Below, one piece after another: positions 1-64,000 of a DNA stretch of 64,000 bases. This stretch comes from a virus, in IMG/VR virus record IMGVR_UViG_3300037608_000032, positions 1 through 64,000 of that record; one strand, 5' to 3'. The translations under genes and the position numbers were made by a program. Below the pieces are notes generated by a model, which was not told the origin of the DNA, did no database searches, and saw nothing but the letters and a program-made list of their open reading frames with translations. Positions within the stretch are counted from its first letter, which is position 1. Each line of letters opens with the position of its first letter.

Positions 1-440
1 AGGTAAGCCCCCCAGAGGTTAGCTCCACGGAGGTTCGCCCCCCGGAGGTAAGCCCCCCAGAAGTAAGCCCCCCGGAGGTTAGCTCCACGGAGGTTCGCCT
101 CCGTGAGGTTCGCTCCCGTGAAGATAGCCATCTGTATGTCTCCACCAGTGAGATCCGCCCCCGAGAGGTCCGCCTCCGTGAAATCTGCCCATCGAAGGCT
201 TGCCCCCCGGAGGTCCGCCCCCCGGAGATCCGCGCCGGCCCTTACGATGCCCCCCCCCTCGGGTGGGGGGGCGACAGGGCGGGGGATGTCACTGATTCCG
301 TTTATGTCCTTTCCTCCAGTATCCCCGACGGGGGAGCCCTGGTTGGCCTTGAGCGCGCCTCTCCATCGAGAGGCCCTGGCGGCCCACGACTCGACGATGG
401 AGATGGCCTGGGCGCGAGATAGGGTTTGGTTCGCGTTCAC
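1..440 (-). CDS. pentapeptide-repeat protein (runs off window start)
   Basis: Not in ORF track. GTG at 440 overlaps the TGA of the upstream gene; reads ...ADLRG ADLRG ASLRW ADFTE ADLSG ADLTG...ANLTE ANLRG ANLRG AYFWG AYLRG. Confidence 0.9.
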   Translation of the reverse strand, partial: MNANQTLSRAQAISIVESWAARASRWRGALKANQGSPVGDTGGKDINGISDIPRPVAPPPEGGGIVRAGADLRGADLRGASLRWADFTEADLSGADLTGGDIQMAIFTGANLTEANLRGANLRGAYFWGAYLRGANLRGANLWGAY

Positions 441-646
441 TTTGCCTCTCCCGAGATCCATGCCGATAGGTCCGTGTCGCGGATCCAAGCCCGGCCCTCC
501 TCAACGTTTTTCTCGCGATCCCACAGGCTCACGAGGAAGCTCCCGTCGTCCCTCTCCCACGGGCTCGTTCCGGGGAGAATGCGGGCCTCGATGTCTCCGG
601 CAACTCTCCCGCCGCTGCTGAAGTACTGTTTGATCCTGTTTTCCAT
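437..646 (-). CDS. hypothetical protein (69 aa)
   Basis: GGAG RBS before ATG; coupled to the next gene. Confidence 0.7.
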   Translation of the reverse strand: MENRIKQYFSSGGRVAGDIEARILPGTSPWERDDGSFLVSLWDREKNVEEGRAWIRDTDLSAWISGEAK

Positions 647-736
647 TGTTTCTCCTTCCCCGGCTACCGGCTGGGGCGGTGTGGAGGGGGTAGTCCCTCT
701 TGTCTCCCCTCGACTCGCGAGGGGAGAGAGGAGGGG

Positions 737-925
737 CTACTCCAGCCCCGCCTCGCGGGCCGCATCGATGAGGTGGGGTTCGATGGCGTCATAGCCGCCA
801 AGGTCGTCCCAGTCGCCGTTGCACTCCACGGCGAGGAGACCCTCGATGCCGGCCTCCATGCCACTATCACGGCAAATGGAGATGTAGACAAATACTTCTT
901 CTCGGGCTGCGAGAATTGTTTTCAT
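737..925 (-). CDS. hypothetical acidic protein (62 aa)
   Basis: AAGGAG RBS; first gene after the promoter at 978-1006. Confidence 0.7.
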   Translation of the reverse strand: MKTILAAREEVFVYISICRDSGMEAGIEGLLAVECNGDWDDLGGYDAIEPHLIDAAREAGLE

Positions 926-953
926 GGGATGCTCCTTACTGGGTGGGGACTCA

Positions 954-1006
954 ATGTAAGCAACTGCTTACCATCTAAAGATAAGCACGATCCGGTTAGA
1001 TTTCAA
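954..1006 (-). promoter_or_regulatory. early sigma70-type promoter with operator and 5' hairpin
   Basis: TTGAAA-17-TATCTT; TAAC-N9-CTTA across spacer; GTAAGC-AGTT-GCTTAC hairpin downstream. Confidence 0.7.
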
Positions 1007-1169
1007 CACCTGATTACACTTATTCCCAAGAATTCTTGTCTATCAACAAAGGTTCCTCCGCGCCTCCAGAACCTGGCAGGTTCCAGACCCACTTTCCTTA
1101 CCACTCCGTAGGGGGTAAACGTGGACGGACGGGCAGGGCTGCGAAGACGACTTGAATCTTGGTCCCGTG

Positions 1170-2252
1170 TCAATCCAGCCGAATTGGCATCACGATGAAC
1201 AGGCACTCGGTCTTGTCCTTGGGCCGAATGACGCACGGTCCGAGAGCTTCACCGAGCTCCATCGTCGCCACGCCGTCATCGAAGGCGTTCAGCGCGTCCA
1301 GCAGAAACGCGGCGTTAAGGCCCATGGTCGCGTCTTCCCCGGTCATCACCACGGGAACCGGGTGCGAGGCCTCGCCGTACTCGACAGACCTGGACGAGGC
1401 CAGAAGTTCCTCGCGGGTGAACTGAACTTTGATGGTCGACGACTTGTCTCGAGCCTCCAACGCCACGCGCTTGAGGGCTTCGACCAAGGCCACGCGGTCA
1501 ACTTCAACTCGGCGAAGGTGAGACTGTGGGAGTACCCGACGGTAGGGCGGGAACTCTCCGTCTACGAGACGGGCGTGGAGCTGGGCTCGGTCGGTCTTGA
1601 CCAGGATCATGTTGGACTTCCCGAACGAGATGGACGCGGGGACCTCGTCAGATCCTACCATCCGCTTGACCTCCTGGAGGGTCTTCCGGGAGACCAAGGT
1701 CTTCGGGGGGATCTTGAAGTCGCCCTGGAACTCGGCTTCGGAGTACGCCATCCGGGACCCGTCGGTACTGACCAGCCGGAGGTGCCCATCCTCGGCCTCA
1801 AAATGGCATCCGTTGATCCCGTATCGGTTGTCTTCGGCCGGGATGCAGAAGTAGACCTGGTCGATCAGGTGGACGAGGCCCTTGACGACCATGGTAGACC
1901 TGGCGACGAACGGAGGCAGCGCCGGGAAGTCCTTGGGATCCAGCCCGAAGGTCTTGAAGTGGGCTGGGCCACAGTCGATGACCATGCGGTAGTTGTCTTC
2001 CTGCTTGACATCAACCGTCCCTGACGGGAGCGATTTCACGACCTGGAAGAAGTGCCGGGCGTCCACCATGATCGACGAAGAATCGAGGCCCACCGTGGCC
2101 GCGCACTTCACGGCCATGGTGATTTCAGAATCGGTGGAGACCACCTCGATCTCGTGCTCGGTTACGCGAAGCAGGGTCTTGGCGTTTTTGCCAATGCCCT
2201 GAATCATGGCGAGCGCGACGACAATATCGGCCTGGGTACAAGTGAATTGCAT
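1170..2252 (-). CDS. dnaN: DNA polymerase III beta sliding clamp
   Basis: 360 aa; STDSEI, DFPALP, RYGING, VSTDGSRMA, LVDGEFPPYRRVLP, GLNAAFLLDAL and C-terminal IVMPIR typical of DnaN. Confidence 0.93.
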   Translation of the reverse strand: MQFTCTQADIVVALAMIQGIGKNAKTLLRVTEHEIEVVSTDSEITMAVKCAATVGLDSSSIMVDARHFFQVVKSLPSGTVDVKQEDNYRMVIDCGPAHFKTFGLDPKDFPALPPFVARSTMVVKGLVHLIDQVYFCIPAEDNRYGINGCHFEAEDGHLRLVSTDGSRMAYSEAEFQGDFKIPPKTLVSRKTLQEVKRMVGSDEVPASISFGKSNMILVKTDRAQLHARLVDGEFPPYRRVLPQSHLRRVEVDRVALVEALKRVALEARDKSSTIKVQFTREELLASSRSVEYGEASHPVPVVMTGEDATMGLNAAFLLDALNAFDDGVATMELGEALGPCVIRPKDKTECLFIVMPIRLD

Positions 2253-2325
2253 GATTTCTCCTCAAGAGAACCGGCTACCCTGAAGACAGGCGAAGAAGGA
2301 GAGAATGCCCGCCCCAGGGTGTCGG

Positions 2326-2643
2326 CTAGTTGGTTGCAGGTGTATAGTCTTTTCGATGAAGTCGAGCCCCGGTCTCGGGGTCAAAGACAATGATGACTCC
2401 GACGTCCAGGCAGAGCCACATCATGTAGCACCAGCTCGGAGGCGAGTGCTTCGACGAGCCAGTCTTCCACTGGCTTATGGATTGCGGGGGGACGCCGAGC
2501 ATGTCGGCGATGTCCTTGTGCGTCCGTTTGGTCTTGCCCTCTTCGGGGGGCAGGGCAAGCCAGAGCTCGACAAGCTGAGACCAGAGCGAGAAAAGGTTAG
2601 GGACAGCGCCGGGCTGGCAGGGGGCGGGCAGGATTCGAGGCAT
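2326..2643 (-). CDS. XRE/Cro-like HTH transcriptional regulator
   Basis: THKDIADMLGVPPQSISQWKTG...P...LCLDVGV; CAGGAG RBS. Confidence 0.8.
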   Translation of the reverse strand: MPRILPAPCQPGAVPNLFSLWSQLVELWLALPPEEGKTKRTHKDIADMLGVPPQSISQWKTGSSKHSPPSWCYMMWLCLDVGVIIVFDPETGARLHRKDYTPATN

Positions 2644-2677
2644 TGAGTTCTCCTGCCCCGTAGTAGCCTCTACCCGT

Positions 2678-3244
2678 CTACCCGAAAAGTGCAACCTGAC
2701 GAGGCGCGGGCTTCTTGCGCCAGTAGCCGAGATCCGTCAGCGCCTGGCGGTGCGCCTTAAGGTCTGCCACGTCGGCCTCGGTCAGGACCGCGAGCATGGC
2801 CTCACGCTGGCGCTTGTCTGCCACGGTGAACAGGCGCTCGATGGTCGCTTCAACGGACTGACGAGCCAGCGACGACCCGACGGACTCGTGAGACCCGAAC
2901 CCCTGGCAAGAGATAGTCACGAGCACCTTCTCGTCAGACGTGCCTTCGTGACCCCGTTTCTTGAACGACCGACGGTAGGTCTGCTGCACGGCCAGGGCTT
3001 GCCACCCGAGCCAGTTCGACAGAAGCTTCTCGGGGTTGCGGACTTCCGAGAACCGCTGAAACTTCGGGAACTGCTCTACGATCCGGGCGATGAAGTCCGA
3101 CCTGGCGTCCTCTCGGTCCGCCTCGTTCTCCATCTTGGCGAAGAACTTGTAAGCGAACCGGTCGATCTGCTTCTGGTGCGACAAGACGAAAGCCCATGCG
3201 TCGGCATGGTCGGGGGTGAGCTTGAGGGGGATCGATGGGGTCAT
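2678..3244 (-). CDS. ECF-type sigma-factor-like protein (region 2 present, region 4 truncated, C-terminal clamp-binding motif)
   Basis: QKQIDRFAYKFF..EADREDARSDFIARIVEQFPKF..LLSNWLGWQA..YRR matches the ECF sigma2 pattern; DKRQREAML resembles the start of region 4 with no HTH after it; ends QVALFG. Confidence 0.65.
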   Translation of the reverse strand: MTPSIPLKLTPDHADAWAFVLSHQKQIDRFAYKFFAKMENEADREDARSDFIARIVEQFPKFQRFSEVRNPEKLLSNWLGWQALAVQQTYRRSFKKRGHEGTSDEKVLVTISCQGFGSHESVGSSLARQSVEATIERLFTVADKRQREAMLAVLTEADVADLKAHRQALTDLGYWRKKPAPRQVALFG

Positions 3245-3702
3245 GCGAACCTCGGAGCAGGTTGGGCGGGGCGGGGGAAGATGTCGATGTCGGGCGGGCA
3301 CCCGTGGATGTCGGTCCAGAGTCTCGTCACGAAGCCCCGGACAACGCCGGAGACGTAGTGCCCGTCCAGCAGGAACCAGATGGCCGCCGACACGTTCCGG
3401 TCTTCGGCGTGGGCCTCGTAGAAGGCCCTGATAGTTAGGTTCAGGTGCGACCAGTTACCGGCCCATCGCCGGAGCTGGTGCGCGACGTTGACCGAGCACC
3501 CTTCGCCACCATGGAGCGCCGTGGTGAGCGCCTCGAACCGGACCTGAAGCGGCTCCCAGGGGAGCGCGCGCAGAGGGGCGAGCTCCAGGTGGAGTGCTAC
3601 CACCTCGGCGATGTCGAGGATCTCGGGCGGCGCGATTGACGCGGGGTGCGTAGGCCGTCGGCGGTTTCGGGGGTCGATCAAGGCTGGGCTCCTTCGGGGC
3701 AA
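3241..3702 (-). CDS. hypothetical protein
   Basis: Fills gap; ATGA overlap with the sigma-like gene; start uncertain. Confidence 0.6.
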   Translation of the reverse strand: MPRRSPALIDPRNRRRPTHPASIAPPEILDIAEVVALHLELAPLRALPWEPLQVRFEALTTALHGGEGCSVNVAHQLRRWAGNWSHLNLTIRAFYEAHAEDRNVSAAIWFLLDGHYVSGVVRGFVTRLWTDIHGCPPDIDIFPRPAQPAPRFA

Positions 3703-3764
3703 CTACACCCGACGAAGAGCCCCTAACCGGTAGCTGGTTAGGGGCAAGTGGAATCCGGTTACTT

Positions 3765-4895
3765 TCAGCGAGCTCGAAGGGATTCCTGCACCTTCCTGGC
3801 GATGTCCGACTGGAACCCGCCGATCTGGTTGGCGACTTCGAGCACCCGATCGTTACCGTCTGCCATGGCCCGGACTTCTCGGACCATCTGCGAGAGGGCG
3901 TTGTTGGCTTCGGCCAACTTCTGGACGTTGGCCAGCCCGGCGGCAGGGACGTTGCTCATCAGCTCGACAGCGGCGTCAAGCACCTTGAGGGCGTCCGCAA
4001 GCGCCGGGGCAACTGCCTTGCACACAAGAGCGTGAACGGCGGGGCGCTCTTCCGGCTTCTGCCAGAGGGCGTCGGTCAGCACCAGCAGGTCGTCGGTCGT
4101 CGCGAAGTCCCTGCCTGCCAGCGCGGCCATAGCCTGCACCAGCTTCGCGAGCTTGCAGAGCCGACGGTCGGAGACGTAGATCCCGAGCTCCGTCGCGATG
4201 GCGTCCTGGAGGTCCAGGAGCGCATCTTCGACGGTCTCGGGGATCGTGACCATGGAGACCGCTTCGCGAGCCGTCTCAAGGTCAGCATGGGTCAAGGTGA
4301 CCGACACGACGGGGCGGCCATGGGACCGAAGGAGCGCCTTCTTGGCGTCCCGGTCCTTGATGGGGTTAACCCACCGGCGCAACATGAACCGGTCATAGAG
4401 GGCATCCAGGGTGTTGTCGGCGGGGAGTTCGTTGCTGGCCCCGATGACGATCTCGAGGGGGCAAGTCTGGCGCGTGGTCCCGTTGTCGAAGGCCCGCTCG
4501 TTCAGGAGGGTCAACAGGGCATTCAGGATCGGCGACCCTGCCTTGAAGATCTCGTCCAAGAAGGCCACCTGAGCGGTGGGGAGGTAGCCCTCTGTCTTCC
4601 GCTCGTAGCGGTCTTCCTGGAGGCCCGTGATCGAGTAGGGCCCGAACAGCTCTTCGGGCATGGTAAATGCGGTCAGCAGGCGGTCGAAGGTCTTGGACCC
4701 GAGCGCACCTGAGACGGCGTTGGTGAGGGCACTCTTGCCCGTTCCTGGGAGCCCGAGAAGGAGGACGTGCTCGCGGGCCAGGAGAGCAACGCAGAGGACC
4801 GTGGCTTCGGCCTGGCGCTCGAAGAAGTTCTTCGAGATGTCGGCTCGAAGGTTGGCGACTTTGACGAGGGCTGCGGTCTGGGCGGGGGTGAACAT
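3765..4895 (-). CDS. MoxR/RavA-family AAA+ ATPase
   Basis: GLPGTGKS Walker A, PEELFGP, FLDEIFKA Walker B, LLNER, GASNELP, ALYDRF. Confidence 0.92.
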   Translation of the reverse strand: MFTPAQTAALVKVANLRADISKNFFERQAEATVLCVALLAREHVLLLGLPGTGKSALTNAVSGALGSKTFDRLLTAFTMPEELFGPYSITGLQEDRYERKTEGYLPTAQVAFLDEIFKAGSPILNALLTLLNERAFDNGTTRQTCPLEIVIGASNELPADNTLDALYDRFMLRRWVNPIKDRDAKKALLRSHGRPVVSVTLTHADLETAREAVSMVTIPETVEDALLDLQDAIATELGIYVSDRRLCKLAKLVQAMAALAGRDFATTDDLLVLTDALWQKPEERPAVHALVCKAVAPALADALKVLDAAVELMSNVPAAGLANVQKLAEANNALSQMVREVRAMADGNDRVLEVANQIGGFQSDIARKVQESLRAR

Positions 4896-4920
4896 CGGGG
4901 CTCCTTGCTGGGCGGGCGGG

Positions 4921-4978
4921 TCAAGAAGCAACTGCTCTTGATGTCATAAGTATAACTTGAATCACGTTAGACTGTCAA
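4921..4978 (-). promoter_or_regulatory. early sigma70-type promoter with operator and 5' hairpin
   Basis: TTGACA-18-TATACT; TAAC-gtgattcaa-GTTA; TCAAGAGC-AGTT-GCTTCTTGA hairpin. Confidence 0.85.
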
Positions 4979-5207
4979 CGGGTATCCAAGAAGATTCTCG
5001 CACCTGTAGCGATTTATTTTCATCGACCGGGAGCACCTCCGACACCGGGAAGGCCGTCCCAGCGTACCCAGGACGAAGCGCCTGCGAGTCGAGGAACACG
5101 CTGTAGACCTCGGGCTCGCGGTAGTCGGGCGGGGCCATGCGGACGTAGTTGATCGAGCCGGGCTGGCCCTTGGCTTGAACTCGGGCGCCGGGGAGAAGAT
5201 GAGACAC
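4962..5207 (-). CDS. hypothetical protein (81 aa)
   Basis: AGGAGG RBS before GTG. Confidence 0.7.
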   Translation of the reverse strand: MSHLLPGARVQAKGQPGSINYVRMAPPDYREPEVYSVFLDSQALRPGYAGTAFPVSEVLPVDENKSLQVRESSWIPVDSLT

Positions 5208-5215
5208 AGGACCTC

Positions 5216-6772
5216 CTACCGTCTGACAGGAATGACCTTGGACGCGGCCTTTTCCGCATCTTCGGCCTTGTCGATGTCTATCGATTCATCGCAGAAGCTC
5301 CGCACCGCCGGGGAGATGGACCCGCCACCTACCGTCATTCCGAAGACCCGCAGGCCGAGGGCCGCCTTGGCGGCCTTGACCATGTCGAGCACCTTCGGCG
5401 ATGCGTCAGCGCACCCGTCAGTGATGAAAAGCAAGTCCGCGCGGGGCTGGCTCTCCAGATACTCCAGGCCCCAGAACAAGGGCGCGTTGAAGTCCGTCCC
5501 GCCCCGTGCGTGCCGGGTGCAGAGTTCAAGGGCCAGGTCTATGACCTTGCCCCAAGGCTTCGCGGTCGCTCCCTTCGGCGATGTCGAGGGGAGGGTCTCA
5601 ACCTTGCCGTTGGTCCGGGCAATCCAGGCGTCAGAGATCCCGTGGTTGAACATGACCACGGCGACTTCGCGCTTCTCTTTCTGCCCGAGCTGGAGGCACG
5701 CGAGAATCGCGGCCTTTGCCCAGGTCTCGCCAGCGCCTTTCATGCTGCCCGACTCGTCAGCGAGGATGCAGATCGGGCCCTTGCCCTGCGGGGTCTTACC
5801 TTCGACCTTGTACTGGGGGAGGGACCTTTCAGCGAGGCCCTTCATGACGAGCACCTTCAGCGCCGGGTTGCCGAGCAATGCGAGCTGAGAGGGAAGCACG
5901 CGGGGAAGGTCGTTACCAAGCGTGACACCCGAGATGAGCCCGCAGGCGCGGGGGTCCTTGCGGGCCTCGGTGCGCTCGGCAAGGCGAACGAGCTTCCCGG
6001 CCTTGCGAAGGACCGCGCGAAGGTTCGGGTTGCGGAGCAAAGTCTGGGCAAGCTCCAACCGCCTGGAGTCCTTCTGCTCATGCGTCGGAGGCGCATAGGC
6101 GCTTCCAGGTGCGAGCGACTCCATGGCCTCGCGGGCTTCCGAGACCTGCTTCGATGCCCTGTCACAAGCGCCACGGAGAGCAGCTCGTAGCTGCTGACCG
6201 GCCTTGCCGAGTTGGTCAGAACGGCGCTGGCCTTGACCGTCGCCTTCTTCGTTGCCATCGCCGGGGGTGGGCTGGCCCTCACCAGCACCGGAGCCCTGGC
6301 CCGGCTGCTGGGCTTGCTGTTCGGCTTCCTGGTCCACCGACTTGAGAAGTTCGGGGAGCCTTCCGGCGATGGCGGAAAGAACCTCTTGCGCTGCCATCGC
6401 CGAGAAGTCGGGATCGCCCTTGACAGCCTCACGAAGAGACGACCACTCCGGCAGCTCGTCGGCGATGGCGTGCGCGGACGGTGCCCAGCCCTTCGCGTCA
6501 GCGACCTTCTCGGGGTCGTTGTACAACCGGGCGAAGGTCTCAGCTCCGAAGGTCTCGGAGTCGGTCTTGACCGCCTGCATGGCGGCCTCGCGCTCTTCCA
6601 CGGTCGCCAGTTTCCGCATGGTGGGGCGATGGTGCTCGCGCACCGCCTCCGCCACATGGGAGACCTGCGAGGCCATCGCCGGGAGCCGAGCGTCGAAGAG
6701 GAACCGCTCCCACCTGGACGGGGTGTAGGCCAGGTCGGTGGAAGCCTGAAAATGAAAGGCGGGGGCGCTCAC
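5216..6772 (-). CDS. VWA-domain protein (ViaA-like partner of MoxR ATPase)
   Basis: MIDAS motifs DESGSM, GGTDF, FITDG; GNDLPRVLPSQL; KGPICI. Confidence 0.9.
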   Translation of the reverse strand: MSAPAFHFQASTDLAYTPSRWERFLFDARLPAMASQVSHVAEAVREHHRPTMRKLATVEEREAAMQAVKTDSETFGAETFARLYNDPEKVADAKGWAPSAHAIADELPEWSSLREAVKGDPDFSAMAAQEVLSAIAGRLPELLKSVDQEAEQQAQQPGQGSGAGEGQPTPGDGNEEGDGQGQRRSDQLGKAGQQLRAALRGACDRASKQVSEAREAMESLAPGSAYAPPTHEQKDSRRLELAQTLLRNPNLRAVLRKAGKLVRLAERTEARKDPRACGLISGVTLGNDLPRVLPSQLALLGNPALKVLVMKGLAERSLPQYKVEGKTPQGKGPICILADESGSMKGAGETWAKAAILACLQLGQKEKREVAVVMFNHGISDAWIARTNGKVETLPSTSPKGATAKPWGKVIDLALELCTRHARGGTDFNAPLFWGLEYLESQPRADLLFITDGCADASPKVLDMVKAAKAALGLRVFGMTVGGGSISPAVRSFCDESIDIDKAEDAEKAASKVIPVRR

Positions 6773-7647
6773 TTCGACACCGCCAGGAGGCGCATGGCCT
6801 CGTCCTGGCACTCGGTGACCTTGGCTCGGAGGTCCTGCAACGAGACCTCGAGGGTCTTCTCGTAGAGGTCCGCGAGCCCGAGGAGGGTCGCGAGCTGGCC
6901 CAGGACGTTGGCCTGGGAGTCCGTGCGGATCTTTCTCGAAGTCGTCCGCCAGTCTTCGAGCTGCTTCTCGACATCGAGGAGCTGACCGAGGACGTGGTCT
7001 TGGACGCCAGCCCCGACGCCTTCGCGGCTATCCCCGTCGTTCTCCACCATGCAGAGGTGGAACTTGCACCCGCCCAACTGGCCCACGATCCTCTTGAGGC
7101 GCTTCACGATGTCCAGCGAGGCCAGCGGGGCGAAGTAGATCCCGCCCTGGCGACGGAGGGAGATAGCCGACGCGGCTTCGAGCTGAGGCACGAGCACCGA
7201 GGGACGAAGGAACCTGTGATCGAGGTACTTCAGGAAGTCGTCGGCCGACTTGATGAAGCCCTGGCCTACCTCGCTCGGGTACGCGTTGACCCACTCCCTG
7301 CTGACCGTGTCGTAGCACAGGGTCTCGGTCTGGCCCCACGCTACCTCACGAGACCCCTCCCGGCGATGCTGGAGGATACCGACGTACACCCTACCGCCGT
7401 CGATGGCCGTGACTTCGGCCTTGTAGCGGTCGTTGTTCCCGCGACCGGTAGCCCAATTCCCAGCGGCCTTGCGGATGGCCGACACGGGGTCGATGTCGGG
7501 GACCGAGATATCCGTGAGACCTTCGGACGCGAGCACGTCTCGAAGGTGCTCTGGCGTGACCTGGCTGGCATCAAGGTCCCACCAACAGAAGGTCCCCATG
7601 CGGGGGTCGATGGAGGTGACGTCGGGGGAGGTGGAAGTGAAGGGCAT
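6769..7647 (-). CDS. hypothetical protein of the type found beside phage/ICE MoxR-VWA pairs
   Basis: CAGGAG RBS; GTFCWWDL, LRRQGGIYFAP, C-terminal coiled coil; coupled to the VWA gene. Confidence 0.75.
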   Translation of the reverse strand: MPFTSTSPDVTSIDPRMGTFCWWDLDASQVTPEHLRDVLASEGLTDISVPDIDPVSAIRKAAGNWATGRGNNDRYKAEVTAIDGGRVYVGILQHRREGSREVAWGQTETLCYDTVSREWVNAYPSEVGQGFIKSADDFLKYLDHRFLRPSVLVPQLEAASAISLRRQGGIYFAPLASLDIVKRLKRIVGQLGGCKFHLCMVENDGDSREGVGAGVQDHVLGQLLDVEKQLEDWRTTSRKIRTDSQANVLGQLATLLGLADLYEKTLEVSLQDLRAKVTECQDEAMRLLAVSK

Positions 7648-7685
7648 GATGACTCCTGATAGGGGAAGGTGGTAGCAGGTGAGAG

Positions 7686-7925
7686 CTACTTGGTGACGAC
7701 CGTGCAACGGACGGTCTTGAAGGTGCCCTTGCCAGCCCCGCAGAAGACCTCGGTGCCGGGCTCGACATCGACGACGGCGTCGAGGACTTCGTCTCCCCGA
7801 ACACGGGGGATCGAGAGGAACCGAGCAGAGTCGCCAGAGCCGATGCGAGCCCACCAATTCGGCTTGCCATTGGCGTGGAATCCAGTGTTGCTCATGCGGG
7901 AGGTAGTGACGAGGTGGCTGGACAT
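7686..7925 (-). CDS. hypothetical protein (79 aa)
   Basis: AAGGAG RBS; first gene after promoter. Confidence 0.75.
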   Translation of the reverse strand: MSSHLVTTSRMSNTGFHANGKPNWWARIGSGDSARFLSIPRVRGDEVLDAVVDVEPGTEVFCGAGKGTFKTVRCTVVTK

Positions 7926-7950
7926 TTTAGGCTCCTTCGGGCTGGGGTTT

Positions 7951-8009
7951 CATGAAGAGCAACCGCTTTTCATGCTCTAACAGTAACACGATTCAGGTTA
8001 GCCTGTCAC
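7951..8009 (-). promoter_or_regulatory. early promoter with operator and 5' hairpin
   Basis: GTGACA-18-TACTGT; TAAC-ctgaatcgt-GTTA; CATGAAAAGC-GGTT-GCTCTTCATG hairpin. Confidence 0.75.
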
Positions 8010-9684
8010 TAGTTATCTGCACCTGTTCGCACTTTTCTTTCACGACCCTCTTTTTTCTCGCCTTCGGAGGTTCGGAGCACCAGACCAACCTCGCGACGCA
8101 CGCCATGCCCTGCTTGTCCACCCGTGGGCCTGGCCGGCGCACGTACCGACCGGCGCTATGGATGCTCGGGTCTGCATGGCCTCCGACTACGCCGTGGGCG
8201 TGGAGCGCGTCCAGGACCACGCGGTCAAGGGACGCGAGCATCCGCTGGACGTGAGGATCGGCGTAGAAGGCGCGTGGGTCCCACCTTCCTTGACGGAGCT
8301 TCACGACGACCTGCACGCCCGTTCCTGACGTCCTGACCATGGCCATCGTACCCGACAAGACCGGGTGGTTTACCAGGATGGCCTGGACTTCTTGGGCAGC
8401 TTCTGCAAGGTGCTTCCACTCGGGCATGGTCTCGATATCGTCGATGTCAACGCCGACCCATTCCGTGTAGACGGGCACGAAGCCGGTAGGCTGAAGGATG
8501 TTCATGCTCTCACGACCGGACGAAAACTCGCGGACTCCGGTGAACCCGTGCAGGTCCATGGAGACGTACAGGTCGGGAAGAACGGCTTTCGGACGGCAGA
8601 AAAACATCATCGTGTTCGTGGCCGCCAAGGCACCGTAGTAGACCTTCTCGTTCTTGGCGCGGCCGTCGGCATAGTGGAGAAGGTCCGTCAACGAGGTAGC
8701 AGCGGAAAAAGCCCGGTGGAACCCACGTCTTACAGACTCGTTCTCGCCACCGTAGTGCTTGCCCATCGTGAACCCGTACCCTTGGGGGCGGACTACATAG
8801 TCAGGACTGGAGATGTCCAAGGGGTCATCGTAGAAGGCCAGTCCTGACGGCTTGCCGAGTACCATCGGGGCCGGCCCGGGGTCCCCAGCTTCAAGGGAGC
8901 GGTCAACGAGAAAGAGCGCATTCGACGGGGTAGAAACAGGCACGTCCCAATAAGACCCCCTGTGGGGTAGACCGGGGGTAGCGATGCCCCCTGGGTCTCC
9001 TGACTCACAGAGTCTTAGACAGGCGGGACTGGCCTTGACTGAGACGACGGGCTGGAAGAGGACGGCAAGGTCTTCAAGGACCTTGGCCTTGCCGATGATG
9101 GTCTCACACGAGAAGCAGAAGACGTACCCGGTCTCTTGGTTGACCACGGCGTTCGGGGAGTGGCCTTCGTGGTTCGGGCATCGGATGAAGACCTTCTGGC
9201 CCTTGCGATGTCCAGGGACCTGGACTGCGGGGCCGTAGCACCGGTGGTCCTGGACTGGGGGAGCGTGCCCTTGACCTGCGAGGGCTTCGAGCACCTGCTC
9301 GGCAATGGCATGCGCTTCGGGGGTGACTCGGTAGTGGGTGCCCCTACCTTGCCCGGGGGCGAGGTCTCGAACCGGGTAGCCGAGTCGGGCAGCTTCAGGG
9401 GTGGTGACTGGCTCGGCTCCGAGTAGAGCGTAGACGTCGGGGAAGACCTGGCGGGCGATGTCGCGGGAGATGGTCCCGTGCGGGACGAAATAGCCAGCGC
9501 ATCGCTCGGAGATGTAGGAGCCATCGGACGCGAGAAAGGCGCGGACTACGTGGTCGTGCAGGATGACGATGGCAGCGCGGAGTCGGGTGGGCGTGAAGCC
9601 CAGCAGTTCTTCAACGAGGAGGTCAGCCCAGGTGGGGGCCTCGACTCGGGCGAGCGCAGCGCCGGTCAACGCCGATCCTTGCAT
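7993..9684 (-). CDS. AEP/RepB-like primase protein with CHC2 zinc finger
   Basis: CPNH...CFSC zinc finger; GVDIDD (DxD), RTSGTGVQ (motif II variant), ADPSIHSAGRYVRRPG. Confidence 0.6.
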   Translation of the reverse strand: MQGSALTGAALARVEAPTWADLLVEELLGFTPTRLRAAIVILHDHVVRAFLASDGSYISERCAGYFVPHGTISRDIARQVFPDVYALLGAEPVTTPEAARLGYPVRDLAPGQGRGTHYRVTPEAHAIAEQVLEALAGQGHAPPVQDHRCYGPAVQVPGHRKGQKVFIRCPNHEGHSPNAVVNQETGYVFCFSCETIIGKAKVLEDLAVLFQPVVSVKASPACLRLCESGDPGGIATPGLPHRGSYWDVPVSTPSNALFLVDRSLEAGDPGPAPMVLGKPSGLAFYDDPLDISSPDYVVRPQGYGFTMGKHYGGENESVRRGFHRAFSAATSLTDLLHYADGRAKNEKVYYGALAATNTMMFFCRPKAVLPDLYVSMDLHGFTGVREFSSGRESMNILQPTGFVPVYTEWVGVDIDDIETMPEWKHLAEAAQEVQAILVNHPVLSGTMAMVRTSGTGVQVVVKLRQGRWDPRAFYADPHVQRMLASLDRVVLDALHAHGVVGGHADPSIHSAGRYVRRPGPRVDKQGMACVARLVWCSEPPKARKKRVVKEKCEQVQITSDRLT

Positions 9685-9967
9685 GAAAAGGATGGACGGG
9701 TAAGCCGGGTGCGGTTAGAATCGGGGTGGTTGACCATTGCGACTGGTTGACTCGGGTGATCAGGTGGCCCGTCTTTCTACCGGTTGAGTCCCGATAGAAG
9801 TGAGTGCAGCCTGGACGGTTCTGGTGTACACCCCTCCGAGGCCCGGCGTCAAGGAGGGGCTACACCTTTTCGAGCGAGGCGAGGGAGATGACGGGGGAGC
9901 TACTACATCGGGAGCTGGCTATAGTGGCTTGCACCTGTAGAGACCTTTCCGGCGATGTAGGTACCAG

Positions 9968-10276
9968 ATGCCCAGAAAGAAGAAGACCGACCTTGAAGGA
10001 CGAGCCCGTCAGGTAGCTTCTGCCGGAGACTGGATATCCATTTCGGAAATAGAACTTTGGGAGGGAAACCCGAGGGTCAACGACGGGGATAACTCCGCGA
10101 CGGAAGACGTGGCAGCGAGCATCAAGAGGTTCGGATTCATCGCCGGGGTGACGGGCTGGCTTCGGCCGGACGGGTCGGTGCGGATGGTGGCAGGGCACAC
10201 AAGGGTCAAGGGGCGCAGATGGACTCGATGGGCGAAGGAGCACAACCAGGACCCAGGACTGGGAGCCCTTGAATGA
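9968..10276 (+). CDS. short ParB/Srx N-terminal domain protein (possibly truncated)
   Basis: WEGNPRVN, VAASIKRFGF, VAGHTR; stops soon after the catalytic motif. Confidence 0.7.
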   Translation: MPRKKKTDLEGRARQVASAGDWISISEIELWEGNPRVNDGDNSATEDVAASIKRFGFIAGVTGWLRPDGSVRMVAGHTRVKGRRWTRWAKEHNQDPGLGALE

Positions 10277-10510
10277 CAGGTGGACGCGCGGGGCCTCGGT
10301 GGCTACCATCTTCATGCCACCCGTCTGGCGATGCGTCGTCCAGGAGTCCGCGCGACTCCCAGGCCAGAGACTGACGCCACCCGAAGCCGTAGCATCGGTG
10401 GTGCTCGGGATACCGAGCGAGTCTGGCCGACAATTGCTGGGTTACGGTCCGGTCTCCTGCAAAGGGGGCCGGGCTCGTTCTTGAGGCTACTATGGGGCGG
10501 AGGTGAGCCC

Positions 10511-10717
10511 GTGACATGTCACGCACCAAGAACCGACGACCCAGATAAAGCCGTGTGCGGAGTGCGCTTTTCGCAGAACCCGGAGCGCGTCAAGGCGACG
10601 ACTCCGATCAGCCTGACCTGCGACCTGTGCTCCACCAGGGTCTACGGAGCCCAGCGCCTCGCTGGGTTGACGGAGTGGCCTCCGGGCGTGGCTGGGGTGC
10701 CGAAAGATGCCCCTTGA
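10511..10717 (+). CDS. small Cys/His zinc-binding protein
   Basis: GGAGGTG RBS then GTG; H..CG..CDLC; overlaps helicase start. Confidence 0.65.
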   Translation: MTCHAPRTDDPDKAVCGVRFSQNPERVKATTPISLTCDLCSTRVYGAQRLAGLTEWPPGVAGVPKDAP

Positions 10718-12335
10718 AGTCCTGGTAGACTCGCAGCTCCGCATCAAGGAGTCTGACCTCTCTCCGGCGATGTCGGAGCAGGTGGACCTCTCGTTCAGCT
10801 ACGTCAACCCGGAGCCACTACCGCCATCGGCAAGAGGTGAGGACGCGACGTGGACGAGGCCAAAATGGTCTGCGGTGTCGAGGCGGGACGGGTTCGTCTG
10901 CCTGCCTCGCGGGTTGACTGAGGCGCTCCGGAACATCGCCAGGGGATGCGGGGTGGACCTCGCGTTCAAGGACCGGATGACCTGGGATCGGACTCGCGCA
11001 CGGGTGCCGGTGGGAGATCTGGCCGTGGTGCCCCGTGAATACCAGCTTGAGGCGCATGCCGAGATCGCCAAGCGGGTGCAGGGGTATGTGGTCCTGCCCT
11101 GCGGCGGGGGCAAGACCACGCTCGGTTCAACAAGTGTCTTGCACCTGAATCAATCTTCTCTGGTGCTCGTTGGGAGCGTTGACCTGCTTGACCAGTGGGA
11201 CGGGGCCCTGATTCGAGGCAGCGCCGGGAAGGTGAGACCGAGGCTGATCGGGGGCGGGAGCCGGGTGGACCTGCGACCCTTGAGGCCGGGTGAGGTGGCC
11301 GTGGCTACGGTGCAGAGTCTCTACGACCGGCCCGACATCCAGCCGTTCCTGGACTCGGTGGCCATTCTGCTTGGAGACGAGATCCACCATGTCCCGTGCA
11401 GGCAGTTCCGCTACGTCGTAGACCGGTGCGCTGCCAGGTGGCGGCTCGGGCTCTCCGCAACGCCGGACCGGTCGGACGGGTGGGGCTTCCTGCTTCGGGT
11501 CTTGCTCGGTCCGATGCTTTTCAGGAGGACTTCGCGTGAGCTCGTAGACCTCGGGTTCCTCCAGTGCCCGACGATCATCCCGGTCCGATCCGAGTGGGGG
11601 CCAGGGCCTGCCGAGTATCGCTGGCGGTTGACGTGCTCGGAGTGCGGGTTCAAGGGGGAACACCCGTGGGGACCGTGGCAGCGAGGAGAAGCCCAGTGCC
11701 AAGGCAAGCGCCGGGTGACCGGTCCGCGCGGAGGGGTCAAGTTGGAAAGATGCTCGCACCTGTTGGAAATTGACTGCGAGGCCAGGCAAGGTGACCTCGA
11801 CTGGGGCAAGACCTCCACGGCGCTGTTCACTGACGGTAGTCGTCAGCACCTGTTGGCGACTTTGGCACGGGCTGCGGTGGGGACCGGGCGAAGGGTCTTG
11901 ATGCTCGTCGGGCGCAAGGCCGGGCTCGAAGACATCGCCGGAAAGACGGGACAGGGAGGCGTGCGAGTCGCGGCCGTATCTTCGAAGACATCTGCCAGAG
12001 ACGAGCGGATCGGGGCCTTTCGGGCGGGCAAACTGGACGTGCTGATCGCTACGTCGCTGGCTGACGAAGGGCTGGACGTTCCCGAGCTGGACTGCGTGGT
12101 GCTCGGTCAACCCGGAAAGGACCCAGGGAAGGCCCGCCAGCGGTCCGGTCGGACTACCAGACCCCAGGGCAAGCCCGCGGTGGTCTTCGACGTAGTGGAC
12201 CGGGGTGACACGATGTCCCGCCACTGGTCAGCGCGGAAGAAGGCCTACGTCGAAGAGTACGGGGAGCGGTGCTTGGGAGCGCCAAGGCCGGTGTCGGTTG
12301 ACGAAGCCGTGGCCATCATGCGCCGGCTCGGGTGA
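10707..12335 (+). CDS. superfamily 2 (DExH) helicase
   Basis: PREYQ, PCGGGKT, DEIHH, SAT, EGLDVP, QRSGRTTR; Cys-rich insertion. Confidence 0.92.
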   Translation: MPLEVLVDSQLRIKESDLSPAMSEQVDLSFSYVNPEPLPPSARGEDATWTRPKWSAVSRRDGFVCLPRGLTEALRNIARGCGVDLAFKDRMTWDRTRARVPVGDLAVVPREYQLEAHAEIAKRVQGYVVLPCGGGKTTLGSTSVLHLNQSSLVLVGSVDLLDQWDGALIRGSAGKVRPRLIGGGSRVDLRPLRPGEVAVATVQSLYDRPDIQPFLDSVAILLGDEIHHVPCRQFRYVVDRCAARWRLGLSATPDRSDGWGFLLRVLLGPMLFRRTSRELVDLGFLQCPTIIPVRSEWGPGPAEYRWRLTCSECGFKGEHPWGPWQRGEAQCQGKRRVTGPRGGVKLERCSHLLEIDCEARQGDLDWGKTSTALFTDGSRQHLLATLARAAVGTGRRVLMLVGRKAGLEDIAGKTGQGGVRVAAVSSKTSARDERIGAFRAGKLDVLIATSLADEGLDVPELDCVVLGQPGKDPGKARQRSGRTTRPQGKPAVVFDVVDRGDTMSRHWSARKKAYVEEYGERCLGAPRPVSVDEAVAIMRRLG

Positions 12336-12460
12336 CTTCGAAGTCCTGGCTACTACCTGATCGAACCCCAGCAAGGAGACCAGCCACGAAGCACACCGGG
12401 GGAGCGTGTCTACCTCAACTCAGCGCTCTCCCGAACTTCGTGCGGTACTCGGAGGACAGC

Positions 12461-13975
12461 ATGTTTTCAGGCCACGTCAAGACGATCATCGACCGCTACC
12501 CGATGGCAGCGGGCCTGCCAGACAACGGCAAGTTCATCGCCATCTCGAACAGCGACGTCGGCAAGCTGGCGTGCGAGCGCCGGTTTCTGCTCTCGCAGAT
12601 CGAGGCCCTCAAGGCCCCGTCCACGGGCCCGATGGACCTGGGGACCGCGTGGCATGAGGTCTCGGAAGATTGCTTCAGGTGGTGGGCACTTCAAGACACC
12701 GGCTACCCTGACGAGGGGCTGGATCGGTGCCCGTTCTGCCGTGGGTCTGGGGTGGTAGACGAGGCCACGGGGATCTGGCAGGGAAAGGAGCTTTCATGTG
12801 CGAGGTGTTTGCGCTGCAACGGCTCCGGGAAGTCGGCCTTGTCCATGGCGATGGTTCCCTACCGTGCCAAGGTCGAGACCATGGAGATCTCTTCCGGCGA
12901 TGCGGACCTTGTAGAGGAGACCTTGCGCCGGATGCTCCAGGGCTACCTCAAGCGGTGGGAGTCGGGGCCGCTGGACTCCATCAAGATCCTCGGTGTCGAG
13001 ATGTCCTTGTCGAGGGCCATCGTCAACCCGAAGACCGGGCTGGTCTTCAAGCCAGAAGTCACGCTCGAACAGAACGAGGACGGCTTCTGGGTCCTGACCG
13101 GGCCGGGATCGACTGCCAAGGCAGACCGAGGGGAAGGGTCGGTCCGTCGGGTGCGCTGGCCCTGGTATCAGGTGGGCTACTTGGACGTGCTCGGGTGCGA
13201 CCGCGTGACGAAGCTCGGGTGGGTCATTGACATCAAGGGGTCTGGCCAGCCGAGTCGGTATCCAAAGGGGATGGGCGTGGACCCGCAGCTTCCGGGGTAC
13301 TGCTGGCTTCTGGAGGGGCACCTGCAGGATCTCGGGTGCTCCGGTATCGCCGGGTTCATGTACGACGTCAGCAACACGAAGTACCAGCCGGACCCGCACG
13401 AACTCAAGTGGATCCCGCCGAAGATGGACGACCTCAAGGCGATGGTCGAAGCCAAGGGCATCAAGGTCACGGGCCGCAAGTCTGAGGACTACTGCCAGGC
13501 GCTCGGTATCGTACCGGGACACGGCGGGTTCTCGGTGGCCATGAATTCCGGCGTGCCTTCGTGGAGGTACGAATGGGCCATCAAGGCGGCTGGCGTGGAC
13601 CGGGCCCCCTACGAGGAGCACCTTCAGTACCTCGCTGAGACGGTGGACCCCGGGCTCTACTCGCGTCCGTGGATGAGGTACGGGGAGAGCCATCGCCAGA
13701 GGTACGGGCGCGAGATCTACGCCAAGGCGGTCAGGATGCACCTGCTCCGCAAGGCGGCGGCAGGGTGTGATGACGCCGAAGGGCTGGACGTGCTCTTCCC
13801 ACGGACGCCGGTTTGCACAGTGCCGGGAAGTGGGTGCGGGTATTCGGACCTCTGCGCGGCCGAAGACTGCCCTCGGACGGGCTACTACGTGACCCCGACC
13901 CAGCGGTGGGCGGAAGAATCCGACCGGCAGTCTGCCGACGGGGAGCAGCAACAACAGACTGAGCTTGGATGGTGA
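12461..13975 (+). CDS. PD-(D/E)XK exonuclease (RecB/AddB/Cas4-like)
   Basis: ISNS..CERRF, GTAWHE, GYLD..IDIKGS, PQLPGY, C-terminal Cys cluster; GGAGG RBS. Confidence 0.85.
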   Translation: MFSGHVKTIIDRYPMAAGLPDNGKFIAISNSDVGKLACERRFLLSQIEALKAPSTGPMDLGTAWHEVSEDCFRWWALQDTGYPDEGLDRCPFCRGSGVVDEATGIWQGKELSCARCLRCNGSGKSALSMAMVPYRAKVETMEISSGDADLVEETLRRMLQGYLKRWESGPLDSIKILGVEMSLSRAIVNPKTGLVFKPEVTLEQNEDGFWVLTGPGSTAKADRGEGSVRRVRWPWYQVGYLDVLGCDRVTKLGWVIDIKGSGQPSRYPKGMGVDPQLPGYCWLLEGHLQDLGCSGIAGFMYDVSNTKYQPDPHELKWIPPKMDDLKAMVEAKGIKVTGRKSEDYCQALGIVPGHGGFSVAMNSGVPSWRYEWAIKAAGVDRAPYEEHLQYLAETVDPGLYSRPWMRYGESHRQRYGREIYAKAVRMHLLRKAAAGCDDAEGLDVLFPRTPVCTVPGSGCGYSDLCAAEDCPRTGYYVTPTQRWAEESDRQSADGEQQQQTELGW

Positions 13976-15255
13976 CCATGGGCGAAGAGACTACGACTGC
14001 GACCCCGGCAACGGGGCGAAGGATCAACCGAGGAAAGGCGGCGACCCCGCCAGCGACGACCGAGACGAAGGTGGCGGAAGACCCGAAGACGGAGACGACG
14101 GCGACGACCCCGAAGCCTGACGAGGTGGTCACGAAGACCCCAGAGCCGGAGAAGTCCGAACAGGTGCAGCCCACTTCCGGCGATGCGGGACCGAAGACGG
14201 AGCCGAAGTCCGAACAGGTGCAAGCACCTTGTGGGGGCGTGGTCCCCTCGACTCCGGCTATCGAGCCTTCGACAACCGACGCGCTGGATGGCATCACGGG
14301 CTTGTCGTTCTCCCGAGCGGGAGACGTGGACACGAGCGACATGAGCTACATGATCCTGGTCTACGGTGACTCCGGAGCTGGCAAGACGCACCTTGCGTCC
14401 TCGTGCGACGACGTGATCGTGGCGTTGCTCGAACCCCAAGGTTTCGCGACGGTCCGGACAGCTAACCCCAGCGCCATCGTGGCCGGGGACGCCGACGTGT
14501 CGATCAAGGGCAAGCCCCGGTGGCTGAAGAGCATGCAGCAGGTGCGAGATTTTTTCCAAGCGGCTGCGTCGGGTCGGTTTCTCAAGGCCGGGATCAAGAC
14601 CATCGTGCTCGACTCGGCGACCGAGCTTCAGCAGATGTTCATTGACGAGATCGTGGCCGAGAAAAAGCGCAAGGTCCAGCCGACAGCGCAGCCCGTGGCA
14701 GGCCGGACGGTCGGGCAGAAGGCGGCTCCCGCTCCAGCAGCGCCGGAGCAGGTGAAGGGGCCAGCGCCGGAGATGACGAAGCAGGACTGGGGGACGCTCG
14801 CCGTGAAGTGGCGCAATTTCATGAGGATGCTCCGAGGCCTGCCCTACAACGTCGTGGTGCTGGCCTTGTCGGAGCCGACGCAGGACGAGTCCACAGGGCG
14901 GCGGCTCATGTTCCCCAAGCTCTCCGGGTCTGCCCAGGCGGCCCTGCCGGCCTACTTCAACATCTGCACCTACCTCTACAAGGCGACGGTGGACGGGGAG
15001 GTGGTGCGGCTTTGCCTCGTAGACGGAGACGACCGGTTCTACACCAAGTCCTTCGGGCCCATCAAGGGCATCGTGTCGGCCGACCTTCGCGAGTGGTTCG
15101 CGGCGCTCGCGGGCGCGGAAGCGGATCTCCATGTCGAGGGCGCAAGACCTCCCGGCGCGTCGGGCTCGGGTGGCAGGACCATCGCCAGGGGCGGGACGGC
15201 GCAAGAGTCGCCTGCACCTGCGGAGACTTCGGACGCGACGGATACCAGCTACTAA
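13969..15255 (+). CDS. Sak4-like AAA ATPase (recombination)
   Basis: LVYGDSGAGKT, TIVLDSATEL, QDWGTL; long Thr/Pro/Glu N-terminal tail; between exonuclease and SSB. Confidence 0.8.
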   Translation: MVTMGEETTTATPATGRRINRGKAATPPATTETKVAEDPKTETTATTPKPDEVVTKTPEPEKSEQVQPTSGDAGPKTEPKSEQVQAPCGGVVPSTPAIEPSTTDALDGITGLSFSRAGDVDTSDMSYMILVYGDSGAGKTHLASSCDDVIVALLEPQGFATVRTANPSAIVAGDADVSIKGKPRWLKSMQQVRDFFQAAASGRFLKAGIKTIVLDSATELQQMFIDEIVAEKKRKVQPTAQPVAGRTVGQKAAPAPAAPEQVKGPAPEMTKQDWGTLAVKWRNFMRMLRGLPYNVVVLALSEPTQDESTGRRLMFPKLSGSAQAALPAYFNICTYLYKATVDGEVVRLCLVDGDDRFYTKSFGPIKGIVSADLREWFAALAGAEADLHVEGARPPGASGSGGRTIARGGTAQESPAPAETSDATDTSY

Positions 15256-15346
15256 GACTTTCACGGGGCCTCGGTCCGGCTGGGTGACCGGGGCTTTTCA
15301 TCGTACCCAGCAGCACGAGACATGCACGAGACACAAGGAGTGTGAA

Positions 15347-15958
15347 ATGATCGATCCGAAAGCGCGTGCCAAAGAGCGCAAGGACAAGGGGTATTCTGAC
15401 GACGGGCCGTCAACGTCGTTTCTCCGGGCGACCGGCAAGTTCACCATGGCGGGATGCGGATTCGAGCGGTTCAACTCGTCCGCCAAGGGGACCCCGGGCA
15501 TCATGATCCGGCTGGTCGTGGTCGAAGGGGACCACGCGGGGGACGTGCTGGACCGGGACTTCTGGCTGACCCAGAACGCTTTGTTCCAACTCGCCGATTT
15601 CGCTCTGGCGTTCGGCTTCGAGGAGCCGTTCGACGAGAAGTCCGACGACGACATCGAGAAGATCATGACCAGCGGACTCGGAGTCGTGGTGGTGAAGGTC
15701 CAGGCCGAAGGGTACGCGAAGAACGACGGCAGCGCCGGGACCAAGTACAACGCTGCATTCTTTTCGCCGTACAAGGGAGCAGCCAAGGACTCCTGGCAGG
15801 AGCACATTCAGGCCGGGGAGAAGTCCTTCAACGGCTATCTCAAGTGGCGCACGAACAATCCGAGGGCCACACCGGGGCAGGCTCGACAGCAGCCGAGGCA
15901 GCAGCGGCCGGCTGAGGACGCGAGCGAGTACGACGACGGGAACGGGATACCCTTCTAG
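15347..15958 (+). CDS. phage single-stranded DNA-binding protein (DUF669-like)
   Basis: SSAKGTPGI, beta-rich core, acidic tail EYDDGNGIPF; AAGGAG RBS. Confidence 0.75.
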   Translation: MIDPKARAKERKDKGYSDDGPSTSFLRATGKFTMAGCGFERFNSSAKGTPGIMIRLVVVEGDHAGDVLDRDFWLTQNALFQLADFALAFGFEEPFDEKSDDDIEKIMTSGLGVVVVKVQAEGYAKNDGSAGTKYNAAFFSPYKGAAKDSWQEHIQAGEKSFNGYLKWRTNNPRATPGQARQQPRQQRPAEDASEYDDGNGIPF

Positions 15959-15960
15959 CC

Positions 15961-16578
15961 GTGACCTTTCCATGGCTGGGCATTGACCCAGGACGGGCCG
16001 GGGCCGCGTTGCTTCTTTCGGAGCACCGACGGCCCCTTGTTTTGTACGTCTGGCGAGACCGTCAGCAGTTCAGCCGAGACGTGTACGAGGTAGCCGTGGT
16101 CACGGACGAGCACCAGCGCCGGGAAGTGGTCCAAGACCTCCACGGGGTTGGACTGCTTCTGGAGTCGTCGGTAGCCAGGGTCCTGGAGACTCCTACATGG
16201 GGCATCGCCGTGGAGGCTCCATACGTCGGCCGGTCTGCGAAGACGAGCCTGATCGTGGCCTACCAGACCGGGCTGATTCTCGGGCCGTTGGAAAGTCGTT
16301 GCAGGTGTAAGCAAGTTTCTCCGGGGGCTTCGACTTGGCGGGCGCGGTTACTGGGCTTGCCCCGCCAGACGAAGCGTGAGGAAGCGAAGAAGGCCAGTCT
16401 GTTGATGATGCCCCGTCGGCTCCCTGGACTGGAGGAACTACTACAACGGATGTCAGGGCTCTTGGGCGTTGCGCGAGAGGACCTGGACCACGTTACGGAC
16501 GCAGCGGGGATCGCCGAATACGGGTACTTGTTCGGAACCCCGAAGGAGACGATGGGGCATGGCCGGAGAACTCGATAG
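15961..16578 (+). CDS. RuvC-like Holliday junction resolvase
   Basis: LGIDPG, IAVEAPY, TWR, DHVTDAAGIA. Confidence 0.8.
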   Translation: MTFPWLGIDPGRAGAALLLSEHRRPLVLYVWRDRQQFSRDVYEVAVVTDEHQRREVVQDLHGVGLLLESSVARVLETPTWGIAVEAPYVGRSAKTSLIVAYQTGLILGPLESRCRCKQVSPGASTWRARLLGLPRQTKREEAKKASLLMMPRRLPGLEELLQRMSGLLGVAREDLDHVTDAAGIAEYGYLFGTPKETMGHGRRTR

Positions 16579-16978
16579 ACTCATGAGTGACCAACAGGTG
16601 TTGGCAGTTTTCGAGGCATGGCGGCGACACCGACCGAACCCTGGCCGGGTGAAGCTGACCCCAGCGAGGGCCTCGGTCATTCGAGCGAGGCTCCGAGACC
16701 ATCATTCGGTCGAAGAGCTCTCGCTCCTGGTTGGCGAGTACGCCCACGAAGCTGACACGAAAGAGGCGACGTGGTGGCGGGGAGACAACCCGGAGGGGAC
16801 CGAGTACCTCGACATCATCAACCTGCTCCGGTCGTCGAAGACCGCCGGGCGAGTCGAGAGGGCCTGGGAGTGGAAGCACGGACAGCAAGGGACTGGTGTC
16901 GAGCCCGACGTGGACCTTGGACCGATGGCTCTCTTTCGGGGACCGCAAGCCACAGGGCGCGTCCTTCGCAGGGGGTAA
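16559..16978 (+). CDS. hypothetical protein, replication initiator C-terminal-like
   Basis: VFEAW..KLTPARASVIRARL..WWRGDN..YLDIINLLR; directly before primase-helicase. Confidence 0.6.
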   Translation: MAGELDRLMSDQQVLAVFEAWRRHRPNPGRVKLTPARASVIRARLRDHHSVEELSLLVGEYAHEADTKEATWWRGDNPEGTEYLDIINLLRSSKTAGRVERAWEWKHGQQGTGVEPDVDLGPMALFRGPQATGRVLRRG

Positions 16979-16980
16979 CC

Positions 16981-19224
16981 TTGGAATGGCTCCAATGCCT
17001 CAAGGCGTCCACCGTTCAAGATGTCGCCACGTCTCACCTCGGGCTCCGGTCCGGGAGACTTCGGACGCTCGGACCGTGCCCCGCGTGCGGAGCTGAGAAG
17101 CGCGGGGGTCAGGACTCGAGACTTCCTATCGGCATCGCCGGGGACGGTAGGGGCTGGCAGTGCCATGCGTGCGGCGTGCGCGGGGACGTTGTCGAGCTGG
17201 TCTGCCTGGCCGTGTGGAAGCGGTCCACGAAGGACATGACATCGGACGAATGGGGGCAGCTCCGGGAGTGGGCTATCCAGCGAGGCCTCGTGACCCGAGA
17301 CGAGGAACCTCGTCAGGGCAGGGGCGGGCGGAAAGCCTGGACACCTCCCCCGGCGATGTCAGCGCAGGCCCTACTGAATGGTGGCGGGCGACGGCTCCCG
17401 AGAAGCACGTCGGAAGCGAAGCACCGGACCGAAGACGAAGCCCCGCAAGAGTTGCCCGCACCTGCGGGGAGATTTTCATGGACGCCGACTCTGGTAGACG
17501 AGTGCGCGGTGGCCTTGTGGGGGGACTCGGTCCAGGCCAAGCAGGCCCGAGACTACCTCATGCTGGCCCGGTGTCTTAAGGAGACCGATATTCGAGAGTG
17601 GCGGCTTGGGGTCTACGTGGTCGATGGGGTGCCCGTGGTCAACGGCGCGGGGAGGCCCTACATCACGACGCCGCTCCCAGACCAGACGGGCAAGGCGGTC
17701 AACGTCCGGTTCCGGTCGGTTCCCATCGTGGGAACGTGTCCAGACTGTTCGTCGGTGTTCGGCTGTCGGAAGTGCAAGGAGTACCGAGTCTGCACGGGTA
17801 GGCCGTTGCCCTTGTTCGGGTCTCACCGGATGGTCGCTGACAAGGGCGTGCCGGTGCTCGTGACCGAGGGCGAGTTCGACGTGATCGCCATGTCCTCCTA
17901 CGGCTACCGGCAGAACGTCGTTAGCGGCACCGCCGGGGCCAAGACGATGAAGGAGGAGTGGTTAGACCAACTCGAACCCTACGAGACGATCTTCGGGCTC
18001 TATGACCAGGACGGGGACGGGGAAGAGGGCTGGAAGAAGCTGGTCGAAAAGATCGGGATCTACAAGTGCTCCCGCGTGGTGCTCCCGTGCAAGGACGCCA
18101 ACGAGTGCCTCTGGGAGGGGATCGCGCAAGCCGAGATTCAGCGGGCCATCGACGCCGCGAAGCCTGAGCACGGGATGAATTTCAGGCGGGTGGACTCGTT
18201 CTCGGAGGAAGTAGAGCAGCTCATCGACCATCCGGAATTACTGCGTGGAGTGCCGACGGGTTCCAAGAAACTGGACACCTTGTTAGGGGGGTGGAGGCCA
18301 GGAGTAGAGGTCATTATGGGGGAGAGTGGGCATGGCAAAACTAGCTGGGGAACCTGGGTTATTCTCCAACAGGCCAAAGCCGGGAATCCGGTCCTGATCA
18401 CGTCCTTCGAGCAACGTCCGATCGGCACGACCCAGAAGCTCCTGAGGATGCAGGTAGGTCGTGACTTCACGGCGGTCACGAAGGAAGACCGCCTGAACGC
18501 CATGCAGGCGCTCGGGGAGCTCCCCCTCTACATCCTGGACCACTACGGCAACATCCCGCCGGAGCAGATGATCGAGGCCATCCGGTACTGTCGGAGACGA
18601 CTCGGGATCCGGTTCTTCCTGATCGACCACCTTGGCTATCTCATCGACGACGGAGCCGAAGACGAGCGGCGTGCCATCGGGGCGATGATGAAGGCGCTGG
18701 CCATGGTCTCAAAGATCATGGGCGTGGTGATCTTCCTGATCGTCCACCCACGGAACGACTCGGTGAGCGACGGGAAGCGCTGGCAGCCGATGAACTACAC
18801 CCGCGCCAAGGGCTCGTCTTCGATTCGCCAGGAGTGCGACGAATTCCTGATCGTGGACAGGGACTACCCGGACCGCATCAAGGGCCAGAAGGTCAAGCGA
18901 CCGTGGCCACAGACTCGGGTGAGGACGGAGAAGATCCGGTCCGAGTTCGCCATCGGGGGCGGGGAGGTCGCGCTGGCCTTCGACCCTGGGTCCTGCTGCT
19001 ACGCCGACGACTGGGCAGACACGCCGTCGGGCAAGCTCGGGTTGCTTGTGCCCCGGGCGGCCGGGTACAAGGACTCGGACGACGACGACCGGGAGAAAAA
19101 GCCCCGCACGTCTACGGGCAGGACCATCGCCAGAGGAAAGAAGCCCGCACCTGAAGACGAGTCGCAACAGCAGGCGCTCGAAGAAGCGGGTGGGGCGGGC
19201 GCTGACGAGGACCTCGGGTTCTGA
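16981..19224 (+). CDS. primase-helicase (Zn finger + TOPRIM + SF4 helicase; T7 gp4/Twinkle-like)
   Basis: CPAC..CHAC, TEGEFD, YDQDGDG, KDANE, GESGHGKT, IDHL, IVHPR, KGSSSIRQ; start uncertain. Confidence 0.92.
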   Translation: MEWLQCLKASTVQDVATSHLGLRSGRLRTLGPCPACGAEKRGGQDSRLPIGIAGDGRGWQCHACGVRGDVVELVCLAVWKRSTKDMTSDEWGQLREWAIQRGLVTRDEEPRQGRGGRKAWTPPPAMSAQALLNGGGRRLPRSTSEAKHRTEDEAPQELPAPAGRFSWTPTLVDECAVALWGDSVQAKQARDYLMLARCLKETDIREWRLGVYVVDGVPVVNGAGRPYITTPLPDQTGKAVNVRFRSVPIVGTCPDCSSVFGCRKCKEYRVCTGRPLPLFGSHRMVADKGVPVLVTEGEFDVIAMSSYGYRQNVVSGTAGAKTMKEEWLDQLEPYETIFGLYDQDGDGEEGWKKLVEKIGIYKCSRVVLPCKDANECLWEGIAQAEIQRAIDAAKPEHGMNFRRVDSFSEEVEQLIDHPELLRGVPTGSKKLDTLLGGWRPGVEVIMGESGHGKTSWGTWVILQQAKAGNPVLITSFEQRPIGTTQKLLRMQVGRDFTAVTKEDRLNAMQALGELPLYILDHYGNIPPEQMIEAIRYCRRRLGIRFFLIDHLGYLIDDGAEDERRAIGAMMKALAMVSKIMGVVIFLIVHPRNDSVSDGKRWQPMNYTRAKGSSSIRQECDEFLIVDRDYPDRIKGQKVKRPWPQTRVRTEKIRSEFAIGGGEVALAFDPGSCCYADDWADTPSGKLGLLVPRAAGYKDSDDDDREKKPRTSTGRTIARGKKPAPEDESQQQALEEAGGAGADEDLGF

Positions 19225-19294
19225 CCCTGACGACGCCGAAGAGACAGGCTACTACCTCGCAGGCGTTACCATTTTCCATCACCAGGAGTTTCTC

Positions 19295-20242
19295 ATGCCA
19301 GTCATCGACCTCGACTTCAATGCCAGCAAGAATTCTGCCGAAGGGAAGGGGACCTTCAACCGATTCGGCGTCAAACGGGACGGCCGGGATGCGTCGGCTT
19401 TCGTCTACGACCTGTCCATCGTGTTCATGATCGCCAGTGTAGACGAGGCTCGTATCGTGGCAGGGCTTTTCCCCGGCGCTGCGGAAGACTATGTCAGGGC
19501 GACGGAACGCGACAACTGGAAGCGTCAGTCTCGCATCACGCCCGAAATCACCGGGGCCCTGGCGTCGCTGTTCAATGCTGAGACGGGCGAGTCACTCATC
19601 GAGGGCGGGGCCGAAGTCAAGGCGGTAGTGCTGCGGGCCTCCAAGCGGGCGGTGGCCATGACCGTGCAGCTTCAGATGGCAGGTCAGACGGCAGCGATGG
19701 CGTCGAAGCTGGCCTACGACCTGGCCAACGTGGTTTCCCTCAAGGTCACCGGCAGTCAGCAGGTGCTCCCGCTGTTCGGCGACAAGCCCAAGCCGGTCCT
19801 GGTTTCCATGGGCGGCATCGCCGTAGGAACGGACGCCGAAGGGGACACGGTATGGGGCCGCGTGGTTGACCAGGACCTGGAGACGGGCCGGTGCAAGCTC
19901 GACACCTTCGAGGACGAGGTCTTCGTGGAGCACGATACAGTCAGCGCCTGTTGGCCGCTGCTCCCCGGCGATGTGACCGAGAAGGCCCTCAAGAAGTTCG
20001 TCACGGCGTGCAAGAAGTCGAAGGCGGCCCCCAGCTACCGCGCCATCACGCTGGCCGTCGGAGAGTCCTACGCGGCGCACCAGCCAGCGGAAGGTGAGTT
20101 CATCCTGTCCCGGGAGATCGTCGCCAGGGCCGTGGAGTTCGCGAAGGACCCGGAAGGCGCGGGGGTGCTCCCGCCCGAGGCTGACGAGACCGACCCCGGG
20201 AACGTCGTGGATTTCGGATCGGTGAAGGTCGCTCAGGCATAG
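19295..20242 (+). CDS. hypothetical protein
   Basis: CAGGAG RBS, GGCTACTAC upstream, terminator downstream. Confidence 0.8.
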   Translation: MPVIDLDFNASKNSAEGKGTFNRFGVKRDGRDASAFVYDLSIVFMIASVDEARIVAGLFPGAAEDYVRATERDNWKRQSRITPEITGALASLFNAETGESLIEGGAEVKAVVLRASKRAVAMTVQLQMAGQTAAMASKLAYDLANVVSLKVTGSQQVLPLFGDKPKPVLVSMGGIAVGTDAEGDTVWGRVVDQDLETGRCKLDTFEDEVFVEHDTVSACWPLLPGDVTEKALKKFVTACKKSKAAPSYRAITLAVGESYAAHQPAEGEFILSREIVARAVEFAKDPEGAGVLPPEADETDPGNVVDFGSVKVAQA

Positions 20243-20269
20243 TATTGTCCGGTCCTCTGGACCACTCAC

Positions 20270-20308
20270 GAAGGGCGCGCCTAATGGTGGGTGCGCCCTT
20301 CATTTTTG
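20270..20308 (+). terminator. intrinsic terminator
   Basis: GAAGGGCGCGCC...GGTGCGCCCTTC stem then ATTTTT. Confidence 0.8.
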
Positions 20309-20375
20309 GGGCGTTTCCGGTTTTGCGGAGAAAAAGCAGGATGCGGCTACTGCTGCGAGAAAGGGAGCAACCACG

Positions 20376-22673
20376 ATGCACGAGATAGCCAAGCAGGCCA
20401 TGGACCCCGCTGGAAAGCCGTTGCGGGCGCTGGTAGAAGAGTTCTACGGACCCACCGGGCCGCTCGCTGAGATGGGGTGGGAGATTAGATCGCAACAGGT
20501 GCAGATGTCTTTGGGCATCGTGGACCTGGTTGAGGCCCGCGCGAAGTCGGGGCGAGACGAAGAAGGCAACTTCATCTCACGAATTCCTCAATGGGGGTTC
20601 GTGGAAGCTCCTTGCGGTACGGGTAAAGGCCTGGCCTACGGTGTGCCGGGCGTGCTCATGGCGCTGAGGGCCAAGGTGGTCTTCAACGCGGCCGTGGCCA
20701 GGGCGAAGAAGGCGGGGACGCGAGTCCCGACTGAGCCCCCGAAGCTCCTGGTCTCCACGGCGAACATCGCGCTGCAGGAGCAGCTCGTCAAGAAGGACTT
20801 TCCTGCGTTGGCGAGGATGCTCGGGATCGAGGACGTGTTGAAGGTCGTACTTCTCAAGTCCCGACAGAACTACCTTTGCCGATACAAGATCCGGGCGCTC
20901 GGTGGGGAGCTCATCGCCGACGAAGAGATCGCGAAGCTCCTTCGGTGGTCTCGCCTTCCCGAGTGCTCCGGGGACAAGGAAGACCTGACCTGGGACTCTG
21001 GATGGCGATGGCAGGAGATGGCCGCTGGGTCGGACGAATGCACCGGGGACGCCTGCGCTCACTTCACCGAGAAGGACGAGCCCGACGCGCCGAAGCTCTG
21101 TTTCTGGCGACGGGCGATCCGGGGCTACCTGACGGCTCATGTCGTCGTCACGAACCACCATTATCTGTGCGTGGCCGGGAAGCTCCAGACGTGCCTGCTG
21201 GCCGTGGACGAGTCGCATGACCTGGAGGACTGCCTTCGGTCTACGGCGACGGGTCAGGTCACGCCGTTCTCAGGCAAGACGCTGGCGGGCAGGGTCCGGG
21301 TAGCGGGCCTGTCCGAGGACGAAGCCAAGGCAGCGGTAGACCGGCCGGTGAAGTGGCTCATGGACCGCGCTGCGGAATGGGTGGACGCCCAGCAGATTCC
21401 GGGCCAGCCGGCCCAGGACATGCTCAAGATGGTGCCGGGCTGGCTCGGAGCTGACCAGCCGGAAGCCGAGCGGTACGCCAACGGGCTGGAAGACCTCCTC
21501 GGAGATGTCGCCAAGGCCTGCTTCGCCTTCGGGTGCTCTCAGTTCCATCCGCGCGTGATGAAGCCTCCGAAGTTCGACGATTCTGAGGTATCGGACAAGG
21601 GCGGCAAGCTCGCGAAGACATGGGAGCAGCTCCTGGCGCTCTCCGAGCGATACCGCGCCGTCATCAACGCGGAGCCCTGCACGGAATGGCCGGGGTGCGA
21701 TGATCCGTGGGCGTTCTGGTTCGAGCAAGTACGGGGCAAGACCGGAGAAATCAGAGTCAACGCCAAGATGTCACCGGCGGACGTGTCTTGGGCGACGTCG
21801 GACATGGCAGCGAAGTACCCGCTGGCCGTGTTCACGACTGCAACGATGCCGGACTACGAGCCCCAGCGGATCGCGCTTGGATTCGGGACCCGGACCGACG
21901 ACGAAGGCAAGAAGATCGGCGCACCTGTTCCGACTTTTGAGACCAGACTCCCATCCCCGTTTCCGCTCGCCGAGCAGGGCGTCTTGGTTGTGCCTCAAGG
22001 GCCGGAGCCGAATGACGTCGCATGGCCGGAGTGGGCGACCCGGCAGGTAGTCGAGACCGTCAAGCTGGCCGGCGGTGGGGTGCTCGTATTGGCGTCCTCG
22101 ATGCGTCAGATGAATGCCTATGCCACGGCGCTTCGGAACGCAGCGTCAGGCCAGCCGTGGGACGTGCGGGTTCAGGGCGAGTCAGGCCGGGCGGAATTGC
22201 GGAACTGGTTCCGAGACGACCGAGACGGGGTGCTCGTAGCCACGCGGTCCTTCTTCCAGGGCCTGGATGTCCAGGGGGACTCGTGCAGGTGCGTCGTGAT
22301 TGACCGCGTGCCGTTCGCACGTCCGGATGACCCGATGGAGGAAGCTGTGGGGAAGCTCCTGGTGAGCCGGGCGCTCGACAACGGGCTGGACTCACCGTCG
22401 GCCTACACTTTGAGGTCCATCCCGCAAGCGGCGATGGTGCTGGCACAAGGGGCGGGTAGGCTGATCCGAAGCCAGACAGACCGCGGCGTAGTGGTCCTGC
22501 TCGACAACCGGGTCTTGAAGTTCGGGATCGGCTGGCAGACCCTGAAAGCCGCGCTACCCCCTTTCCCGATGTCCCGAGACCTTCGAGACGTCGCTAACCA
22601 GCTCGCCGGCAGACCGCTGGCGGGTGTTGCCCAGGCCCCACGGGGTAGGGTGTTGAGACGAGGTGCAGCTTGA
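20376..22673 (+). CDS. DinG/YoaA-family helicase
   Basis: RSQQ Q-motif, EAPCGTGK, STANIALQEQL, Fe-S cysteines, DESH, QGAGRLIR, LDNR. Confidence 0.92.
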   Translation: MHEIAKQAMDPAGKPLRALVEEFYGPTGPLAEMGWEIRSQQVQMSLGIVDLVEARAKSGRDEEGNFISRIPQWGFVEAPCGTGKGLAYGVPGVLMALRAKVVFNAAVARAKKAGTRVPTEPPKLLVSTANIALQEQLVKKDFPALARMLGIEDVLKVVLLKSRQNYLCRYKIRALGGELIADEEIAKLLRWSRLPECSGDKEDLTWDSGWRWQEMAAGSDECTGDACAHFTEKDEPDAPKLCFWRRAIRGYLTAHVVVTNHHYLCVAGKLQTCLLAVDESHDLEDCLRSTATGQVTPFSGKTLAGRVRVAGLSEDEAKAAVDRPVKWLMDRAAEWVDAQQIPGQPAQDMLKMVPGWLGADQPEAERYANGLEDLLGDVAKACFAFGCSQFHPRVMKPPKFDDSEVSDKGGKLAKTWEQLLALSERYRAVINAEPCTEWPGCDDPWAFWFEQVRGKTGEIRVNAKMSPADVSWATSDMAAKYPLAVFTTATMPDYEPQRIALGFGTRTDDEGKKIGAPVPTFETRLPSPFPLAEQGVLVVPQGPEPNDVAWPEWATRQVVETVKLAGGGVLVLASSMRQMNAYATALRNAASGQPWDVRVQGESGRAELRNWFRDDRDGVLVATRSFFQGLDVQGDSCRCVVIDRVPFARPDDPMEEAVGKLLVSRALDNGLDSPSAYTLRSIPQAAMVLAQGAGRLIRSQTDRGVVVLLDNRVLKFGIGWQTLKAALPPFPMSRDLRDVANQLAGRPLAGVAQAPRGRVLRRGAA

Positions 22674-22966
22674 CCGACCGACCGACCATCATCACCCTTG
22701 ACCCTACGACCCTGAAGGACAGCCTCCAGACCGACCCCGCGCTGCTGGCCTTGATGGACCGAGGGTACTCCATCGCCAGTACGTTGATCGTCCAGGACGG
22801 GGAGGAAGGGAGGGGACGCCTTGGGCTGATCCTCGTGCCGCCAGCCCAGCCCCCGCCTACTCCGGCGCTGTCTTGGCCTACCTGGACGCCTTGGGCCGTC
22901 GGGCTGGCCTTGGGGCTCCTGGGGGCCTTGGTGGCTCTGCTGTCGGTGTTGGTGGCTCGTGCCTGA
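22670..22966 (+). CDS. small membrane protein
   Basis: C-terminal hydrophobic helix; coupled on both sides. Confidence 0.65.
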   Translation: MTDRPTIITLDPTTLKDSLQTDPALLALMDRGYSIASTLIVQDGEEGRGRLGLILVPPAQPPPTPALSWPTWTPWAVGLALGLLGALVALLSVLVARA

Positions 22967-23648
22967 CCCTCGGTACCTCGACAAGGCCACGGACGCCGAA
23001 TGGCCGACGCGCATGCCACCTTCCGTCTTGGGGGACTGGCAGGCCTTGACGAAGTGGCTGGCAGGGGTGTCTCCCGAGTACCGGGCCCGCGTCGTGTCCC
23101 TCTGCATCGAGCTGGATCTGGAGGCCGGGCGGGTGGCCTACCGGGACGCCATGGCGGCCGGAGAGCGGTTCAAGGCCGACCTGATCAAGCGCAACGGGCC
23201 GGCCGTGGTGGCCAGCGCCAAGGTCCTGTCGGCCTCGGTCGGTCGGGCCATGGACGCGCTGACGACGTGGCGGGCGGTGGGCTTGGCGGCGGTCCGGGCG
23301 ACGGAACAGGCCCGGCAAGACCTGGAGGTCTTCAGGTGGGTCCGGGCGTCGTTCGTGAGAGTTGCTCGCACATGGAGCGATGTATCTGCGGCGAAGGGGG
23401 AGGGGATGACGAGGGACGACACGCCTGCGGGTGTGGCCAAGGCCCGTCGGGAGTTCGAGGACGAACAGCGCCGGAAGCGCGGGGCTGGCGCGAAGGATGA
23501 CGATGTGCTCGTGAGCACAGCGCCGGTGAAGGACGCCTACATTGCCGAAGAGACGGCCAACCAGGCGAAGCGAGACCGGGCAGACGCCGAAGACCGGGCG
23601 AAGGCTACTACGAAGTCCACGCCAAAGGGCGGACTGTTCGGAGGTTGA
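22959..23648 (+). CDS. hypothetical protein
   Basis: Helical ORF in operon; ends GGLFGG. Confidence 0.7.
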   Translation: MPDPRYLDKATDAEWPTRMPPSVLGDWQALTKWLAGVSPEYRARVVSLCIELDLEAGRVAYRDAMAAGERFKADLIKRNGPAVVASAKVLSASVGRAMDALTTWRAVGLAAVRATEQARQDLEVFRWVRASFVRVARTWSDVSAAKGEGMTRDDTPAGVAKARREFEDEQRRKRGAGAKDDDVLVSTAPVKDAYIAEETANQAKRDRADAEDRAKATTKSTPKGGLFGG

Positions 23649-23650
23649 CC

Positions 23651-24103
23651 GTGCTTCACCTGACTTGCTGGGGGCCGAAGGGCCTGAGATATCTAGGACA
23701 TGGACGTGCCTTGACCATCATGGCCCTGCCCCGCCAGTGGGAGGTTGGTGACGGCTCGGTGACGGTGCTTGTCCCTTCCGGCGATGTGATCCGCATGATG
23801 CGGGCAGCGCTGGACGCGCGCAAGAACCCGCTCTTCGCTGGACGCGAGCCCTTGAACCGCTATCAGGCGGTCTACGAGGCTGGGCTTCAAGGTGTGCTGG
23901 ACGCGGGGCAGCTCGCACCCGGAAAACTGATGGCCCGGACAGGGCTGCACAGGTTCCCGGTCGCTGATGGAGACTCCCTGATGTGCGCGTGTCAACCGGG
24001 GGAAGAGTGCCACCGTCAGTGGGCCGCTCGGTTCTTGATGCGTGCCGGTTGGCGGGTTTCGTTGGACGGACAGGAGTTGACTTCATGTGCAAGCAACTTG
24101 TGA
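23651..24103 (+). CDS. DUF488-like protein
   Basis: LMCACQPGEECHR motif; GGAGG RBS. Confidence 0.6.
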   Translation: MLHLTCWGPKGLRYLGHGRALTIMALPRQWEVGDGSVTVLVPSGDVIRMMRAALDARKNPLFAGREPLNRYQAVYEAGLQGVLDAGQLAPGKLMARTGLHRFPVADGDSLMCACQPGEECHRQWAARFLMRAGWRVSLDGQELTSCASNL

Positions 24104-24164
24104 GACTTCCGGTGTTCGTGGCTTTCGGGGTGTGCCTGCTGATGGTCGCTTGGTGGAGAACGAG

Positions 24165-25643
24165 GTGAGAGACATCGTGGCGGTGGACCTGTTCGCGGGA
24201 GGCGGGGGTGCTTCGGAGGGGATGCGCAGGGCTGGGGGGAACGTCGTGATCGCGGTCGACCATGACCCGGCTTCGATCTTGATGCACACGGCGAACCATC
24301 CAGAAACGATCCACTTTGAGAAGTCGGTCTTTGAGGTTTCGCCGAATGTCGTAGGCCGGAAGGTGGACCTGCTCTGGGCATCGCCGGACTGCACGCATTT
24401 TCCCAGAGCGAAGGGCGGCAAGCCTCGAAAGAAGGAGATTCGGGATCTCGCATGGGTCGTTGTCGAGTGGGCGCAAGCCGTCCGACCGGACGTAATTTGC
24501 ATGGAAAATGTGCAGGAATTCCTGACGTGGGGCCCCCTGGACGAAGAGGGCCAGCCCATCAAAAAGCAGGCAGGCGAGACGTTTCAGGTCTTCGTGGCTC
24601 GGCTTCGGTTGCTCGGGTATCGCGTAGACTGGCGCGTCCTGTGCGCGGCTGACTACGGAGCCCCCACTTCGAGACGACGGCTCTTTCTGGTTGCTCGGGG
24701 CGATGGAGAGCCCGTGGTCTGGCCGGAGCCGACGCACGGTAAGGGACGCGAGTCCTACCGGACGGCTGCGGAGTGCATTGACTGGTCTTTGCTGTGCCCC
24801 TCGATATTCGAGCGCAAGAAGCCGCTGGCTGAGGCGACACAACGCCGCATCGCCGAAGGGGTGCGACGGTACGTCCTGGAGGCGGCTCACCCGTTCCTGG
24901 TACGGTACAATTCTGAGCATCCTGGACAACGACCGCGCGTGGAGTCGGTAGACGACGTATTCCCGACGGTGACGACCGAGAACCGGTTCGGACTGGTCAT
25001 ACCTTCCCTGAACCATCACCGGGGGAAGTCGGTGGGCAGAAAGATCGATGCACCTGCACCGACTATTACCGCGTCGTTCGGTGGGCACCTGGGGCTTGTG
25101 TCGGCGTTCCTGGCGAAGCACTACGGCGGACCGAACGGGTATCAGAATCGGGGTCTCGCAGTAGACGAGCCTCTCGGTACGGTGACGGCCGTTGACCATC
25201 ATGGCCTCGTCGCAGTCTTCCTCGACAAGCTCCACGGGTCTGCACTGGCAGGCCAACCCATCGACATTCCAGCACTGACGGTGACGACTGGCGGTGGACG
25301 TGGTGGTGGTCATGCTGCGTTGGTCGCGGTGTTCCTGACGAAGTTCTACGGGCAGGGCTCGCAGGCTCAATGCGTAGGGGCGCCGCTCGATACCATCGTC
25401 TCGAAGGACCGCTTCGGGCTCGTGTTCGTGACGCTGGACGGTGAGTCCTACGTCCTGGCTGACATCGGCATGCGGATGCTCCAGCCCCGCGAGTTGGCCC
25501 GTGCTCAAGGGTTCCAGGATTCCTACATTCTGACCGGGACGAAGGCTCAACAGGTAGCCAGGATCGGGAACTCGGTGCCGCCCGCTGTGGTGGTTGCCGT
25601 GGTTCGTGCCCAATTCGGGAGACGGACGAAGAAGGGGACGTAG
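24165..25643 (+). CDS. DNA cytosine-5 methyltransferase
   Basis: DLFAGGGG, WASPDC, ENV, DYGAPTSRRRLF, RELARAQGF, IGNSV. Confidence 0.95.
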   Translation: MRDIVAVDLFAGGGGASEGMRRAGGNVVIAVDHDPASILMHTANHPETIHFEKSVFEVSPNVVGRKVDLLWASPDCTHFPRAKGGKPRKKEIRDLAWVVVEWAQAVRPDVICMENVQEFLTWGPLDEEGQPIKKQAGETFQVFVARLRLLGYRVDWRVLCAADYGAPTSRRRLFLVARGDGEPVVWPEPTHGKGRESYRTAAECIDWSLLCPSIFERKKPLAEATQRRIAEGVRRYVLEAAHPFLVRYNSEHPGQRPRVESVDDVFPTVTTENRFGLVIPSLNHHRGKSVGRKIDAPAPTITASFGGHLGLVSAFLAKHYGGPNGYQNRGLAVDEPLGTVTAVDHHGLVAVFLDKLHGSALAGQPIDIPALTVTTGGGRGGGHAALVAVFLTKFYGQGSQAQCVGAPLDTIVSKDRFGLVFVTLDGESYVLADIGMRMLQPRELARAQGFQDSYILTGTKAQQVARIGNSVPPAVVVAVVRAQFGRRTKKGT

Positions 25644-25681
25644 GGGCTACTACGTCAGCGAACCTTCACCAAGGGAAGCTG

Positions 25682-25882
25682 ATGGGACAAGGAGCGATTG
25701 CCGCGTTGTTGTTGCTGGGCATGGAACCGACAGAAGCCGAGATGTTCCATGCCCTCGGGGACAAGCAGGAGACTTTCCTGAACGGCTGGACCATCCGAAG
25801 GTGCATGGACTGCGGGAAGCCTGTTGCAGGTGGTCCTACTCGATGCGTTCTCTGTGCTGACATTGCTGGGGGTGAGGGGTGA
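25682..25882 (+). CDS. small zinc-finger protein
   Basis: CMDC..CVLC; GGCTACTAC upstream. Confidence 0.65.
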   Translation: MGQGAIAALLLLGMEPTEAEMFHALGDKQETFLNGWTIRRCMDCGKPVAGGPTRCVLCADIAGGEG

Positions 25883-26385
25883 AAGCTCTCACGCTCTGGC
25901 CTGAGTGGCTGTTCGCTATCCTGTACCTCGGGAAGCGGATCGAGAACAGGCCTCGGTCTCCGAAGTGGTACGGGCTTCAACCGGGAGACTGGTTCGCCCT
26001 GCACGCGGGGGTCAACAGGCCGACGCTTCAGCGGATCTCCGACGTCGGGGACATGGCGCTGAGGGCCGGAGTGCGAGGGATGACCTTCAAGGCCGACGGG
26101 AGTATCAAGTACGAGGGGCAGGTGCTCTCGCGTGAGACGTGCCCCTTGGGCGTCATCCCGGCGATGGCCCGTCTCGGTTCTGCGTGCCTCGGGTTCGCTC
26201 GCCCATGGGGCGTCGAAGACCAGTGGCAGTGGTCGCTTGACGAGGTGCGGGTGCTCCCGGAGCCGGTCTCATGCAAGGGCCATCAAGGCGGGTGGTTCGT
26301 GCCTGATGAAGTAGAGGCTCGCATCCGCAAGCAACTTCCGAGCCTGCCAGGGCTCCACGGCGAGCAAGGGGGCTTCTTCGGGTAG
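25879..26385 (+). CDS. ASCH-domain protein
   Basis: KALTLWPEW..GKRIENR, ALHAG, PVSCKGHQGGW. Confidence 0.85.
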   Translation: MKALTLWPEWLFAILYLGKRIENRPRSPKWYGLQPGDWFALHAGVNRPTLQRISDVGDMALRAGVRGMTFKADGSIKYEGQVLSRETCPLGVIPAMARLGSACLGFARPWGVEDQWQWSLDEVRVLPEPVSCKGHQGGWFVPDEVEARIRKQLPSLPGLHGEQGGFFG

Positions 26386-26483
26386 GTACGCACCGCCACC
26401 CGTGAAAAGTCCTTGCAGGTGTGGTATCTTTTCGGAGCAGGGACGAAAGACGGTACGAAAGTACGAGCCCCCGAAGGATCAGG

Positions 26484-27257
26484 ATGACCGAGATCGAACC
26501 ACAATCGAAGCAACTCGCGAAAAGAGGCGGTGAAACCTCCAACGCGCATCGGGCCTTCCTTTTGTGGCTCATGCAGGACCCTGGAAAGAAAGGGGCACGG
26601 ACGAATACCGCGACCGCCAAGGCAGTAAAGAAGACCGAAGGAGCAGTTAGAAAGTGGCGTATCGCGTTCGAGTGGGACGAACGGGCGCGGGTTCTTGGGC
26701 TCGGTGCTGATGCGATGGCCGCGCGGGTCTATGCCGAGAAGTACCCTGGCAAGGGGCCGGTGGAAGTCTCGCGGATAATCCACTTGATGAGCGTGCAATT
26801 CGTGAGGGAGGACGGGACGGTGCCGGAACCTGTGCCGCAACCTCCACCCGAGCCAGCGATACCGCTTGAACGGCAACGAGACGCCAAGGCAGAAGACGCG
26901 CGGAACGTCGCGAAACGACGGATGACCCTGATTCTGGACGCCGCAGAAGGTACGCTGGCCAAGGCGCTCCAAGACGGCAAGGCCAGGGTCAACATCGCGG
27001 ACCTGGCCATCGTTCAGAAGCTTCGGCGTGACCTACAAGACGGACCGACCGCAGCCCAGATCAAGGACCCGCTGGCGACGTCGGTTCGAGTCGAGGAAGC
27101 CGTGAAGCGTGGAGCTGACTGGAACGAGGCTCTACAGGAAGACCTGGAGGAGATGGGGTTGATACTCGGGATTCTCCGGACTTCTACCGAGGTATCGAAC
27201 GTCCTACCCTTTCCTGGCGGCCGGCCGGTGCTGGAGAAGGTGGCAAGCGGGGAGTAG
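26484..27257 (+). CDS. putative terminase small subunit (HTH + coiled coil)
   Basis: AFLLWL..RTNTATAKAVKKTEGAVRKWRIAFEWDERA HTH pattern seen in TerS proteins; promoter-like GTGAAA-17-TATCTT upstream. Confidence 0.55.
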   Translation: MTEIEPQSKQLAKRGGETSNAHRAFLLWLMQDPGKKGARTNTATAKAVKKTEGAVRKWRIAFEWDERARVLGLGADAMAARVYAEKYPGKGPVEVSRIIHLMSVQFVREDGTVPEPVPQPPPEPAIPLERQRDAKAEDARNVAKRRMTLILDAAEGTLAKALQDGKARVNIADLAIVQKLRRDLQDGPTAAQIKDPLATSVRVEEAVKRGADWNEALQEDLEEMGLILGILRTSTEVSNVLPFPGGRPVLEKVASGE

Positions 27258-27296
27258 GGGCTACTACTTCGGTGAACCCAACCCCAGGAGTGGAGC

Positions 27297-27569
27297 ATGA
27301 GAACCACAGAACGGGATAGAAATCTATTCGGCGCGGCGTTCCTCGATGACGTCATTGACGTCATTGAGTACATCGCCGACAACTTCGACCCGGGCGAAGT
27401 GTTCGAGCCGGAGACCCTCAAGGAGTGGGTCCGTGATACCTTTTCTCCTGACGAGGTCTTCGGCGGGCGCAAGGTGGATGATTGGGTCCGCGACAGCCGC
27501 AACCCCGATGACGTGTTTTCTACGTCTCAGCTTGAGGAATGGGCTGAGGCCGACGGCTACACGAAGTAG
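27297..27569 (+). CDS. small acidic protein with three ~19-aa repeats
   Basis: PGEVF..LKEWV / PDEVF..VDDWV / PDDVF..LEEWA. Confidence 0.75.
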   Translation: MRTTERDRNLFGAAFLDDVIDVIEYIADNFDPGEVFEPETLKEWVRDTFSPDEVFGGRKVDDWVRDSRNPDDVFSTSQLEEWAEADGYTK

Positions 27570-27615
27570 CTTGCAGGCGTTACCACTTATTCCACCTTCG
27601 ACTCTGGAGGCCTTC

Positions 27616-28242
27616 ATGGGCCAGGCACGATGGGATCTCCTGAACGCCCTTGCTTACCAGCTTGGAGCGGTCCGCTACCTCGAAATAGGCGTCCAGTCTG
27701 GCAACTGCTTCTCACGAGTGGAGTGCCCCGAGAAGATCGGGGTTGACCCAGCGGGCGGGTGCGCGACCGTCAGGGCTACGTCAGACGCCTACTTCAAGAG
27801 CTTGCCTCCGGGGTTCACCTTCGATCTCGTCTTCGTGGACGGGCTCCATCACCGGGAGCAGGTCTGCCGAGACATCGTCAATGCCTGGGAGCACCTGACG
27901 CCGGGCGGGGCCATCCTGGTTCACGACTGCGACCCGCCGACGGAGCATTCTGGTAGGCGGGGCCTGTGCGGGGGCATCTGGTGCGGGGACGTGTGGCGCG
28001 GGTGGATGGACGCGAGACACCAACTCGGGCCCGAAGCCTGGATGGGCGTTGTCGAGACGGACCTCGGATGCGGGCTCGTCTTGCCCGGTGGTGCCGTCAG
28101 GTCGTCGCCGGTGCCGTGGTCCAAGGAAGAAACCGACCGGGCCGGGTGGGATTTCTTCGTGGCGCATCGCCGGGAGTGGCTGAACCTCGTCTCGGTGGAT
28201 GAATTCAGATGGCTCGTGTCGAGACTCGCGAGGATTCGCTGA
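27616..28242 (+). CDS. class I SAM-dependent methyltransferase (Methyltransf_24-like)
   Basis: YLEIGVQSG, FDLVFVDGLH, GGAILVHD. Confidence 0.88.
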   Translation: MGQARWDLLNALAYQLGAVRYLEIGVQSGNCFSRVECPEKIGVDPAGGCATVRATSDAYFKSLPPGFTFDLVFVDGLHHREQVCRDIVNAWEHLTPGGAILVHDCDPPTEHSGRRGLCGGIWCGDVWRGWMDARHQLGPEAWMGVVETDLGCGLVLPGGAVRSSPVPWSKEETDRAGWDFFVAHRREWLNLVSVDEFRWLVSRLARIR

Positions 28243-28769
28243 TGCATGTCGAGATCCTGGACTTTCTACGTCGTGCCCGCGACGAAGCCGAAGTACCAGC
28301 GTCCCTCGCGGGTCTGTCGGTTGTCGAGTTCGGGAGCTACATCATCAACGGCTCACCGCGAGAAGTCTTTACAGGTGCGGGGACTTATATAGGGGTGGAC
28401 TGGCGGGCCGGGCCAGGGGTGGACGTGGTCTCGCTGGCTCACGACGTCGCGGTTGACAGGGCGGACATCGTCCTGTGCTGCCAGGTCTTCGAGCATGATC
28501 CGCACTGGGAGCGGACCGTCAGGAAGGCGTGCGAGATGATACGAGCGGGAGGCTGGCTGTTCTTCACATGGGCCGGGCCTGGGTATCAGGAACACGAGTT
28601 GGCGACGGCCCCGTCTGTCGATGGGGGGAGTCGATACTACCGGAACCTGCCCACGGAGGACGTGGTGGAAGGGGTCCTCAAGGTTCTACCCGACGCCTTG
28701 GTCGTCGCGGGATACCAACGGGGCACGCTGGATGCGTGCTTGTGGGCGTGGTGGCGGCCGGAGTTCTGA
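28242..28769 (+). CDS. class I SAM-dependent methyltransferase
   Basis: VVEFGS..NGS, YIGVD..GPGVDVV, DIVLCCQVFEH. Confidence 0.85.
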   Translation: MHVEILDFLRRARDEAEVPASLAGLSVVEFGSYIINGSPREVFTGAGTYIGVDWRAGPGVDVVSLAHDVAVDRADIVLCCQVFEHDPHWERTVRKACEMIRAGGWLFFTWAGPGYQEHELATAPSVDGGSRYYRNLPTEDVVEGVLKVLPDALVVAGYQRGTLDACLWAWWRPEF

Positions 28770-28818
28770 TCTCTCCGGTGATGTCCCGTTATACTGGCGG
28801 ATGAAAGGAGGGTGTTGA

Positions 28819-29421
28819 ATGCCCCGTGCGAAGAAGAAGACCGACCCCGTCAAGGAAGCCCTTGCTCAAGCCGCGCCTGTTTGGCGGCTGGCGAAGATTG
28901 CCGAGCTACATCAGGACCCGACGAACGCCAGGAAGCACGGGGACAGGAACCGTGAAGTAGTCCGGGCTTCATTGGAGACCTTCGGGCAGGTCGAGAACCT
29001 CGTAGTCGAGCGGGGCACCGGAAAGGTGCTCGGTGGCAACTGCCGGCTTGACGAGTTGATCGCCCTCGGCCGTGACGAGGTGATGATCGCCGAAGTGGAT
29101 GTTCACGGACCGGCGGCGACGAAGCTGGCACTGGTCCTGAATCGGTCTGCGGAGCTGGCCGAGTGGGACCCCGTTGGGCTGGCCGACGTGGTGCGGGAGC
29201 TTCAAGGGAGCTTCGACGGGTTGGCGGACATCGGGTGGGATCCGAAGGAGCTTGAGAAGATCGTCGGCAGGCAGGAGGCCCCGATAGTCACTGGGAACGC
29301 TCCGGTAACGGACCTTGAGCAGCGGTTCGACATCGTCGTGGAGTGCGGCGATTACAAGGAGCAGGAGGCTCTACTGGCTCGACTACTGACGGAAGGTGTG
29401 AAATGCCGACCGATCATGTAG
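28819..29421 (+). CDS. ParB-like protein (phage DNA-modification-associated type)
   Basis: DPTNARKH, SLETFGQ, LGGNCR, LNRSAELAEWD; C-terminal IVVEC..EQEALL..L..EG.KC. Confidence 0.85.
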   Translation: MPRAKKKTDPVKEALAQAAPVWRLAKIAELHQDPTNARKHGDRNREVVRASLETFGQVENLVVERGTGKVLGGNCRLDELIALGRDEVMIAEVDVHGPAATKLALVLNRSAELAEWDPVGLADVVRELQGSFDGLADIGWDPKELEKIVGRQEAPIVTGNAPVTDLEQRFDIVVECGDYKEQEALLARLLTEGVKCRPIM

Positions 29422-30491
29422 TCCTTGAAGTGCAGGTGGAGAGAACGCCCCGCGTGCTCCGGGTTGAATCCATGTTCGACGTTCCGGCTTCGGAGAAGTC
29501 CCGACTTGAACTCGACATCGGGATGCCGATTGAAGATCGGCCGTGGTCGGTTGGGCTGATCGTCGGGCCGTCAGGTGCGGGAAAGTCCACTGTAGGTGCA
29601 AGGATCTTTCAGCGACCGGTCAGTCTGGAGTGGTCAGGCTCGAAGGCGTTGGTGGATTCCTTCGACCAGCGGTTCACGATCCAGGACATCGCTGAAGCGC
29701 TCGCGTCGGTTGGCCTGTCTTCGATCCCTTCCTGGTTGCGGCCTTTCCGGGTGCTTTCGACGGGTGAGCAGTTCCGAGCCATGATGGCGCGGACGATTCT
29801 GGAGACCGATGGCCTGGTAGTCGTGGACGAGTTCACGTCGGTTGTTGACCGGCAAGTCGCACAGGTGGCGAGTCATGCCGTGCAGAAGTACGTTCGTAAA
29901 ACCGGGCGGCAGTTCGTGGCTATCGGGTGTCACTACGACGTGATCGACTGGCTCCAACCAGACTGGATCTACGAGCCCCATGTGAATCGCTTCAACTGGA
30001 GGTCACTTCAACGACACCCAGAATTGCAGCTCGAAATCCATAAAGTTCACGGGTCCGACTACTGGCCCTTGTTTGGGCGTTATCACTATATGAGCGGCGA
30101 ATTGCACAAGGCCGCCCGGTGTTTCGTGTTGACCCTGGACGGTCAACCTGTGGCGTTCAACGCCTACATGCACCAGGCCCATGCCCAGACGAAGAACATA
30201 AAGTTCGGGCATCGGTTGGTAGTGCTGCCCGATTATCAAGGGCTTGGCATTGGACCAAGGTTTGATGAGTGGCTGGGAGAATACCTGTATGCACGCGGGT
30301 TTCGATATCACAATCACACAGCTAATCCGGCCATGATTAGATATTATTCAAAGTCCGTCCGGTGGCGGGCATTGAATCAAACACTGGGAATAACCGGGAC
30401 AAGTGCCAACAAATCGTTGAAAATAAAAGCAAAGCTAATTCGTAGGCTGTCTCTTCGTTCGTTCGCATATTCGCCGAAGGTAACACAATGA
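29403..30491 (+). CDS. ABC ATPase-GNAT acyltransferase fusion
   Basis: GPSGAGKS, LSTGE, VVDEF, CHYD; then YHYM and RLVVLPDYQGLGIG (acyl-CoA motif A). Confidence 0.92.
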   Translation: MPTDHVVLEVQVERTPRVLRVESMFDVPASEKSRLELDIGMPIEDRPWSVGLIVGPSGAGKSTVGARIFQRPVSLEWSGSKALVDSFDQRFTIQDIAEALASVGLSSIPSWLRPFRVLSTGEQFRAMMARTILETDGLVVVDEFTSVVDRQVAQVASHAVQKYVRKTGRQFVAIGCHYDVIDWLQPDWIYEPHVNRFNWRSLQRHPELQLEIHKVHGSDYWPLFGRYHYMSGELHKAARCFVLTLDGQPVAFNAYMHQAHAQTKNIKFGHRLVVLPDYQGLGIGPRFDEWLGEYLYARGFRYHNHTANPAMIRYYSKSVRWRALNQTLGITGTSANKSLKIKAKLIRRLSLRSFAYSPKVTQ

Positions 30492-30835
30492 AAACCTTTG
30501 TATCAGGCAAGGTCCACGATGTCAGAGTCACCGACAAGCATATTCGATATGTCGGGTCCATCTCGCTATCCAGAAACCTGATTGCAGCGGCGGGCATGGA
30601 GCCCTACGAGCAGGTCCATGTCATCAACCTCAACAACGGCAACCGGTGGGTGACGTATATCCTGCCCGTGGACGAAGACGGCGTGTTCACCTTGAACGGC
30701 GGCGGGGCTCGCCTCGGTGAAATCGGGGATGTCTGCGTGCTGATTACCTATGCCGCGTCCGAGCACTTCGACGGAGCGAAGGTGGTGTTCTGCACGGCGA
30801 AGAACGAGATCGACCATGAAACCACCTATCCTTGA
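30488..30835 (+). CDS. panD: aspartate 1-decarboxylase (pyruvoyl-dependent)
   Basis: GKVH, YVG/SI self-cleavage site, NNGNRWVTY, LNGGGAR, GD. Confidence 0.92.
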   Translation: MKTFVSGKVHDVRVTDKHIRYVGSISLSRNLIAAAGMEPYEQVHVINLNNGNRWVTYILPVDEDGVFTLNGGGARLGEIGDVCVLITYAASEHFDGAKVVFCTAKNEIDHETTYP

Positions 30836-31511
30836 GATTGGCCGCTATCTGGTACCCGCCTATGCCGGGATGGTGCTCGCGGAGCAGGGTTTCCAGGTAG
30901 AAAAGTGGTTGTACCTGCAAGACCCTATTCAGGGGCTTCTTCACGGAGACGAGCTTTGGCGGTGGGTCAACGCGGGGAAGGTGCTCGTCAACCACGTAGC
31001 GGACGAAGTGCTAAACCTGTCGGTAGGAGCCTTCTCCGGCGTTGTCGAGAATCTCTCGGAGTCGTGGTGGTTGGCGCATGGCGTGGACCCTGATGAACAG
31101 GCGCGACGGCTTGACGTGCCCTGGGTCTCGTTTCGGCCACAAGTAGGTGAGCGGTCCTTCGACGTTATCGCTCAGGCGCAGGCGTGGGCCGGTGTAGCTC
31201 CCTGGGTGCCTTTCTACATTGGAGACACCTTGGGGGGCCTGTGGGTCGCCTACAAGCTCGTGTCCATGCTGGCGCTCGGGAAGACAGGCCGCGTGGTCAT
31301 CCGTCATGCCGATTGCTTGGCGAAGATGGTGGAAGGGGAGTTGACCCTTCCGAGGCCGTCGGGTCCAGTGCCATGGGATATCGAGGTCTATCGACTCGGG
31401 GAGCAAGGGGCCGAAGTCGAGTATCGGGGTAACATCGTAAAGGAGCCTCTACGGGATGACGCTTGGCGTCGGGAGCACCTGACAACAGTCAGCGGGCGGA
31501 TTGTCGTCTGA
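30816..31511 (+). CDS. minimal family III (CaiB/BaiF) CoA-transferase
   Basis: ILEIGRYLVPAYAGMVLAEQG..V.K, DP, NAGK, VVEN, FDVIAQA, catalytic IGD..GGL; only about 230 aa. Confidence 0.85.
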   Translation: MKPPILEIGRYLVPAYAGMVLAEQGFQVEKWLYLQDPIQGLLHGDELWRWVNAGKVLVNHVADEVLNLSVGAFSGVVENLSESWWLAHGVDPDEQARRLDVPWVSFRPQVGERSFDVIAQAQAWAGVAPWVPFYIGDTLGGLWVAYKLVSMLALGKTGRVVIRHADCLAKMVEGELTLPRPSGPVPWDIEVYRLGEQGAEVEYRGNIVKEPLRDDAWRREHLTTVSGRIVV

Positions 31512-32748
31512 CGCTTTCGTTCTGGGCGATCATGGTGCCCAGGGGGCCGGTCTCTTCCTCGATACGTGCTCGGAGTTCTGGTGAGATCCGCCAGAGCGAC
31601 AACTTGCCCGCACATGCAACGGGCTTCTTGAGTGCCACGGCGTAGGTAACGGGAAGACATACGGGACCTTCTGCCCACTCGCGATCCGTCGTAACTTGTT
31701 CAACGGGGACGCCTTCGCCGAGAATAACAACACCGATGATAGCGGACGTGGGTAGTAAGCCTATGCCGTCGGTGAGCTTCGGGTCGGCGTCTACGTCGAA
31801 AGACGCGGACGCATGGATGAAGACCCAGCGCGAGCCCTTGATGCCGAGTCCTGTGGATCGATTCTCCCAGGTCTTGCGACCCGAGACGAGCAACGAAGCC
31901 CAGGGCTGCTTGACAGACAGGGCACGAAGGTCTCCAGCCCATCCGTCGTCCGCCTCGGTGGGCATGTCCAACCCAACGACGGCCTTGATGGACTCCTTCC
32001 ACTTCACGAGGGGGTCGTCACGGAGGCGCAAGTACAGCGCCTTCACCCGGTCGTCAGACTGCGAGGCTTCCAGGCGACGGAGGCCCTCAAGGTGGGTGGC
32101 GTCGGCGAAGCCGTTGTGCTTCAGCCGTGCTGCACCCTGGTTCAGTTTCCCGATCCAGATCGAATCGGTCACGAAGGGGGACAAGATGCTTACAAGTGCG
32201 AGCACCTTTTCCTCTTGGACTTCGAGCAACGGCTCGCAGGACACCGATGTCCTGAATCCCTGGGAGTAGGCGTATTCGAGGGCCATCAAGCGCTCCTCGA
32301 AGCTGGGAGCGCCGGGCTCCCACCACTTGAGGATGACCGACGAAGACGACCCGATCGTGAAGCGGAACATGATTTTGGACTTGTACTGGGCAAGCTCGGT
32401 GCAGACCCGAGCTATCACGTCAAGGTGGGGCTTGGAGACTACCAGGACTTCGTTCCCGGCCTCAAGGAGGTTCTTCAACCCCTGGATAGTCCAGTTGGCC
32501 AGCGCCGGGGAGATATCGTGGGTGGTGGGATACATGACCGTGCCCTGGTAGCGGCGCTTTGTTTTTGCCATTCCCGGGGTGCTTGGATGTTCGTTGGACC
32601 ACTGACCGGGCTCACATCGCCGGAAGCGGTAGGCCATGGCTGATCCATAGCAATAGCAACAAGAATTTGAGCAGCCCCGCACGGTATTTACCGAGTTTGA
32701 GGCCCATTCTCTGGTTCCGGAAACAGCGATAGGTCTGGTTTCTTCCAT
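31489..32748 (-). CDS. radical SAM (SPL/DUF5131-like)-ASCH fusion
   Basis: GCSNSCCYCY, WEPGAPSFEERL, SCEPLL; C-terminal RALSVKQPWA..GRKTWENR..IHAS. Confidence 0.85.
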   Translation of the reverse strand: MEETRPIAVSGTREWASNSVNTVRGCSNSCCYCYGSAMAYRFRRCEPGQWSNEHPSTPGMAKTKRRYQGTVMYPTTHDISPALANWTIQGLKNLLEAGNEVLVVSKPHLDVIARVCTELAQYKSKIMFRFTIGSSSSVILKWWEPGAPSFEERLMALEYAYSQGFRTSVSCEPLLEVQEEKVLALVSILSPFVTDSIWIGKLNQGAARLKHNGFADATHLEGLRRLEASQSDDRVKALYLRLRDDPLVKWKESIKAVVGLDMPTEADDGWAGDLRALSVKQPWASLLVSGRKTWENRSTGLGIKGSRWVFIHASASFDVDADPKLTDGIGLLPTSAIIGVVILGEGVPVEQVTTDREWAEGPVCLPVTYAVALKKPVACAGKLSLWRISPELRARIEEETGPLGTMIAQNESVRRQSAR

Positions 32749-33290
32749 CCGCTTTTTCTTCCTTGTCCTACGTTATGACCGTTTATGTATTTTCGTGGTC
32801 TTTGATGCTCATCGTATTTTAGAAATGTAGATCCGCATCCACAGGCGCACGGAACGATCTCGTTGATCTTGGACTTCTTTCCTTTTCTCCAATGGCCGCC
32901 GTCGATGTACTTTCGTAGTCTTCCGGACTCATCGAACTTAAAAAAAGTAGCTCCGCAGCCACAAGCACATGAGACGAGTTCGTTAGGTTCGTCTGGAAGT
33001 TGACGCACCTTGCCGCTGTGTCGATGGTGAACCTTGTGCGCCCATATGCTGCTGACAATCTCGATGTTCTCTGGCCGGTTATCCGTTCGGTCTTCGTTCT
33101 TGTGATGCACAAGTTCGGTGGGGAGAATCTTTCTACCAAGGATCTGCTCTGCAACGATTCTGTGCTCGTAGGCGTACCCGTTGATGTGGGCGAGGTGATG
33201 GCCGTCTTCGACTTTGACCAGCACGTATCCGTTGCTTCCGACAAGACGTCCGCCTTTCCAGTTCGGGTTCTTCTCTCTTTTGAGGCCCAT
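32688..33290 (-). CDS. HNH endonuclease
   Basis: NPNWKGG, YEHRIVAE..VHHKNEDRTDNRPENI; two CACGCG repeats; AT-rich. Confidence 0.88.
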   Translation of the reverse strand: MGLKREKNPNWKGGRLVGSNGYVLVKVEDGHHLAHINGYAYEHRIVAEQILGRKILPTELVHHKNEDRTDNRPENIEIVSSIWAHKVHHRHSGKVRQLPDEPNELVSCACGCGATFFKFDESGRLRKYIDGGHWRKGKKSKINEIVPCACGCGSTFLKYDEHQRPRKYINGHNVGQGRKSGWKKPDLSLFPEPENGPQTR

Positions 33291-33366
33291 GGTTGACTCC
33301 TTGGTTGATGTGCATCTATGTGATAGCAGCATCTACCTATGGAATCAACAATAAAGTTGATGCGTG

Positions 33367-33564
33367 TTACTCGTTCCTCTTGAGTCTGACCTCAGCCAGA
33401 ATCTCGTCCGCCTCGACACGGGCCAGGCGCTTGGCCTCGCGCACCGTGTTGGCGACGTGGAAGATGGAGAGGGGCCAGAAGACCTGGCCGTCTTTAGACA
33501 TGGTGCCGGCCATCGCCATGGGGCGGCCGGTGGTGGTGCGTTCGACTTTGTAGACGTACTTCAT
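33367..33564 (-). CDS. hypothetical protein (65 aa)
   Basis: AAGGAG RBS. Confidence 0.7.
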   Translation of the reverse strand: MKYVYKVERTTTGRPMAMAGTMSKDGQVFWPLSIFHVANTVREAKRLARVEADEILAEVRLKRNE

Positions 33565-33643
33565 GGGGAAGCTCCTTGGAGGTTCGTTCCTACCGCGTTA
33601 CTCACCCGACATCGCCGGGTGAGCAGCTCGCTGGGGACGACTA

Positions 33644-34123
33644 CTAGTCTTTGTCTTCCTTGATGGCTTCGACTTCGTCGGCGTACTTGCCCTCGATGTA
33701 CTCGACCGACCTCAGGCCCTGCTCGCCGGTGTCGCGGCGCTGGGCCCAGGTATCAATGATGCGCTCGCAACCGCAGTGCAGGCACACTTCGTGGATGTGG
33801 ACCCCCCCCCCGGAGCCAAAGACCCCGGGGTTCTCTTCGCACCCGCCGACGATGTCGACGGGGGACTGCCAGTCGTGGTCTTCGTCGTCGGTGCAGTCGG
33901 GCTCTTCGGGGTCGGTCGTGACGACTACCGTGTCGACGACAACGTCTTCGTAGCCGTCTTCCGCTTCGATGATCTGGACGTCGGTCCAGGTGGTCTCGGT
34001 GCTGGTCTCCCATTTGGATGCGTCACCCTCTTCGAGGGCGGCCTCCCTGGCGGCTTCGATGGTGGGGTAATCATCGCCAACTACCTCGCCGTCGATTCGA
34101 AGGGAGTAAGTGCACTGTGTCAT
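33644..34123 (-). CDS. acidic hypothetical protein
   Basis: AAGGA RBS; very acidic; C..HDW..CLHC; first gene after promoter. Confidence 0.8.
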   Translation of the reverse strand: MTQCTYSLRIDGEVVGDDYPTIEAAREAALEEGDASKWETSTETTWTDVQIIEAEDGYEDVVVDTVVVTTDPEEPDCTDDEDHDWQSPVDIVGGCEENPGVFGSGGGVHIHEVCLHCGCERIIDTWAQRRDTGEQGLRSVEYIEGKYADEVEAIKEDKD

Positions 34124-34152
34124 GTTGTCTTCCTTGCTGGGGTGGGGTGGAG

Positions 34153-34212
34153 GCATGAACAACAACCGCTGTTCATGCACTAACTATAACTCGATTCACG
34201 TTAGACTGTCAA
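34153..34212 (-). promoter_or_regulatory. early sigma70-type promoter with operator and 5' hairpin
   Basis: TTGACA-18-TATAGT; TAAC-gtgaatcga-GTTA; GCATGAACAGC-GGTT-GTTGTTCATGC hairpin. Confidence 0.85.
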
Positions 34213-35185
34213 CGGAATAACTCTTAGATACTTCTTTTTCCTTCGGGGATCGGACGGGCTTCTGGCTCGCCATCGCAGAGCACAGCGCCGTGGCCAGGGC
34301 GTGGGCGTTGAAGGCCCGGCGGGACTCGATACCAAGGAGCAGCTCGGCGGTGCGGACGTCACCAGACGCCATGGCGCGAACCAGGGACACGGACCAAGAC
34401 CCTTCCGGCGATGTCGGGTCAACCGGTGTGGGCTCGTTCACCGGGGGCTCGGGAGCGTTCACGGGGGCCGGGTTCTCGTTCACCGGGATCGGCTCGTTCA
34501 GTGAACCAGCGAGGGCCTCGTTCACGAGGTCTTCGGCCTGGACGCTCGCCAGGATGTCGAGGGCCTCCTCAAGCTCCGGGGGCATCGCCGGGGAGATGGT
34601 CTCCACGATGAGCGGGCGCACGATTTCGGGTGATGTCCTCACCAGTTCTTCGGTGTCCTCCCACCCAGCCGTCCAGTCTCGAGCTTGGTCCACGTCGTAC
34701 TCGCGGGGGACGTCTCGGGCAGGGACGCCTTGGGCGAAAGCTCCACGGCCTGTCATGTAGGCGGACGACCGAGCGCCGGTCTCGCGGGGGAGCTTTTCGG
34801 GCTCTCCGTGGGCCCTGCACGTCGGGACCTTGACGACCTTGGGCTCCGGGCCCTGGTCCTTGACCGTTTCGACCACGAAGCCGTCCTCTCGGTATTCGGC
34901 CGTCGTGACCTGGACGGGGCGGGGCTTCCTGGCGGGCCTGGGCGTGTCTGGTACTCCGAGCATCGCCGGGAGTCGGTGGGGCTTCCAGGTCTCGATGACC
35001 TCCTCGGGGACTTCGAGGACTGCGATACGAAGCCGGAGCTGGTCCACGCGAGCCTGTCGGGGGACCTTGGCGGATTCTTCCAGGGCCAGGGCTTGTTTGA
35101 GGGTGGGGACGTCAGAGACGCCCTTGATCAGCTCACGGGAGCCGATGGACAAGGGGAGGCGGAAGATTTCGCGCGCGGTGGGCAT
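34196..35185 (-). CDS. hypothetical protein with Rmf-like segment
   Basis: CAGGAG RBS; AYMTGRGAFAQG..P....ARDWTAGW. Confidence 0.75.
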   Translation of the reverse strand: MPTAREIFRLPLSIGSRELIKGVSDVPTLKQALALEESAKVPRQARVDQLRLRIAVLEVPEEVIETWKPHRLPAMLGVPDTPRPARKPRPVQVTTAEYREDGFVVETVKDQGPEPKVVKVPTCRAHGEPEKLPRETGARSSAYMTGRGAFAQGVPARDVPREYDVDQARDWTAGWEDTEELVRTSPEIVRPLIVETISPAMPPELEEALDILASVQAEDLVNEALAGSLNEPIPVNENPAPVNAPEPPVNEPTPVDPTSPEGSWSVSLVRAMASGDVRTAELLLGIESRRAFNAHALATALCSAMASQKPVRSPKEKEVSKSYSVDSLT

Positions 35186-35187
35186 GG

Positions 35188-35970
35188 TTACTCCTGATAC
35201 TCGGGTCGTCTCCAGAGACGGGAGACGTACTCGATGTCAGAGGACCTCGCTCCGGCAATAGTCGTTTCTCCGCAGCCCGTGGGATGTCCGAGGGCATCGT
35301 GAGCGCGGCTGTAGGTAGCCTCGTCTACCCACATCGAGTCGAGTCTGAGGACGGTCCTCTCGCGGAGGGTCAGTTTTCGCCAGCCCAGATCGCGGGCAAG
35401 GCGGTAGAGCGCGCGGGAGGCGGCCCGGTTGGCCTCGGAAAGCGTGGGGCAATTCTCGGGGAGCCACGTCCCGGAGTCGGCGAGAGCAGTGACCTCATCC
35501 ATCGGAAGCATGGCGTAGTACCTCCGCCAGTGCCACATTACGATCCGAGGGAGACAGTACCTGTCCAGATCGCTCCGGAGCCGAGCGTACTCGCCCTTCC
35601 ATCCACGCATCCCTGGACGGGAGATGGAGATGGAGATCGATGCGTCGGTCTCAGTGACCGCCACCTCGGCGTGAGCGAGATAGCGGGTCTCGCTCTGCTG
35701 CATGGCCCGGACCGTGATGCGGTCCCGCTCCGTGCCGTCGAAATGGCCGGCCTTTCGGACCACGCTGATCACAAGGTCGTGATCAGCCGGGAGATCTGAG
35801 CCCCGATCATCGATAAGCACGTCCACAAGCTTACCGGGTACGCCCCGGAGGACGTAGCGTCGGCAGCGGCAGCTCTTCGAGAGCCAGACGCGGTCCTCGG
35901 TCGGCTCCAAGGGGAGCACGGGGAGTGCGCCCACTGTGGACGTGAGGATGTTCTTTGGGCGGATAGTCAT
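35188..35970 (-). CDS. hypothetical protein
   Basis: AAGGAG RBS; 260 aa. Confidence 0.75.
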   Translation of the reverse strand: MTIRPKNILTSTVGALPVLPLEPTEDRVWLSKSCRCRRYVLRGVPGKLVDVLIDDRGSDLPADHDLVISVVRKAGHFDGTERDRITVRAMQQSETRYLAHAEVAVTETDASISISISRPGMRGWKGEYARLRSDLDRYCLPRIVMWHWRRYYAMLPMDEVTALADSGTWLPENCPTLSEANRAASRALYRLARDLGWRKLTLRERTVLRLDSMWVDEATYSRAHDALGHPTGCGETTIAGARSSDIEYVSRLWRRPEYQE

Positions 35971-35995
35971 TGAAACTCCTTCTGGGTTCGGGCAT

Positions 35996-36043
35996 CAACA
36001 GGCAACTGCCTGTCATCAACATAGTAACATGAACCGGGTTAGT
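35996..36043 (-). promoter_or_regulatory. early promoter with operator and 5' hairpin
   Basis: -10 TACTAT; TAAC-ccggttcat-GTTA; ACAGGC-AGTT-GCCTGT hairpin; weak -35. Confidence 0.7.
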
Positions 36044-36120
36044 CGCGTGCAGGAACCAGCACCTATTTCAACATCGCCGGAGTGGTCAGGGCTACTACGA
36101 GGCACACCCTTGGAGGCACG

Positions 36121-36459
36121 ATGTCAGAGAATCCCGAAAAGCAGCTACTCTTCAACGCCCTGTCCTGGCGGGCCATGGTCAAGCCGGGGCTACAGCTACC
36201 CGGACGGCCCTTGGTCCTGCGAGACGTCCAGTACGGCGGGGGAGACGACCGCACGGACCGGCGGATGGTGCTCGACACCGCTCAGCTCCGCATGCTCCTC
36301 GACATGGCCGAGAATTCAACCACGGGGCGCGTGGTGCTCCACAGGGTAGGGATCCGCGTGATGCTCCTTCGAGACCAGTCTGGGCACCAGTACGAGTGGT
36401 GCTCGTTGGTGGCCAGCAAACTCGAAGCCGAAGCCTCCGGGTTTTTGGTGGACCGATGA
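36121..36459 (+). CDS. hypothetical protein
   Basis: GGAGG RBS, GGCTACTAC upstream. Confidence 0.75.
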   Translation: MSENPEKQLLFNALSWRAMVKPGLQLPGRPLVLRDVQYGGGDDRTDRRMVLDTAQLRMLLDMAENSTTGRVVLHRVGIRVMLLRDQSGHQYEWCSLVASKLEAEASGFLVDR

Positions 36460-36920
36460 CTCCGGAACAGGTGCAGCAACTTCTCGTAGTCGGTGGGTGC
36501 CTTCAGTTCACAGCGTCGGACCATCGGGCCGGGCCGTTGACGTGGGCGGGCATCCGCATGAGGGACGGCTTGGCGGTCTGCGCCGAGCCCCTCCCTGAAG
36601 ACCTGACCGAGGATGAAGACGTGCTCGGGTGGCTCAAGCAGGAAGAGCGGTCCTGGTTCTTCGCACAAGACGCTTCCCCGGCCTGGTGCTTCGTGGACTG
36701 GCACGCTGGCCATGGGGAGCCGGTGCCTCTGGAGGACACAGAGTCGCTGGCTCTGCTTGAGGGAGACGAAGACCTGATGTTGCTTGCGGCTGCTGTCTGC
36801 CAGCTCGCGGAGCTTGTCTACCCGGACGGGTGGGCAGGGTACGAGTCTTCCGGGGCGTTGACCTTGGACGTGATCGCCGTCTACCCGATGGCTACCACGG
36901 GTCAGGACATGGAGGCGTGA
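36456..36920 (+). CDS. hypothetical protein
   Basis: ATGA coupling. Confidence 0.7.
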   Translation: MTPEQVQQLLVVGGCLQFTASDHRAGPLTWAGIRMRDGLAVCAEPLPEDLTEDEDVLGWLKQEERSWFFAQDASPAWCFVDWHAGHGEPVPLEDTESLALLEGDEDLMLLAAAVCQLAELVYPDGWAGYESSGALTLDVIAVYPMATTGQDMEA

Positions 36921-36922
36921 CG

Positions 36923-37447
36923 ATGGGGCAGGTTCAGCTCTTTGCCGACGATGCACTCGCTCAAGACGGGGCGACGTTCACCGACGACCGGCGCTACAGA
37001 TATCGACTCTGGCGGAAGTGGGGCATGGGCCAGACCGTAGCCTTCCTCGGTCTCAACCCGAGCACGGCAGACGAGTCCAAGGACGACCCTACCATCCGGC
37101 GATGCAGGAACTTCGCTCACGCTTGGGGCTTCGACGGGATGTGGATGCTGAATTTGTACGGATGGCGCTCCACGGACCCACGGGCCCTCTGGGACGGTAC
37201 GGTCTTGGACCTCATCGGGCCAGGCCATGACGAGTCCCTCGTAGACGTGAGCCGACAGGTGGCCTTCGTGGTCTGCGCTTGGGGAGCGTTCCCGAAAGCC
37301 CAGGCCCGTGGACAGCACGTCCTTGGACTGCTTCACAGCGCCGGGGTGGAGACGCGGGCGCTTGGTTTGACGGCCAGCGGGTTCCCGGCGCATCCGCTCT
37401 ACTTGCTGGCGACTTCGAAGCCTTCACCGTGGCCGGTGCTTCCATGA
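36923..37447 (+). CDS. DUF1643 protein
   Basis: YRYRLWRKW, LNPSTAD..DDPTIRRC, NLY..RSTDP, CAWG, PAHPLY. Confidence 0.9.
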   Translation: MGQVQLFADDALAQDGATFTDDRRYRYRLWRKWGMGQTVAFLGLNPSTADESKDDPTIRRCRNFAHAWGFDGMWMLNLYGWRSTDPRALWDGTVLDLIGPGHDESLVDVSRQVAFVVCAWGAFPKAQARGQHVLGLLHSAGVETRALGLTASGFPAHPLYLLATSKPSPWPVLP

Positions 37448-37761
37448 CCTTCTGGGGCACCCGTGAACCCGGGTCCATCGCCGTCAGACCTCGCCGAGAA
37501 GACGAGGACTTCGACAGCACTTCGGTACTACTCTGCGAGTTCATCGCCTCGGATTGGTTCGAGGCACCGAACGACCCGCGCTTGCCAGCGACCGGGCGGC
37601 TACGGGTGGAAGAGAGGGGATACATGACGTGCCCGAAGTGCGGTACGACGGTCCCGTATCTTCAAGCCCAAGGGGTCGGTGTAATAGATTGTCGCAGGTG
37701 CAAGAAGTTTATGTTCTATCTGGCCGAAGGGTCGGGGTTGGAAGAGGTGAGCCATGGGTAA
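37444..37761 (+). CDS. hypothetical zinc-ribbon protein
   Basis: CPKC..CRRC; ATGA coupling. Confidence 0.65.
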   Translation: MTFWGTREPGSIAVRPRREDEDFDSTSVLLCEFIASDWFEAPNDPRLPATGRLRVEERGYMTCPKCGTTVPYLQAQGVGVIDCRRCKKFMFYLAEGSGLEEVSHG

Positions 37762-38068
37762 GAAGCGATGCGCATGCCGAGTTGAACTGGCCCGACTTCA
37801 AGCTATTCTCGATGCCGAGACCGGCACGGAGGGAATGGACGGGTGGCTCTTCTCCCAGACATCGCAGTCATGGTGCGCCGACGGTGGACGCGGGCCAGGG
37901 TATGTCGAGCGCATCGAAGCCGGGAAGTGGAGATGGACGGTCTGGCGGGACAGGGAGCGCGACGGGGCACCTGACGACGCATGGACCTTCGTACCGACGG
38001 CGCTTGAGGGCATGGAGGCGGCCATGGCGACGGGTAGGGCGGCAGCCGAACGGGTAGCTAATGCCTGA
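37754..38068 (+). CDS. hypothetical protein
   Basis: GAGGTG RBS; coupled. Confidence 0.65.
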   Translation: MGKKRCACRVELARLQAILDAETGTEGMDGWLFSQTSQSWCADGGRGPGYVERIEAGKWRWTVWRDRERDGAPDDAWTFVPTALEGMEAAMATGRAAAERVANA

Positions 38069-38342
38069 CCCCGAAGTCCTGCGAGCCGCGCTGTCCGTCG
38101 CCGTGCCCCTCCAGATCTCGGAGCTGGAGCGCTGCGGCGGCCCGGGTCCTTCGGAGCTCGCCGAGGCCCGCGAGGTGGGCCAGCTTCTGGCCGAGAAGGG
38201 CGACGTGCTGATGTTCAAGAGCCCGAAAGGCGAAACCGCCAAGGTCTTCGGGCGAGTCGCAAGGGCCATCGCGGTGCTCGCCTTCTGCCCGGGCGGAGTC
38301 CAGGTCTTCGGAGACCGCTACGAAGGGCATGCCGATGCCTGA
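38061..38342 (+). CDS. conserved-type phage hypothetical protein
   Basis: AVPLQI..AEKGDVLMF..LAFCPGGVQVFG. Confidence 0.7.
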   Translation: MPDPEVLRAALSVAVPLQISELERCGGPGPSELAEAREVGQLLAEKGDVLMFKSPKGETAKVFGRVARAIAVLAFCPGGVQVFGDRYEGHADA

Positions 38343-38583
38343 ACTGGCCCGTGAGATGACCCGCGCCGAATTCATGACCCAGGAGCGCAAGGCCTTCATG
38401 CGCTTCATGCGGGACGCGCCAGAGACGACGCTCGGATGGTCCGTGACCTACCGCTGCGACTGCGGCCACGTTGACCGGACGCCGTCCGACGCATGGAGTC
38501 ATGCCCAGGCCTGCGACGGGACCGGGACGAAGCCAGCGGGTCAACAGGTGCTCTTCGGAGACCCTTCCCCGGCGAATCAATGA
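38329..38583 (+). CDS. hypothetical protein
   Basis: CDCG..H..C; coupled to mom. Confidence 0.6.
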   Translation: MPMPELAREMTRAEFMTQERKAFMRFMRDAPETTLGWSVTYRCDCGHVDRTPSDAWSHAQACDGTGTKPAGQQVLFGDPSPANQ

Positions 38584-39467
38584 ATCAGCGTTGGCGAGAA
38601 CGACGCGAGAGCTACAGGCCAGCACAAGAGCCTATCGACCCGAGCAAGTACGGTGTCGAGTTGATCCGAGAACAAGACGCGAAGGCCTACGTTATTCGGC
38701 ATCATTACTCGGGGACCTACCCGGCGGCGCGTCTTCGGGTCGGTCTGTTTAGGTCTTTACCGTTCAACGCTCCCGCTTTGGTAGGCGTTGCCGTCTTCTC
38801 GGTCCCGATGGTAGGGGCCGTCATCTCGAAGTGGCTCGGAGTGGAGCCCGCCAAGGGAGTAGAGCTCGGGAGATTCGTGCTGAATGACGACGTGGAGGGG
38901 AACGGAGAAACGTGGTTTTTGGCTCGTGCTTTTCGTTTGCTGGCCCGTGAACTCCAGGAGGTTGAAGGTGTGGTCAGCATGTCAGACCCTGTTCAGCGAA
39001 GGTCGGCCTTTGGCGACGTGGTGACTCCTGGACATGTTGGGACGATCTACCAAGCGCTGAATGGAAGATTCGTCGGGAGGTCGAAACCGAAGAAGATGGT
39101 TCTTGACCAGGAGGGAAGAGCCCTGTCGGAACGTGCCTTGTCCAAGATACGAAATGACGAATGCGGGGCTCGATACGCCTACGATCAGCTTCTGGACTCT
39201 GGAGCTCCAAGACGGGAATTCGGGGAGACCGGGGAGCACTACATAGCCAGAGCGCTACGAGACGGTCCATTCGTCAGGGTCGCTCATCCCGGGAACATAG
39301 TCTATGTCTGGGCGACTGAACGGGCGAGCAAGATGACCGTTCAAGGCCTTCGGGACCCCATGAAGTACCTCAAGGCTCGAGATGCTGTAGTGTGCATGGA
39401 GCGAGAGGTCATCGCCAGGGTAGATTCACGCACCTGCAAGCAACTTGGACTCTTTCCGGCGATGTAG
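38580..39467 (+). CDS. mom: Mom-family (GNAT-fold) adenine-modification protein
   Basis: HHYS, LVGVAVF, ELGRFVL, NGETWFLARAF, VSMSDP, GHVGTIYQALN. Confidence 0.85.
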   Translation: MNQRWRERRESYRPAQEPIDPSKYGVELIREQDAKAYVIRHHYSGTYPAARLRVGLFRSLPFNAPALVGVAVFSVPMVGAVISKWLGVEPAKGVELGRFVLNDDVEGNGETWFLARAFRLLARELQEVEGVVSMSDPVQRRSAFGDVVTPGHVGTIYQALNGRFVGRSKPKKMVLDQEGRALSERALSKIRNDECGARYAYDQLLDSGAPRREFGETGEHYIARALRDGPFVRVAHPGNIVYVWATERASKMTVQGLRDPMKYLKARDAVVCMEREVIARVDSRTCKQLGLFPAM

Positions 39468-39481
39468 GGTATGCTCCCAGC

Positions 39482-41200
39482 ATGGATTCTGATCAAGCCC
39501 AGACCCGACTTCAAGAGCTCCACGCTGGCTCGTGTGGCTCTCTGCACCGGCGCTTCCCCTTGCTCGGGATGGCGCGAGCCCTGCACCACAACAAGCGCGG
39601 CCAGCCGATCACGTTCGCCGACAAGCCGTACCTGATTCCCCTCTACGCATGGATGGACGCGCTCCAAGAGGCCAGCTTTTGCAAGGCGACGTTGACGGGG
39701 ATCTCGGAGCTGTTCATTCAGAAGATCCTCCACGACGCAGGCTGGAAGAATCGGATCTGTGCCTACATCATGCCGCAGTATCAGACCTCCGAGCGGTTCG
39801 TCGGGGAGCGCATCGACCCCCTGCTGACCGACGTGCCGGCCTACGCCGGGCGGGTTCCGGGCGGGGAGTACGGGGCCAACGCGAAGACCCAGGGCTCACT
39901 GAAGCGCAAGCGGTTCGGGCCCCTTGGCGGCCTGCTGTTCCTCGGGAGCAACACGCCATCGGACTTCCTGGAGTTCAGCGCCGACACGGTGATTGTAGAC
40001 GAGTACGACGCCTGCGAGTTTGAGAACGTGGCGAAGGTCTGGGACCGGGTTCGGGAAAGTAGTTACCCGCAGGTGTTCAAGGTTTCCAATCCGTCCAGGC
40101 CGAAGGATGGCGTCAACAAGATATGGAAGGACGGCTCCCGCGCCAGGTGGTTTCATCGGTGCCCTGGGTGCGGAGAGCGCCAGCCGCTGGACTGGGAGGA
40201 GCACTTCGTCCGCAAGGCCGACGACGGGCGGTGGGTGCCGAGAGACGACGCTCGAGCCGGGGACCTGATGACCGGGGACCTCCGGCCAGTGTGCCGGCGG
40301 TGTCACCAGCCCTGGGAGCGCATCGCCGAGGGGTCTTGCTGGGTCGGGGAGTTCCCGCAAAAGCCAGCGGCCTTCCACATCTCGCGGTTGGACGTTCTGG
40401 CAACGACTCGCGAGCCCCAGCCCGTGCGCCGGTTCTACTCGGAGTGGTGCGCTGCTCAGGGCAACTCCGCGAAGCTCCGGGCGTTCTCCACGGGCGTGCT
40501 CGGGTGGCTCCGGGAAGAGTCGGGCTCGCGGATCTCCGTGGAGCTCCTCGAACGAGCCGAAGCCGGTCAAGAGCCCCTCGACTACACCGGCGGCGAAGCC
40601 TACAAGAAGTTGACCGTCGTGATGGGCGTTGATATCGGGACCTTGTTGCACGTCTCAATATCGGTCTTGGAGCGGGTCGAAGACCGGTACGTACGGAGGA
40701 GAGGACGACTGCTCTGCACGGTCAACACGAAGGACGAGATTTACAGGTTGCAGCGGGTCTTCAACGTCGGGACGATGTGCCTGGACGTCGGGCCCGAGAC
40801 TCGGCTCGTCAAGGAGATTCGGGACCACTTCCAGGAGTCGGGGGAGTGCGAGGTCTGGCTGTGCCGGTTCTCCCCGACGCCGAGGGTAGGGGAGGAAGCG
40901 TTTGGCCTTCGTGTCATGGAGCATGGATGGCAAGAACGAGTCGTCACGGCGGACCGGACCCAGCTACTCGATACGACCCTTGAGGAGTTGGCTTCAGGTG
41001 CAAGGACTTTACCGAGCGACTCGGGAACGGTGCTCGGGTTCCATGACCAGATGCGTGCGCCGGTCCGGGTGCTGGACGAAAAGGGGCAACGGTACATCTG
41101 GACCGAGGGGTCGGACCCGGACCACTTCCGGTTCGCAGATGCTTACGAGCGAGTTGCCCAGGAGATGCAGGACCGCGGAGGTGGGTTCTTCTCGGTGTGA
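39482..41200 (+). CDS. terL: terminase large subunit (lambda gpA-like)
   Basis: KATLTGISE, VIVDEYD, VSNP, CPGC..CRRC, MGVDIG, DHFRFA; near portal. Confidence 0.92.
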   Translation: MDSDQAQTRLQELHAGSCGSLHRRFPLLGMARALHHNKRGQPITFADKPYLIPLYAWMDALQEASFCKATLTGISELFIQKILHDAGWKNRICAYIMPQYQTSERFVGERIDPLLTDVPAYAGRVPGGEYGANAKTQGSLKRKRFGPLGGLLFLGSNTPSDFLEFSADTVIVDEYDACEFENVAKVWDRVRESSYPQVFKVSNPSRPKDGVNKIWKDGSRARWFHRCPGCGERQPLDWEEHFVRKADDGRWVPRDDARAGDLMTGDLRPVCRRCHQPWERIAEGSCWVGEFPQKPAAFHISRLDVLATTREPQPVRRFYSEWCAAQGNSAKLRAFSTGVLGWLREESGSRISVELLERAEAGQEPLDYTGGEAYKKLTVVMGVDIGTLLHVSISVLERVEDRYVRRRGRLLCTVNTKDEIYRLQRVFNVGTMCLDVGPETRLVKEIRDHFQESGECEVWLCRFSPTPRVGEEAFGLRVMEHGWQERVVTADRTQLLDTTLEELASGARTLPSDSGTVLGFHDQMRAPVRVLDEKGQRYIWTEGSDPDHFRFADAYERVAQEMQDRGGGFFSV

Positions 41201-41335
41201 CGGCTACTATAGGTGGAAGTTTCTGCGTTTCTCGCGGCGGGACAACCGCCAGTAACGACAAGACTCGCAGTTCAGCAATGCGCACAGGCTATCGGAACAG
41301 ACCGCCCTTGGCGCGAATGGTCTGCCGAAGAAGCA

Positions 41336-41617
41336 TTACCTTGGGGAAACGTCAGAGTGAGGATTCGATAAGCAGACATTTTTACATGCCTCCGGGATGA
41401 CTTCTGACAGTAGTTGCTCGCAGGTGAGAGCTTCTATTTCGACGAGGCATTTAGACATGACGAACGGGTCGGACATCGAGCACCAGGGGGCGACCGACAG
41501 AGAGACATCCAGCCCGCACGTTTCCGCGTGGTCAGAGTAGATGCCGTCCAGGTCCGGGAACAGCCCTCCGCACTCGCCGTCGAAGGAGAGCAGGAGCAGG
41601 GCCAGGAGACGGGTCAC
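41336..41617 (-). CDS. small Cys-rich putative exported protein
   Basis: GTG overlaps upstream TGA; MTRLLALLLLSF leader; 7 Cys. Confidence 0.5.
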   Translation of the reverse strand: MTRLLALLLLSFDGECGGLFPDLDGIYSDHAETCGLDVSLSVAPWCSMSDPFVMSKCLVEIEALTCEQLLSEVIPEACKNVCLSNPHSDVSPR

Positions 41618-42072
41618 TGTGAATAGCCGGAATACACCGGTGCGGTCTTGGCCGTGGGTGCAACGGCTGCCGTTGGAGCGACGGCGGCAACCGAAGCCAT
41701 TGGGGCGGACCCCAGCCGAGAGACGTAGTAGGTGGCTGCTCCAAGCAGGAAGATCATGAGCGGTTTTTGGGCCCACGAAACGAACGCCGTGAACATGCCC
41801 CAGCCGCGCTTGGACCGATCTTTTTCGTCGGCGTCCTTCTTGGCCACCATGTCGGAGTGGGTTTTCGCCGTAGCGCAAACCATGTCTACCCGTTTGAGAG
41901 CTTCGTCAACGCGTCCGGTCCCGAGGAGGATCGCGCTTTGCATGACATCGACAGCCCCACGGATCTCGGCTCTCAGGCTTGCTGATTCGGTGGCGTTGGT
42001 TCGGAGGAGTTCAAACATGGTCCGCAGGATCTCCTGCGTGGTTTCGTGGGCTGCCTGCTTCGGTTCGGCCAT
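41614..42072 (-). CDS. coiled-coil plus transmembrane protein
   Basis: AGGAGG RBS; hydrophobic PLMIFLLGAATYYV; oriented opposite to neighbours. Confidence 0.7.
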   Translation of the reverse strand: MAEPKQAAHETTQEILRTMFELLRTNATESASLRAEIRGAVDVMQSAILLGTGRVDEALKRVDMVCATAKTHSDMVAKKDADEKDRSKRGWGMFTAFVSWAQKPLMIFLLGAATYYVSRLGSAPMASVAAVAPTAAVAPTAKTAPVYSGYSQ

Positions 42073-42163
42073 AGAGCCTCCTGCTTCCAGGGTGACACGT
42101 CCGAGGCGCTATGACAAGAGGCTTGCAGGCGTGGTAGACTCCCCGAGTCTTCAAGGAGTTTCC

Positions 42164-44707
42164 ATGTCTCACCCGATCATCCTCTCCACGAACCTAGTCC
42201 TTCGGACCGACCGCCAGTCTTTCTCCGGCGGTGGCGGGGCCATGATGGTCTCTCCGGGTGGGTCAGCGAGCACCCGAGACCGGACCGGCAAGGCGGCCTT
42301 CGCTGCCATGATGACGATGACCGGGCTTCCGGTCGGGTACGCTGAAAGTACACGAATCCTCACGAATTCTGAACTCTGGCAGGCTTATCGGCTCTGCCCT
42401 GACGTGCGGTCGTCTATTGAAACTACCGTTAGGAAGATTTCGACTCGAAACTGGGCAGTCAAGCCTCGGCTGGACCCATCTGATCCGCAGTACGAGATGG
42501 CTCTTGGGGTGGCCGCACAGGCCGAGACTTTCCTGGGGTCCCCGAATAAAGACGGGGAAACGTGGCAAGTGGTGTGGTCGAAAGCGATACGGGACCTCCT
42601 GGTCTACGATGCCTTCGCTATCGAGCACGTCTTCGACAAGCGCGGGCGACTGGAAGAGTTGGTGGTGCTCCACGGCGGAAACGTCAACCCCCAGGAAGAC
42701 CCGTACCAGCGGCTGATGGGGTACTGTCAACTGACCCCGAACGGAGCGCCGATATATCTTGAACCGGAGCAGGTACTTTACGCCAACTTGTTCCCGAACA
42801 CGACGGCACCAGGAGGGACTCCGCTGATCGAGACGTTGATTACGGAGATTACCTCCTTGATGCGCCAGTCCAACCACGTCATGCGGGACTTTGATTCGGA
42901 CGAGGTTCCTCCTGGCGTGCTCGTGCTGATCGGCATCGCGGGGGAAGCCGCCAAACGAGCGGCGGCGGACTTCCAGCAGAAGAAAGGTCGGGATGACAAG
43001 CTCCGCATCATTACCGTCCAGGACCCCACGTCACAGGGCGCGAGGTGGGTGCAGATGACCCCATCGAACAAAGACATGGACATGACGGAAGTCGTCAAAG
43101 AGGTCCGGCGGACGGTCTGGCGGTTGTTCGGCGTGAAGCCGGTCAGCATGGGCGACACCGAGGCAACCCCACGGGCTACCGCAGAGGTGCAGGCTGTGTC
43201 AGAGGAGGGGTCGCTCATCGAGCCGATCCTCGAACTTCTCGAAGGGCTTATCAACACCCGGACGATGCCCTTGGTCGTCGGGGAGCCCGAACTCGCGAAG
43301 CTCGTCTATTTCTCCTACGACTGGGAACAGAAGTACCTGCCTGAGCAGGAACTCAAGCAGGCCCAGGCGGACGCCTCGGACTTCGACCGGGGGACGATGA
43401 CCGTGAACGAGGTCCGCGAGCGGCGCGGCCGGGCCCCTGTCGAGAACGGAGACGTGCCCCTGGTCAAGACCGGTGCCGGGTACGTGCCCTTGTCGTCGGT
43501 GGTCATGGGCCAGGCAACGCCGGAAGGAGTGTCGGAGCCCGACGCGGGCCAAGACGCGGGGACAGCGCCGGGTGAGACCGAGGGAGACGGGGAGCCCGAA
43601 AATGGAGCCCCTGGGACCATCGGGAACGCCAGGCCCAAGGTCGGCCAGCGGTATCGACCTACCCCGGCGATGCACCGATACAAGCCCCCGCGTGACGTGC
43701 CATTTGTGCTGCTCCGGTCAGCGTGCGGGTGTTCCGAGTGCGAGCCTCGGGTGGTCTATGCCCACAGGTCTACGCTGCCCTCGGAGTGGCAGCCCGACGG
43801 GAAGTTCAAGGGATACCGGACGCTTGATCTTTCGCGACTCGGAGACCAACTCCTGAAGTACTCGTCAGAGGTCACCCCGCTGTATCGACGGGCCCGCATG
43901 GACACCGTGGCAGCGGTCCGGTCCTACCTCGGCGATGGCAAGATCGACAACCAGGAGATCATCCCGCTTACGGGCAGGATTCGGGACATCCTGGAGACCC
44001 TGCACGTCAACTGGCGCATGGTTACCGAGGACATCTACCGAGTGGCGTCGAAGGTCGGGCGGGATGCAGCCGTGCAGTTCCAGGGTGCGGCCGTGGCACA
44101 GGACTGGGAAGTTCGTGGGGCTCGGTACTGCGACAAGGCGATGGGGTATCTCGTAGCCCAGGGCGGCTTGGTCAAGGACCTGTCGGACTCCCTGATCCAG
44201 CTACTCGTGTCAGCGGTCAGGTGCCGACCTGGTTCCGACGTGACCAGGATTCGAGAGCGGCTCACCCGAGCGTGGACTGATGGCCGGGCGGTAGAAGACG
44301 ACGTGGTGGCGTTGATCGACGGGTCCATTGACACGGGCGCGTTGCTCGGGTCGGTACGTCATGTTTTCGACTCCAACCAGTTCCGGATCGCCAACTGGCA
44401 GGGGAAGTTGGTAGAGTTGTCGAACGAGACCCTGCTGTCAGGCCTGGCCGAACAGCCCTCGGTCACGGACGCCAACGGGAACACGACCCCGCCGGAAGAA
44501 TGGTGGTACGACTGGTGCTCGGTTGGAGACAACGCCCGATGCCCTACATGCGTAACCGAGGGGACCATGAGCTTTCGGCCGGTGTCACAAATGAAAATTC
44601 AACCTGGCGGGGAGACCGAGTGCCGCGGAAAGTGTCGGTGCGTCTTGACCTTCTGGCTTGCGTCGGAGGTCAAGAACGGGACCGCCGTCAGTCTCTCGAA
44701 TCTCTAA
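42164..44707 (+). CDS. portal protein fused to MuF-like head morphogenesis domain
   Basis: Portal motifs GGTPLI, PPGVL, LFGVKP, TVNEVRERRG; C-terminal W..VGD..CPTC..CRGKCRC; AAGGAG RBS. Confidence 0.88.
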   Translation: MSHPIILSTNLVLRTDRQSFSGGGGAMMVSPGGSASTRDRTGKAAFAAMMTMTGLPVGYAESTRILTNSELWQAYRLCPDVRSSIETTVRKISTRNWAVKPRLDPSDPQYEMALGVAAQAETFLGSPNKDGETWQVVWSKAIRDLLVYDAFAIEHVFDKRGRLEELVVLHGGNVNPQEDPYQRLMGYCQLTPNGAPIYLEPEQVLYANLFPNTTAPGGTPLIETLITEITSLMRQSNHVMRDFDSDEVPPGVLVLIGIAGEAAKRAAADFQQKKGRDDKLRIITVQDPTSQGARWVQMTPSNKDMDMTEVVKEVRRTVWRLFGVKPVSMGDTEATPRATAEVQAVSEEGSLIEPILELLEGLINTRTMPLVVGEPELAKLVYFSYDWEQKYLPEQELKQAQADASDFDRGTMTVNEVRERRGRAPVENGDVPLVKTGAGYVPLSSVVMGQATPEGVSEPDAGQDAGTAPGETEGDGEPENGAPGTIGNARPKVGQRYRPTPAMHRYKPPRDVPFVLLRSACGCSECEPRVVYAHRSTLPSEWQPDGKFKGYRTLDLSRLGDQLLKYSSEVTPLYRRARMDTVAAVRSYLGDGKIDNQEIIPLTGRIRDILETLHVNWRMVTEDIYRVASKVGRDAAVQFQGAAVAQDWEVRGARYCDKAMGYLVAQGGLVKDLSDSLIQLLVSAVRCRPGSDVTRIRERLTRAWTDGRAVEDDVVALIDGSIDTGALLGSVRHVFDSNQFRIANWQGKLVELSNETLLSGLAEQPSVTDANGNTTPPEEWWYDWCSVGDNARCPTCVTEGTMSFRPVSQMKIQPGGETECRGKCRCVLTFWLASEVKNGTAVSLSNL

Positions 44708-44765
44708 CCCGACCGGAGTTAGAGCCGGGCGGGTATTGACGTCTGGAAAGGGCAATAGGTAATAT
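44702..44765 (+). promoter_or_regulatory. late promoter with upstream TAAC-N9-GTTA site
   Basis: CTAACCCGACCGGAGTTAG then TTGACG-18-TAATAT. Confidence 0.75.
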
Positions 44766-44797
44766 CAGGTGCGACAACCTTTCCAGGAGTCCACCTG

Positions 44798-46246
44798 ATG
44801 AACCCCCTCGCCGAAGCCCTCAAAGCAGCGTTCTCCCGAGCCACGAAGACCGACGAAGGGTTCGTGCTCCGGTCGACGCGCGGAGACTTGCCCTTTCGGA
44901 TTGACCTGAGGTCCATCGGGACCGTGGAGCATAGATCAAAACAGGTGCAAGGAGATATCGTGGTCAGGGCCGAAGGGATGCCCGGACCCGAGATCGAGAC
45001 CTCGGAGACCTGTGACGATGTGCTCGTGACCGGCACCGCGTCCTCCACGTCGGTGGACTGGTACGGGACCGAGATGTCCGAGAAGTGCCTCCAAGGCATG
45101 GCTGATCAGTTCTCCCGAGGTGTCGGCGTCTTTCCATCGCACGGTGGCGGGCTGTTCGGGCCCGGCCTGGAGTGGGATGACGAGATGGGCAAGACCACCG
45201 GCGGGGAGGTCTCGCGGGCGCAGGTCGTGGAGCCCTTCGACGCCACGGAGCCCGGGTGGGCGCTCAAGGTCCTGATGGCCCTGGACGGCGGCATGGAGAA
45301 GGTCTGCGAGCTCGCGCGACGACTCGCCAAGGGTCAGCCGATCGGCCTGTCCATCGGTGGATGGTTCCGAGAAGTCCGGTATATTGAAGACGAGCGCGGG
45401 CGGGAGTACGACCGGATCATCGTCGAAGAGGTCGAACTGGACCACCTTGCCATAGTGCGTGCGCCTGCGTGCCCCGACTGCCAGGACTTGGAGCTGCTCT
45501 CGAAGGCTGGAGCCGAGTGGAAGCGGGGAGAGCCCACCCCGGCGATGCCAGAAGAGACCCCCGAAGAGACCCCGAAGGACGAAGCCGAGCCCGCAAGCGA
45601 GCCGAGCGCCGAAGTCGAACCCCGTGGCGGTGACGTAGAAGCCGAGATGGCAGCCCCCGAAACCTCTAACCCGACCGGAGTTAGCACCTCGCAGGGGCTT
45701 GACTCTATTTCGATCAACAGTGAGAATCGGGACGTGGCTGATGAAGCCGTCCCCACACAGGAGAATGAATCCATGACCCCCGAAGAGCGAGCCCTGTTCG
45801 ATTCCCTCAAGGCCGAAGTCAACGCCATCAAGGCGGCCCGTTCCACCCCCGAACCCGCCGTGGAGACTGCCGAAGCCCGCGCGATCCGCCTCGAAGGCGA
45901 GCTCGCCCGGTCCCGTCAGGTCATCGCCAACCTGACCAGCCAGCCTCAAAGGGTAGGTCGTGGTCTCGGCATGGTGAGCGCCAGCGGCCAGGTCTCCGAG
46001 GTCGATGCCATGATCAACCGGGCCAAGGGCACCGGCAAGCACGAAGCCCTCGTCGGCGTCGTAGAACGGTCGAAAAAGATCCTCTCCGTCGGATTCCGTG
46101 CCCGTGGCGAGGAAGTCCGCACGAAGCTCGCGGAAGCCCGCGACGAAGCCCCCGACTTCCTCCGAGACGTCTGCGAGGCAGCTCATGCGGACGGCACGCT
46201 GTCCGAGTGGTACTCCACGGCCCGCAACGAGACCCTCGTCGGGTAG
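44798..46246 (+). CDS. HK97-type prohead protease with C-terminal scaffold
   Basis: GTASSTSVD, SH, GLSIGG, ELDHLAIVRAPA; acidic linker then coiled coil. Confidence 0.88.
   Translation: MNPLAEALKAAFSRATKTDEGFVLRSTRGDLPFRIDLRSIGTVEHRSKQVQGDIVVRAEGMPGPEIETSETCDDVLVTGTASSTSVDWYGTEMSEKCLQGMADQFSRGVGVFPSHGGGLFGPGLEWDDEMGKTTGGEVSRAQVVEPFDATEPGWALKVLMALDGGMEKVCELARRLAKGQPIGLSIGGWFREVRYIEDERGREYDRIIVEEVELDHLAIVRAPACPDCQDLELLSKAGAEWKRGEPTPAMPEETPEETPKDEAEPASEPSAEVEPRGGDVEAEMAAPETSNPTGVSTSQGLDSISINSENRDVADEAVPTQENESMTPEERALFDSLKAEVNAIKAARSTPEPAVETAEARAIRLEGELARSRQVIANLTSQPQRVGRGLGMVSASGQVSEVDAMINRAKGTGKHEALVGVVERSKKILSVGFRARGEEVRTKLAEARDEAPDFLRDVCEAAHADGTLSEWYSTARNETLVG
45664..45727 (+). promoter_or_regulatory. 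internal promoter for scaffold/capsid
   Basis: Same 21-nt site as 44702-44722, then TTGACT-17-GAGAAT; CAGGAG RBS and in-frame ATG at 45773. Confidence 0.7.
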
Positions 46247-46300
46247 TCCCCGGTATACTTCCGAACCCATTTCAAAAGACTTTCGAACCAGGAGAATCCC

Positions 46301-47275
46301 ATGTCCTTCGCAGATTTCGACGCCGGGCGACGTGAAGCCTTCCAGCGCAGTCTCGATATCGGCACCGCCGGTACCGTCCTGCTCCAGACCTCCATCTCCA
46401 AGGCTGTGCAGCTCGTCACGAACCGACAGCTCGGCATCCAGTCCACCATCCCCCGCAAGCCGGGCTCCGGTGACGGCTTCTACAGCAACCGTCGGTCGGC
46501 GGCTGCCACGGGTGGTTCCTGGGTGGACGATGACGAGGAGATCGTGGAGCAGGAGGGTGGATACACCCAGGTCAAGTTCGGCTTCAAGACTCTCCAGGGC
46601 CGAATCAAGGTCACCCGCAAGCTGATCGCTCAGGGCCGCAGCTACGGCGACGTGCTCGCCACGGAGCTGGTCGGCAAGGCGGAAGACTTCGCCCAGGACC
46701 TGGAGACCGCCAGCGCCATCGGCGACACAGCCACCAACTCGAAGTCGATCAACGGGCTCATCACCCTGGTCGGCGCTGTCAGCACCCAGACCGTGGCCAA
46801 TACCTCGGCGGCCGGGGGGGACGCGCTCTACCTGGATAAGCTCGACTCGGCCATCCAGAAGGTCAAGGGTTCGAGCATGAAGGCCAACCTCCGGATCTAC
46901 GGCTCGCAGCTCGGACACCGACTCCTGAACAACGCCCTCCAGGCGCAGCAGCGGTTCCAGAACATGGTGGAGATCGACGCCGGCTTCGTGGTCGAGTCCT
47001 ACCAGGGCATCCCGATCGTCGAAAGCAACGGCATCCCCGACGTGATGACCTTCAACACGACCACGGGCCGTCCGCTCGCCTACAGCACCGGGGCCACCAC
47101 GGCGCTGATCGTCGTGAACACCCAGTACGTCTTCTACTCCGAGCTCACCGCGACCACGGTCATGCCGCTCGCCAAGAAGTCCTCGCAGTACGACGAAGTG
47201 GACATGTTCAACGACATCGTCCTGGTGCTCGACAACCCCGTCGGCGCGGCCATCCTCTGCGGCCTGAGCGGGTAA
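46301..47275 (+). CDS. major capsid protein
   Basis: 324 aa after protease/scaffold; strong codon bias; GD..NSKSINGL; followed by terminator. Confidence 0.88.
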   Translation: MSFADFDAGRREAFQRSLDIGTAGTVLLQTSISKAVQLVTNRQLGIQSTIPRKPGSGDGFYSNRRSAAATGGSWVDDDEEIVEQEGGYTQVKFGFKTLQGRIKVTRKLIAQGRSYGDVLATELVGKAEDFAQDLETASAIGDTATNSKSINGLITLVGAVSTQTVANTSAAGGDALYLDKLDSAIQKVKGSSMKANLRIYGSQLGHRLLNNALQAQQRFQNMVEIDAGFVVESYQGIPIVESNGIPDVMTFNTTTGRPLAYSTGATTALIVVNTQYVFYSELTATTVMPLAKKSSQYDEVDMFNDIVLVLDNPVGAAILCGLSG

Positions 47276-47309
47276 CCAGTCTACCTCAGCCCTTCACGGG
47301 GCCTGTTTG

Positions 47310-47344
47310 AGGGCACCTCGGAAACGGGGTGCCCTTTTTCTTTT
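47310..47344 (+). terminator. intrinsic terminator
   Basis: GGGCACCTCG-GAAA-CGGGGTGCCC then T tract. Confidence 0.9.
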
Positions 47345-47391
47345 GCCAAAACTGCGCTACACTGGCGAGGAACCCTACAAGGAGGCTGACC

Positions 47392-47823
47392 TTGCCACAC
47401 GCATCACGGCAGATACCCGACCCTGGCACCTACTCGCATGTTCTCTTCAGAGCCGACTGGAACCCTGACCCCGAGTACATGGAGAGCATGTACGGCGAGA
47501 TCGCCAAGAGCCGGTGCATCCAGTGGCCGGAGAGCATCCCGTTCCCGGCGGCTATTCGCGGGTCGACAAACCGCTGGCTACCGACAGCACAAGATCGCTG
47601 CACCTGCATGATGTTCATCCGCAGCGCTCACCTACGATCGAGGATGACCAAGCTCGGCTGGGTCGAAGTCACCGACCTGTGGCGGGCCCCCACCGAGAAG
47701 AAGGTGGTGCTGACTCCCGTGGTAGAGTCCAAGCCCCTCGGTCCGGCGCTGTCGGTGCCGGTCCCCCCGGCGAAGCGAGACCTGACCGGGGTCAACGCCA
47801 AGCGGCAAGCGGCGAAGAGGTAG
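47392..47823 (+). CDS. hypothetical protein
   Basis: AGGAGG RBS before TTG. Confidence 0.65.
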   Translation: MPHASRQIPDPGTYSHVLFRADWNPDPEYMESMYGEIAKSRCIQWPESIPFPAAIRGSTNRWLPTAQDRCTCMMFIRSAHLRSRMTKLGWVEVTDLWRAPTEKKVVLTPVVESKPLGPALSVPVPPAKRDLTGVNAKRQAAKR

Positions 47824-47826
47824 TCC

Positions 47827-48384
47827 ATGGCCATCACGTCAGCAGCCAGAATCAAGGCCTTCATGGGGATCCCCGCTGGCCTGACCTACCATGACACGGT
47901 GCTCGGGTACGCGGCTACCGCAGCGGACGCGGTGGTCCTGCGAGCCCTTGACCAAGCGTCCTTGGCCGTGCTGACCATCCAGGAATACCCGGAGGTCTTC
48001 AACGCCGGGCAGGTGAGCGTGCTACTCAAGCACGCGCCCGTGGCCGGGATTGTCGCCATCACGAACGACGGAGCAGCCATCGGAGCGACTCAATACCGGC
48101 TTGACTCCGACGTCGGGCAGGTCACCCTGATGGACGGGAACGGGTACTGGTCACAGGAGCGCGAAGGTGCCGAGGTGATGTACGGGTACGGGTACGACTC
48201 CACGACGATTCCTGACGACATCGTAGCGGCGGCCGACTTCCTCGGAGCCTTCTTTTTCAACCGGACGAAGCACCTTGGCTTCGACTCGCAGGGCGCGTCC
48301 GGGTACTCGGTGAGCCTGTCGAAGGCCCCGATCCCTCCAGAAGTCCAGGCGATTCTCTCACGATACCAGGACGTCCACAGATAG
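47827..48384 (+). CDS. head-tail connector (adaptor) protein
   Basis: IKAFMGI, PV..I..I, YGYGY..IPDDIVAA, IPPEVQAILSRY. Confidence 0.82.
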   Translation: MAITSAARIKAFMGIPAGLTYHDTVLGYAATAADAVVLRALDQASLAVLTIQEYPEVFNAGQVSVLLKHAPVAGIVAITNDGAAIGATQYRLDSDVGQVTLMDGNGYWSQEREGAEVMYGYGYDSTTIPDDIVAAADFLGAFFFNRTKHLGFDSQGASGYSVSLSKAPIPPEVQAILSRYQDVHR

Positions 48385-48397
48385 GAGCTTGCAGGTG

Positions 48398-48763
48398 ATG
48401 GCAACTTTCAAGAGACCGACAAGACCAGCGGACAGGAATCTCGGGTACGTGGCGGGTGAACAGCTTCGACCTCGCCGAGAAGGCGGGTTCACGTTCGTCC
48501 AGGCCAGCGGGCCCCAAGCGAAGCGGCTCCTGACGAAGGACGGGTGGGGGCCTGTCGAGGAACCTTCCCCGGCGATACCCGAGTTCTTCACGGGCGGACC
48601 GGTTGAAGCCCCGGTAGTTGACTGCACCTGTTCGACACTTCCACGGGACATCGCCGAGAAGGTCACCGAACCAGCGCCTGTAACAACCGGACTCACCGTG
48701 GATCTGGCGGGCAAGGTGTTGATGCAGCCCAAGTCGGGGAAGACGCAGCGGATCAGAAGATAA
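48398..48763 (+). CDS. hypothetical protein
   Basis: ORF following connector. Confidence 0.6.
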   Translation: MATFKRPTRPADRNLGYVAGEQLRPRREGGFTFVQASGPQAKRLLTKDGWGPVEEPSPAIPEFFTGGPVEAPVVDCTCSTLPRDIAEKVTEPAPVTTGLTVDLAGKVLMQPKSGKTQRIRR

Positions 48764-49103
48764 GTTCTTCTTCCTCGGTGCCTTCCTGCCCATCGGCGTC
48801 ATCGTCGGGGAAGACGTAGTCTATGCTGGGGTTCCAGCCACACGAACAGGTGAATCCTCCGGCCATTGGGTTCCCGCACTTGCACCGCCAGACATGCCAG
48901 CTTTCGATAGCCGTTTCGCCGTGCTGCAGGGCTTCTTCTATTTCGTCACGTCCCGGTGGAAACTGCATACAAAAGTTACAGAACCACACGGACCGGGTCC
49001 GAAAGTCTTTGCTCGGGTCACCTGTCGTGTCAATGACTTTGACTCTCTTTCCTCCTCCAGCAGAAGGAAAATTGAGCAAGTCTCCCTTTTTGTAGTCTGG
49101 CAT
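48753..49103 (-). CDS. small Cys-rich hypothetical protein (inverted)
   Basis: GGAG RBS; CNFC, CKC, CSC; acidic tail; GCTACTAC upstream on minus strand. Confidence 0.65.
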   Translation of the reverse strand: MPDYKKGDLLNFPSAGGGKRVKVIDTTGDPSKDFRTRSVWFCNFCMQFPPGRDEIEEALQHGETAIESWHVWRCKCGNPMAGGFTCSCGWNPSIDYVFPDDDADGQEGTEEEELIF

Positions 49104-49184
49104 CGTTGCTCCGTTCGTTAACGTAGTAGCTACTACGGAATGACGGCCGGGACGGACCCGGCCAACAACCCGAAGGAGTCCAAC

Positions 49185-50537
49185 GTGAAAAGAGTGCTCG
49201 TTACCGGAGGTGCGGGGTTCATCGGTTCCCACGTCGTCTCTCTCCTCCTTGACCATGGCTGCGATGTCATGTCCTACGATTGCCTGCTGCCCCAGGTCCA
49301 TTCCGGCTTCTTCAAATGGCCGGAGTACCAGAAGCCCCAGGAACACCTGACCCTCCACTACGAGGACGTTCGGAACGTCCCGGAGCTGACGAAGGCCCTG
49401 GCCGCGTTCCGACCCGACACCGTGATCCACCTCGCTGCCATGGTCGGAGTCGCCCAGTCCAACCACATGATCGCCCAGTACGTCAGCGACAACGTGACCG
49501 GAACAGCCTGCCTACTGGACCGGATCGCGGACTACAACCAGACCGTGCGCGAGAACAAGGCCCGTCTCCAGGCCATCCGCGAGTGCCCCGTGGGTCCCGA
49601 GCCCGGCCAGACCCAGGCCGAAGCGGACGCCAAGTACCAGGCCCGCATGGCAAGCATCATCGCCGACCTGGAGGCCAAGCCCCAAGACGAGATCGAGCAG
49701 GTCCTTGTGGCCGGGTCGATGTCCTCCTACGGAGAAGGGGCTTACGGGCTGGATGACGAGGACCTCATGCGAGATCTCGATGGCGTCATGGAGTTCGACG
49801 GCGACGCCTACGTAAAGCCTCCGTCAGACTTCGTGCCGGGGAGCCTGACGAACCCTGACGGCTCCGTGGCCTGGGACGCTCCGGGCATGCACCCGATACC
49901 GACCGGGGAGCACGTCCATCTTCAGCCCGAGTCAGTCTACTCCTGGTCGAAAGCCCAGCAGGAAGAGCTTGCTCTCCTGGTCGGGCGCGTGCGCGGCATC
50001 GCCGTGAAGGTGGCGAGGTTCTTCAACACCTACGGCCCCAACCAGGCCCTATCGAACCCATACACTGGGATCGGGGCCATCTTCTCGGCTCGGGTGCTCG
50101 CGGGCCTGAACCCCGTAGTCTTCGAGGACGGGCGTCAGCTCCGGGACTTCACGCACGTCTCGGACGTGGCCGAAGCCGTCCTGACCATCCTCGACAAGGG
50201 CGAGCCCGGCGAGGTCTACAACGTCGGCACGGGCGTACCGTCGTCCGTCCTGGACGTGGCCAAGGCCCTCTGCTCCGATACGCTGTGCCAGCCCGACATC
50301 ACGGGCGTTCGTCGGGTGGGCGATATCCGGCACTGCTACGCGGACGCTTCGAAGCTCCGGGCCCTCGGGTGGGAGCCGAAGGTGAACCTTGAGGACGGCA
50401 TGCGGATGCTTCGGGAATGGGTATCGACCCAGCGACCCGAGCTGACGGCGGAACTCCTCGACAAGGCCAACATGGAGCTGGACCGGTACGGGCTCCTGGT
50501 CATGTCCGAGCCGGCCGAAGATCAGGGCCAACAATGA
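49185..50537 (+). CDS. NAD-dependent nucleotide-sugar epimerase/dehydratase
   Basis: TGGAGFIG, HLAA, SMSSYGEG, YSWSK, NTYGPNQALSNPYTG, FEDG..RDF. Confidence 0.93.
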   Translation: MKRVLVTGGAGFIGSHVVSLLLDHGCDVMSYDCLLPQVHSGFFKWPEYQKPQEHLTLHYEDVRNVPELTKALAAFRPDTVIHLAAMVGVAQSNHMIAQYVSDNVTGTACLLDRIADYNQTVRENKARLQAIRECPVGPEPGQTQAEADAKYQARMASIIADLEAKPQDEIEQVLVAGSMSSYGEGAYGLDDEDLMRDLDGVMEFDGDAYVKPPSDFVPGSLTNPDGSVAWDAPGMHPIPTGEHVHLQPESVYSWSKAQQEELALLVGRVRGIAVKVARFFNTYGPNQALSNPYTGIGAIFSARVLAGLNPVVFEDGRQLRDFTHVSDVAEAVLTILDKGEPGEVYNVGTGVPSSVLDVAKALCSDTLCQPDITGVRRVGDIRHCYADASKLRALGWEPKVNLEDGMRMLREWVSTQRPELTAELLDKANMELDRYGLLVMSEPAEDQGQQ

Positions 50538-51100
50538 TTCCAGCCCCGGTCTTCCCCAAGTTCATCGCCTGCCTCGGTGGGTCCAACACGCTGGGCGTCC
50601 GCACGACGCGCGGGTATCCCGAGCACCTCCCAGCGATGTTTTCGCCTACCCCGTTCGTTTTCAACCGAGGCCTGGCCGGGGCGAAGACGCTGGACGTGCT
50701 CAGGCACCTGCCCGAAGACATGGCCTTGATGGACCGGGTAGACACCGTGGTCTTCGGACTGCCGACCCACGATGCCCAGGGGACCGGGGTTCCCCCGTCA
50801 GAGCTTCGGGCGCTGGTAGAGGTCTTGCTTCACCAGCTTCTCCTGACCGAGGCCCGGATCGTGCTCTGCACGCCAACCCCGGTCGTAACCGCAAGCCCGG
50901 TTCGAGGGTTCGGGAGACCCTCCCGGCGATGGGTGGAAAAGGCTGTGCAGGTGATCGAGACTATTGGAGCCGAGCACGAGATCCCCGTGGTACGCTGGCA
51001 CACGATGCCCCTGGGCTTGATGGCGGATGCCGTCCATCCGGGGCCGGGCGGGTGTCGCTGGCAAGCTGAACAGGTTGCCGCTGCGTTGAAGAACCCGTAG
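50534..51100 (+). CDS. SGNH/GDSL-family esterase or acyltransferase
   Basis: LGGSNTLG, NRGLAG, DAVHP. Confidence 0.82.
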   Translation: MIPAPVFPKFIACLGGSNTLGVRTTRGYPEHLPAMFSPTPFVFNRGLAGAKTLDVLRHLPEDMALMDRVDTVVFGLPTHDAQGTGVPPSELRALVEVLLHQLLLTEARIVLCTPTPVVTASPVRGFGRPSRRWVEKAVQVIETIGAEHEIPVVRWHTMPLGLMADAVHPGPGGCRWQAEQVAAALKNP

Positions 51101-51118
51101 TCTCACGCTGGATTGACG

Positions 51119-51155
51119 AGGGCCGTACTTGGCAACAGGTGCGGCCCTTTTTCTT
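51119..51155 (+). terminator. intrinsic terminator
   Basis: AGGGCCGTAC..GTGCGGCCCT then T tract. Confidence 0.85.
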
Positions 51156-51188
51156 GAGTCGGGGTAGACTGCCCCCAAGAGGTGCCTC

Positions 51189-51797
51189 ATGTTCGCTCTC
51201 ACCAACATCCTGGTCAACTGGCGTAGGTCCACCGCCCTGGTGCTCGACTCCCGCACGCCAACGGGGACCATGGCCGCGTCACGGGCCCCTGTTCGTACTA
51301 GTTGCATTCAGGTGCAGCTAACTGGTACGCCTACCGGGACCGTAACCGTGGCGGGGTTGGTCGGGGGCGTGGCCGACACCGAGGTCTTGACGTGGGCTGG
51401 AGTCGCGGGGGCACGGGTCACGGTGAAGGAGTTCTCCACGGTGGCGTTCACCTCGTCACTCACCGGCGCTGTCAAGGTCGAAGCGTCGGCCGTCGGCATG
51501 GACGGGACCCCGCAGGCCGGGACCTACGCCGTCAGGTCAAGTTGGCCCGTGCAACTCGCAGCGCCGGGGTCTGGCCAGCGATGGCCTGGGCAGGTGCCTG
51601 GACATGAGCTGACTTCGGACCGGGTATGTCGGGTGCCCTACGAGGAGACGTGGGCTCCGCGTGAGGGAGACGTTGTGGACGTCGTGCAACCCGCCACAGG
51701 AGAGACCTTCCAGGTCTTCGGGCGGCCTACTGTGCAGGTCGTTGGGATGGTCCAAGACCACTGGCAGGTCAAGCTGACCCAGCAACAGGGGGCCTAA
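51189..51797 (+). CDS. virion protein, head-closure-like C-terminus
   Basis: Beta-rich; PREGDVV..FQV..HWQVKL; position among neck genes. Confidence 0.6.
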   Translation: MFALTNILVNWRRSTALVLDSRTPTGTMAASRAPVRTSCIQVQLTGTPTGTVTVAGLVGGVADTEVLTWAGVAGARVTVKEFSTVAFTSSLTGAVKVEASAVGMDGTPQAGTYAVRSSWPVQLAAPGSGQRWPGQVPGHELTSDRVCRVPYEETWAPREGDVVDVVQPATGETFQVFGRPTVQVVGMVQDHWQVKLTQQQGA

Positions 51798-51855
51798 CCG
51801 CATCGGAGTTAGGACCTTACAGGCGCTTGACGTTTCAGCATGAGGCAGGGAAGAT
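51794..51855 (+). promoter_or_regulatory. late promoter with upstream TAAC-N9-GTTA site
   Basis: CTAACCGCATCGGAGTTAG then TTGACG-17-GAAGAT. Confidence 0.7.
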
Positions 51856-51884
51856 CGGGTAGTACTTTCAACCCCGAGGTTCTC

Positions 51885-53537
51885 ATGACCATGGCCGTTC
51901 CGTCCTTCCAGGACATCAAGGACGCAATCCTTTCGGGTTCCATCCGGAAGATCCGTGATTTCATCTGGCAGCCCCTCCAGGATGCCTCTACTGACCTGAC
52001 CGCGCTCGCTGGTGCGATGATCCGCAAGGGCACCGTCACCACAAACGCCGACTTCCCCACTCTGGCCCTCGTACAGATCGGGTGGACGTACCGTGTCACC
52101 GCGATCGTCACCGACAACAATGCAGCCAAGACCAACACGGGCTTGGTGTTCGCCGCTGACGAACTGATCGTCTGGAACGGAACGACCTGGATCCGGATGA
52201 CCCAGGCGATGGCTGACCATCTGGTCAACGTCAGCAACCCCCACGTCGTCACGAAGGCGCAGATCGGGCTGACCGTTCCCCTCGACTACAAGGGCACCGT
52301 CACCGCCAACACGGACTTCCCCTTGCTCGCGGACGTCAAGGCCGGGTGGACCTACCGCACCACGGCGGCCGTGACCGACAACGACGCCACGAAGACGAAC
52401 TCCGGGGTGGCCTTCGCGGCCAACGAACTGATCGTCTGGACGGCTGGCCCGAACTGGGAGCGCCTGAACCAGACCCCGGTGCTACACGGGTCCTCGCACA
52501 TCGGCGGTGCGTCGGACGCCATCCCCGTGGCGGTCTCCGGCGGCGCTGCGGGCCTGATGGCCGGGGCGGACAAGGCCTCGCTCGACTCCCTGGTGACCGA
52601 AGGCGCGGGCTTCTGGAGCGACACTGCGGACGGAGCCATCGGCGTCGGGCGCTTCGTCGAGATCGACGGTGCGGGCGACCTCGTAGCCGGCTCGGTCGGC
52701 TCGGATTCCGTCGTCGGCGCAGGGCTCAACGCCGCGCCCGTGGTCGGGACCGACCCGATCGTCGTTGGCATCGGCAAGCGCTCCCTGGTTGCTGCTGACG
52801 CCATCCTGGCTGGGCAGGAACTCAAGTGCGGTGAAGCGGGCATGGCCATCAGTGCGGTCACCACGAACAACGGACTCGCCAGTGCGGCCATGGGCGGCGG
52901 CGCGGGCATCGAGTACACGAACCAGCCGGCGAACGACCAGATCACGATCGAATCTTCCGACGCGCTCGATATCGGAGTCCCGATCACGATCATCGGCACC
53001 ACGAACGGCGGGGTTGTCGTTGTCGAGGAGATCCTCGCCACCGACGGCGCGGACGGAACCACCCCGGTAGACTCCGTGAAGGTGGACTGGGGCCTGATCC
53101 TCGCGGTCAAGAAGCCTGCGACCCTCGGCACGATCACGCTCAAGGAGAAGTCGGGCGGCCTGACGATCCGAGTCGTCCCGCTGGCGTCCACCACGGACGC
53201 GGTCATCGCCGTAGCCGCCGGGAATCAGCAGGCCTACAACGCGAAGCCGGAATTCGCGGCCGAAGCTGCCACCACGAAGGTGATCGGGTTCAAGCGGATC
53301 GCCACCACGGGCACGACCGAGACCTACGAGGGTGTCACCCTCAACGGCACGGCGAAACAGAAGCCGGCTACCGCGTCTCGCCGGGTGACCGAACTTTACG
53401 TCGGCGACCTCGAAGCGGCCCGCACGCTGGCGGTGACCACCACGGCCACGGCGGATGCCCAGGAGATCCGCACCGGCCGGGCCTACTCCGCTGCGGCGGC
53501 TCGCGGGGATACCATCTCGGCGATCGTCCGCCCGTAG
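51885..53537 (+). CDS. structural fibre/capsid decoration protein
   Basis: Two ~58-aa repeats joined by NPHVVTKAQIGL; Ala/Thr/Gly-rich; cement-like end GRAYSAAAARGDTISAIV; own promoter and terminator. Confidence 0.7.
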   Translation: MTMAVPSFQDIKDAILSGSIRKIRDFIWQPLQDASTDLTALAGAMIRKGTVTTNADFPTLALVQIGWTYRVTAIVTDNNAAKTNTGLVFAADELIVWNGTTWIRMTQAMADHLVNVSNPHVVTKAQIGLTVPLDYKGTVTANTDFPLLADVKAGWTYRTTAAVTDNDATKTNSGVAFAANELIVWTAGPNWERLNQTPVLHGSSHIGGASDAIPVAVSGGAAGLMAGADKASLDSLVTEGAGFWSDTADGAIGVGRFVEIDGAGDLVAGSVGSDSVVGAGLNAAPVVGTDPIVVGIGKRSLVAADAILAGQELKCGEAGMAISAVTTNNGLASAAMGGGAGIEYTNQPANDQITIESSDALDIGVPITIIGTTNGGVVVVEEILATDGADGTTPVDSVKVDWGLILAVKKPATLGTITLKEKSGGLTIRVVPLASTTDAVIAVAAGNQQAYNAKPEFAAEAATTKVIGFKRIATTGTTETYEGVTLNGTAKQKPATASRRVTELYVGDLEAARTLAVTTTATADAQEIRTGRAYSAAAARGDTISAIVRP

Positions 53538-53553
53538 TCTCTGACCTGTTCCC

Positions 53554-53591
53554 AGCCCCGGTCGGGTACGCCCTGGCCGGGGCTTTTCTTT
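53554..53591 (+). terminator. intrinsic terminator
   Basis: AGCCCCGGTCGGG..CCTGGCCGGGGCT then T tract. Confidence 0.85.
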
Positions 53592-53636
53592 GCGAGCTAC
53601 TACTTCGAGGAATCTTCAACCTCGTAGGAGTAGTCC

Positions 53637-56615
53637 ATGCCCCTTCCCGTAGATCAGGCTCACGATGTCCTGGTCATCATCCCCACCGTCGCCGTGCCCC
53701 GCGTGCTTGTGCCGGCATTCCAGAAGCTCTGCACGACCCTGGACGGGCTACGGGTCCACGTCGTCCTGGCGGCCAACCCAAAGGACTCGGAAGCCGCTGG
53801 GGTAGCCCTTGATGAGTGCATCCGGATCTGGCGGTCCTACGACCCCGCTGAGTGCCACCTCACGACCTACAACCACGGCGCGCTCGCAGGCTTTGGGGGA
53901 GCTATCAACCTCGGCCTGCGGGCAGTCCTTGGGGACCTGTCCAACGCCTGCACCGTGACCAAGACCTCCGGGGAATGCGGCGTGTTCTGGGGTGTGCCCC
54001 GCCTGACGGTCGTCTACAACGACGACCTTGTCGCAACGCCGGGATGGATCCAGGGCCTGCTACGAGCCCTCGACTCCGAGACGGTGTGCGAGTGGTCGGA
54101 GCTTCCGACCCAGGACCCCGGGACCAAGGGCTACACCCGCCCGATCCGTCGGATGGCCGACTACGGCAAAGTGGGGCTCGTAGGGCCCGCCTCGAACAAC
54201 GCGGCGGGAATCCAGGGCCAATGCCAGGCCACGCTGAAGCAGATTCAGGACAAGGGCTACGACCACTTCGCCGGGGAATGGGCGGAACAGAACGAGGGCA
54301 ACGTCTTGACCGCTACCTTCCTGTCGGGCTTCTGCCTCGGTATCACGCGGGAGTGCATGGAGGCCCTGACCGTCTACTCCGGCGATGGCGAGTTCTCCTG
54401 GCTCTTCGACGAACGGTTCAAGGTCGCTGGCTACGAGGACAACGACCTGTGCATGCGTGCGGACCTTGCAGGGTTCCGTGCGGTAGTCGCTGGGGATGTC
54501 TTCGTGCCTCACATCGGACACCAGACTTTCGACGCCAGCTTCCCGGAGATGCGGCGTGGATTGGCAAATCGCCTCACCTACTACGACAAGTGGCGCGAGT
54601 GGGTCCAGGACCATGGACGGCGCACCGTGGCGGCCTACCGAGTGCGGTTCGACGTACCAGGGGACCTGGGGCTCTTTCGGGAGTCCCTCCGGCGATGTGC
54701 CTCCCTGGTTGATGGCGTGGCGGTGCTGCTGACCGGCAACCCGGCGGCGGTGCTCGACTCGGCAGAGTTCAAGTCGGCGGGCATGACCGCAGATAGTGAC
54801 TTGCACCTGTGCCAACTTTGTGCAGCCAAGCCGGGGAACGCTCACGCCTATGTCTACGCCTGGGTTTCGCAGGTGCTCTACAAGACGGCGGGCTCGCGGT
54901 TCAGCCAGCCGAAGGTCGTCGAAGACGTCTTCGTAAAGGCCTCGGACTGGACGGCCCCGATGAACGAGCGAGACGAGCGCAACGTCCTCCTGGCGATGGC
55001 CGAGTCTATCAAGGCGGACTGGGTGCTCTCCATCGATCACGATGAGGTCCTCGAACCCCGCCTCACCCGTGCTCATGTCGAGCGCATGATGCTTCACCCT
55101 GACCCCTTGGTCCAGTGCTGGGACCTGGCCTTCGTCAACCACTGGGAGAATCCCCGCATGTACCGCGTGGACCGGCCTTGGGGAGACGGCGGAACGTGGA
55201 CGGGCGGGATGCGAGGATACCGGTTCTATCGGGTCAACCACGCGGCCCCTCGTCGGATTCTCGCAGGGGGTCATGCCGGCTTGCACTGCGGCAACACCCC
55301 CGGAGTGGACCTGATGGCCAAGCGGGTTTCTGGGGTGCGTTTCAGGCACTTCGGCTACATGAATTCCCGAGATCGATTCCGGAAAGAACGACGGTACAAC
55401 GTCCAGGACCCGACCCCTGACCCGCTCTTGGTCGGTGGCACGTCCTACGCCCACATCACGCGGGACGAAGCCATGGTGCTCTCCGCGTTCGTGCCCGAAA
55501 ACGGGATCGGGCTCCACATGCTCATGCACGAGGGGGAGTCTGCGGACGACCTCGGACGGCTGTTGGATGGTCTCTACGCGGTAATGGACCGGGTGGTGCT
55601 CGTGTGGACGGGGAAGTGGCTGAACGGAGACAAGGAGTGGCTCGTTCACCCCGGCGATGTCAACATCGGGGACCCGGCGATTCTCGAAGACGCGGGATAC
55701 TGGCCGATGTCGGGCCCCTCGGAAGCCGTCGCCAAGATGGCCGCGCACTTCGGGTGCGAGTGGCTTCATCATCCGTTGGCAGACGACCTCGGAGCGGCTC
55801 GCAACGCGGGGCTGGACGCTCTCCAGGGCACGCCTGGCATGGGTTGGGCCGTGTTCTTCGACCCTGACGAGCACGTTCCCCCACAGGCTCCCGTGGTCCT
55901 GCGACGGATGGCGGAAGCCGGGGACTGCTGGGGATGGATGTTCCGGTTCCGGAACACCTACCAGGACGGCACGGCCAATCAGTCAGAATCGGTTCGGATG
56001 TCCAGGCTGGATCCTGACCAGCGCATGCGCGTTCACGGGCGCGTGCATGAGGGCTTCTCGCGTGCGGTGCGCCAGCTCGTAGACGACGGGTTCGGCTCAG
56101 TGCTTCGGGTCTGCCCGTTCATCGTCGCCAACACCGGGCTCTCAAAGGACCCGGAAGAGATCCAGGCGAAGTTCGACCGTTACCGGCGACTCACCGAGCT
56201 TCAGCTTCAAGAAGACCCGAAGGACCCTGGCGCATGGGTCACGCTCGGGTTGTACTGGGCAAACGAGGGATGTCATGACACGGCTGCGGAATGCTTCTCG
56301 CGCGGGGTGCTGTGCGCCGACAAGGAATACCTGCCCTTCCAGGAGCTTGGGCTTCACCTGCTCCGCCAGGCCCGAGACATGTTCGCGGAAGCCGTGGAGC
56401 GGATGTCGGGGCATCAGATGCAGGCCCCCTGGCAGGCAGTGGTGGACTTCGCAGACAAGGCGGCCCCACCCATGAAAATCATGGGCACCGTCGGGGAATT
56501 CTGGCACCGGGCATGGTCGGACGGAGAGGCCATGAAGACCTTGCCTGGATCCGAGCGACGTACCAGGATGGTCGATGGCGTGGAGTATCCAGACCTGACC
56601 GACCCCCGCGATTAG
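53637..56615 (+). CDS. multi-domain glycosyltransferase (three GT2-like domains + TPR)
   Basis: VYNDD..GFCL..FDERF..YEDNDLC; WVLSIDHDE..HFGY; ARNAGL..FFDPDE..GRVHE; TPR-like DPKDPGAWVTLG..AAECF. Confidence 0.88.
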   Translation: MPLPVDQAHDVLVIIPTVAVPRVLVPAFQKLCTTLDGLRVHVVLAANPKDSEAAGVALDECIRIWRSYDPAECHLTTYNHGALAGFGGAINLGLRAVLGDLSNACTVTKTSGECGVFWGVPRLTVVYNDDLVATPGWIQGLLRALDSETVCEWSELPTQDPGTKGYTRPIRRMADYGKVGLVGPASNNAAGIQGQCQATLKQIQDKGYDHFAGEWAEQNEGNVLTATFLSGFCLGITRECMEALTVYSGDGEFSWLFDERFKVAGYEDNDLCMRADLAGFRAVVAGDVFVPHIGHQTFDASFPEMRRGLANRLTYYDKWREWVQDHGRRTVAAYRVRFDVPGDLGLFRESLRRCASLVDGVAVLLTGNPAAVLDSAEFKSAGMTADSDLHLCQLCAAKPGNAHAYVYAWVSQVLYKTAGSRFSQPKVVEDVFVKASDWTAPMNERDERNVLLAMAESIKADWVLSIDHDEVLEPRLTRAHVERMMLHPDPLVQCWDLAFVNHWENPRMYRVDRPWGDGGTWTGGMRGYRFYRVNHAAPRRILAGGHAGLHCGNTPGVDLMAKRVSGVRFRHFGYMNSRDRFRKERRYNVQDPTPDPLLVGGTSYAHITRDEAMVLSAFVPENGIGLHMLMHEGESADDLGRLLDGLYAVMDRVVLVWTGKWLNGDKEWLVHPGDVNIGDPAILEDAGYWPMSGPSEAVAKMAAHFGCEWLHHPLADDLGAARNAGLDALQGTPGMGWAVFFDPDEHVPPQAPVVLRRMAEAGDCWGWMFRFRNTYQDGTANQSESVRMSRLDPDQRMRVHGRVHEGFSRAVRQLVDDGFGSVLRVCPFIVANTGLSKDPEEIQAKFDRYRRLTELQLQEDPKDPGAWVTLGLYWANEGCHDTAAECFSRGVLCADKEYLPFQELGLHLLRQARDMFAEAVERMSGHQMQAPWQAVVDFADKAAPPMKIMGTVGEFWHRAWSDGEAMKTLPGSERRTRMVDGVEYPDLTDPRD

Positions 56616-56695
56616 TCCGTTACACCTGCACCGACTTATCGGGGCTGCGTCCTCGGACGTGGCCCTTCCCCTTTCCTGCGTGGTAGATTCTGGCC

Positions 56696-57295
56696 ATGAG
56701 ATTCGACACGGCCAGCCTCCAGTTCACCTTGATCGCCTTGGACCACTCCACGATGGCGATTCAACAGGCTGGTGAAGATGCCGTCCAGGCGGCCGGTGAA
56801 GTGCTCTTGCGCGAGTGCAAGAAGGCCGTGGGGCTTCGTGACCACTCGTTGACAGACCTGGCCAAGATGGACCACCCCTATGCCCGTCGGCACGGGTCTA
56901 TCCGAGTCCACACCGAGGCCCCCTGGCAGGTTCACCGCAAGCCCAGCCCGTTCAACGCCAAGCACCGAAACCAGACGGACACGCTCTACCGAGCGACCCA
57001 GGGGGCCTACTACCTGGCGAACGGACGGCCGATGTACGAGGTCAGGTTCAACCTCAACGACGCCCCGCACGCGCGCTTCGTGGTGGGCGGGACTCGCGTG
57101 ATGCTTCCGAGAGACCCGCTCTGGATAACGGCCAACGACCCCAAGGTCCGCAAAGCCCTGATGGTCGGGATCATAAGGCGGCTCGGCAAGGAGCTCCGGA
57201 CGAAGCTCGGGGTGAGGTTCGGCACGATGCCTGCCACGTCCACCCGCACAACCAGGGGCTTCGGTGGCCACGTCGGGTCAACGGGTGTAAGGTAG
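56696..57295 (+). CDS. neck/tail completion protein (HK97 gp10-like)
   Basis: APHARFVVGGTRVMLPRDPL; position before tail terminator. Confidence 0.7.
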   Translation: MRFDTASLQFTLIALDHSTMAIQQAGEDAVQAAGEVLLRECKKAVGLRDHSLTDLAKMDHPYARRHGSIRVHTEAPWQVHRKPSPFNAKHRNQTDTLYRATQGAYYLANGRPMYEVRFNLNDAPHARFVVGGTRVMLPRDPLWITANDPKVRKALMVGIIRRLGKELRTKLGVRFGTMPATSTRTTRGFGGHVGSTGVR

Positions 57296-57315
57296 CGACA
57301 TCGCCGGAGTAGTCC

Positions 57316-57750
57316 ATGATCAACATCGCCCACGCCAAGCAGCTCGTCCGCCAGCTCCTGCTGAACACCCCGGCGGTGCAGGCGCTGGTAGGTGGGCACG
57401 TCTACGGAGCACACCCCCAGGACTCGGACGCCCCGGCCATCCCGATGCCGTGCGTCATCACCGACGTGCAGGGCGGGTCGTCGAACTACTGCGGTGGGAT
57501 CCAGACCCTCTCCATGGATGTCTACGCCTACTCGCGGACGTCTCCAGATGAAGCCGACGCGGTGTATCAGCTCGTCTACGCCACGATGCACGCGGCCCGA
57601 CTCGTCAACGCTACCACTCTGGCAGGCGGTGCCAAGGCGAACTCGCAAGCCGGCGGGGCTCGGGAAGTCTCAAGGCCCGTCAACGGGTGGAACGAGGCCG
57701 TGTCGGCCTGGTACTCGCTCGGGAAGTGGGTAGTGGTCACGGCCGGGTGA
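57316..57750 (+). CDS. tail terminator (DUF3168-like)
   Basis: LL..PAVQALVGGHVY..P, MPCV, MDVYA. Confidence 0.75.
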   Translation: MINIAHAKQLVRQLLLNTPAVQALVGGHVYGAHPQDSDAPAIPMPCVITDVQGGSSNYCGGIQTLSMDVYAYSRTSPDEADAVYQLVYATMHAARLVNATTLAGGAKANSQAGGAREVSRPVNGWNEAVSAWYSLGKWVVVTAG

Positions 57751-57769
57751 CCCGGCAAGGACGGACAGG

Positions 57770-57973
57770 ATGAAAACGATCCCAGGAATCAGGATGCGCG
57801 GCGGGTGCGACGGAGACAAGACGGTGCGCGTGGTCTGCGGGGAGTGCCACGAAATCGGGTACGTGCTCCCGGCGGGCGAGCGCCTGTCGAAAGCCCAGAA
57901 CGCCATCGAGCGGACCGTGGCTTGCTCGGCTTGCGGCAAGGACCTCAAGGTGTGCGTGGTGGCGAATGGGTAA
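57770..57973 (+). CDS. small zinc-ribbon protein
   Basis: CGEC..CSAC. Confidence 0.6.
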   Translation: MKTIPGIRMRGGCDGDKTVRVVCGECHEIGYVLPAGERLSKAQNAIERTVACSACGKDLKVCVVANG

Positions 57974-58508
57974 CGGGGCGCGGGTTCAGGTCCCTCCGGC
58001 GATGCGGGATGTCATCGAGGCAATCCTGGCCGACCGGGACTCTGCCTTGTCCGCCCGACTGGCGGCGATGGAAGACGATTTGTCGAGGGCGTCGAAGATC
58101 ATCACGGGCTTGATGCGCGAGAAGCACCTGTCCCTCGGACAGGACGACGAAGTCCCCCAAGAACCCGTGGACAAGGTCTGGTGCTGCCAGAAGTGCGGCT
58201 CGCAGCAAGGGTACTACGACGAAGCCAACGACGTGTTGAGGGTCCGCTACAAGGAGCACGTCGTCCACGTCCACACCGGGATCGGTGGGTGGATCCGGCT
58301 GGTCTGCCGGAAGTGCGGGGAGTTGAACGTCTTGGAGTATGCGCCCTCGGTGACCGAGGTAGACGGCGGGCTCCCGGAGGTCTCTGTGTCAGGCGACCGG
58401 CTGGTGCTTGACGAGCCCCTCCTGGCAGAGCTGCAAGACATCGTGCGCCGCGGAAACGGTACGGCGACGGTCAAGTTGACCCAGGCTCCCGAGCCCTCCC
58501 CGCAATAG
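57966..58508 (+). CDS. zinc-ribbon protein
   Basis: CQKCG..IRLVCRKCGELN. Confidence 0.7.
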   Translation: MGNGARVQVPPAMRDVIEAILADRDSALSARLAAMEDDLSRASKIITGLMREKHLSLGQDDEVPQEPVDKVWCCQKCGSQQGYYDEANDVLRVRYKEHVVHVHTGIGGWIRLVCRKCGELNVLEYAPSVTEVDGGLPEVSVSGDRLVLDEPLLAELQDIVRRGNGTATVKLTQAPEPSPQ

Positions 58509-58592
58509 GTGCTTGCACCTGTAGCCGGGTAGTGATACCGTCGGAGGTAGACGCCCGAGAGGCGCATTCCACCCCCACACGCAGGAATCACT

Positions 58593-59147
58593 ATGCCTCT
58601 CAATGTTCCGAATTTCACGACCTCCAAGTTCTCCTTCGGCCCTGGCGTGCTGTACCTCGGTGCGGCCGGCACGACTCCCACCGTTGACGTCGGTGGCATC
58701 ACCGAAGACGGCATCAAGGTCGCCATGATGTCCAAGAAAAAGGACATTCACCAGGGCAATCCGAAGCTCGTCTGCTACACCTTCAACCAGGAACAGGGGA
58801 TGGAGATCGAGCTCTCGGGTATCGAGTGGAACTTCGACTCCCTGGCCTACGCTCTCGGAGCCGGCAACACGACCGTGTCGGGCACCGAAGAGACCTTCGC
58901 CTTCGGCGGCGACCCCCTGTGCCAGACCGTGGCAATCAGGATCGTTCACCAGATGGCCACGTCGGGCCACACGATGCTCGCCTACGTCTGGCAGGCCGTC
59001 AGCAACGGCGACCTGGAGCTGACCTTCGGCCATGACGAGCACAAGTTCCCGATGAAGTGGAAGGCGCAGCGCTGTACCACAAACTGGGCCGGTGCCACGC
59101 TCCCCTACGATGAGCAGCTCGGACTGCTGGTCGAGCAGATCGCGTAG
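58593..59147 (+). CDS. major tail tube protein
   Basis: FGPGVLY..DVGGITEDG, LELTF; biased codons; followed by terminator. Confidence 0.85.
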   Translation: MPLNVPNFTTSKFSFGPGVLYLGAAGTTPTVDVGGITEDGIKVAMMSKKKDIHQGNPKLVCYTFNQEQGMEIELSGIEWNFDSLAYALGAGNTTVSGTEETFAFGGDPLCQTVAIRIVHQMATSGHTMLAYVWQAVSNGDLELTFGHDEHKFPMKWKAQRCTTNWAGATLPYDEQLGLLVEQIA

Positions 59148-59164
59148 CTCGTCCTTTCCCGACC

Positions 59165-59204
59165 AAGGGCCTTGGGGTATCATGCCTACAGGCCCTTTTC
59201 TTTT
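59165..59204 (+). terminator. intrinsic terminator
   Basis: AGGGCCT..AGGCCCT then TTTCTTTT. Confidence 0.75.
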
Positions 59205-59211
59205 CTGGAGA

Positions 59212-60006
59212 ATGAACATGGACTGGACTGAAAAGTGGGTAGACGCCCTGACGAAAGACGGCGTGAACGTACGAGACCTTCGCGGGGTGCTGCCCCACAA
59301 GACCGATACAGAGTTCATGCGGCGGGACCCGGTGAAACTCCACGGGATGACTCTTCATCACGCGGCGATCCGGGGAAACACCGAGAAAGACCTCGTCAGT
59401 ATCGCCCGATACCATGTCGGGCCCAACCACATCGCCGGGGGAGGCTGTCCGGGGCTCTGCTACACCGGGGCGGTGCTCGGAGATGGGACCTTCTGCCTGG
59501 CCTGGAACTTGAACGTGACGACGTGGTCTCAGGGAGACGGGAATTCCAAGCACCTTGGGATCCTGGTGCTCGGAGACTTCTACTCCCCGTCGAACCCTAC
59601 CGGCTTCGACCCTACCCCTCCCCAGTGGGATAGTTGCTTGCAGGTGTGGCGTACTTCTGCGCAGGTCTTCGGGTGGTCGAAGAACCAGCTCTTCGGGCAC
59701 TTCGACTTCGGGAAGCCGGCGTGCCCAGGTGACACGCTTCGGAACCTTGTCATGGACATCCGGGAAGGAATCGAGCCTGAAAAGATGGTTCTCCTACCCG
59801 ACCTCGGGATGGACCTCCCGTCAACGGCACGGCACCAGAAGGCCCTGGAGATGCTCGGCTTCTCACCCGGCGCTGTAGACGGTATCTGGGGACCGATGTC
59901 CAAGGCGGCGCTGGCGCGGTTCCAGGCGTCCGCCGGGCTTCCCGTGGACGGCGTGTGGGGAGCGAACACCCAGCGGGCCATCGACGCGGCTCTGAAGAAT
60001 CTGTGA
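59212..60006 (+). CDS. endolysin: amidase-2 + peptidoglycan-binding domain
   Basis: TLHHA, IARYH, FGHFDF..ACPG; DGIWGP..FQ..GLPVDGVWG. Confidence 0.9.
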   Translation: MNMDWTEKWVDALTKDGVNVRDLRGVLPHKTDTEFMRRDPVKLHGMTLHHAAIRGNTEKDLVSIARYHVGPNHIAGGGCPGLCYTGAVLGDGTFCLAWNLNVTTWSQGDGNSKHLGILVLGDFYSPSNPTGFDPTPPQWDSCLQVWRTSAQVFGWSKNQLFGHFDFGKPACPGDTLRNLVMDIREGIEPEKMVLLPDLGMDLPSTARHQKALEMLGFSPGAVDGIWGPMSKAALARFQASAGLPVDGVWGANTQRAIDAALKNL

Positions 60007-60128
60007 CCACGGGCCCCGTCACCGTCGAAGCTGACCAGCCTCCGCTACCCCGGCGGCGGGTGCTCGTGGTCTTGCGGGTGGGCAGGGCCGTAGAGACGGG
60101 CTACTACCGAGGCAGGAGGCTAACCACC

Positions 60129-60674
60129 ATGGCCGAAAAGACCGAAGTCAAGACCCCTTCCCCGATGCTCCCCGCAACGTCCGCCGACTGGCAGGACTTG
60201 TTGGAGCGCATGTTTCCGTCCGGCGTTCACACCCTGCACGACCTCAGTGGGAACGCCTACGAGGTGCGGACGGTGCTCTCTGCGAGACGAGAGACCGAGC
60301 TTCTGCGGGTGCTCTCCAAGGTGGCAGAGCTGCCCGTGGGCGACTGGACTCAAGGCATGAAGACCGCGGGAGCTACACCCCAGGAGACCATTACGGGGCT
60401 GGTAGCGGTGCTCGCGCGGGTGACTTCTGATTCGCGGGCCCTCGACTTGCTCGACGAAGCCTTCTGCCTTGTGTTCCGGCCGGTGGTTGACCGGGCCCTT
60501 GCCGCGTGCTCGGACCTGACCGAGGGCCTCGACAAGCCCTCTGCTGTGGACGTCTTCGACACCGTGGAGATGGTACAGGCCCTCCTCCCTTTCGGCGCGA
60601 GGGCGGCCGTGAAGGTGATGCGGCTGGTCCAGACGGCGCGAGCCAAGACCGCGAGTTCTCCCCTCGTGAACTGA
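60129..60674 (+). CDS. tail assembly chaperone (gpG-like)
   Basis: AGGAGG RBS; position before tape measure; slippery site at 60587. Confidence 0.75.
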   Translation: MAEKTEVKTPSPMLPATSADWQDLLERMFPSGVHTLHDLSGNAYEVRTVLSARRETELLRVLSKVAELPVGDWTQGMKTAGATPQETITGLVAVLARVTSDSRALDLLDEAFCLVFRPVVDRALAACSDLTEGLDKPSAVDVFDTVEMVQALLPFGARAAVKVMRLVQTARAKTASSPLVN

Positions 60675-61012
60675 AGCAGGCGCTCGGAATCGTCTTCACT
60701 TCCGGGCATGACTTGGAGGTTCTTGACCGATGGTCATGGGAGCAGGTGCAACTCGTTGCCGAGTGCATCGCCCTGCACAAGGTCCAGCAGCTTGAGATGA
60801 TTCTCGGGCCCATCGCTACCGGGCTTGGAGCCGAGTATAAGTCCTCGCAGGTGCGAGAGACTACCCGACGCCAACCCGGCGATGCGAAGCGACGGACGAC
60901 GCTGAATCGAGAAGACCCGGCGGCCATCAAGCGGGCTCAACAGCGGGACGCCGCGATCATAATGGCGGCGAAGTCCAACGCCAACGGCTTCAGGTTCAAA
61001 GTCGAAGGGTAG
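60587..61012 (+). CDS. tail assembly chaperone -1 frameshift extension (gpT-like)
   Basis: C CCT TTC heptamer at 60587-60593; the -1 frame is open to 61012 with LDRWSWEQV. Confidence 0.7.
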   Translation, partial: PFRREGGREGDAAGPDGASQDREFSPRELKQALGIVFTSGHDLEVLDRWSWEQVQLVAECIALHKVQQLEMILGPIATGLGAEYKSSQVRETTRRQPGDAKRRTTLNREDPAAIKRAQQRDAAIIMAAKSNANGFRFKVEG

Positions 61013-61086
61013 GTCGAGCCAGCTAGATCCGATCAGGTGCGACCGACAAGATCGGATAGACTGGGGGCATCCTCAAGGAGCCCCTC

Positions 61087-64000
61087 ATGGCCGACTCTAC
61101 GACTATCGGAAAACTCGTCATCCAGATGTTACTGGACTCCACCCCGTTCTCGCAAGGCGTGGAACAGGTCAAGTCCGGGACGAACGCGCTTGGGAGCCAG
61201 CTAAAAAGCTGGGCAGACGGGCTTAATACCGTAGTCGTCGGGGCCATGAAGGCGGCCGGGCTGGCCATGGCTGGACTGGCGGCAGCTTCAACGGCAGTCG
61301 GTGCCCAGTTCCAGCAGAAGATGCAGTATGTCGGCGTCGTCGCCGGGGCCACCGAAGAACAGATGAAGCACCTCACCGCGACGGCTCGGGAGCTGGGTTC
61401 AACGACCACCTATTCCGCGTCCCAGGCGGCCGACGCCATGGCCCTGCTGGCTGGGTCGGGCCTCGACACGGCGGCGACCATCAAGGCGGCTGGAGACGCG
61501 CTCCGGCTCGCTGGCGTGGACGGTGCTTCGATGGACGTGGCGGCGGCGGCGCTGACCGCGACCATGGCGCAGTTCTCCTTGACGGCTGACGAGTCCGGGC
61601 GCATCGCGGACGTGTTCGCCAAGGCGACGGCCCTCAGTCAGTTCAAGGTCGATTCGTTGTCGGACGCCATGAAGTACGGCGGCACCGTCGGCGCGGGCTT
61701 CGGGTGGTCACTCGAACAGACCGTGGCGGCGCTGGCCATGTTCCGGGATGCAGGCCTGGACGGGGCGCGGGCTGGTACGGCGCTCAGGTCTTCGATGTCT
61801 CAGGCCACGATGGTCAACGAGAAGAACATCGAGACCATGGCCAAGTACGGCTTGACCATGGAGGCCGTGAACCCGGAGACCAATACTTTCGCACAGATTC
61901 TGGAGGCCGTGGGCAAGGCGGGGATGACCACGACGGACGCCATGGTCGTCTTCGGGGTCGAAGCTGGAGCGACCATCAAGACGCTGGCCGAACAAGCTGC
62001 GCAAGGGTCCACGAAGTACGCGGAAATGCTGAACAACCTGGAGAATTCCACAGGCACAGCCGAGGCCATGTACTCGAAGATGAACGAGACGGTTTCCGGG
62101 TCGTTCATCATGCTCAAGTCAGCGGCCGAAGAAGTCCTCCTGGTACTCTTCGACACCTACAAGGGGCCGCTTGCGGAGCTCCTCGGCGCTGTCATGAACG
62201 TCGTCAACGCCACTGGCGAGGCGCTCGGAATGGTGGCCGGGTCCATCACGTCGGACATGGGAGACGCTCTCGGGTCGGTGACGGACTTCCTGAACACCAA
62301 CGCTGACTTCATCGGGGAGTCCATCGCCGGGTGGTTGAAGGCGGTCGCTGACTTCGCCGGGGAAGTGAAGGCGCTGATACCGATCTTCCAGGCGATCCTG
62401 CCCTTACTCGATGACATCGCCTTGACCATGGGCCTGATCTGGGTGGCGACGAAGGTAATGGCCTTCGTGAAAGCCGTCTCGGAAGCGCAGGTGGTCGTGG
62501 CCCTGCTCAAGTGGGACGTGAGGGCCCTGGCTGCGGAGCTGACCGCTGCCACGGGCGGGCTGTACGCATTGATCGCCGCTATCGGGGTGCTGGTAGTCGG
62601 AATGGTAGCGTTGATCACCCGGTACAACGAAGCCGAGAGGTCAGCGCGGGCCCTCAAGGACGCCCAAGACGCCCTGGCTGGAAGCACCGCAGCGGTGAAT
62701 CAGGAGCGGGCGGCCTACCTGGAGTCGTTGCTTTCGACCCAGCGTGAGGAGGCCAAGGCGGCGCTGGTTGCCGAGCTCGCGGCCGGAGACGTGTCGAGGG
62801 CCCGACAGACGGAGCTTGAGATTCTCTCCAAGCTCACCGGGGCCACGGCTCAACAGATGGAGGCAGAAGGAAAGCTGGTGCTCGTCAGGGGCCAGCTTCG
62901 CACGGCGGCGTCCATCGGGACGGACCTGAACCCGGACGACGTGAACGCCTTCAATTCCCGCGTGAAGGAGATGGAGTCTACCGCCAGAGCATCGGCGGCA
63001 GAACTCCAGAAGTTGAAGGACTCCATGGCGGGCATGGAGGAGACCGCGAAGATCTCGACTTCAGGGGCCACAGGGGACGCCCTGCGAAAGATGGTGACCG
63101 ACTCGAAGGCCAGGATAGCGCAGCTTGAAGACGAGGTGCCGAGACAGCGTGAAGCCATCTCGAAGCTCAGCGGGGACTTGACCAAGGCCGAGAACGATGT
63201 CCTGGCCGGAATCGCCAAGAACCACGACCGGATCCGAGAGACCCGCGGCAAGACCGCCACCGACGGGGCGAAGAAAGAGAAGGAGTACGTTGACCGGGTA
63301 GCAGAGATGCACAGGGGGTTGCTTGCCGAACTTGCGGGCTTCTCGCAGACCGATCTCCAACGGGTAGACGTGAACATCGCCGAGAGGAAAGCGAAAGTCG
63401 AAGCCTCCTACGCTGACCAGATCAAGGCGGCGGGGGGGAACACGAAGGAGGTAGCTCGACTTCAAGCCCAGCTTCAAGCGGACCTGACCTTGCTCACCGG
63501 GATCGGGGAGCAGGAACGGAAGAAGCTCATCATCGACGCTGCCAAGGAAGCGGCTGACAAGCGGATGACAGAACAGAAGCGGGTGCTCGGGCTCATCGCG
63601 GCGCTGGAAGTAGAGGGGCTTTCGACCTCGGAGAAACTGGAACGAGAGAAGGCGGACACGCTCGCGGGCATCGACGATTCGCTCTACGTCTACAAGACCC
63701 GACTTTCGCAGCTCTACGACGACAAGATCCAGGCGGCCCGGGACGAGGAAGCTGCACAGGCAGCAAGCAACGCCGAAGCGGAGATCTCCTGGCTCTCGCG
63801 CGTGACCGATGCCTGGTACGACGTAGCGGGGGCCATCGGGTCCGTGTGGTCCACGGCGCGAGGGTTCACAGATTTCTTGTCGTCGGCCTTGGAGAAACTG
63901 ACCGGCTTCGCATTCTCGTTGTCGGATGCCCTGTCGAGCATCAGTCAATCGCTGACCGAGTCCGTCGGGACCGTCAATGCGGCGTGGGAGACAGTAGTCT
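61087..64000 (+). CDS. tape measure protein, TP901-type (runs off window end)
   Basis: Not in ORF track. AAGGAG RBS; MADSTTIGKLVIQM..FQQKMQYVGVVAGATEEQMKHLTATARELGSTTTYSASQAADAMALLAGSG; long helical repeats. Confidence 0.93.
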   Translation, partial: MADSTTIGKLVIQMLLDSTPFSQGVEQVKSGTNALGSQLKSWADGLNTVVVGAMKAAGLAMAGLAAASTAVGAQFQQKMQYVGVVAGATEEQMKHLTATARELGSTTTYSASQAADAMALLAGSGLDTAATIKAAGDALRLAGVDGASMDVAAAALTATMAQFSLTADESGRIADVFAKATALSQFKVDSLSDAMKYGGTVGAGFGWSLEQTVAALAMFRDAGLDGARAGTALRSSMSQATMVNEKNIETMAKYGLTMEAVNPETNTFAQILEAVGKAGMTTTDAMVVFGVEAGATIKTLAEQAAQGSTKYAEMLNNLENSTGTAEAMYSKMNETVSGSFIMLKSAAEEVLLVLFDTYKGPLAELLGAVMNVVNATGEALGMVAGSITSDMGDALGSVTDFLNTNADFIGESIAGWLKAVADFAGEVKALIPIFQAILPLLDDIALTMGLIWVATKVMAFVKAVSEAQVVVALLKWDVRALAAELTAATGGLYALIAAIGVLVVGMVALITRYNEAERSARALKDAQDALAGSTAAVNQERAAYLESLLSTQREEAKAALVAELAAGDVSRARQTELEILSKLTGATAQQMEAEGKLVLVRGQLRTAASIGTDLNPDDVNAFNSRVKEMESTARASAAELQKLKDSMAGMEETAKISTSGATGDALRKMVTDSKARIAQLEDEVPRQREAISKLSGDLTKAENDVLAGIAKNHDRIRETRGKTATDGAKKEKEYVDRVAEMHRGLLAELAGFSQTDLQRVDVNIAERKAKVEASYADQIKAAGGNTKEVARLQAQLQADLTLLTGIGEQERKKLIIDAAKEAADKRMTEQKRVLGLIAALEVEGLSTSEKLEREKADTLAGIDDSLYVYKTRLSQLYDDKIQAARDEEAAQAASNAEAEISWLSRVTDAWYDVAGAIGSVWSTARGFTDFLSSALEKLTGFAFSLSDALSSISQSLTESVGTVNAAWETVV

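Follow-up and report, generated by a model that had tools for sequence, protein, structure and literature searches.

In an uncultured groundwater phage genome of 75,042 bp, of which the first 64,000 nt (hereafter the window) were analysed as one stretch, five leftward gene units are headed by a single repeated promoter and leader cassette of ~85-90 bp, each copy of which carries a stem-loop with a nearly fixed tip directly after its -10 box. Sequence anatomy, covariation of the stems and an exclusive tie to one promoter class are established for this cassette, which runs in a constant order from a promoter with a CTAAC box through the stem-loop and a C-rich spacer with CCCAG to a Shine-Dalgarno sequence and an ATG. 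The CCCAG motif and the Shine-Dalgarno sequence are present in all five leaders, and mean column identity across the five copies is 66% over the whole 85-90 bp. Our reading, which we put forward tentatively, is that of one cassette in five copies whose 5'-terminal leader stem-loop mainly protects the message from 5'-end-dependent decay. From this anatomy we infer, rather than observe, a transcription start at the hairpin, action as RNA, stabilisation of the message and the 'early' timing of the five units. The five cassettes, all on the minus strand, are:

P1, 923..1007, minus strand: -35 TTGAAA (1001-1006), CTAAC (995-999), -10 TATCTT (978-983), CCCAG (939-943), Shine-Dalgarno AAGGA (933-937), ATG (923-925), 62-aa ORF (737-925).
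P2, 4893..4978, minus strand: -35 TTGACA (4973-4978), CTAAC (4966-4970), -10 TATACT (4949-4954), CCCAG (4908-4912), Shine-Dalgarno (4902-4906), ATG (4893-4895), MoxR-type AAA ATPase (3765-4895).
P3, 7923..8009, minus strand: -35 GTGACA (8004-8009), CTAAC (7997-8001), -10 TACTGT (7980-7985), CCCAG (7942-7946), Shine-Dalgarno (7933-7937), ATG (7923-7925), 79-aa ORF (7686-7925).
P4, 34121..34212, minus strand: -35 TTGACA (34207-34212), CTAAC (34200-34204), -10 TATAGT (34183-34188), CCCAG (34137-34141), Shine-Dalgarno AAGGA (34131-34135), ATG (34121-34123), 159-aa ORF (33644-34123).
P5, 35968..36050, minus strand: no recognisable -35 (GCACGC, 36045-36050), CTAAC (36038-36042), -10 TACTAT (36021-36026), CCCAG (35982-35986), Shine-Dalgarno (35977-35981), ATG (35968-35970), 260-aa ORF (35188-35970).

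As an initial annotation of this DNA had noted, the -10 box of a leftward promoter lies upstream of each of the five hairpins; these promoters are sigma-70-like. A consensus promoter scan recovered three of them (P2 and P4 at 11/12 matches, P1 at 9/12), with P3 (GTGACA/TACTGT) and P5 (no -35) falling below the scan filter, and five genome-wide scans gave P2 and P4 as the sole 11/12 sigma-70 matches in the 75-kb genome. The CTAAC box is invariant and stands 11 nt ahead of the -10 box at all five sites. The resulting pattern CTAAC-N11-TAYNNT, derived from the same five sites that it scores, has 5 matches in the window versus 0.05 expected, all at hairpin sites, and none of 100 shuffles reached 5 matches; the last 11 kb of the genome contain no match. 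Taking the seventh base past the -10 box as the predicted start site puts it no more than 2 nt from the 5' foot of the stem in every cassette, and between the final T of that box and the loop there are 12, 15, 15, 15 and 13 nt (cassettes P1-P5).

Minus-strand letters and coordinates of all five hairpins agreed exactly with those first annotated, the fifth extending to 35996-36015:

Hairpin 1, 956..971, minus strand: GTAAGC-AGTT-GCTTAC, 6 bp; centroid -7.2 kcal/mol; 29.2 bits; predicted start site 971, the first base of the stem.
Hairpin 2, 4921..4941, minus strand: TCAAGAGC-AGTT-GCtTCTTGA, 8 bp with one bulged T; 27.0 bits; predicted start site 4942, 1 nt ahead of the stem.
Hairpin 3, 7951..7974, minus strand: CATGAAaAGC-GGTT-GCTcTTCATG, 9 bp plus one A-C mismatch; MFE and centroid identical at -11.2 kcal/mol; 31.7 bits; predicted start site 7973, 1 nt within the stem.
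Hairpin 4, 34153..34178, minus strand: GCATGAACAGC-GGTT-GTTGTTCATGC, 11 bp including one G-U; centroid -15.8 kcal/mol; 31.3 bits; predicted start site 34176, 2 nt within the stem.
Hairpin 5, 35996..36015, minus strand: TGACAGGC-AGTT-GCCTGTTG, six Watson-Crick pairs (35998-36013) plus two G-U; centroid -10.6 kcal/mol; 31.4 bits; predicted start site 36014.

Both the MFE and the centroid folds contain the hairpin at all five sites and leave the Shine-Dalgarno sequence, 13-17 nt beyond the end of the stem, mostly open. The lower stems are A/U-rich, no U tract follows the stem-loop at any of the five sites, and folding leaves the C-rich spacer 3' of the single 16-26-nt hairpin unstructured. The stability of single hairpins is weak to moderate (centroid -7.2 to -15.8 kcal/mol), and none is exceptional in folding energy relative to shuffles (z -0.42 to -2.28). 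Neither the octamer GCRGTTGY alone (11 in the window versus 9.25 expected) nor plain RGTT-loop hairpins of at least 5 bp (10 in the window versus 7.8 expected) are enriched; the signal is the one-to-one tie of promoter class, position and tip.

The proposed conservation of the apex was confirmed, variation in the tip GC-RGTT-GY being restricted to the R and Y positions; this 8-nt block changed by two transitions only while the stems diverged, and the orientation of the loop relative to transcription is constant. That the stems differ with pairing kept is likewise borne out by compensating changes: 82% of cells are paired versus 30-62% in controls with the 3' partner shifted by 1-3 columns (5 sequences, 10 pairs), both sides have changed in 5 of the 10 pairs (6 cells), and none of 500 shuffles reached the observed covariation score. 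A covariance model found exactly five copies in the 75,042-bp genome, at 27-32 bits, with the antisense of site 3 next at 20.0 bits and a further hit at 15.4 bits. The element is absent from 34 related loci searched with this model, and no close relatives of the phage were found; the covariation statistics are thin because they derive from five paralogous copies in one genome of an element present in no relative. No Rfam 15 family matched at gathering scores in the window, and around the five sites a threshold of E <=5 gave just two unrelated chance hits, located elsewhere. The G-U pair noted originally is no argument for RNA: the A-C mismatch at one site would become a G-U pair on the opposite strand, and summed folding energy lacks strand asymmetry (sense -50.9 versus antisense -50.1 kcal/mol), so that thermodynamics is compatible with a hairpin at the DNA level. 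The evidence supports selection on the stem-loop and constraint on its tip, at the place where five host-type promoters should start their transcripts.

A tag protecting phage mRNA from decay was among the roles suggested initially, and this idea fits the predicted proximity of start site and hairpin foot at all five sites. In its favour, the homologous ATPase unit of seven distant relatives likewise has a hairpin that begins 5-6 nt after the -10 box, with other loops and with both partners altered in 4 of 13 pairs. Host RNA polymerase would start at the foot of the palindrome, and five leftward, non-structural transcripts would open with a 6-11-bp hairpin and virtually zero unpaired 5' nucleotides. 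Such a base-paired triphosphate end should be acted on poorly in the pyrophosphohydrolase (RppH) step and should also resist 5'-end-dependent attack by RNase E or RNase J, whereby phage messages with the hairpin would outlast unprotected RNA while the ribosome site stayed free of the hairpin. RppH of B. subtilis is described as requiring at least 2 unpaired 5' nucleotides (PMC3997798). A stabiliser has no need of a conserved loop, whereas conservation in this element peaks in the tip, which counts against that role. A loop free of constraint would be expected to drift faster than a paired stem, and the tip accordingly appears to be under a sequence constraint of its own, for which a pure stability role would be insufficient; the tip (closing G-C and C-G pairs and the loop RGUU) may also be read by some factor. 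The loop c(RGUU)g is not known as one of the specially stable tetraloops.

Bacterial 5'-terminal stem-loop stabilisers of mRNA include the 5' UTR hairpins of ompA and papA, which, as is predicted for the present element, place a short hairpin at the extreme 5' end, upstream of an accessible ribosome site, and depend for their function on the near-absence of unpaired 5' nucleotides. These hairpins belong to single host genes and are not known to have a common loop sequence, whereas here one fixed-tip hairpin type, with a predicted stabilising effect, stands on five phage units. On our best reading of the sequence, the element would be of a kind already known, that of 5'-terminal stem-loop leaders, and what would be new is a fixed-tip hairpin repeated within a promoter cassette. 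While taking over or degrading host transcripts, phages must keep their early messages distinct from host RNA. If the hairpin does act as a shield or a tag, it would provide a compact, portable element of ~20-25 nt and a defined promoter cassette with which mRNA lifetime could be set, and a handle for finding the tip-reading factor in a phage lineage without a cultured member. Its main value at present is as a well-defined test case, in five copies in one uncultured genome and known from sequence alone.

It is rather unlikely, in our estimate, that the hairpin serves primarily as a protein-recognised RNA tag, in which a phage or host factor would bind the c-RGUU-g tip and control the five leaders jointly. 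Such control could, for instance, take the form of nut-like processive antitermination, of shutting off or activating translation, or of targeted cleavage. One factor might then read the nascent 5' end of all these host-polymerase-driven transcripts and switch the set together, a scheme to which we give the same modest chance; the set might be stabilised, silenced or antiterminated, and the element could, with no better prospects, correspond to nut/boxB while lying next to the promoter and lacking boxA. It shows the pattern usual for protein-bound hairpins, in which loop and closing pairs stay invariant over a freely covarying lower stem, the fixed loop orientation in all five copies points the same way, and most unit genes are without a known family, which leaves room among them for an RNA-binding protein not recognised as such. 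Against a tag, no RNA-binding domain was detected in 12 unit-encoded proteins (E up to 1), and the ATPase units of distant relatives have either no hairpin or a different loop. As for an N-like arginine-rich RNA-binding protein, the proteins of the five units gave no family hit; a 146-aa ORF (3241-3681) has RNRRR near its N-terminus, which alone is not evidence for such a protein.

Membership of the boxB/put family, also raised in the initial annotation, was not upheld. The boxB of lambda is a short stem with a GNRA-like pentaloop, and the put RNA of HK022 consists of two adjacent stem-loops of ~70 nt in total. The present hairpins would share with nut and put a cis-acting position in phage early leaders and a loop that is the recognised part, but they differ in their predicted position at +1, where nut and put lie tens to hundreds of nucleotides downstream, in their five copies and in their loop. 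The tetraloop is AGUU or GGUU in all five copies, on stems of 6-11 bp, unlike boxB, and each leader has one hairpin followed by the unstructured spacer, unlike put. No consistent boxA-like element accompanies them: the window has 8 boxA-like matches (at most one mismatch to the consensus) versus 18.3 expected, and the lone sense-strand match in a leader is the 3' arm of hairpin 3. Terminators that an antitermination system might override are equally scarce, with 3 terminator-like sites (intrinsic only) in 1-11000 versus 6.5 expected, none convincingly within a unit, and one U-rich terminator in 29000-40000 (32947-32962, minus strand), located at the end of the P4 unit.

We regard as improbable a DNA-level element, in which the palindrome at about +1 to +25 would be bound or extruded in the promoter DNA, serving a regulator of initiation as a structure-specific site or a phage polymerase as a hairpin promoter of the N4 style. 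The equal folding of both strands is in its favour, as are the spacing of 12-15 nt to the -10 box, tighter than RNA alone would need, and the outermost 1-2 pairs at P3 and P4, which lie upstream of the predicted start and would thus be DNA-only. N4 early promoters follow a similar logic as described in PMC4496689, with a conserved GC-rich centre and inverted repeats free to vary if paired, at early units. The N4 hairpins of that account are DNA structures ahead of the start site, their 3-nt loop set in a GC-rich heptamer with its centre at -11, and they depend on a giant virion RNA polymerase (PMC4496689), whereas the loop here is 4 nt in all five copies and a complete sigma-70-type promoter lies upstream, both of which speak against an N4-type promoter. 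Neither PHROGs nor Pfam yielded a virion or T7-like RNA polymerase, no ORF of at least 300 aa has a T7-like motif B or C (R-x3-K-x6-8-YG or HDS), and the sole DxDGD motif sits in the primase. For the 1897-aa protein that follows the tape measure protein, no family could be detected. Moreover, the centre is asymmetric and the arms differ with compensation, and a dimeric duplex-DNA operator needs neither.

A co-transcriptional role is more doubtful still: a nascent hairpin could aid sigma release or promoter escape during promoter clearance, or a hairpin-dependent pause near the ribosome site could couple transcription to the first ribosome, and both would suit the fixed distances on either side of the hairpin (-10 box to loop, stem end to Shine-Dalgarno), but a conserved loop sequence is not normally required for such roles. 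Least credible is the absence of any separate function: recent duplicates or gene-conversion copies with a hitch-hiking palindrome would explain the likeness over the whole cassette, and codons of a leaderless mini-ORF the ATG at or just ahead of the 5' arm at all five sites and the register M-x-S/G-S/G-C common to four, but neither neutral copying nor coding constraint predicts diverged stems with compensation, and the mini-ORFs differ in length, shift frame at site 2 and have no Shine-Dalgarno sequence upstream.

The repeated promoter module has a counterpart in the PeSL (promoter-early stem-loop) cassettes of the T4-type phages RB49 and phi1, described as dispersed repeats in which a strong sigma-70-like early promoter and a conserved stem-loop head small non-structural units (PMC2839356). 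A repeated sigma-70-like module is present here too, its five copies sharing a core, with 11/12 matches at P2 and P4. The PeSL stem-loop is presented in that source as a G/C-tract terminator or attenuator of upstream transcription, outside the transcript of its own promoter (PMC2839356), a role that does not apply to a stem-loop placed after the -10 box, within the predicted transcript, with an RGUU tip and no U tract. The motif CAGGTGC, also abundant, occurs just upstream of four of the five cassette promoters; if it were itself a promoter, the hairpin would lie inside some of the transcripts and not at their 5' terminus.

Each of the five minus-strand hairpins (sites 1–5), whose sequences read exactly as in the initial annotation, is part of a larger conserved unit, as seen in an alignment of the five promoter/leader cassettes (P1–P5):

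P1, minus strand: hairpin at 956–971; −35 box TTGAAA; predicted start at the first stem base; mini-ORF at 950–975
P2, minus strand: hairpin at 4921–4941; −35 box TTGACA; predicted start one base before the stem; mini-ORF at 4918–4948
P3, minus strand: hairpin at 7951–7974; −35 box GTGACA; predicted start one or two bases inside the stem; mini-ORF at 7950–7973
P4, minus strand: hairpin at 34153–34178; −35 box TTGACA; predicted start one or two bases inside the stem; mini-ORF at 34120–34176
P5, minus strand: hairpin at 35996–36015; no −35 box; predicted start one base into the extended stem (one base ahead of the six-pair core); mini-ORF at 35960–36012

In all five cassettes an invariant CTAAC is followed, after exactly 11 nt, by a −10 box matching TAYNNT, with a further 12–15 nt to the hairpin loop; downstream of the hairpin come a C-rich spacer containing CCCAG (5/5), then AAGGA(G) and then ATG. 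The window has five matches to CTAAC-N11-TAYNNT (0.05 expected), every one at a hairpin site, and the last 11 kb of the genome has none; because the pattern was derived from these same sites, its enrichment is partly circular, yet it lies far outside chance. A generic sigma-70 scan scored P2 and P4 at 11/12 matches and P1 at 9/12, missed P3 and P5, and found nothing else above 9/12 in the whole genome. Host polymerase is accordingly most likely to enter at these promoters, and only on this basis would the five units count as early.

We regard the stem-loop as real and under selection, with a one-to-one relationship to this private promoter class. In an ungapped alignment of the five copies (28 columns, 50 pair cells), standard pairs fill 82% of the cells (30–62% with the partner slid), 5 of 10 pairs are changed on both sides, and the covariation score was reached by none of 500 shuffles, bearing out the earlier statement that the stems differ while pairing is kept. 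At site 2, the outer five pairs are restored once a one-base bulge is allowed. Folding z-scores of single hairpins are unremarkable (−0.42 to −2.28), and neither GCRGTTGY alone (11 vs 9.25 expected) nor RGTT-loop hairpins (10 vs 7.8 expected) are enriched; the remaining six GCRGTTGY sites are without stems. A covariance model of the five copies recovers them, by construction, at 27–32 bits, after which scores drop to 20.0 bits, for site 3 read on the antisense strand, and 15.4 bits; given this gap, the 75 kb contain no further copy. Rfam gave no match to the element. Pairing of the loop or 3′ arm with sequence upstream of the Shine-Dalgarno site fitted only 3/5 sites by eye and was dropped. 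Separately, a collagen-like G-x-y repeat coding stretch (genome 72632–72802, L001:12632–12802 in the right-end stretch) harbours a 15-bp inverted repeat centred on GGTT; the resulting hairpin (72648–72681) is unrelated to the leader hairpins.

Sigma-70 promoters usually start transcription seven bases downstream of the −10 hexamer. The predicted starts accordingly fall at the foot of each stem, and thus the hairpin would be 5′-terminal with essentially no single-stranded 5′ tail, while the Shine-Dalgarno site, 13–17 nt beyond the hairpin, is open in the predicted folds. The predicted geometry is the same as that described for bacterial 5′-terminal stem-loop stabilisers, reportedly in papers on ompA and papA. 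The pyrophosphohydrolase of Bacillus requires at least two unpaired 5′ nucleotides, according to PMC3997798. Our leading, still tentative, reading is a 5′-terminal leader hairpin that shields messages from 5′-end-dependent decay. An ATG lies in or just before the 5′ arm of all five hairpins and opens the mini-ORFs, which share the register M-x-S/G-S/G-C in 4/5 cases; three stop after seven codons, with TGA in the 3′ arm. They probably arise as a side effect of the CATG...CATG palindrome; leaderless translation is possible.

Second to message protection, and rather doubtful, we rank a tag read by a factor, which draws on the constrained tip (GC-RGTT-GY, the RGUU loop with its closing pairs). 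The eight tip positions vary only by A/G and C/T transitions while the stems have diverged; since a loop change takes one mutation and a stem pair two, a tip that has changed less appears to be under selection of its own. The more specific proposal of a boxB/put-like signal is not supported: the element differs from lambda nut/boxB and HK022 put in loop type, boxA and hairpin number, and no convincing terminators lie inside these units. Action at the DNA level is less likely. The G-U pair had been offered as evidence for RNA, but the A-C mismatch at site 3 would be a G-U pair on the opposite strand and the summed folding energies of sense and antisense strands are equal, so that argument is rejected. 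The case for RNA comes instead from context: a complete promoter would transcribe the hairpin, which has a fixed orientation and makes a compact unit with the ribosome site. An operator in duplex DNA is unlikely given the asymmetric centre and arms that differ between sites with compensation. A co-transcriptional role, or no separate function, is also less likely.

Among known systems, the N4 hairpin promoter combines a conserved centre with variable inverted repeats (PMC4496689), as does the element described here; the N4-style promoter, however, needs a virion RNA polymerase and a loop of 3 nt, whereas here the loop is 4 nt long and no such polymerase was found. PeSL cassettes of T4-type phages likewise repeat a promoter with a stem-loop, but there the stem-loop terminates upstream transcription (PMC2839356) and lies outside the leader, while here it lies within it. 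A non-exhaustive literature search, including the available portion of PMC10914365, returned no description of the element.

No close relative, as wanted for a real covariation test, is present in any collection searched. Megablast of 30000–38000 against phages gave no match, the best terminase tblastn match had ~21% identity, portal tblastn gave none, and blastn with one cassette returned only chance-level matches (E ≥ 1); an exact 17-mer and degenerate promoter-plus-tip patterns had no occurrence in viral_contigs or genome_contigs. Relatives of the MoxR-type AAA ATPase encoded directly after P2 reach at most 48% identity (viral_contigs, metagenome_contigs, genome_contigs). The hairpin covariance model found nothing significant in 309,175 bases of related loci (best 16.6 bits, E 0.24; 34 of 40 fetched loci scanned; those set aside were L038–L041 and two loci, L003 and L006, that nearly duplicate L002 and L005). 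The leaders of two ATPase clades are:

L005:5887; L002:5885 and 7200; L012; L013; L009/L033: (C)TAAC-N9-10-(TG)TTATAAT, no good −35 box, upstream of ATPase homologues
L023:464–534; L024:9874–9943; L025:2129–2198; L026; L027; L028; L034: two-hairpin ATPase leaders

The first clade (ATPase identity 36–44%, G+C 46–54%) keeps the promoter (C)TAAC-N9-10-GTTATAAT upstream of the gene but has no hairpin. That the CTAAC box (about −26) is kept points to a working part of the promoter in this phage group, perhaps an activator site. In the second clade (seven loci), a hairpin begins 5–6 nt after the −10 box, at the predicted start; its loops differ and its stems covary, both partners having changed in 4 of 13 pairs. 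Next comes a small second hairpin (GCCGT-GGTTTA-ACGGC-like), a possible attenuator, with a run of U immediately upstream of the ribosome site. A start-proximal hairpin thus recurs in this broad phage group, with the RGUU tip private to this genome.

The genome is a single contig of 75,042 bp (G+C ~63%) with the window as its first 64 kb. The window encodes a large terminase, portal, major head protein and head-tail adaptor, and has no tRNA genes; the plus-strand replication block comprises helicases, a primase/helicase, an exonuclease, a Sak4-like protein and methyltransferases. The phage is tailed and of the tape-measure type. Genome size and large ORFs, including a 1897-aa protein without family assignment, had prompted an N4-like identity, which is ruled out by the tape measure protein (1389 aa) and the tailed-phage virion genes; it is therefore probably a siphovirus. 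A minus-strand pentapeptide-repeat ORF of ~350 aa leaves the left end (window 1–488) and resumes at the right (genome 74478–75042, L001:14478–15042), and the assembly is therefore circularly permuted; the right contig end also carries near-perfect tandem repeats of 60 nt. A run search with 500–9900 identified three DNA runs, labelled groundwater metagenome, that contain the stretch and may be the source of the assembly; no RNA run was among the matching sequencing runs. The sliding-clamp gene in the 1170–3244 region clearly matches PHROG 947 (E 2e-57), and its 188-aa neighbour has no significant Pfam match.

A second repeated motif, CAGGTGC, is found 60 times in 75 kb, on the plus strand at 31 sites and on the minus strand at 29 (12.3 ± 3.9 copies expected), within an extended consensus of ~24 nt (A −9, 40/60; T −6, 29/60; C +13, 31/60; T +14, 43/60), and is not enriched in relatives. 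Rough gene calls place 22 copies within genes in sense orientation, 21 in antisense and 17 in intergenic DNA; several are 30–55 nt upstream of late-gene start codons, and an exact or one-mismatch copy lies just upstream of 4/5 hairpin promoters. A sister hairpin family was rejected, with at least five pairs at only 11 of 107 CAGGTG sites; the motif may serve as a promoter used by a phage factor, or else as a site bound by a protein. Examples and other features of the window are:

5000–5006, minus: CAGGTGC
8019–8025, minus: CAGGTGC
9931–9937, minus: CAGGTGC
44766–44772, plus: CAGGTGC
51136–51142, plus: CAGGTGC
61034–61040, plus: CAGGTGC
31489–32748, minus: 419-aa protein carrying CxxxCxxC, a motif characteristic of radical SAM enzymes
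32947–32962, minus: U-rich terminator
about 33369: a different promoter-like site

Between the divergent minus and plus blocks, 9700–10700 is a stretch of ~1 kb with no ORF of gene-like codon-position G+C; it contains a strong CAGGTGC...ACTATAG copy at 9937 and may be a control or origin region. Window 30000–34000 is a lower-G+C island (57% vs ~63%) that holds the 419-aa protein, the terminator and the promoter-like site.

Follow-up and report, generated by a model that had tools for sequence, protein, structure and literature searches.

A divergent ECF-type sigma factor of a groundwater phage and its possible clamp-docking tail

The window analysed here, a whole stretch of 64,000 nucleotides from the 75,042-base record of an uncultured groundwater phage, encodes a 188-aa protein (P0001) that is very probably a sigma factor, a very divergent one of ECF (group 4) descent. 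Three groundwater metagenome DNA runs may each be the origin of this DNA. The sigma-2 domain of P0001 is normal and its first three sigma-4 helices are retained, and in both P0001 and its close relative L001 a disordered, selected tail takes the place of the region 4.2 turn and recognition helix. The tail of P0001 ends in QVALFG, and the phage encodes a sliding clamp of its own. As an overall explanation, we tentatively put forward an ECF-derived sigma which reads GCTACTAC promoters and docks on a clamp through this tail. The features of the locus are listed in Table 1.

Table 1. Features of the sigma locus and promoter-like sites, in positions of the window
Feature	Position	Strand	Basis or remark
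dnaN, bacterial-type beta sliding clamp, 360 aa, complete	1170..2252	(-)	Pfam, PHROG
XRE/Cro-type HTH protein, 105 aa from ATG at 2643	2326..2643	(-)	Pfam HTH_3, PHROG, synteny
GCTACTAC element, 16 nt before the HTH gene start	2660..2667	(-)	Motif search; kept in L001
Divergent ECF-type sigma (P0001), 188 aa	2678..3244	(-)	ORF, family, profile, fold; stop codon 2678-2680
Disordered tail, residues 172-188, ending QVALFG	2681..2731	(-)	pLDDT 59, then 45
Sigma-4-like remnant, residues 119-171	2732..2890	(-)	Helices 119-141, 144-154, 159-164 and stub 166-171; pLDDT 82-92
Sigma-2 domain, residues 11-99, four helices	2948..3214	(-)	pLDDT 93-98; region 2 of ECF sigmas matches best in structure
Conserved protein without assigned function, 146-153 aa	3241..3702	(-)	ATGA overlap of its stop codon with the sigma start
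Host-type promoter-like site, TTGACA-18-TATACT, 11/12, ahead of MoxR gene	4949..4978	(-)	Pattern search
Other exact GCTACTAC, eleven sites (9899, 12349, 13881, 19248, 23604, 25646, 27260, 36091, 49129, 53596, 60100)	span 9899..60107	(+)	Motif search
Other exact GCTACTAC, twelfth site	49123	(-)	Motif search
One-mismatch GCTACTAC variants ahead of genes	10486, 20346, 36891, 41203	(+)	
One-mismatch GCTACTAC variants ahead of genes	7669, 41410	(-)	

An ECF-type sigma without its recognition helix

A preliminary description of this DNA had proposed an ECF-like sigma region 2 in the P0001 reading frame, and this assignment was borne out by its relatives, by profile and by fold. P0001 itself matches no Pfam sigma family at E ≤ 0.1, falling under the Sigma70_r2 and Sigma70_r4 thresholds, and none of the PHROG families at E ≤ 0.01. 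Across the whole record Sigma70_r2 is absent at E ≤ 1, and no second sigma-like gene is present. The family of P0001 has 55 representatives at E ≤ 1e-3, one member of which shows a weak PhyR_sigma-like match (E 0.015). Pfam Sigma70_r2 is matched by 17 of the 37 relatives in alignment A2 (best E 6.4e-13), and the profile of this alignment matches solved ECF sigmas over both domains (2o7g, E 8.8e-4; 2q1z, E 9.1e-4; 9m9d, E 3e-3), while a shallow profile of eight sequences had no hit in the PDB (best E 0.76).

The AlphaFold model built on the 37-sequence alignment (overall pLDDT 83) superseded an earlier one from eight sequences, the C-terminal half of which was poor (pLDDT 65). Its N-terminal domain is modelled with the highest confidence and most resembles the sigma-2 domains of ECF factors (best Z 8.6, rmsd 2.3 Å, 83 residues aligned), with sigma factors making up at least 18 of the top 20 matches. 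Foldseek with the P0001 model returned in its top rows nearly only full-length ECF sigmas, at a probability of at most 0.98 and a best E of 0.011.

Region 4 had been described as only begun, with its recognition helix missing, and this was found again by family profile, by pairwise alignment and in the model. The family HMM covers P0001 and L001 at positions 7-160 of 186 only; the L002 relative aligns to positions 6-183. The BLASTP alignment with P0010, the nearest relative with a full C-terminus (54% identity), ends at residue 163 of 188, and MAFFT places an 8-column gap in P0001 that spans the turn and the helix start of region 4.2. In the model a six-residue helix stub (166-171) occupies the position expected for the recognition helix and is followed by the low-confidence tail. 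Most relatives of P0001 possess the recognition helix, and most retain the complete two-domain ECF layout. A frameshift or assembly artefact was ruled out as the cause, since no other reading frame of the sigma locus encodes the helix and an independent assembly with 88% protein identity has the same frame.

The terminal motif and the sliding clamp

The reported QVALFG end was confirmed, with QVALF encoded at 2684-2698 and followed by a single G and the stop codon, so that the motif lies one residue from the end of the protein; residues 179-188 are modelled with pLDDT <50. The tail of L001 ends in QVSLFA. Over 174 codons P0001 and L001 differ by 43 synonymous and 19 replacement changes; residues 165-188 account for 8 synonymous and 3 conservative replacement changes which keep Q, L and F, with synonymous changes in the codons of V184 and L186. 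The segment just ahead (155-162) carries 4 replacements and 2 synonymous changes. By this comparison with one close relative, the tail is under purifying selection. Conservation of a promoter at the DNA level was ruled out as its cause, because the changes are codon-wise synonymous and because the distance from the tail to the following GCTACTAC is not the same in the P0001 and L001 genomes (8 nt difference).

According to a recent study on phage Mu, the beta-clamp consensus is QL[SD]LF, with QHDLF and QPDLF as working Mu variants (PMC12867686). QVALF fits the looser pattern Qxx[LM]F and matches three of the five consensus positions, with V and A at positions 2 and 3. No open frame of the 75-kb record other than P0001 has Q..[LM]F as near to its end as five residues. 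The sequence Q-R-L-L-F at the start of the ORF at 33644-34183 was rejected as a second case; it precedes the likely ATG with its ribosome-binding site and is probably untranslated.

The expected conservation of QxxLF among homologues held for L001 and not for the family at large, since the motif is missing from 58 of the 61 members. Other independent members end in ..TQLSLL (P0034) and ..SISLFN (P0008). Ends of the form Q..[LM][FL] occur in 3 of the 61 family members, against a background of 19 among 4456 open frames in dnaN loci, and counted by independent lineages the enrichment is modest (2/55, binomial P 0.023). The 19 background ends belong to eight DNA methyltransferases, one PolX-thumb-like protein and four members of phrog_3193, among others; because they are concentrated in these families, most of them are recurrent and likely real clamp tags. 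Tails of the form ..QVGLFG(R), near-identical to QVALFG, recur among enzyme families of other dnaN phages, including methyltransferases.

DNA methyltransferases of dnaN phages often carry the same terminal tag, which suggests that phage clamps may serve as general docking platforms.

A complete dnaN two genes downstream of the sigma had been noted, and this stands: the gene follows the HTH gene within a common leftward gene string. Its product matches the three beta-clamp domains DNA_pol3_beta, _2 and _3 (E 6e-20, 1e-19 and 4e-23) as well as phrog_947 (2e-57), and 165 homologues were found at E ≤ 1e-10, the nearest being 46-48% identical. T163, D164, R167, P235, P242, M355 and P356 are invariant in the DnaN alignment, and we take these residues to line the peptide pocket. 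The description had found no polymerase or clamp loader in the window, and the same now holds for the whole record, estimated to be 68% complete, in which Pfam DNA_pol_A, DNA_pol_B, DNA_pol3_alpha and DNA_pol3_delta2 have no match.

Prediction of the complex with the clamp, a kind of modelling which the description had suggested, gave a score of 0.55 against 0.34 for the best control, in which a partner of the complex was scored against an unrelated protein; this speaks weakly for an association. Of 80 solved complexes 58 attained the pass mark, as did 2 of 110 mismatched pairs, and scores of 0.60 or less among the passes came from only 7 of the 80 solved complexes and from both passing mismatches. 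The prediction tool rates pairings in the band of 0.55 as wrong more often than right unless they were likely beforehand. The prediction runs share at least 86% of contacts, with a partner pLDDT of at least 58. Complexes of beta clamps with peptides have already been solved, so a pass may also reflect model memory. The tail could perhaps bind a clamp.

Candidate promoters, neighbouring loci and rival readings

The -10-only motif described ahead of many genes was recovered, with 13 exact copies of GCTACTAC against 0.30 expected, a count reached in none of 100 shuffles. When one-mismatch variants are included, a co-oriented open frame of at least 60 aa starts within 150 nt of 18 of the 19 sites, and the distance to the start codon is 16-80 nt. 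With a length of 8-9 bp, the element, written (G)GCTACTAC, is asymmetric and strand-specific relative to the next gene; no position between -45 and -10 is conserved (information ≤0.4 bit), and there is no -35 element. The copies at 49123 and 49129 form a doubled palindrome. GCTACTAC precedes genes for a helicase, a nuclease, an AAA_24 protein and a DinG-like helicase as well as dnaN, and its regulon consists mostly of replication, recombination and DNA-modification genes, so this gene set differs from a T4-style late regulon. Moreover, since the genes named are needed before replication, strict clamp dependence at GCTACTAC would be circular. P0001 probably reads these promoters, a link between sigma and motif drawn from their presence in one record; the L002 locus, too small for defining promoters, holds no motif of the GCTACTAC type.

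The product of the gene before the sigma (3241-3702) has no Pfam or PHROG match and only two relatives were found, its ESM Atlas matches scoring <0.9 and serving as leads only. It was considered as a gp33-like partner with a clamp tag of its own (D-I-D-I-F near its end), and this was rejected because the relative P0186 has no F there. The HTH protein after the sigma matches Pfam HTH_3 at E 0.0016, which fails the cut-off, and PHROG transcriptional regulators at E ~1e-3. Both genes are conserved neighbours of the sigma in all three loci with visible context, L001 and L002 included. The host-type promoter pattern was found at 4 sites against 1.2 expected in 10.8 kb, and the one ahead of the MoxR gene is likely the early promoter of the leftward string with the sigma gene, which it would presumably drive.

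Relatives of P0001 were absent from viral contigs (queries A1, P0034 and P0008), from genomic contigs (query A1) and, by tblastn, from 50,697 phage records, and megablast of the phage collection also found none; metagenome contigs yielded two related loci only. The L001 contig, of 1,450 bases, stops short of where any dnaN could appear. The L002 relative has a complete region 4 and no clamp-type tail, and at its locus a methyltransferase, not dnaN, follows the HTH gene, with no dnaN within 10 kb downstream. No member of the sigma family lies within 10 kb of dnaN in 80 viral and 12 genomic dnaN loci, except for one weak match in the L063 locus (E 0.006), and in the 12 genomic loci dnaN is the only gene in common with the P0001 phage. 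The supposed synteny of sigma and dnaN among homologues was thus not found, no second genome pairing them.

In the proposed mechanism, the sigma gene would be expressed early from the host-type promoter, and P0001 would direct host core RNA polymerase to the -35-less (G)GCTACTAC promoters. About 19 genes would be served, with functions in replication and recombination, in the modification of DNA and sugars and, for some, in structure, including the HTH-dnaN pair. With less certainty, the tail may dock on a beta clamp, either the phage DnaN or that of the host, and the clamp loaded on phage DNA may supply an upstream anchor in place of the missing -35 contact. Loaded on phage DNA that is replicating or nicked, DnaN would thereby become a mobile upstream activator of RNA polymerase at GCTACTAC, and P0001 would be in design a single-chain counterpart of T4 gp55 plus gp33 on a bacterial-type clamp. 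That clamp loading stimulates transcription by P0001 seems unlikely, and so does the idea that the phage independently rebuilt the replication-coupled transcription of T4 from bacterial parts, namely an ECF sigma without its -35-reading helix, a docking tail and DnaN. The preliminary description had suggested such T4-like logic from an ECF sigma and DnaN; its components stand (sigma-2 domain, lost helix, conserved tail, phage dnaN and single-element promoters), and selection on the tail and the recurrence of such tails on enzymes of other dnaN phages speak in its favour, but clamp activation does not follow, given the weak complex, the 58 of 61 members without the motif, the lack of sigma-dnaN pairing elsewhere and a regulon that is not late.

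Alternatively, P0001 may read GCTACTAC with a tail unrelated to any clamp, the likeness of the motif being fortuitous and dnaN a mere neighbour from the replication module; the tail might then contact RNA polymerase, the co-translated 3241-3702 protein, the HTH protein or, non-specifically through a WRKK stretch, DNA. Both this reading and such a role of the tail are conceivable, though somewhat doubtful. The match of QVALF to three consensus positions of five, its loss in nearly all relatives (58/61), the absence of sigma-dnaN pairing from every other locus and the weak complex, with a partner that scores 0.34 beside an unrelated protein, all agree with it, as does the conservation of the upstream and HTH genes as neighbours in all visible loci. 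On the other hand, the tail retains Q, L and F despite silent substitutions at V184 and L186, whereas the neighbouring segment drifts, and it is terminal and disordered, as is usual for clamp tags; ..QVGLFG tails recur on enzyme families of other dnaN phages, and in this phage no other C-terminus carries such a motif.

It is highly improbable that P0001, instead of being an initiation factor, acts as a sigma-like decoy or regulator in the manner of the PhyR sigma-like domain. As a decoy, and with the same very small likelihood, it would bind up an anti-sigma or a factor of the host, engage core RNA polymerase and so shut off host transcription, or block the host clamp with its tail. Its position under every Pfam sigma threshold, the loss of the DNA-reading helix and the PhyR_sigma-like match of one family member point that way, and MuC overproduction is reported to be lethal through clamp titration (PMC12867686). 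This is opposed by the very high confidence of the modelled sigma-2, which aligns with -10-reading domains, by an abundant promoter-like motif that is left an orphan with no other sigma candidate in the record, and by the complete two-domain ECF layout of most relatives. There is likewise only a slight chance that GCTACTAC belongs to another factor, such as the XRE-type HTH protein or a protein from the missing third of the genome, or is a signal at the RNA level, and an equally slight one that P0001 would serve a few other promoters under that reading. The assignment of the motif to P0001 is one of co-occurrence in a 68% complete record, a distance of 16-80 nt to start codons also suits a leader RNA or operator, and the doubled copy at 49123/49129 is palindromic. 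The element is nevertheless asymmetric, short (8-9 bp) and strand-specific at 18 of 19 sites, like a -10-type element; it has no partner box, matching a sigma without a -35 reader, and it is kept beside the sigma gene in L001.

Sliding-clamp activation of transcription was long considered peculiar to T4. Clamp-coupled transcription itself has precedents in T4 and, since 2026, in Mu, where an activator protein was shown to bring the bacterial beta clamp into such activation (PMC12867686). If the docking of P0001 is true, it would be the first sigma factor known as a beta-clamp client, within a compact two-protein system of sigma and DnaN plus core polymerase; it would mean that coupling of transcription to replication evolved repeatedly and by different routes, and it would explain how an ECF-type sigma works without -35 recognition. 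Even without the link to a clamp, P0001 defines a large unannotated phage ECF-like sigma family (55 cluster representatives), and the phage has a clean candidate single-element promoter.

Comparison with ECF sigmas, Mu and T4

P0001 shares with ECF group 4 sigmas (M. tuberculosis SigH, SigL and SigE; E. coli sigma-E) the two-domain layout, the sigma-2 domain, a similar size (188 aa) and regions 4.1 and early 4.2. Unlike these, it stays below the Pfam thresholds, its region 4.2 turn and helix are replaced, it ends in a clamp-type tail, it has no recognisable anti-sigma and its candidate promoters, as assigned here by inference, are single-element. Like the tails of beta-clamp clients with QL[SD]LF, that of P0001 is terminal, sits on a disordered linker and keeps Q, L and F, while V and A differ at positions 2 and 3.

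The preliminary description knew of no described example of such a system. This has to be narrowed, since phage Mu MuC already uses the beta clamp, recruiting it through clamp-binding motifs for late transcription (PMC12867686, 2026), but MuC is an activator and not a sigma. MuC and Mor have terminal Qxx-LF-type motifs and promoters with a -10 and no evident -35, as here; yet MuC acts together with sigma-70, as an activator that binds DNA, whereas in P0001 the motif is on the sigma itself, and Mu uses the clamp of its E. coli host, whereas the P0001 phage has its own dnaN (PMC12867686). P0001 has no match to a Mor/MuC Pfam family at E ≤ 0.1. In the literature outside subscription journals, no sigma factor with a beta-clamp motif was found described, T4 gp55, with its own clamp type, excepted.

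As described in the T4 literature, T4 late transcription uses gp55 (sigma-2-like), gp33 (a flap-binding sigma-4 mimic) and the gp45 clamp, and engineered gp55-gp33 fusions are functional (PMC2988020, PMC7892883). No sequence relationship of P0001 with gp55 was found (0 PHROG families; tblastn of the 50,697 phage records). Its clamp is, unlike that of T4, a bacterial-type DnaN dimer and its motif of the beta-clamp type, both known here from sequence and models; the 75 kb of this phage (68% complete) contain no clamp loader or polymerase, no gp33 counterpart was identified, and the GCTACTAC regulon, with replication genes among its members, is not purely late. In common with gp55, P0001 is a sigma-2 promoter reader without a -35-reading module, T4 late promoters and GCTACTAC sites alike are without a -35 element, and each phage encodes its own clamp. 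The conserved C-terminal clamp epitope of gp55 on its unstructured linker has a similarly placed clamp-type motif in P0001, the layout of which, from sigma-2 through sigma-4 remnant to tail, resembles a natural single-chain gp55-gp33.

The probable sigma gene and its leftward module

The record of this phage is a linear IMG/VR virus sequence of 75,042 bases, of which the window covers bases 1-64000, with an estimated completeness of 68%; three groundwater metagenome runs contain the phage DNA, each a possible source of the assembly. Its left 9.7 kb forms a leftward gene module, which opens with a primase-like gene and, downstream of dnaN, runs off the contig start in a pentapeptide-repeat gene, the product of which could be a DNA mimic. 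The bpMoxR, VWA and DUF6744-like genes sit within this replication module, and the VWA gene also adjoins the sigma cluster in L002, the metagenome locus of a distant relative. The MoxR gene is preceded by a near-consensus host-type promoter-like site (TTGACA-18-TATACT) at 4978-4949. Elsewhere, the record contains genes for helicases (one of them DinG-like), a Toprim-DnaB primase-helicase, a PD-(D/E)XK nuclease, an AAA_24 protein, DNA methyltransferases, terminase, portal, capsid and sugar-modifying enzymes.

Coordinates of the leftward module genes in the phage record and of genes with clamp-binding-like tails in other dnaN-bearing loci (L-numbers)
Locus	Feature	Coordinates	Strand	Remark
Phage record	CHC2-zinc-finger primase-like gene	7993-9684	-	first in transcription order
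Phage record	DUF6744-like gene	6769-7857	-
Phage record	VWA gene	5216-6811	-
Phage record	bpMoxR AAA+ ATPase gene	3765-4931	-	E 1.4e-56
Phage record	gene of undescribed protein	3241-3702	-	146-153 aa
Phage record	sigma gene (P0001)	2678-3244	-
Phage record	small XRE-type HTH gene	2326-2643	-
Phage record	dnaN	1170-2252	-	three Pfam domains
Phage record	pentapeptide-repeat gene	3-488	-	Pfam Pentapeptide, E 9.3e-28
L004	DNA methyltransferase (Pfam N6_N4_Mtase or phrog_67)	3465-4547
L005	DNA methyltransferase (same)	4499-5545
L029 and L030	DNA methyltransferase (same)	12712-13545
L035	DNA methyltransferase (same)	12822-13841
L042	DNA methyltransferase (same)	8448-9230
L063	DNA methyltransferase (same)	4038-4886
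L050	DNA methyltransferase (same)	3882-4907
L041	phrog_3193 member	12428-12937		adjoins dnaN
L070	phrog_3193 member	12524-13042		adjoins dnaN
L082	phrog_3193 member	13848-14486		adjoins dnaN
L076	phrog_3193 member	13150-13653		adjoins dnaN

The stop codon of the undescribed gene overlaps the sigma start codon (ATGA), and the same gene precedes the sigma gene in L002 and in L001, a metagenome contig bearing an 88%-identical relative of the sigma, so its product is a likely stoichiometric partner, perhaps an anti-sigma or a co-factor. A D-I-D-I-F stretch near its end is not kept in its relative P0186. In L001 (144-650), the sigma reading frame reaches about 90 codons further upstream (P0002, 275 aa); the added stretch is an N-terminal extension of the protein or else an additional small gene located between the undescribed gene and the sigma gene.

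The sigma protein (P0001) alone matched none of the sigma families of Pfam and PHROGs, and Pfam Sigma70_r2 was matched nowhere in the 75-kb record. A word-indexed search found eight proteins at E<=0.01; exhaustive searching with a profile yielded 55 cluster representatives at E<=1e-3, 24 of them at <=1e-10. The family alignment A2 holds 37 of the 55, omitting fragments, two-stretch matches, the 1217-aa P0059 and several of the weakest rows; 17 of its members matched Sigma70_r2 (best E 6.4e-13) and none matched the Sigma70_r4 models. Among solved ECF sigmas, the A2 profile matched SigC (2o7g, E 8.8e-4), Rhodobacter sphaeroides SigE (2q1z, E 9.1e-4) and Mycobacterium tuberculosis SigE (9m9d, E 3e-3), the SigE alignments covering both region 2 and the helix-turn-helix of region 4. 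The AlphaFold model from A2 has a mean pLDDT of 83.0 (93-98 in the N-terminal four-helix domain, 82-92 in the C-terminal helices). Nearly all leading Foldseek rows were full-length ECF sigmas (probability up to 0.98, best E 0.011, no row at E<=0.001). An independent fold search with an earlier model gave ECF sigma-2 domains as best match (Z 8.6, a size that can arise for helical bundles; rmsd 2.3 A over 83 residues), with sigma factors in at least 18 of the top 20 rows. As family profile and fold matches concur, P0001 is very probably a highly divergent member of the ECF branch, in line with the ECF-like region 2 and sigma-2 fold proposed in the preliminary description.

In most family members, the C-terminus can be aligned to the helix-turn-helix (region 4.2) of ECF sigmas with solved structures. 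The A2 HMM aligned the L002 relative at positions 6-183, and P0001 and its L001 relative at positions 7-160 of 186 only, a match that stops after the first helix of the helix-turn-helix. BLASTP against P0010, the nearest relative with a full C-terminus (54% identity), ended at residue 163 of 188, and MAFFT placed an 8-column gap where the turn and the beginning of the recognition helix would be. The modelled helices span 119-141, 144-154 and 159-164, followed by a six-residue stub (166-171), after which pLDDT drops to 59 and 45. The missing helix is not encoded in any other reading frame. The earlier view that only the start of region 4 is present was thus essentially right, with the refinement that region 4.1 is retained together with the first helix of 4.2; in standard sigmas these hold the beta flap (PMC7892883).

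The C-terminal tail and the GCTACTAC promoter-like sites

P0001 ends in ..K-K-P-A-P-R-Q-V-A-L-F-G, with QVALF encoded at 2684-2698 as previously described. This end matches the core, Qxx[LM]F, of the bacterial clamp-binding motif, for which the consensus is given as QL[SD]LF; the Mu variants QHDLF and QPDLF were required in experiments (PMC12867686). Conservation of this end is partial: the L001 relative keeps it (..R-Q-V-S-L-F-A) and two more members end similarly (P0034, ..T-Q-L-S-L-L; P0008, ..S-I-S-L-F-N), while 58 of 61 family members have no such end. Codon-by-codon comparison with L001 (174 codons) revealed 43 synonymous and 19 replacement differences. Residues 155-162 hold four replacements, one of them Leu-to-Pro, and two synonymous changes, whereas residues 165-188 hold eight synonymous changes (including V184 and L186) and three conservative replacements (K177R, A185S, G188A), indicating that the helix-turn-helix remnant drifts while the tail is held. 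This conservation is at the protein level, because the next GCTACTAC, an 8-base promoter-like motif, sits 8 nt nearer the stop codon in L001. Among 230 open frames of this phage, the sigma tail is the only Q..[LM]F within five residues of a C-terminus. An 84-aa Cys/His-containing frame at 38329-38583 (plus strand), with no Pfam match, carries a second Q-x-V/A-L-F-G (..G-Q-Q-V-L-F-G, then eight more residues).

The -10-only motif noticed earlier, GCTACTAC, occurs 13 times in the window (0.30 expected) and not in the remaining 11 kb. Together with six one-mismatch variants ahead of genes, this gave 19 sites, 18 of which have a co-oriented open frame of at least 60 aa beginning within 150 nt. Information is concentrated in the 8 bases, with a G/A before them and a weakly favoured GTA slightly further upstream; every position between -45 and -10 stays at 0.4 bit or lower, and hence the sites have no -35 box. 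One copy, kept in L001, immediately follows the sigma stop codon and precedes the HTH gene by 16 nt. The regulon looks 'middle' rather than strictly late from its gene content: most genes behind the sites serve replication, recombination or the modification of DNA or sugars, and some lie in the structural region. At 49123-49136, a pair of overlapping copies in opposite orientations forms a palindrome between two divergent genes, and a DUF1643 protein (E 2.4e-36; 36917-37447, plus strand) is encoded behind a variant, GCTACCAC.

Phage DnaN and clamp-tag-like tails

A complete dnaN follows the HTH gene, two genes downstream of the sigma gene as first described, and no match to Pfam DNA_pol_A, DNA_pol_B, DNA_pol3_alpha or DNA_pol3_delta2 was found in the 75-kb, 68%-complete record, which agrees with the lack of polymerase and clamp loader reported for the window. 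The nearest DnaN relatives, from metagenome contigs and MAGs, are 46-48% identical. Those on MAG contigs (L084-L095, 42-47% identity, labelled Deltaproteobacteria, Pseudomonadota, 'Enterobacterales' and Thermoleophilia) lie in loci that have no gene besides dnaN in common with this phage. In an alignment of 35 DnaN sequences, the columns expected to line the peptide cleft show no variation.

Among 4456 open frames of at least 120 aa from 92 dnaN-bearing loci, 19 have Q..[LM][FL] ends, some reading ..Q-V-G-L-F-G(R). These include eight DNA methyltransferases, four phrog_3193 proteins and one frame with a PolX-type thumb, and such recurrent, non-random families indicate that the background is itself rich in probable clamp tags. 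The sigma-family enrichment counted by lineage (2/55, P 0.023) is therefore conservative, and the comparison of termini shows that dnaN phages use tails of the same style as that of the sigma. The methyltransferase tails, from unrelated contigs (..QVGLFGR, ..QEDMF, ..QGLLF, ..QLKLFAV, ..QAFLF, ..QYRLL), suggest that methylation may be tethered to the clamp in dnaN phages, and phrog_3193 (..QGGLFDV, ..QRSLFDG or ..QGRLL) is a candidate for a recurrent, uncharacterised clamp client. In L063, a 205-aa protein with a DNA_pol_B_thumb match (5964-6581) ends in ..VQVGLFG, the style of the sigma tail.

Proposed mechanism and comparison with T4 and Mu

The best reading is a phage sigma that would be made early in infection and would redirect the host core polymerase to the single-element GCTACTAC promoters; its absent -35-reading helix fits their absent -35 box. 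The tail may in addition be a working clamp tag: it is terminal, disordered and under selection, its style recurs in dnaN phages, the sigma gene and dnaN belong to one gene string, and an ECF-type sigma without -35 contact would plausibly need another anchor. Against this, the tail is shared with one close relative only, whose contig ends before dnaN could appear, and the sigma family was found in none of the 92 dnaN loci bar a weak match in L063 (19103-19654, E 0.006). In L002, where region 4 is complete and the tail absent, dnaN does not adjoin the sigma gene; this is compatible with the idea but a single case.

One complex prediction of DnaN with sigma residues 130-188 gave a median score of 0.55 ('weak support') against a best control of 0.34 for the same partner with an unrelated protein, with at least 86% contact agreement and partner pLDDT of at least 58. 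The score mark is reached by 58 of 80 solved complexes versus 2 of 110 mismatched pairs, and at 0.60 or below by only 7 of the 80 and both mismatches; the pass may reflect likeness only, because clamp-peptide complexes are already solved. A regulon holding replication genes and dnaN itself also cannot depend strictly on replication; T4 gp55, for its part, has basal activity without the clamp (PMC2988020). Clamp-activated transcription through a tag borne by the sigma is rather unlikely. Overall, the sequence features given in the preliminary description are borne out, and its T4-like logic from bacterial parts is supported in part.

In T4, gp55 corresponds to sigma-2 and carries a flexible linker and a C-terminal clamp epitope, gp33 binds the flap as a sigma-4 mimic without reading DNA, the two together with the gp45 clamp activate promoters without -35, and engineered gp55-gp33 fusions are functional (PMC2988020; PMC7892883). 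The layout of P0001 is that of a gp55-gp33 fusion, but P0001 is of ECF-sigma descent and its clamp would be of the bacterial type, and PHROG and phage-collection searches found no gp55 homology. No case of a sigma factor as beta-clamp client was found in the literature searched, and such a client would, if true, be without precedent. The earlier statement that no example is described holds to that extent and not for clamp use itself: beta-clamp-assisted transcription has precedent in Mu, where late transcription with sigma-70 requires the E. coli beta clamp and the clamp-binding motifs of the activator MuC (PMC12867686). Unlike in Mu, the clamp-binding-like motif in this phage is on the sigma itself.

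Follow-up and report, generated by a model that had tools for sequence, protein, structure and literature searches.

Phage-specific promoter words are already known as viral gene switches, and several described systems offer points of comparison for the one considered here. In phiEco32, as set out in an excerpt of the published account, sigma70 serves the early genes, and middle and late transcription relies on the phage sigma factor gp36 and a single conserved box centred at -11.5 (PMC12276001). Promoters of the gp36 type are predicted for the middle and late genes of phage 7-11 too, according to the portions of the two sources that we cite for this comparison (PMC12276001, PMC4331800). The late promoters of T4, in the sections of the literature on which we draw, have a tightly kept 8-bp box at -10 and no -35, and are served by a reader of the sigma-2 type whose C-terminal tail binds the clamp; the components are gp55, gp33 and the gp45 clamp (PMC2988020, PMC7892883). 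In phage Mu, an excerpted study has MuC, a protein with clamp-binding motifs, use the bacterial beta clamp to activate late promoters (PMC12867686). Finally, repressors of the L5 type are described, in the relevant part of the source, as binding over 20 asymmetric 13-mers, which lie in promoters and in short gaps between genes and whose orientation follows the direction of transcription (PMC9283540).

Here we describe a word that is itself new, RGCTACTAY, from an uncultured groundwater phage that is not detectably related in sequence to any phage record. The window, that is the whole stretch of DNA analysed, comprises 64,000 nt of a 75,042-base record. The word repeats in front of many replication and accessory genes and is most likely a phage-specific promoter. 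As in phiEco32, there is a genome of about 75 kb, a set of sigma70-type early promoters, a distant sigma homologue and one box near -10, as far as the excerpted accounts describe that phage (PMC12276001, PMC4331800). The box itself differs, being AATGTA in phiEco32, and so does the presumptive reader: gp36 has a sigma-4-like C-terminal domain that contacts the -35 region, whereas the matching helix in the protein encoded here looks lost.

RGCTACTAY occurs exactly 15 times in the window, as against a mean of 0.26 and a maximum of two in 100 dinucleotide-preserving shuffles, none of which reached 15. This enrichment bears out the earlier note, all of whose listed copies are in place, including a real variant, GGCTACTGC, that brings the total to 16 sites; bases 64001-75042 of the record hold no additional RGCTACTAY. 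TA is invariant across the copies and the final base is C in 13 of the 15 exact ones (14 of 16 with the variant), so that, as previously noticed, most lack the final T of a -10 box. In a ranking of intergenic 8-mers GCTACTAC comes first: the genome has 13 copies of it, and 11 of them fall inside the oriented intergenic DNA, which totals 5.75 kb. The word is sharply defined, in the manner of phage-specific promoters: all nine perfect copies of GGCTACTAC lie upstream of a same-strand start, a figure that drops to 7 of 22 at one mismatch and to 14 of 216 at two, which is background, the placement signal being gone.

The leftmost copy, GGCTACTAC on the minus strand (2660-2668), lies 9 nt past the stop of a sigma-like gene and 16 nt before the ATG at 2643 of a gene for a helix-turn-helix (HTH) protein, which is followed by dnaN. 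The copies from here to 41202 are all on the plus strand. AGCTACTAC (9898-9906) sits in the divergent gap 9670-9967, 61 nt before ATG 9968, and GGCTACTAT (10485-10493) lies 17 nt before GTG 10511, a start read from the sequence; the small ORF that begins there is Cys-rich and overlaps the helicase start at 10707. GGCTACTAC then recurs 12 nt past the helicase stop (12348-12356), ahead of a nuclease with an uncertain start (ATG 12461, 104 nt away); in the 3' end of the nuclease CDS (13880-13888), 80 nt before ATG 13969 of an AAA_24 ATPase; and 22 nt past the stop of a primase-helicase (19247-19255), 57 nt before ATG 19313. The variant (20345-20353) is found 43 nt past the stem of an intrinsic terminator (20270-20301, plus strand; a 14-pair stem and a T run) and 22 nt before ATG 20376 of a helicase. 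Further copies of GGCTACTAC lie in the last 46 nt of CDS 22959-23648 (23603-23611), 39 nt before GTG 23651, the adopted start of a gene preceding a C5 methylase, for which the gene caller had chosen 23711; 1 nt past a methylase stop (25645-25653), 28 nt before ATG 25682; 1 nt past another stop (27259-27267), 29 nt before ATG 27297, behind which come two methyltransferases; and in the divergent gap 35971-36120 (36090-36098), 22 nt before ATG 36121, at the head of a block reaching a Mom-like gene and the large terminase. GGCTACTAT at 41202-41210, 1 nt past the terminase stop, is an orphan facing convergent minus-strand genes. A third divergent gap holds two overlapping copies on opposite strands (49123-49131, minus; 49128-49136, plus), 19 nt before ATG 49103 (minus) and 54 nt before GTG 49191 (plus, a sugar epimerase); the two-strand site had been recorded as 49122-49137, and its exact extent is the 14-base palindrome GTAGTAGCTACTAC at 49123-49136. 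On the plus strand, AGCTACTAC (53595-53603) follows by 10 nt a second intrinsic terminator (53554-53584, plus strand; a 13-pair stem and a T run), just as the earlier note had it, and precedes by 33 nt ATG 53637 of a 992-aa glycosyltransferase. The last copy, GGCTACTAC (60099-60107, plus), lies 21 nt before ATG 60129 of a gene between those for an amidase and the tape measure.

Placement relative to genes is far from random. For 13 of the 15 exact copies the whole word falls in the 110 nt preceding a same-strand start, against an expectation of 5.9% (binomial P ~1e-14), and none of the four occurrences of the reversed word, taken as a control, falls in such a zone. On the first gene map 13 of the 16 sites were intergenic, intergenic bases making up 7.5%, and the count rises to 14 once one start is moved to ATG 19313, in agreement with the description of the copies as mostly intergenic. 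The distance to the start codon was put at mostly 17-60 nt; 11 of the 16 sites do fall within 16-61 nt and the full range is 16-104 nt, with individual values uncertain in that starts come from a rough gene caller and from reading of the sequence. Strand-matching to genes and intergenic position together support the word as a promoter element rather than a chance repeat. Counting against a promoter are the copies at 13880 and 23603, which fall in the last 46-96 nt of the upstream CDS (only the former had been recognised as lying in a CDS end), and the one at 41202, with no same-strand gene behind it.

A DNA-level role apart from transcription, for instance in replication, packaging, recombination or DNA modification, might be entertained: the phage has genes for a Mom-like protein and several DNA methyltransferases, and other frame-independent words are over-represented in its genome. 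However, on either strand RGCTACTAY points the same way as the gene and keeps to its 5' side, whereas copies of frame-independent CGGCGATG are spread through coding DNA in both orientations; we consider such a role extremely improbable. It is also very unlikely, if somewhat less remote, that the word acts in RNA, as GGCUACUAC in the leader, by way of processing, antitermination loading or translational enhancement. It invariably precedes the start codon on the sense strand, and base pairing with the leader's own Shine-Dalgarno region is possible at 53595; but no common fold was found among the leaders, with folding z-scores from -2.3 to +0.9, the pairing differs from site to site, there is no Rfam family match, and the breadth of the start-codon distances given above speaks against a leader element. 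Further, a role in RNA would call for unseen promoters ahead of the copies past terminators and of the back-to-back pair at 49123-49136.

Those same copies bear directly on initiation. The word stands 10 nt and 43 nt past two strong terminators and in three divergent gaps, places where transcription has to begin, and in five of the six a sigma70-type scan finds no other candidate. At six sites merely 16-22 nt, Shine-Dalgarno included, separate the word from the start codon, which leaves no room for an extra -10 box downstream, and the word must therefore be the start-proximal element. Upstream of it there is no shared -35, as had been maintained: the profile of information content stays flat between -45 and -6, and no k-mer survives multiple testing. 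These sites are quite distinct from a set of five canonical TTGACA-N18-TAnnnT promoters, all on the minus strand, from which RGCTACTAY is absent and whose -10 boxes (TATCTT, TATACT, TACTGT, TATAGT and TACTAT) all end in T. One of them, TTGACA-18-TATACT (4949-4978, minus), heads an operon of a MoxR ATPase gene, gene 3681-3241 and, at its end, the sigma-like gene, which it is predicted to express; a second copy of the cassette, TTGACA-18-TATAGT, lies at 34183-34212 (minus). We accordingly rejected a canonical promoter of the group 1 sigma70 type for the word, the last base of its -10 being C in 14 of 16 sites with no -35 hexamer 16-18 nt upstream. We likewise rejected a conventional ECF promoter. 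The ECF consensus couples a conserved AAC-type -35 to a short CGT-type -10 at fixed spacing; here no -35 is shared and the box is a 9-base invariant word.

The main rival to a promoter is a set of stoperator-like asymmetric sites, at which a bound monomeric regulator of the phage would block both initiation and elongation. Many asymmetric intergenic copies oriented with transcription are just what cluster A mycobacteriophages such as L5, with its gp71, display in the excerpted description (PMC9283540). Six copies of the word, moreover, come 1-22 nt after a same-strand gene ends, no terminator intervening, a placement that would suit a regulator's stoperators equally well, to judge from the same excerpt (PMC9283540), and the small HTH protein at 2326-2643 could supply the regulator. 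Nevertheless, the word has 9 bases rather than 13 and is missing from the five early-type promoters, so that lytic promoters would escape the repressor; two copies come directly past strong terminators, where a roadblock would be pointless; the three divergent gaps offer no promoter candidate other than the word; and Pfam detects no integrase or recombinase family, nor did we find a recognisable immunity repressor, among 66 frames from part of the record's genes, many of those genes having no match. A stoperator function is distinctly unlikely in our estimate.

If the word is a promoter, the foremost candidate for its reader is the 188-aa protein encoded at 2678-3244 (minus strand). It was called sigma-like from the outset, and it is a divergent ECF-type sigma factor by fold and by transitive sequence homology. 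In a fold search over 48,161 chains, its residues 10-103 match sigma-2 domains: the top nine hits are all sigma factors (Z 8.6-7.3), and the gp36 complex 9m7y_F is at rank 12 (Z 6.9). The protein itself has no Pfam match, but of its 53 profile relatives 27 match Sigma70_r2, with 14 exceeding the cut-off, and hhalign against the Sigma70_r2-positive relatives gives a probability of 99.9% (E 2.5e-35, 175 columns). The helix that aligns to region 4.2 in these relatives reads DLGYWRKKPAPRQVALFG here, prolines included, and looks lost, which would fit promoters with no -35 box. Its C-terminus, QVALFG, a tail present in 3 of 61 relatives, is one that we take to resemble the bacterial clamp-binding pentapeptide consensus. 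Two points count against this protein as the reader. ECF sigmas do not normally work without a -35 box; and many of them self-regulate, whereas this gene has no RGCTACTAY ahead of its own start.

The resemblance to T4 late transcription extends to a single -10-like box with no -35, a sliding clamp encoded by the phage (dnaN, 1170-2252, minus, two genes downstream of the sigma gene and the second gene behind the motif at 2660-2668) and the putative clamp-binding tail of the sigma. Unlike in T4, the box is GC-rich and of unrelated sequence, and the clamp is a bacterial-type beta rather than gp45. The parallel with Mu is looser, as MuC is an activator working with sigma70 and not a sigma, and the clamp link here is putative.

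A promoter could alternatively be read by something other than the 2678-3244 protein: a host alternative sigma, host polymerase redirected by the HTH protein, or a phage polymerase that has escaped recognition. All the evidence from enrichment and placement applies equally to such readers. GGCTAC, the first six bases of the word, we take to resemble the GGGTAY -10 boxes of SigB/SigF-type sigmas; the 105-aa HTH protein (2326-2643, minus) is the first gene product behind a motif copy, and its gene is kept beside the sigma homologue in the contig L010; and several large proteins of the phage lack a family match. Against this, there is no GTTT-type -35 box or other shared upstream element, the word is asymmetric and strictly oriented whereas HTH dimers usually read palindromes, Pfam finds no polymerase family among the 66 frames (again part of the genes of the 75-kb record), and it is a sigma-family gene that adjoins the first motif copy. 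We judge a different reader unlikely, albeit with an appreciable chance.

Our preferred model, to which we give an even chance, is that RGCTACTAY marks a class of promoters of the -10 type, lacking a -35, that the phage sigma reads and that mainly replication and DNA-modification genes use; we infer both the start at the word and the identity of its reader. The word would fill the -10 region, with G at about -14 and TACTAC at -12 to -7, and would have no -35 partner. Host RNA polymerase with the host primary sigma would first transcribe five leftward units from the canonical promoters, one of which would yield the phage sigma; this would displace the host sigma on core polymerase and direct it to the approximately 16 RGCTACTAY sites, so activating the genes for the clamp and the HTH protein, those for replication, recombination and DNA modification, the block that ends in the terminase, and a number of sugar-modifying and tail genes. 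The earlier note had proposed a phage-specific middle/late promoter; its promoter-like character and distinctness from the sigma70 type hold, but the temporal label was too broad. Ten of the 16 copies serve replication, recombination and DNA-modification genes, and since these are the main clients, "middle" suits the class better than "late", in a further difference from the T4 late class.

Among relatives, just one short fragment retains the word: L009 (1,450 bases, 88% identical) keeps GTAGnGGCTACTACGGGGCAGGAGAA at the same place as the motif at 2660-2668, although it is the sole relative for this comparison and a 21-base identical run is unremarkable at that identity. L010, a distant relative, encodes a sigma homologue (39% identical) with the same HTH neighbour (52% identity), and has no RGCTACTAY-type word in the 13,172 of its contig's 18,763 bases that were searched. 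Flanking the word, an upstream GTA is non-significant (P ~0.07) and reflects in part the TAG that ends the preceding gene; GAA recurs 6 nt past it at 5 of 16 sites, about where the start would fall, a marginal signal against a rotation null (P ~0.03). Most virion genes carry sigma70-like TAnAYT boxes in place of RGCTACTAY.

The recurrent word RGCTACTAY, which the earlier note had read as a phage-specific promoter, is confirmed as a recurrent motif with every position assigned to it correct, and the promoter interpretation is supported in part. The window holds 15 exact copies, against a mean of 0.26 and never more than 2 in shuffled sequence, together with a variant, GGCTACTGC, at 20345; the bases from the end of the window to the end of the record contain no further copy. 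Thirteen of the 15 are contained entirely in the 110 nt preceding a same-strand start, a zone comprising 5.9% of strand-specific positions (binomial P 1e-14), as are none of the four occurrences of the reversed word. The most enriched intergenic 8-mer is GCTACTAC: the genome has 13 copies of it, and 11 fall in the 5.75 kb of oriented intergenic DNA. Perfect matches to GGCTACTAC are upstream of a same-strand start in nine of nine cases, those with one mismatch in 7 of 22, and those with two mismatches in 14 of 216, which equals background; variation within the word is confined to the first base (G/A), the last base (C/T) and, once, base 8. The gene map is our own rough call with four starts adjusted by eye, and single motif-to-start distances are accordingly uncertain. 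The papers listed when the literature was searched for the 9-mer are unrelated and contain it in primer-like sequence, a result bearing little on whether the word has previously been printed as a promoter.

The window, the first 64 kb of the 75,042-base record, has 63% G+C; the sequencing runs containing it are labeled as groundwater metagenome, and its Pfam content is that of a tailed phage. By Pfam, a leftward block (1170-9684, minus strand) encodes the beta sliding clamp (dnaN), a MoxR-type ATPase and a primase-like protein, and a rightward block (9968-31511, plus strand) encodes helicases, a nuclease, a primase-helicase and several DNA methyltransferases. A second leftward block (31489-35970, minus strand) is followed by a rightward block from 36121 (plus strand) with a Mom-like protein, terminase, portal, capsid, sugar-modifying enzymes, tail genes, an amidase and a tape measure. 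Among the frames tested from the last 11 kb of the record none had an informative Pfam match, and these are, by position, most likely tail genes. No tRNA genes were found. Bases 1-99 and 74898-74996 of the record are identical over 99 bases and belong to a repeat with a 15/60-base period that falls in minus-strand reading frames. A circular or terminally redundant genome, interrupted within a repeat during assembly, may account for this, so that the record may exceed its 68% completeness estimate.

Against this layout, the ordinary promoters of the phage offer a direct contrast to the word. A consensus scan recovered two near-perfect minus-strand sigma70 promoters sharing 35 bases, TTGACA-18-TATACT at 4978-4949 and TTGACA-18-TATAGT at 34212-34183, and inspection of the sequence ahead of every minus-strand gene revealed a single cassette of about 90 bases in five minus-strand copies: 926-1020 (before the start at 925), 4896-4990 (4895), 7926-8020 (7925), 34124-34222 (34123) and 35971-36065 (35970). 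Each comprises a TTGACA-like -35 box, a spacer containing CTAAC, a -10 box, a leader hairpin around AGCRGTTGC, and then CCCAGCAAGGAG preceding the start codon. The cassettes are probably early promoters, and they indicate that the host reads ordinary promoters in this genome. Their -10 boxes (TATCTT, TATACT, TACTGT, TATAGT and TACTAT) all end in T, whereas RGCTACTAY keeps the TA, has C as its last base in 14 of 16 copies, bearing out the earlier observation that most copies lack the final T of a sigma70 -10 box, and has no -35; these differences argue for a second, different promoter class. At six sites only 16-22 nt, Shine-Dalgarno sequence included, separate the word from the start codon, so that the word, if a promoter element, must be the start-proximal one. 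Two copies lie 10 and 43 nt past strong intrinsic terminators, and three divergent gaps hold four copies, two of them back-to-back as a perfect 14-base palindrome; a sigma70 scan offered no alternative in five of these six post-terminator and divergent-gap places.

The strongest rival is that the copies are stoperator-like binding sites for a regulator. The repressors of cluster A mycobacteriophages bind more than 20 asymmetric sites in short intergenic spaces, which, like the copies here, are oriented with transcription (PMC9283540). Against this stand the five early-type promoters, which are free of the word, the position of some copies after terminators, and the absence of any integrase family among the 66 frames sent to Pfam.

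The claim that the word has no shared -35 was upheld: a position table of the 16 sites is flat from -45 to -6, and no upstream k-mer, including the CGAAGA and GTAG words, is significant after correction. At three sites, the weak GTA signal at -5 to -3 (rotation-null P ~0.07) is formed by the TAG stop of the upstream gene. Five of the 16 sites have the trinucleotide GAA 6 nt past the word (P ~0.03), where transcription would be expected to start if TACTAC occupied -12 to -7, a coincidence that is suggestive only. Other rivals to a phage-specific promoter are a non-transcriptional DNA signal, a promoter read by another factor and an RNA-level signal; with respect to the last, RNA folding around the 16 sites yielded no structure in common, and Rfam gave no match. 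In the leader 53595-53636, and there only among the sites, pairing between the motif and the Shine-Dalgarno region is possible (CUACUAC...GUAGGAGUAG).

The genes served bear on the timing of such a promoter. Genes for replication, recombination or DNA modification, or small neighbors of such genes, follow ten of the 16 copies, among them the pair formed by dnaN and the gene for a helix-turn-helix (HTH) protein. Of the other six, one heads the block that extends to the Mom-like gene and terminase, three stand before sugar-modifying genes or a divergent unknown gene, one before a gene of the tail region, and an orphan at 41202 faces convergent genes. Most virion genes have, instead of the word, sigma70-like TAnAYT boxes without a good -35. 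Of 40 such hexamers, 14 are intergenic and nine lie 7-54 nt before starts, with examples before portal, capsid, tail and other genes at 42135, 46254, 47358, 51165, 56684, 61057 and 28790, among others; they are often preceded by GG or TGG, two follow the terminators 47309-47336 and 51118-51149, and they may represent a third, late promoter class. Hence, from the proposed "middle/late" assignment, "middle" fits the distribution of the word better than "late". The system working most like this phage is phiEco32, in which sigma70 serves the early genes, and a distant phage sigma with one conserved box centered at -11.5 serves the middle and late ones (PMC12276001). The late promoters of T4 are a further resemblance, with a tightly kept 8-bp box and no -35 (PMC2988020, PMC7892883). 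Prediction of phage promoter classes from sequence has precedent (PMC4331800). If the promoter reading is true, the temporal program of an uncultured, very divergent groundwater phage, namely five host-type early units followed by about 16 phage-specific units, would be readable from sequence alone, and a new promoter word with a new small sigma subfamily (55 representatives) would join the few known phage sigma systems. Synthetic biology, too, has a use for orthogonal sigma/promoter pairs.

The candidate reader of the word is the sigma-like protein encoded by 2678-3244 (minus strand), a gene placed, after MoxR and the gene 3681-3241, in the operon headed by the cassette at 4978. The protein itself has no Pfam match and no sequence match to sigma factors in the PDB. 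Its structural model, with pLDDT >80 over residues 11-90 and 57 over residues 91-100, is matched by sigma-2 domains: in a search independent of Foldseek over 48,161 chains, the top nine matches are all sigma factors (Z 8.6 to 7.3, rmsd 2.3-3.7 Å, 76-89 aligned residues), a Z near 8 being middling for helical proteins. The best Foldseek E-value is only 0.024, and T4 gp55 is absent among the fold matches listed. A profile of eight known homologs retrieved 55 proteins among 1.84 billion representatives; in 53 of these (the query itself and one 1,217-residue match being set aside), Pfam detected Sigma70_r2 in 27, with 14 above the cut-off, while one also matches region 4 and two match the ECF model. 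A profile comparison with 14 relatives (99.9%, E 2.5e-35) covers 175 columns, including the C-terminal half. The predicted fold, the Sigma70_r2 domains of the relatives and the profile comparison together identify the protein as a divergent ECF-type sigma. Here and in the 88%-identical relative, the helix that aligns with region 4.2 in other relatives seems to be replaced by DLGYWRKKPAPRQVALFG, with prolines within it; a sigma that had lost the -35-reading helix would suit promoters devoid of a -35. This stretch ends in the tail QVALFG (QVSLFA in the 88% relative), which we take to resemble the bacterial clamp-binding pentapeptide. Such a tail is present in only 3 of 61 sigma relatives, and the phage dnaN lies two genes downstream of the sigma gene.

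These features allow a further reading, which we regard as improbable: a replication-coupled transcription switch like that of T4, built of unrelated parts, and thus a second, convergent invention of clamp-activated, sigma-dependent transcription. An ECF-type sigma would have lost its -35-reading helix and gained a putative beta-clamp-binding tail; the bacterial-type clamp of the phage, loaded on replicating DNA, would tether this sigma, enabling it to open the -35-less RGCTACTAY promoters, and the clamp gene itself would be driven by the first of them in a feed-forward loop. The T4 review reports that no other natural instance of replication-coupled transcription had been found (PMC2988020); clamp-linked transcription in Mu, a recent parallel to the clamp idea, has been reported since (PMC12867686). 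If the promoter reading holds, a -35-less promoter paired with a sigma in which a clamp-binding-like tail seems to stand in for the region 4.2 helix, encoded near dnaN, would offer a testable case of such coupling beyond the T4 family and Mu.

Comparative evidence comes from few relatives. A megablast of 21 kb found no close relative among phage records, against which terminase and primase-helicase gave tblastn matches of only 21-27% identity and the sigma-like protein none. Searches of viral_contigs and genome_contigs with the sigma-like protein, terminase and alignment A1 yielded no related locus, and GGCTACTACNNNNNCGAAC used as bait in viral_contigs returned at least 118 loci; among those listed, 109 are single-copy, nine with 2-3 copies resemble coding repeats, and no relative was found. 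Three related loci were found in metagenome_contigs. The 1,450-base, 88%-identical fragment (L009) retains GTAGnGGCTACTACGGGGCAGGAGAA after the sigma gene, beside an 8-base deletion. The second (L010) encodes a sigma homolog of 39% identity and, after 21 nt, a homolog of the HTH protein of 52% identity, and RGCTACTAY was not found in the 13,172 bases examined of its 18,763-base contig; its sigma may have a different specificity, or the link between sigma and word may be wrong. The third (L011) also has no copy. The sigma and HTH genes (HTH at 2326-2643 here, 3287-3652 in L010) form a conserved two-gene module in which the HTH protein is the better conserved, and a set of 5.8 billion proteins contained no homolog of the latter besides itself.

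Several observations concern other parts of the genome. Between 49191 and 56615, the virion gene block includes a sugar epimerase/dehydratase, a GDSL hydrolase and a 992-aa double glycosyltransferase; each unit is preceded by a copy of RGCTACTAY, and these enzymes may indicate that the virion or the host surface is glycosylated. Between terminase and portal, a protein of 152 aa that includes a hydrophobic stretch is encoded in antisense orientation (41614-42072, minus strand); the portal gene probably does not begin with the long plus-strand frame from 41732, and 42164 is its more likely start. Two other words are over-represented. CGGCGATG has 62 copies in the whole record and CCGGCGATG 39, against 2.15 expected; they occur in every reading frame, in sense and in antisense orientation as well as in intergenic DNA (e.g., window positions 2505, 9950, 23779, 36072 and 57997), are usually preceded by a pyrimidine run, and look like a frame-independent DNA-level word. 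GCACCTGTT/AACAGGTGC has 12 copies, against 0.34 expected, at window positions 9930, 26410, 27570, 42110, 48390 and 58512, among others, and frequently takes the form TTGCAGGYG within intergenic gaps on the plus strand.
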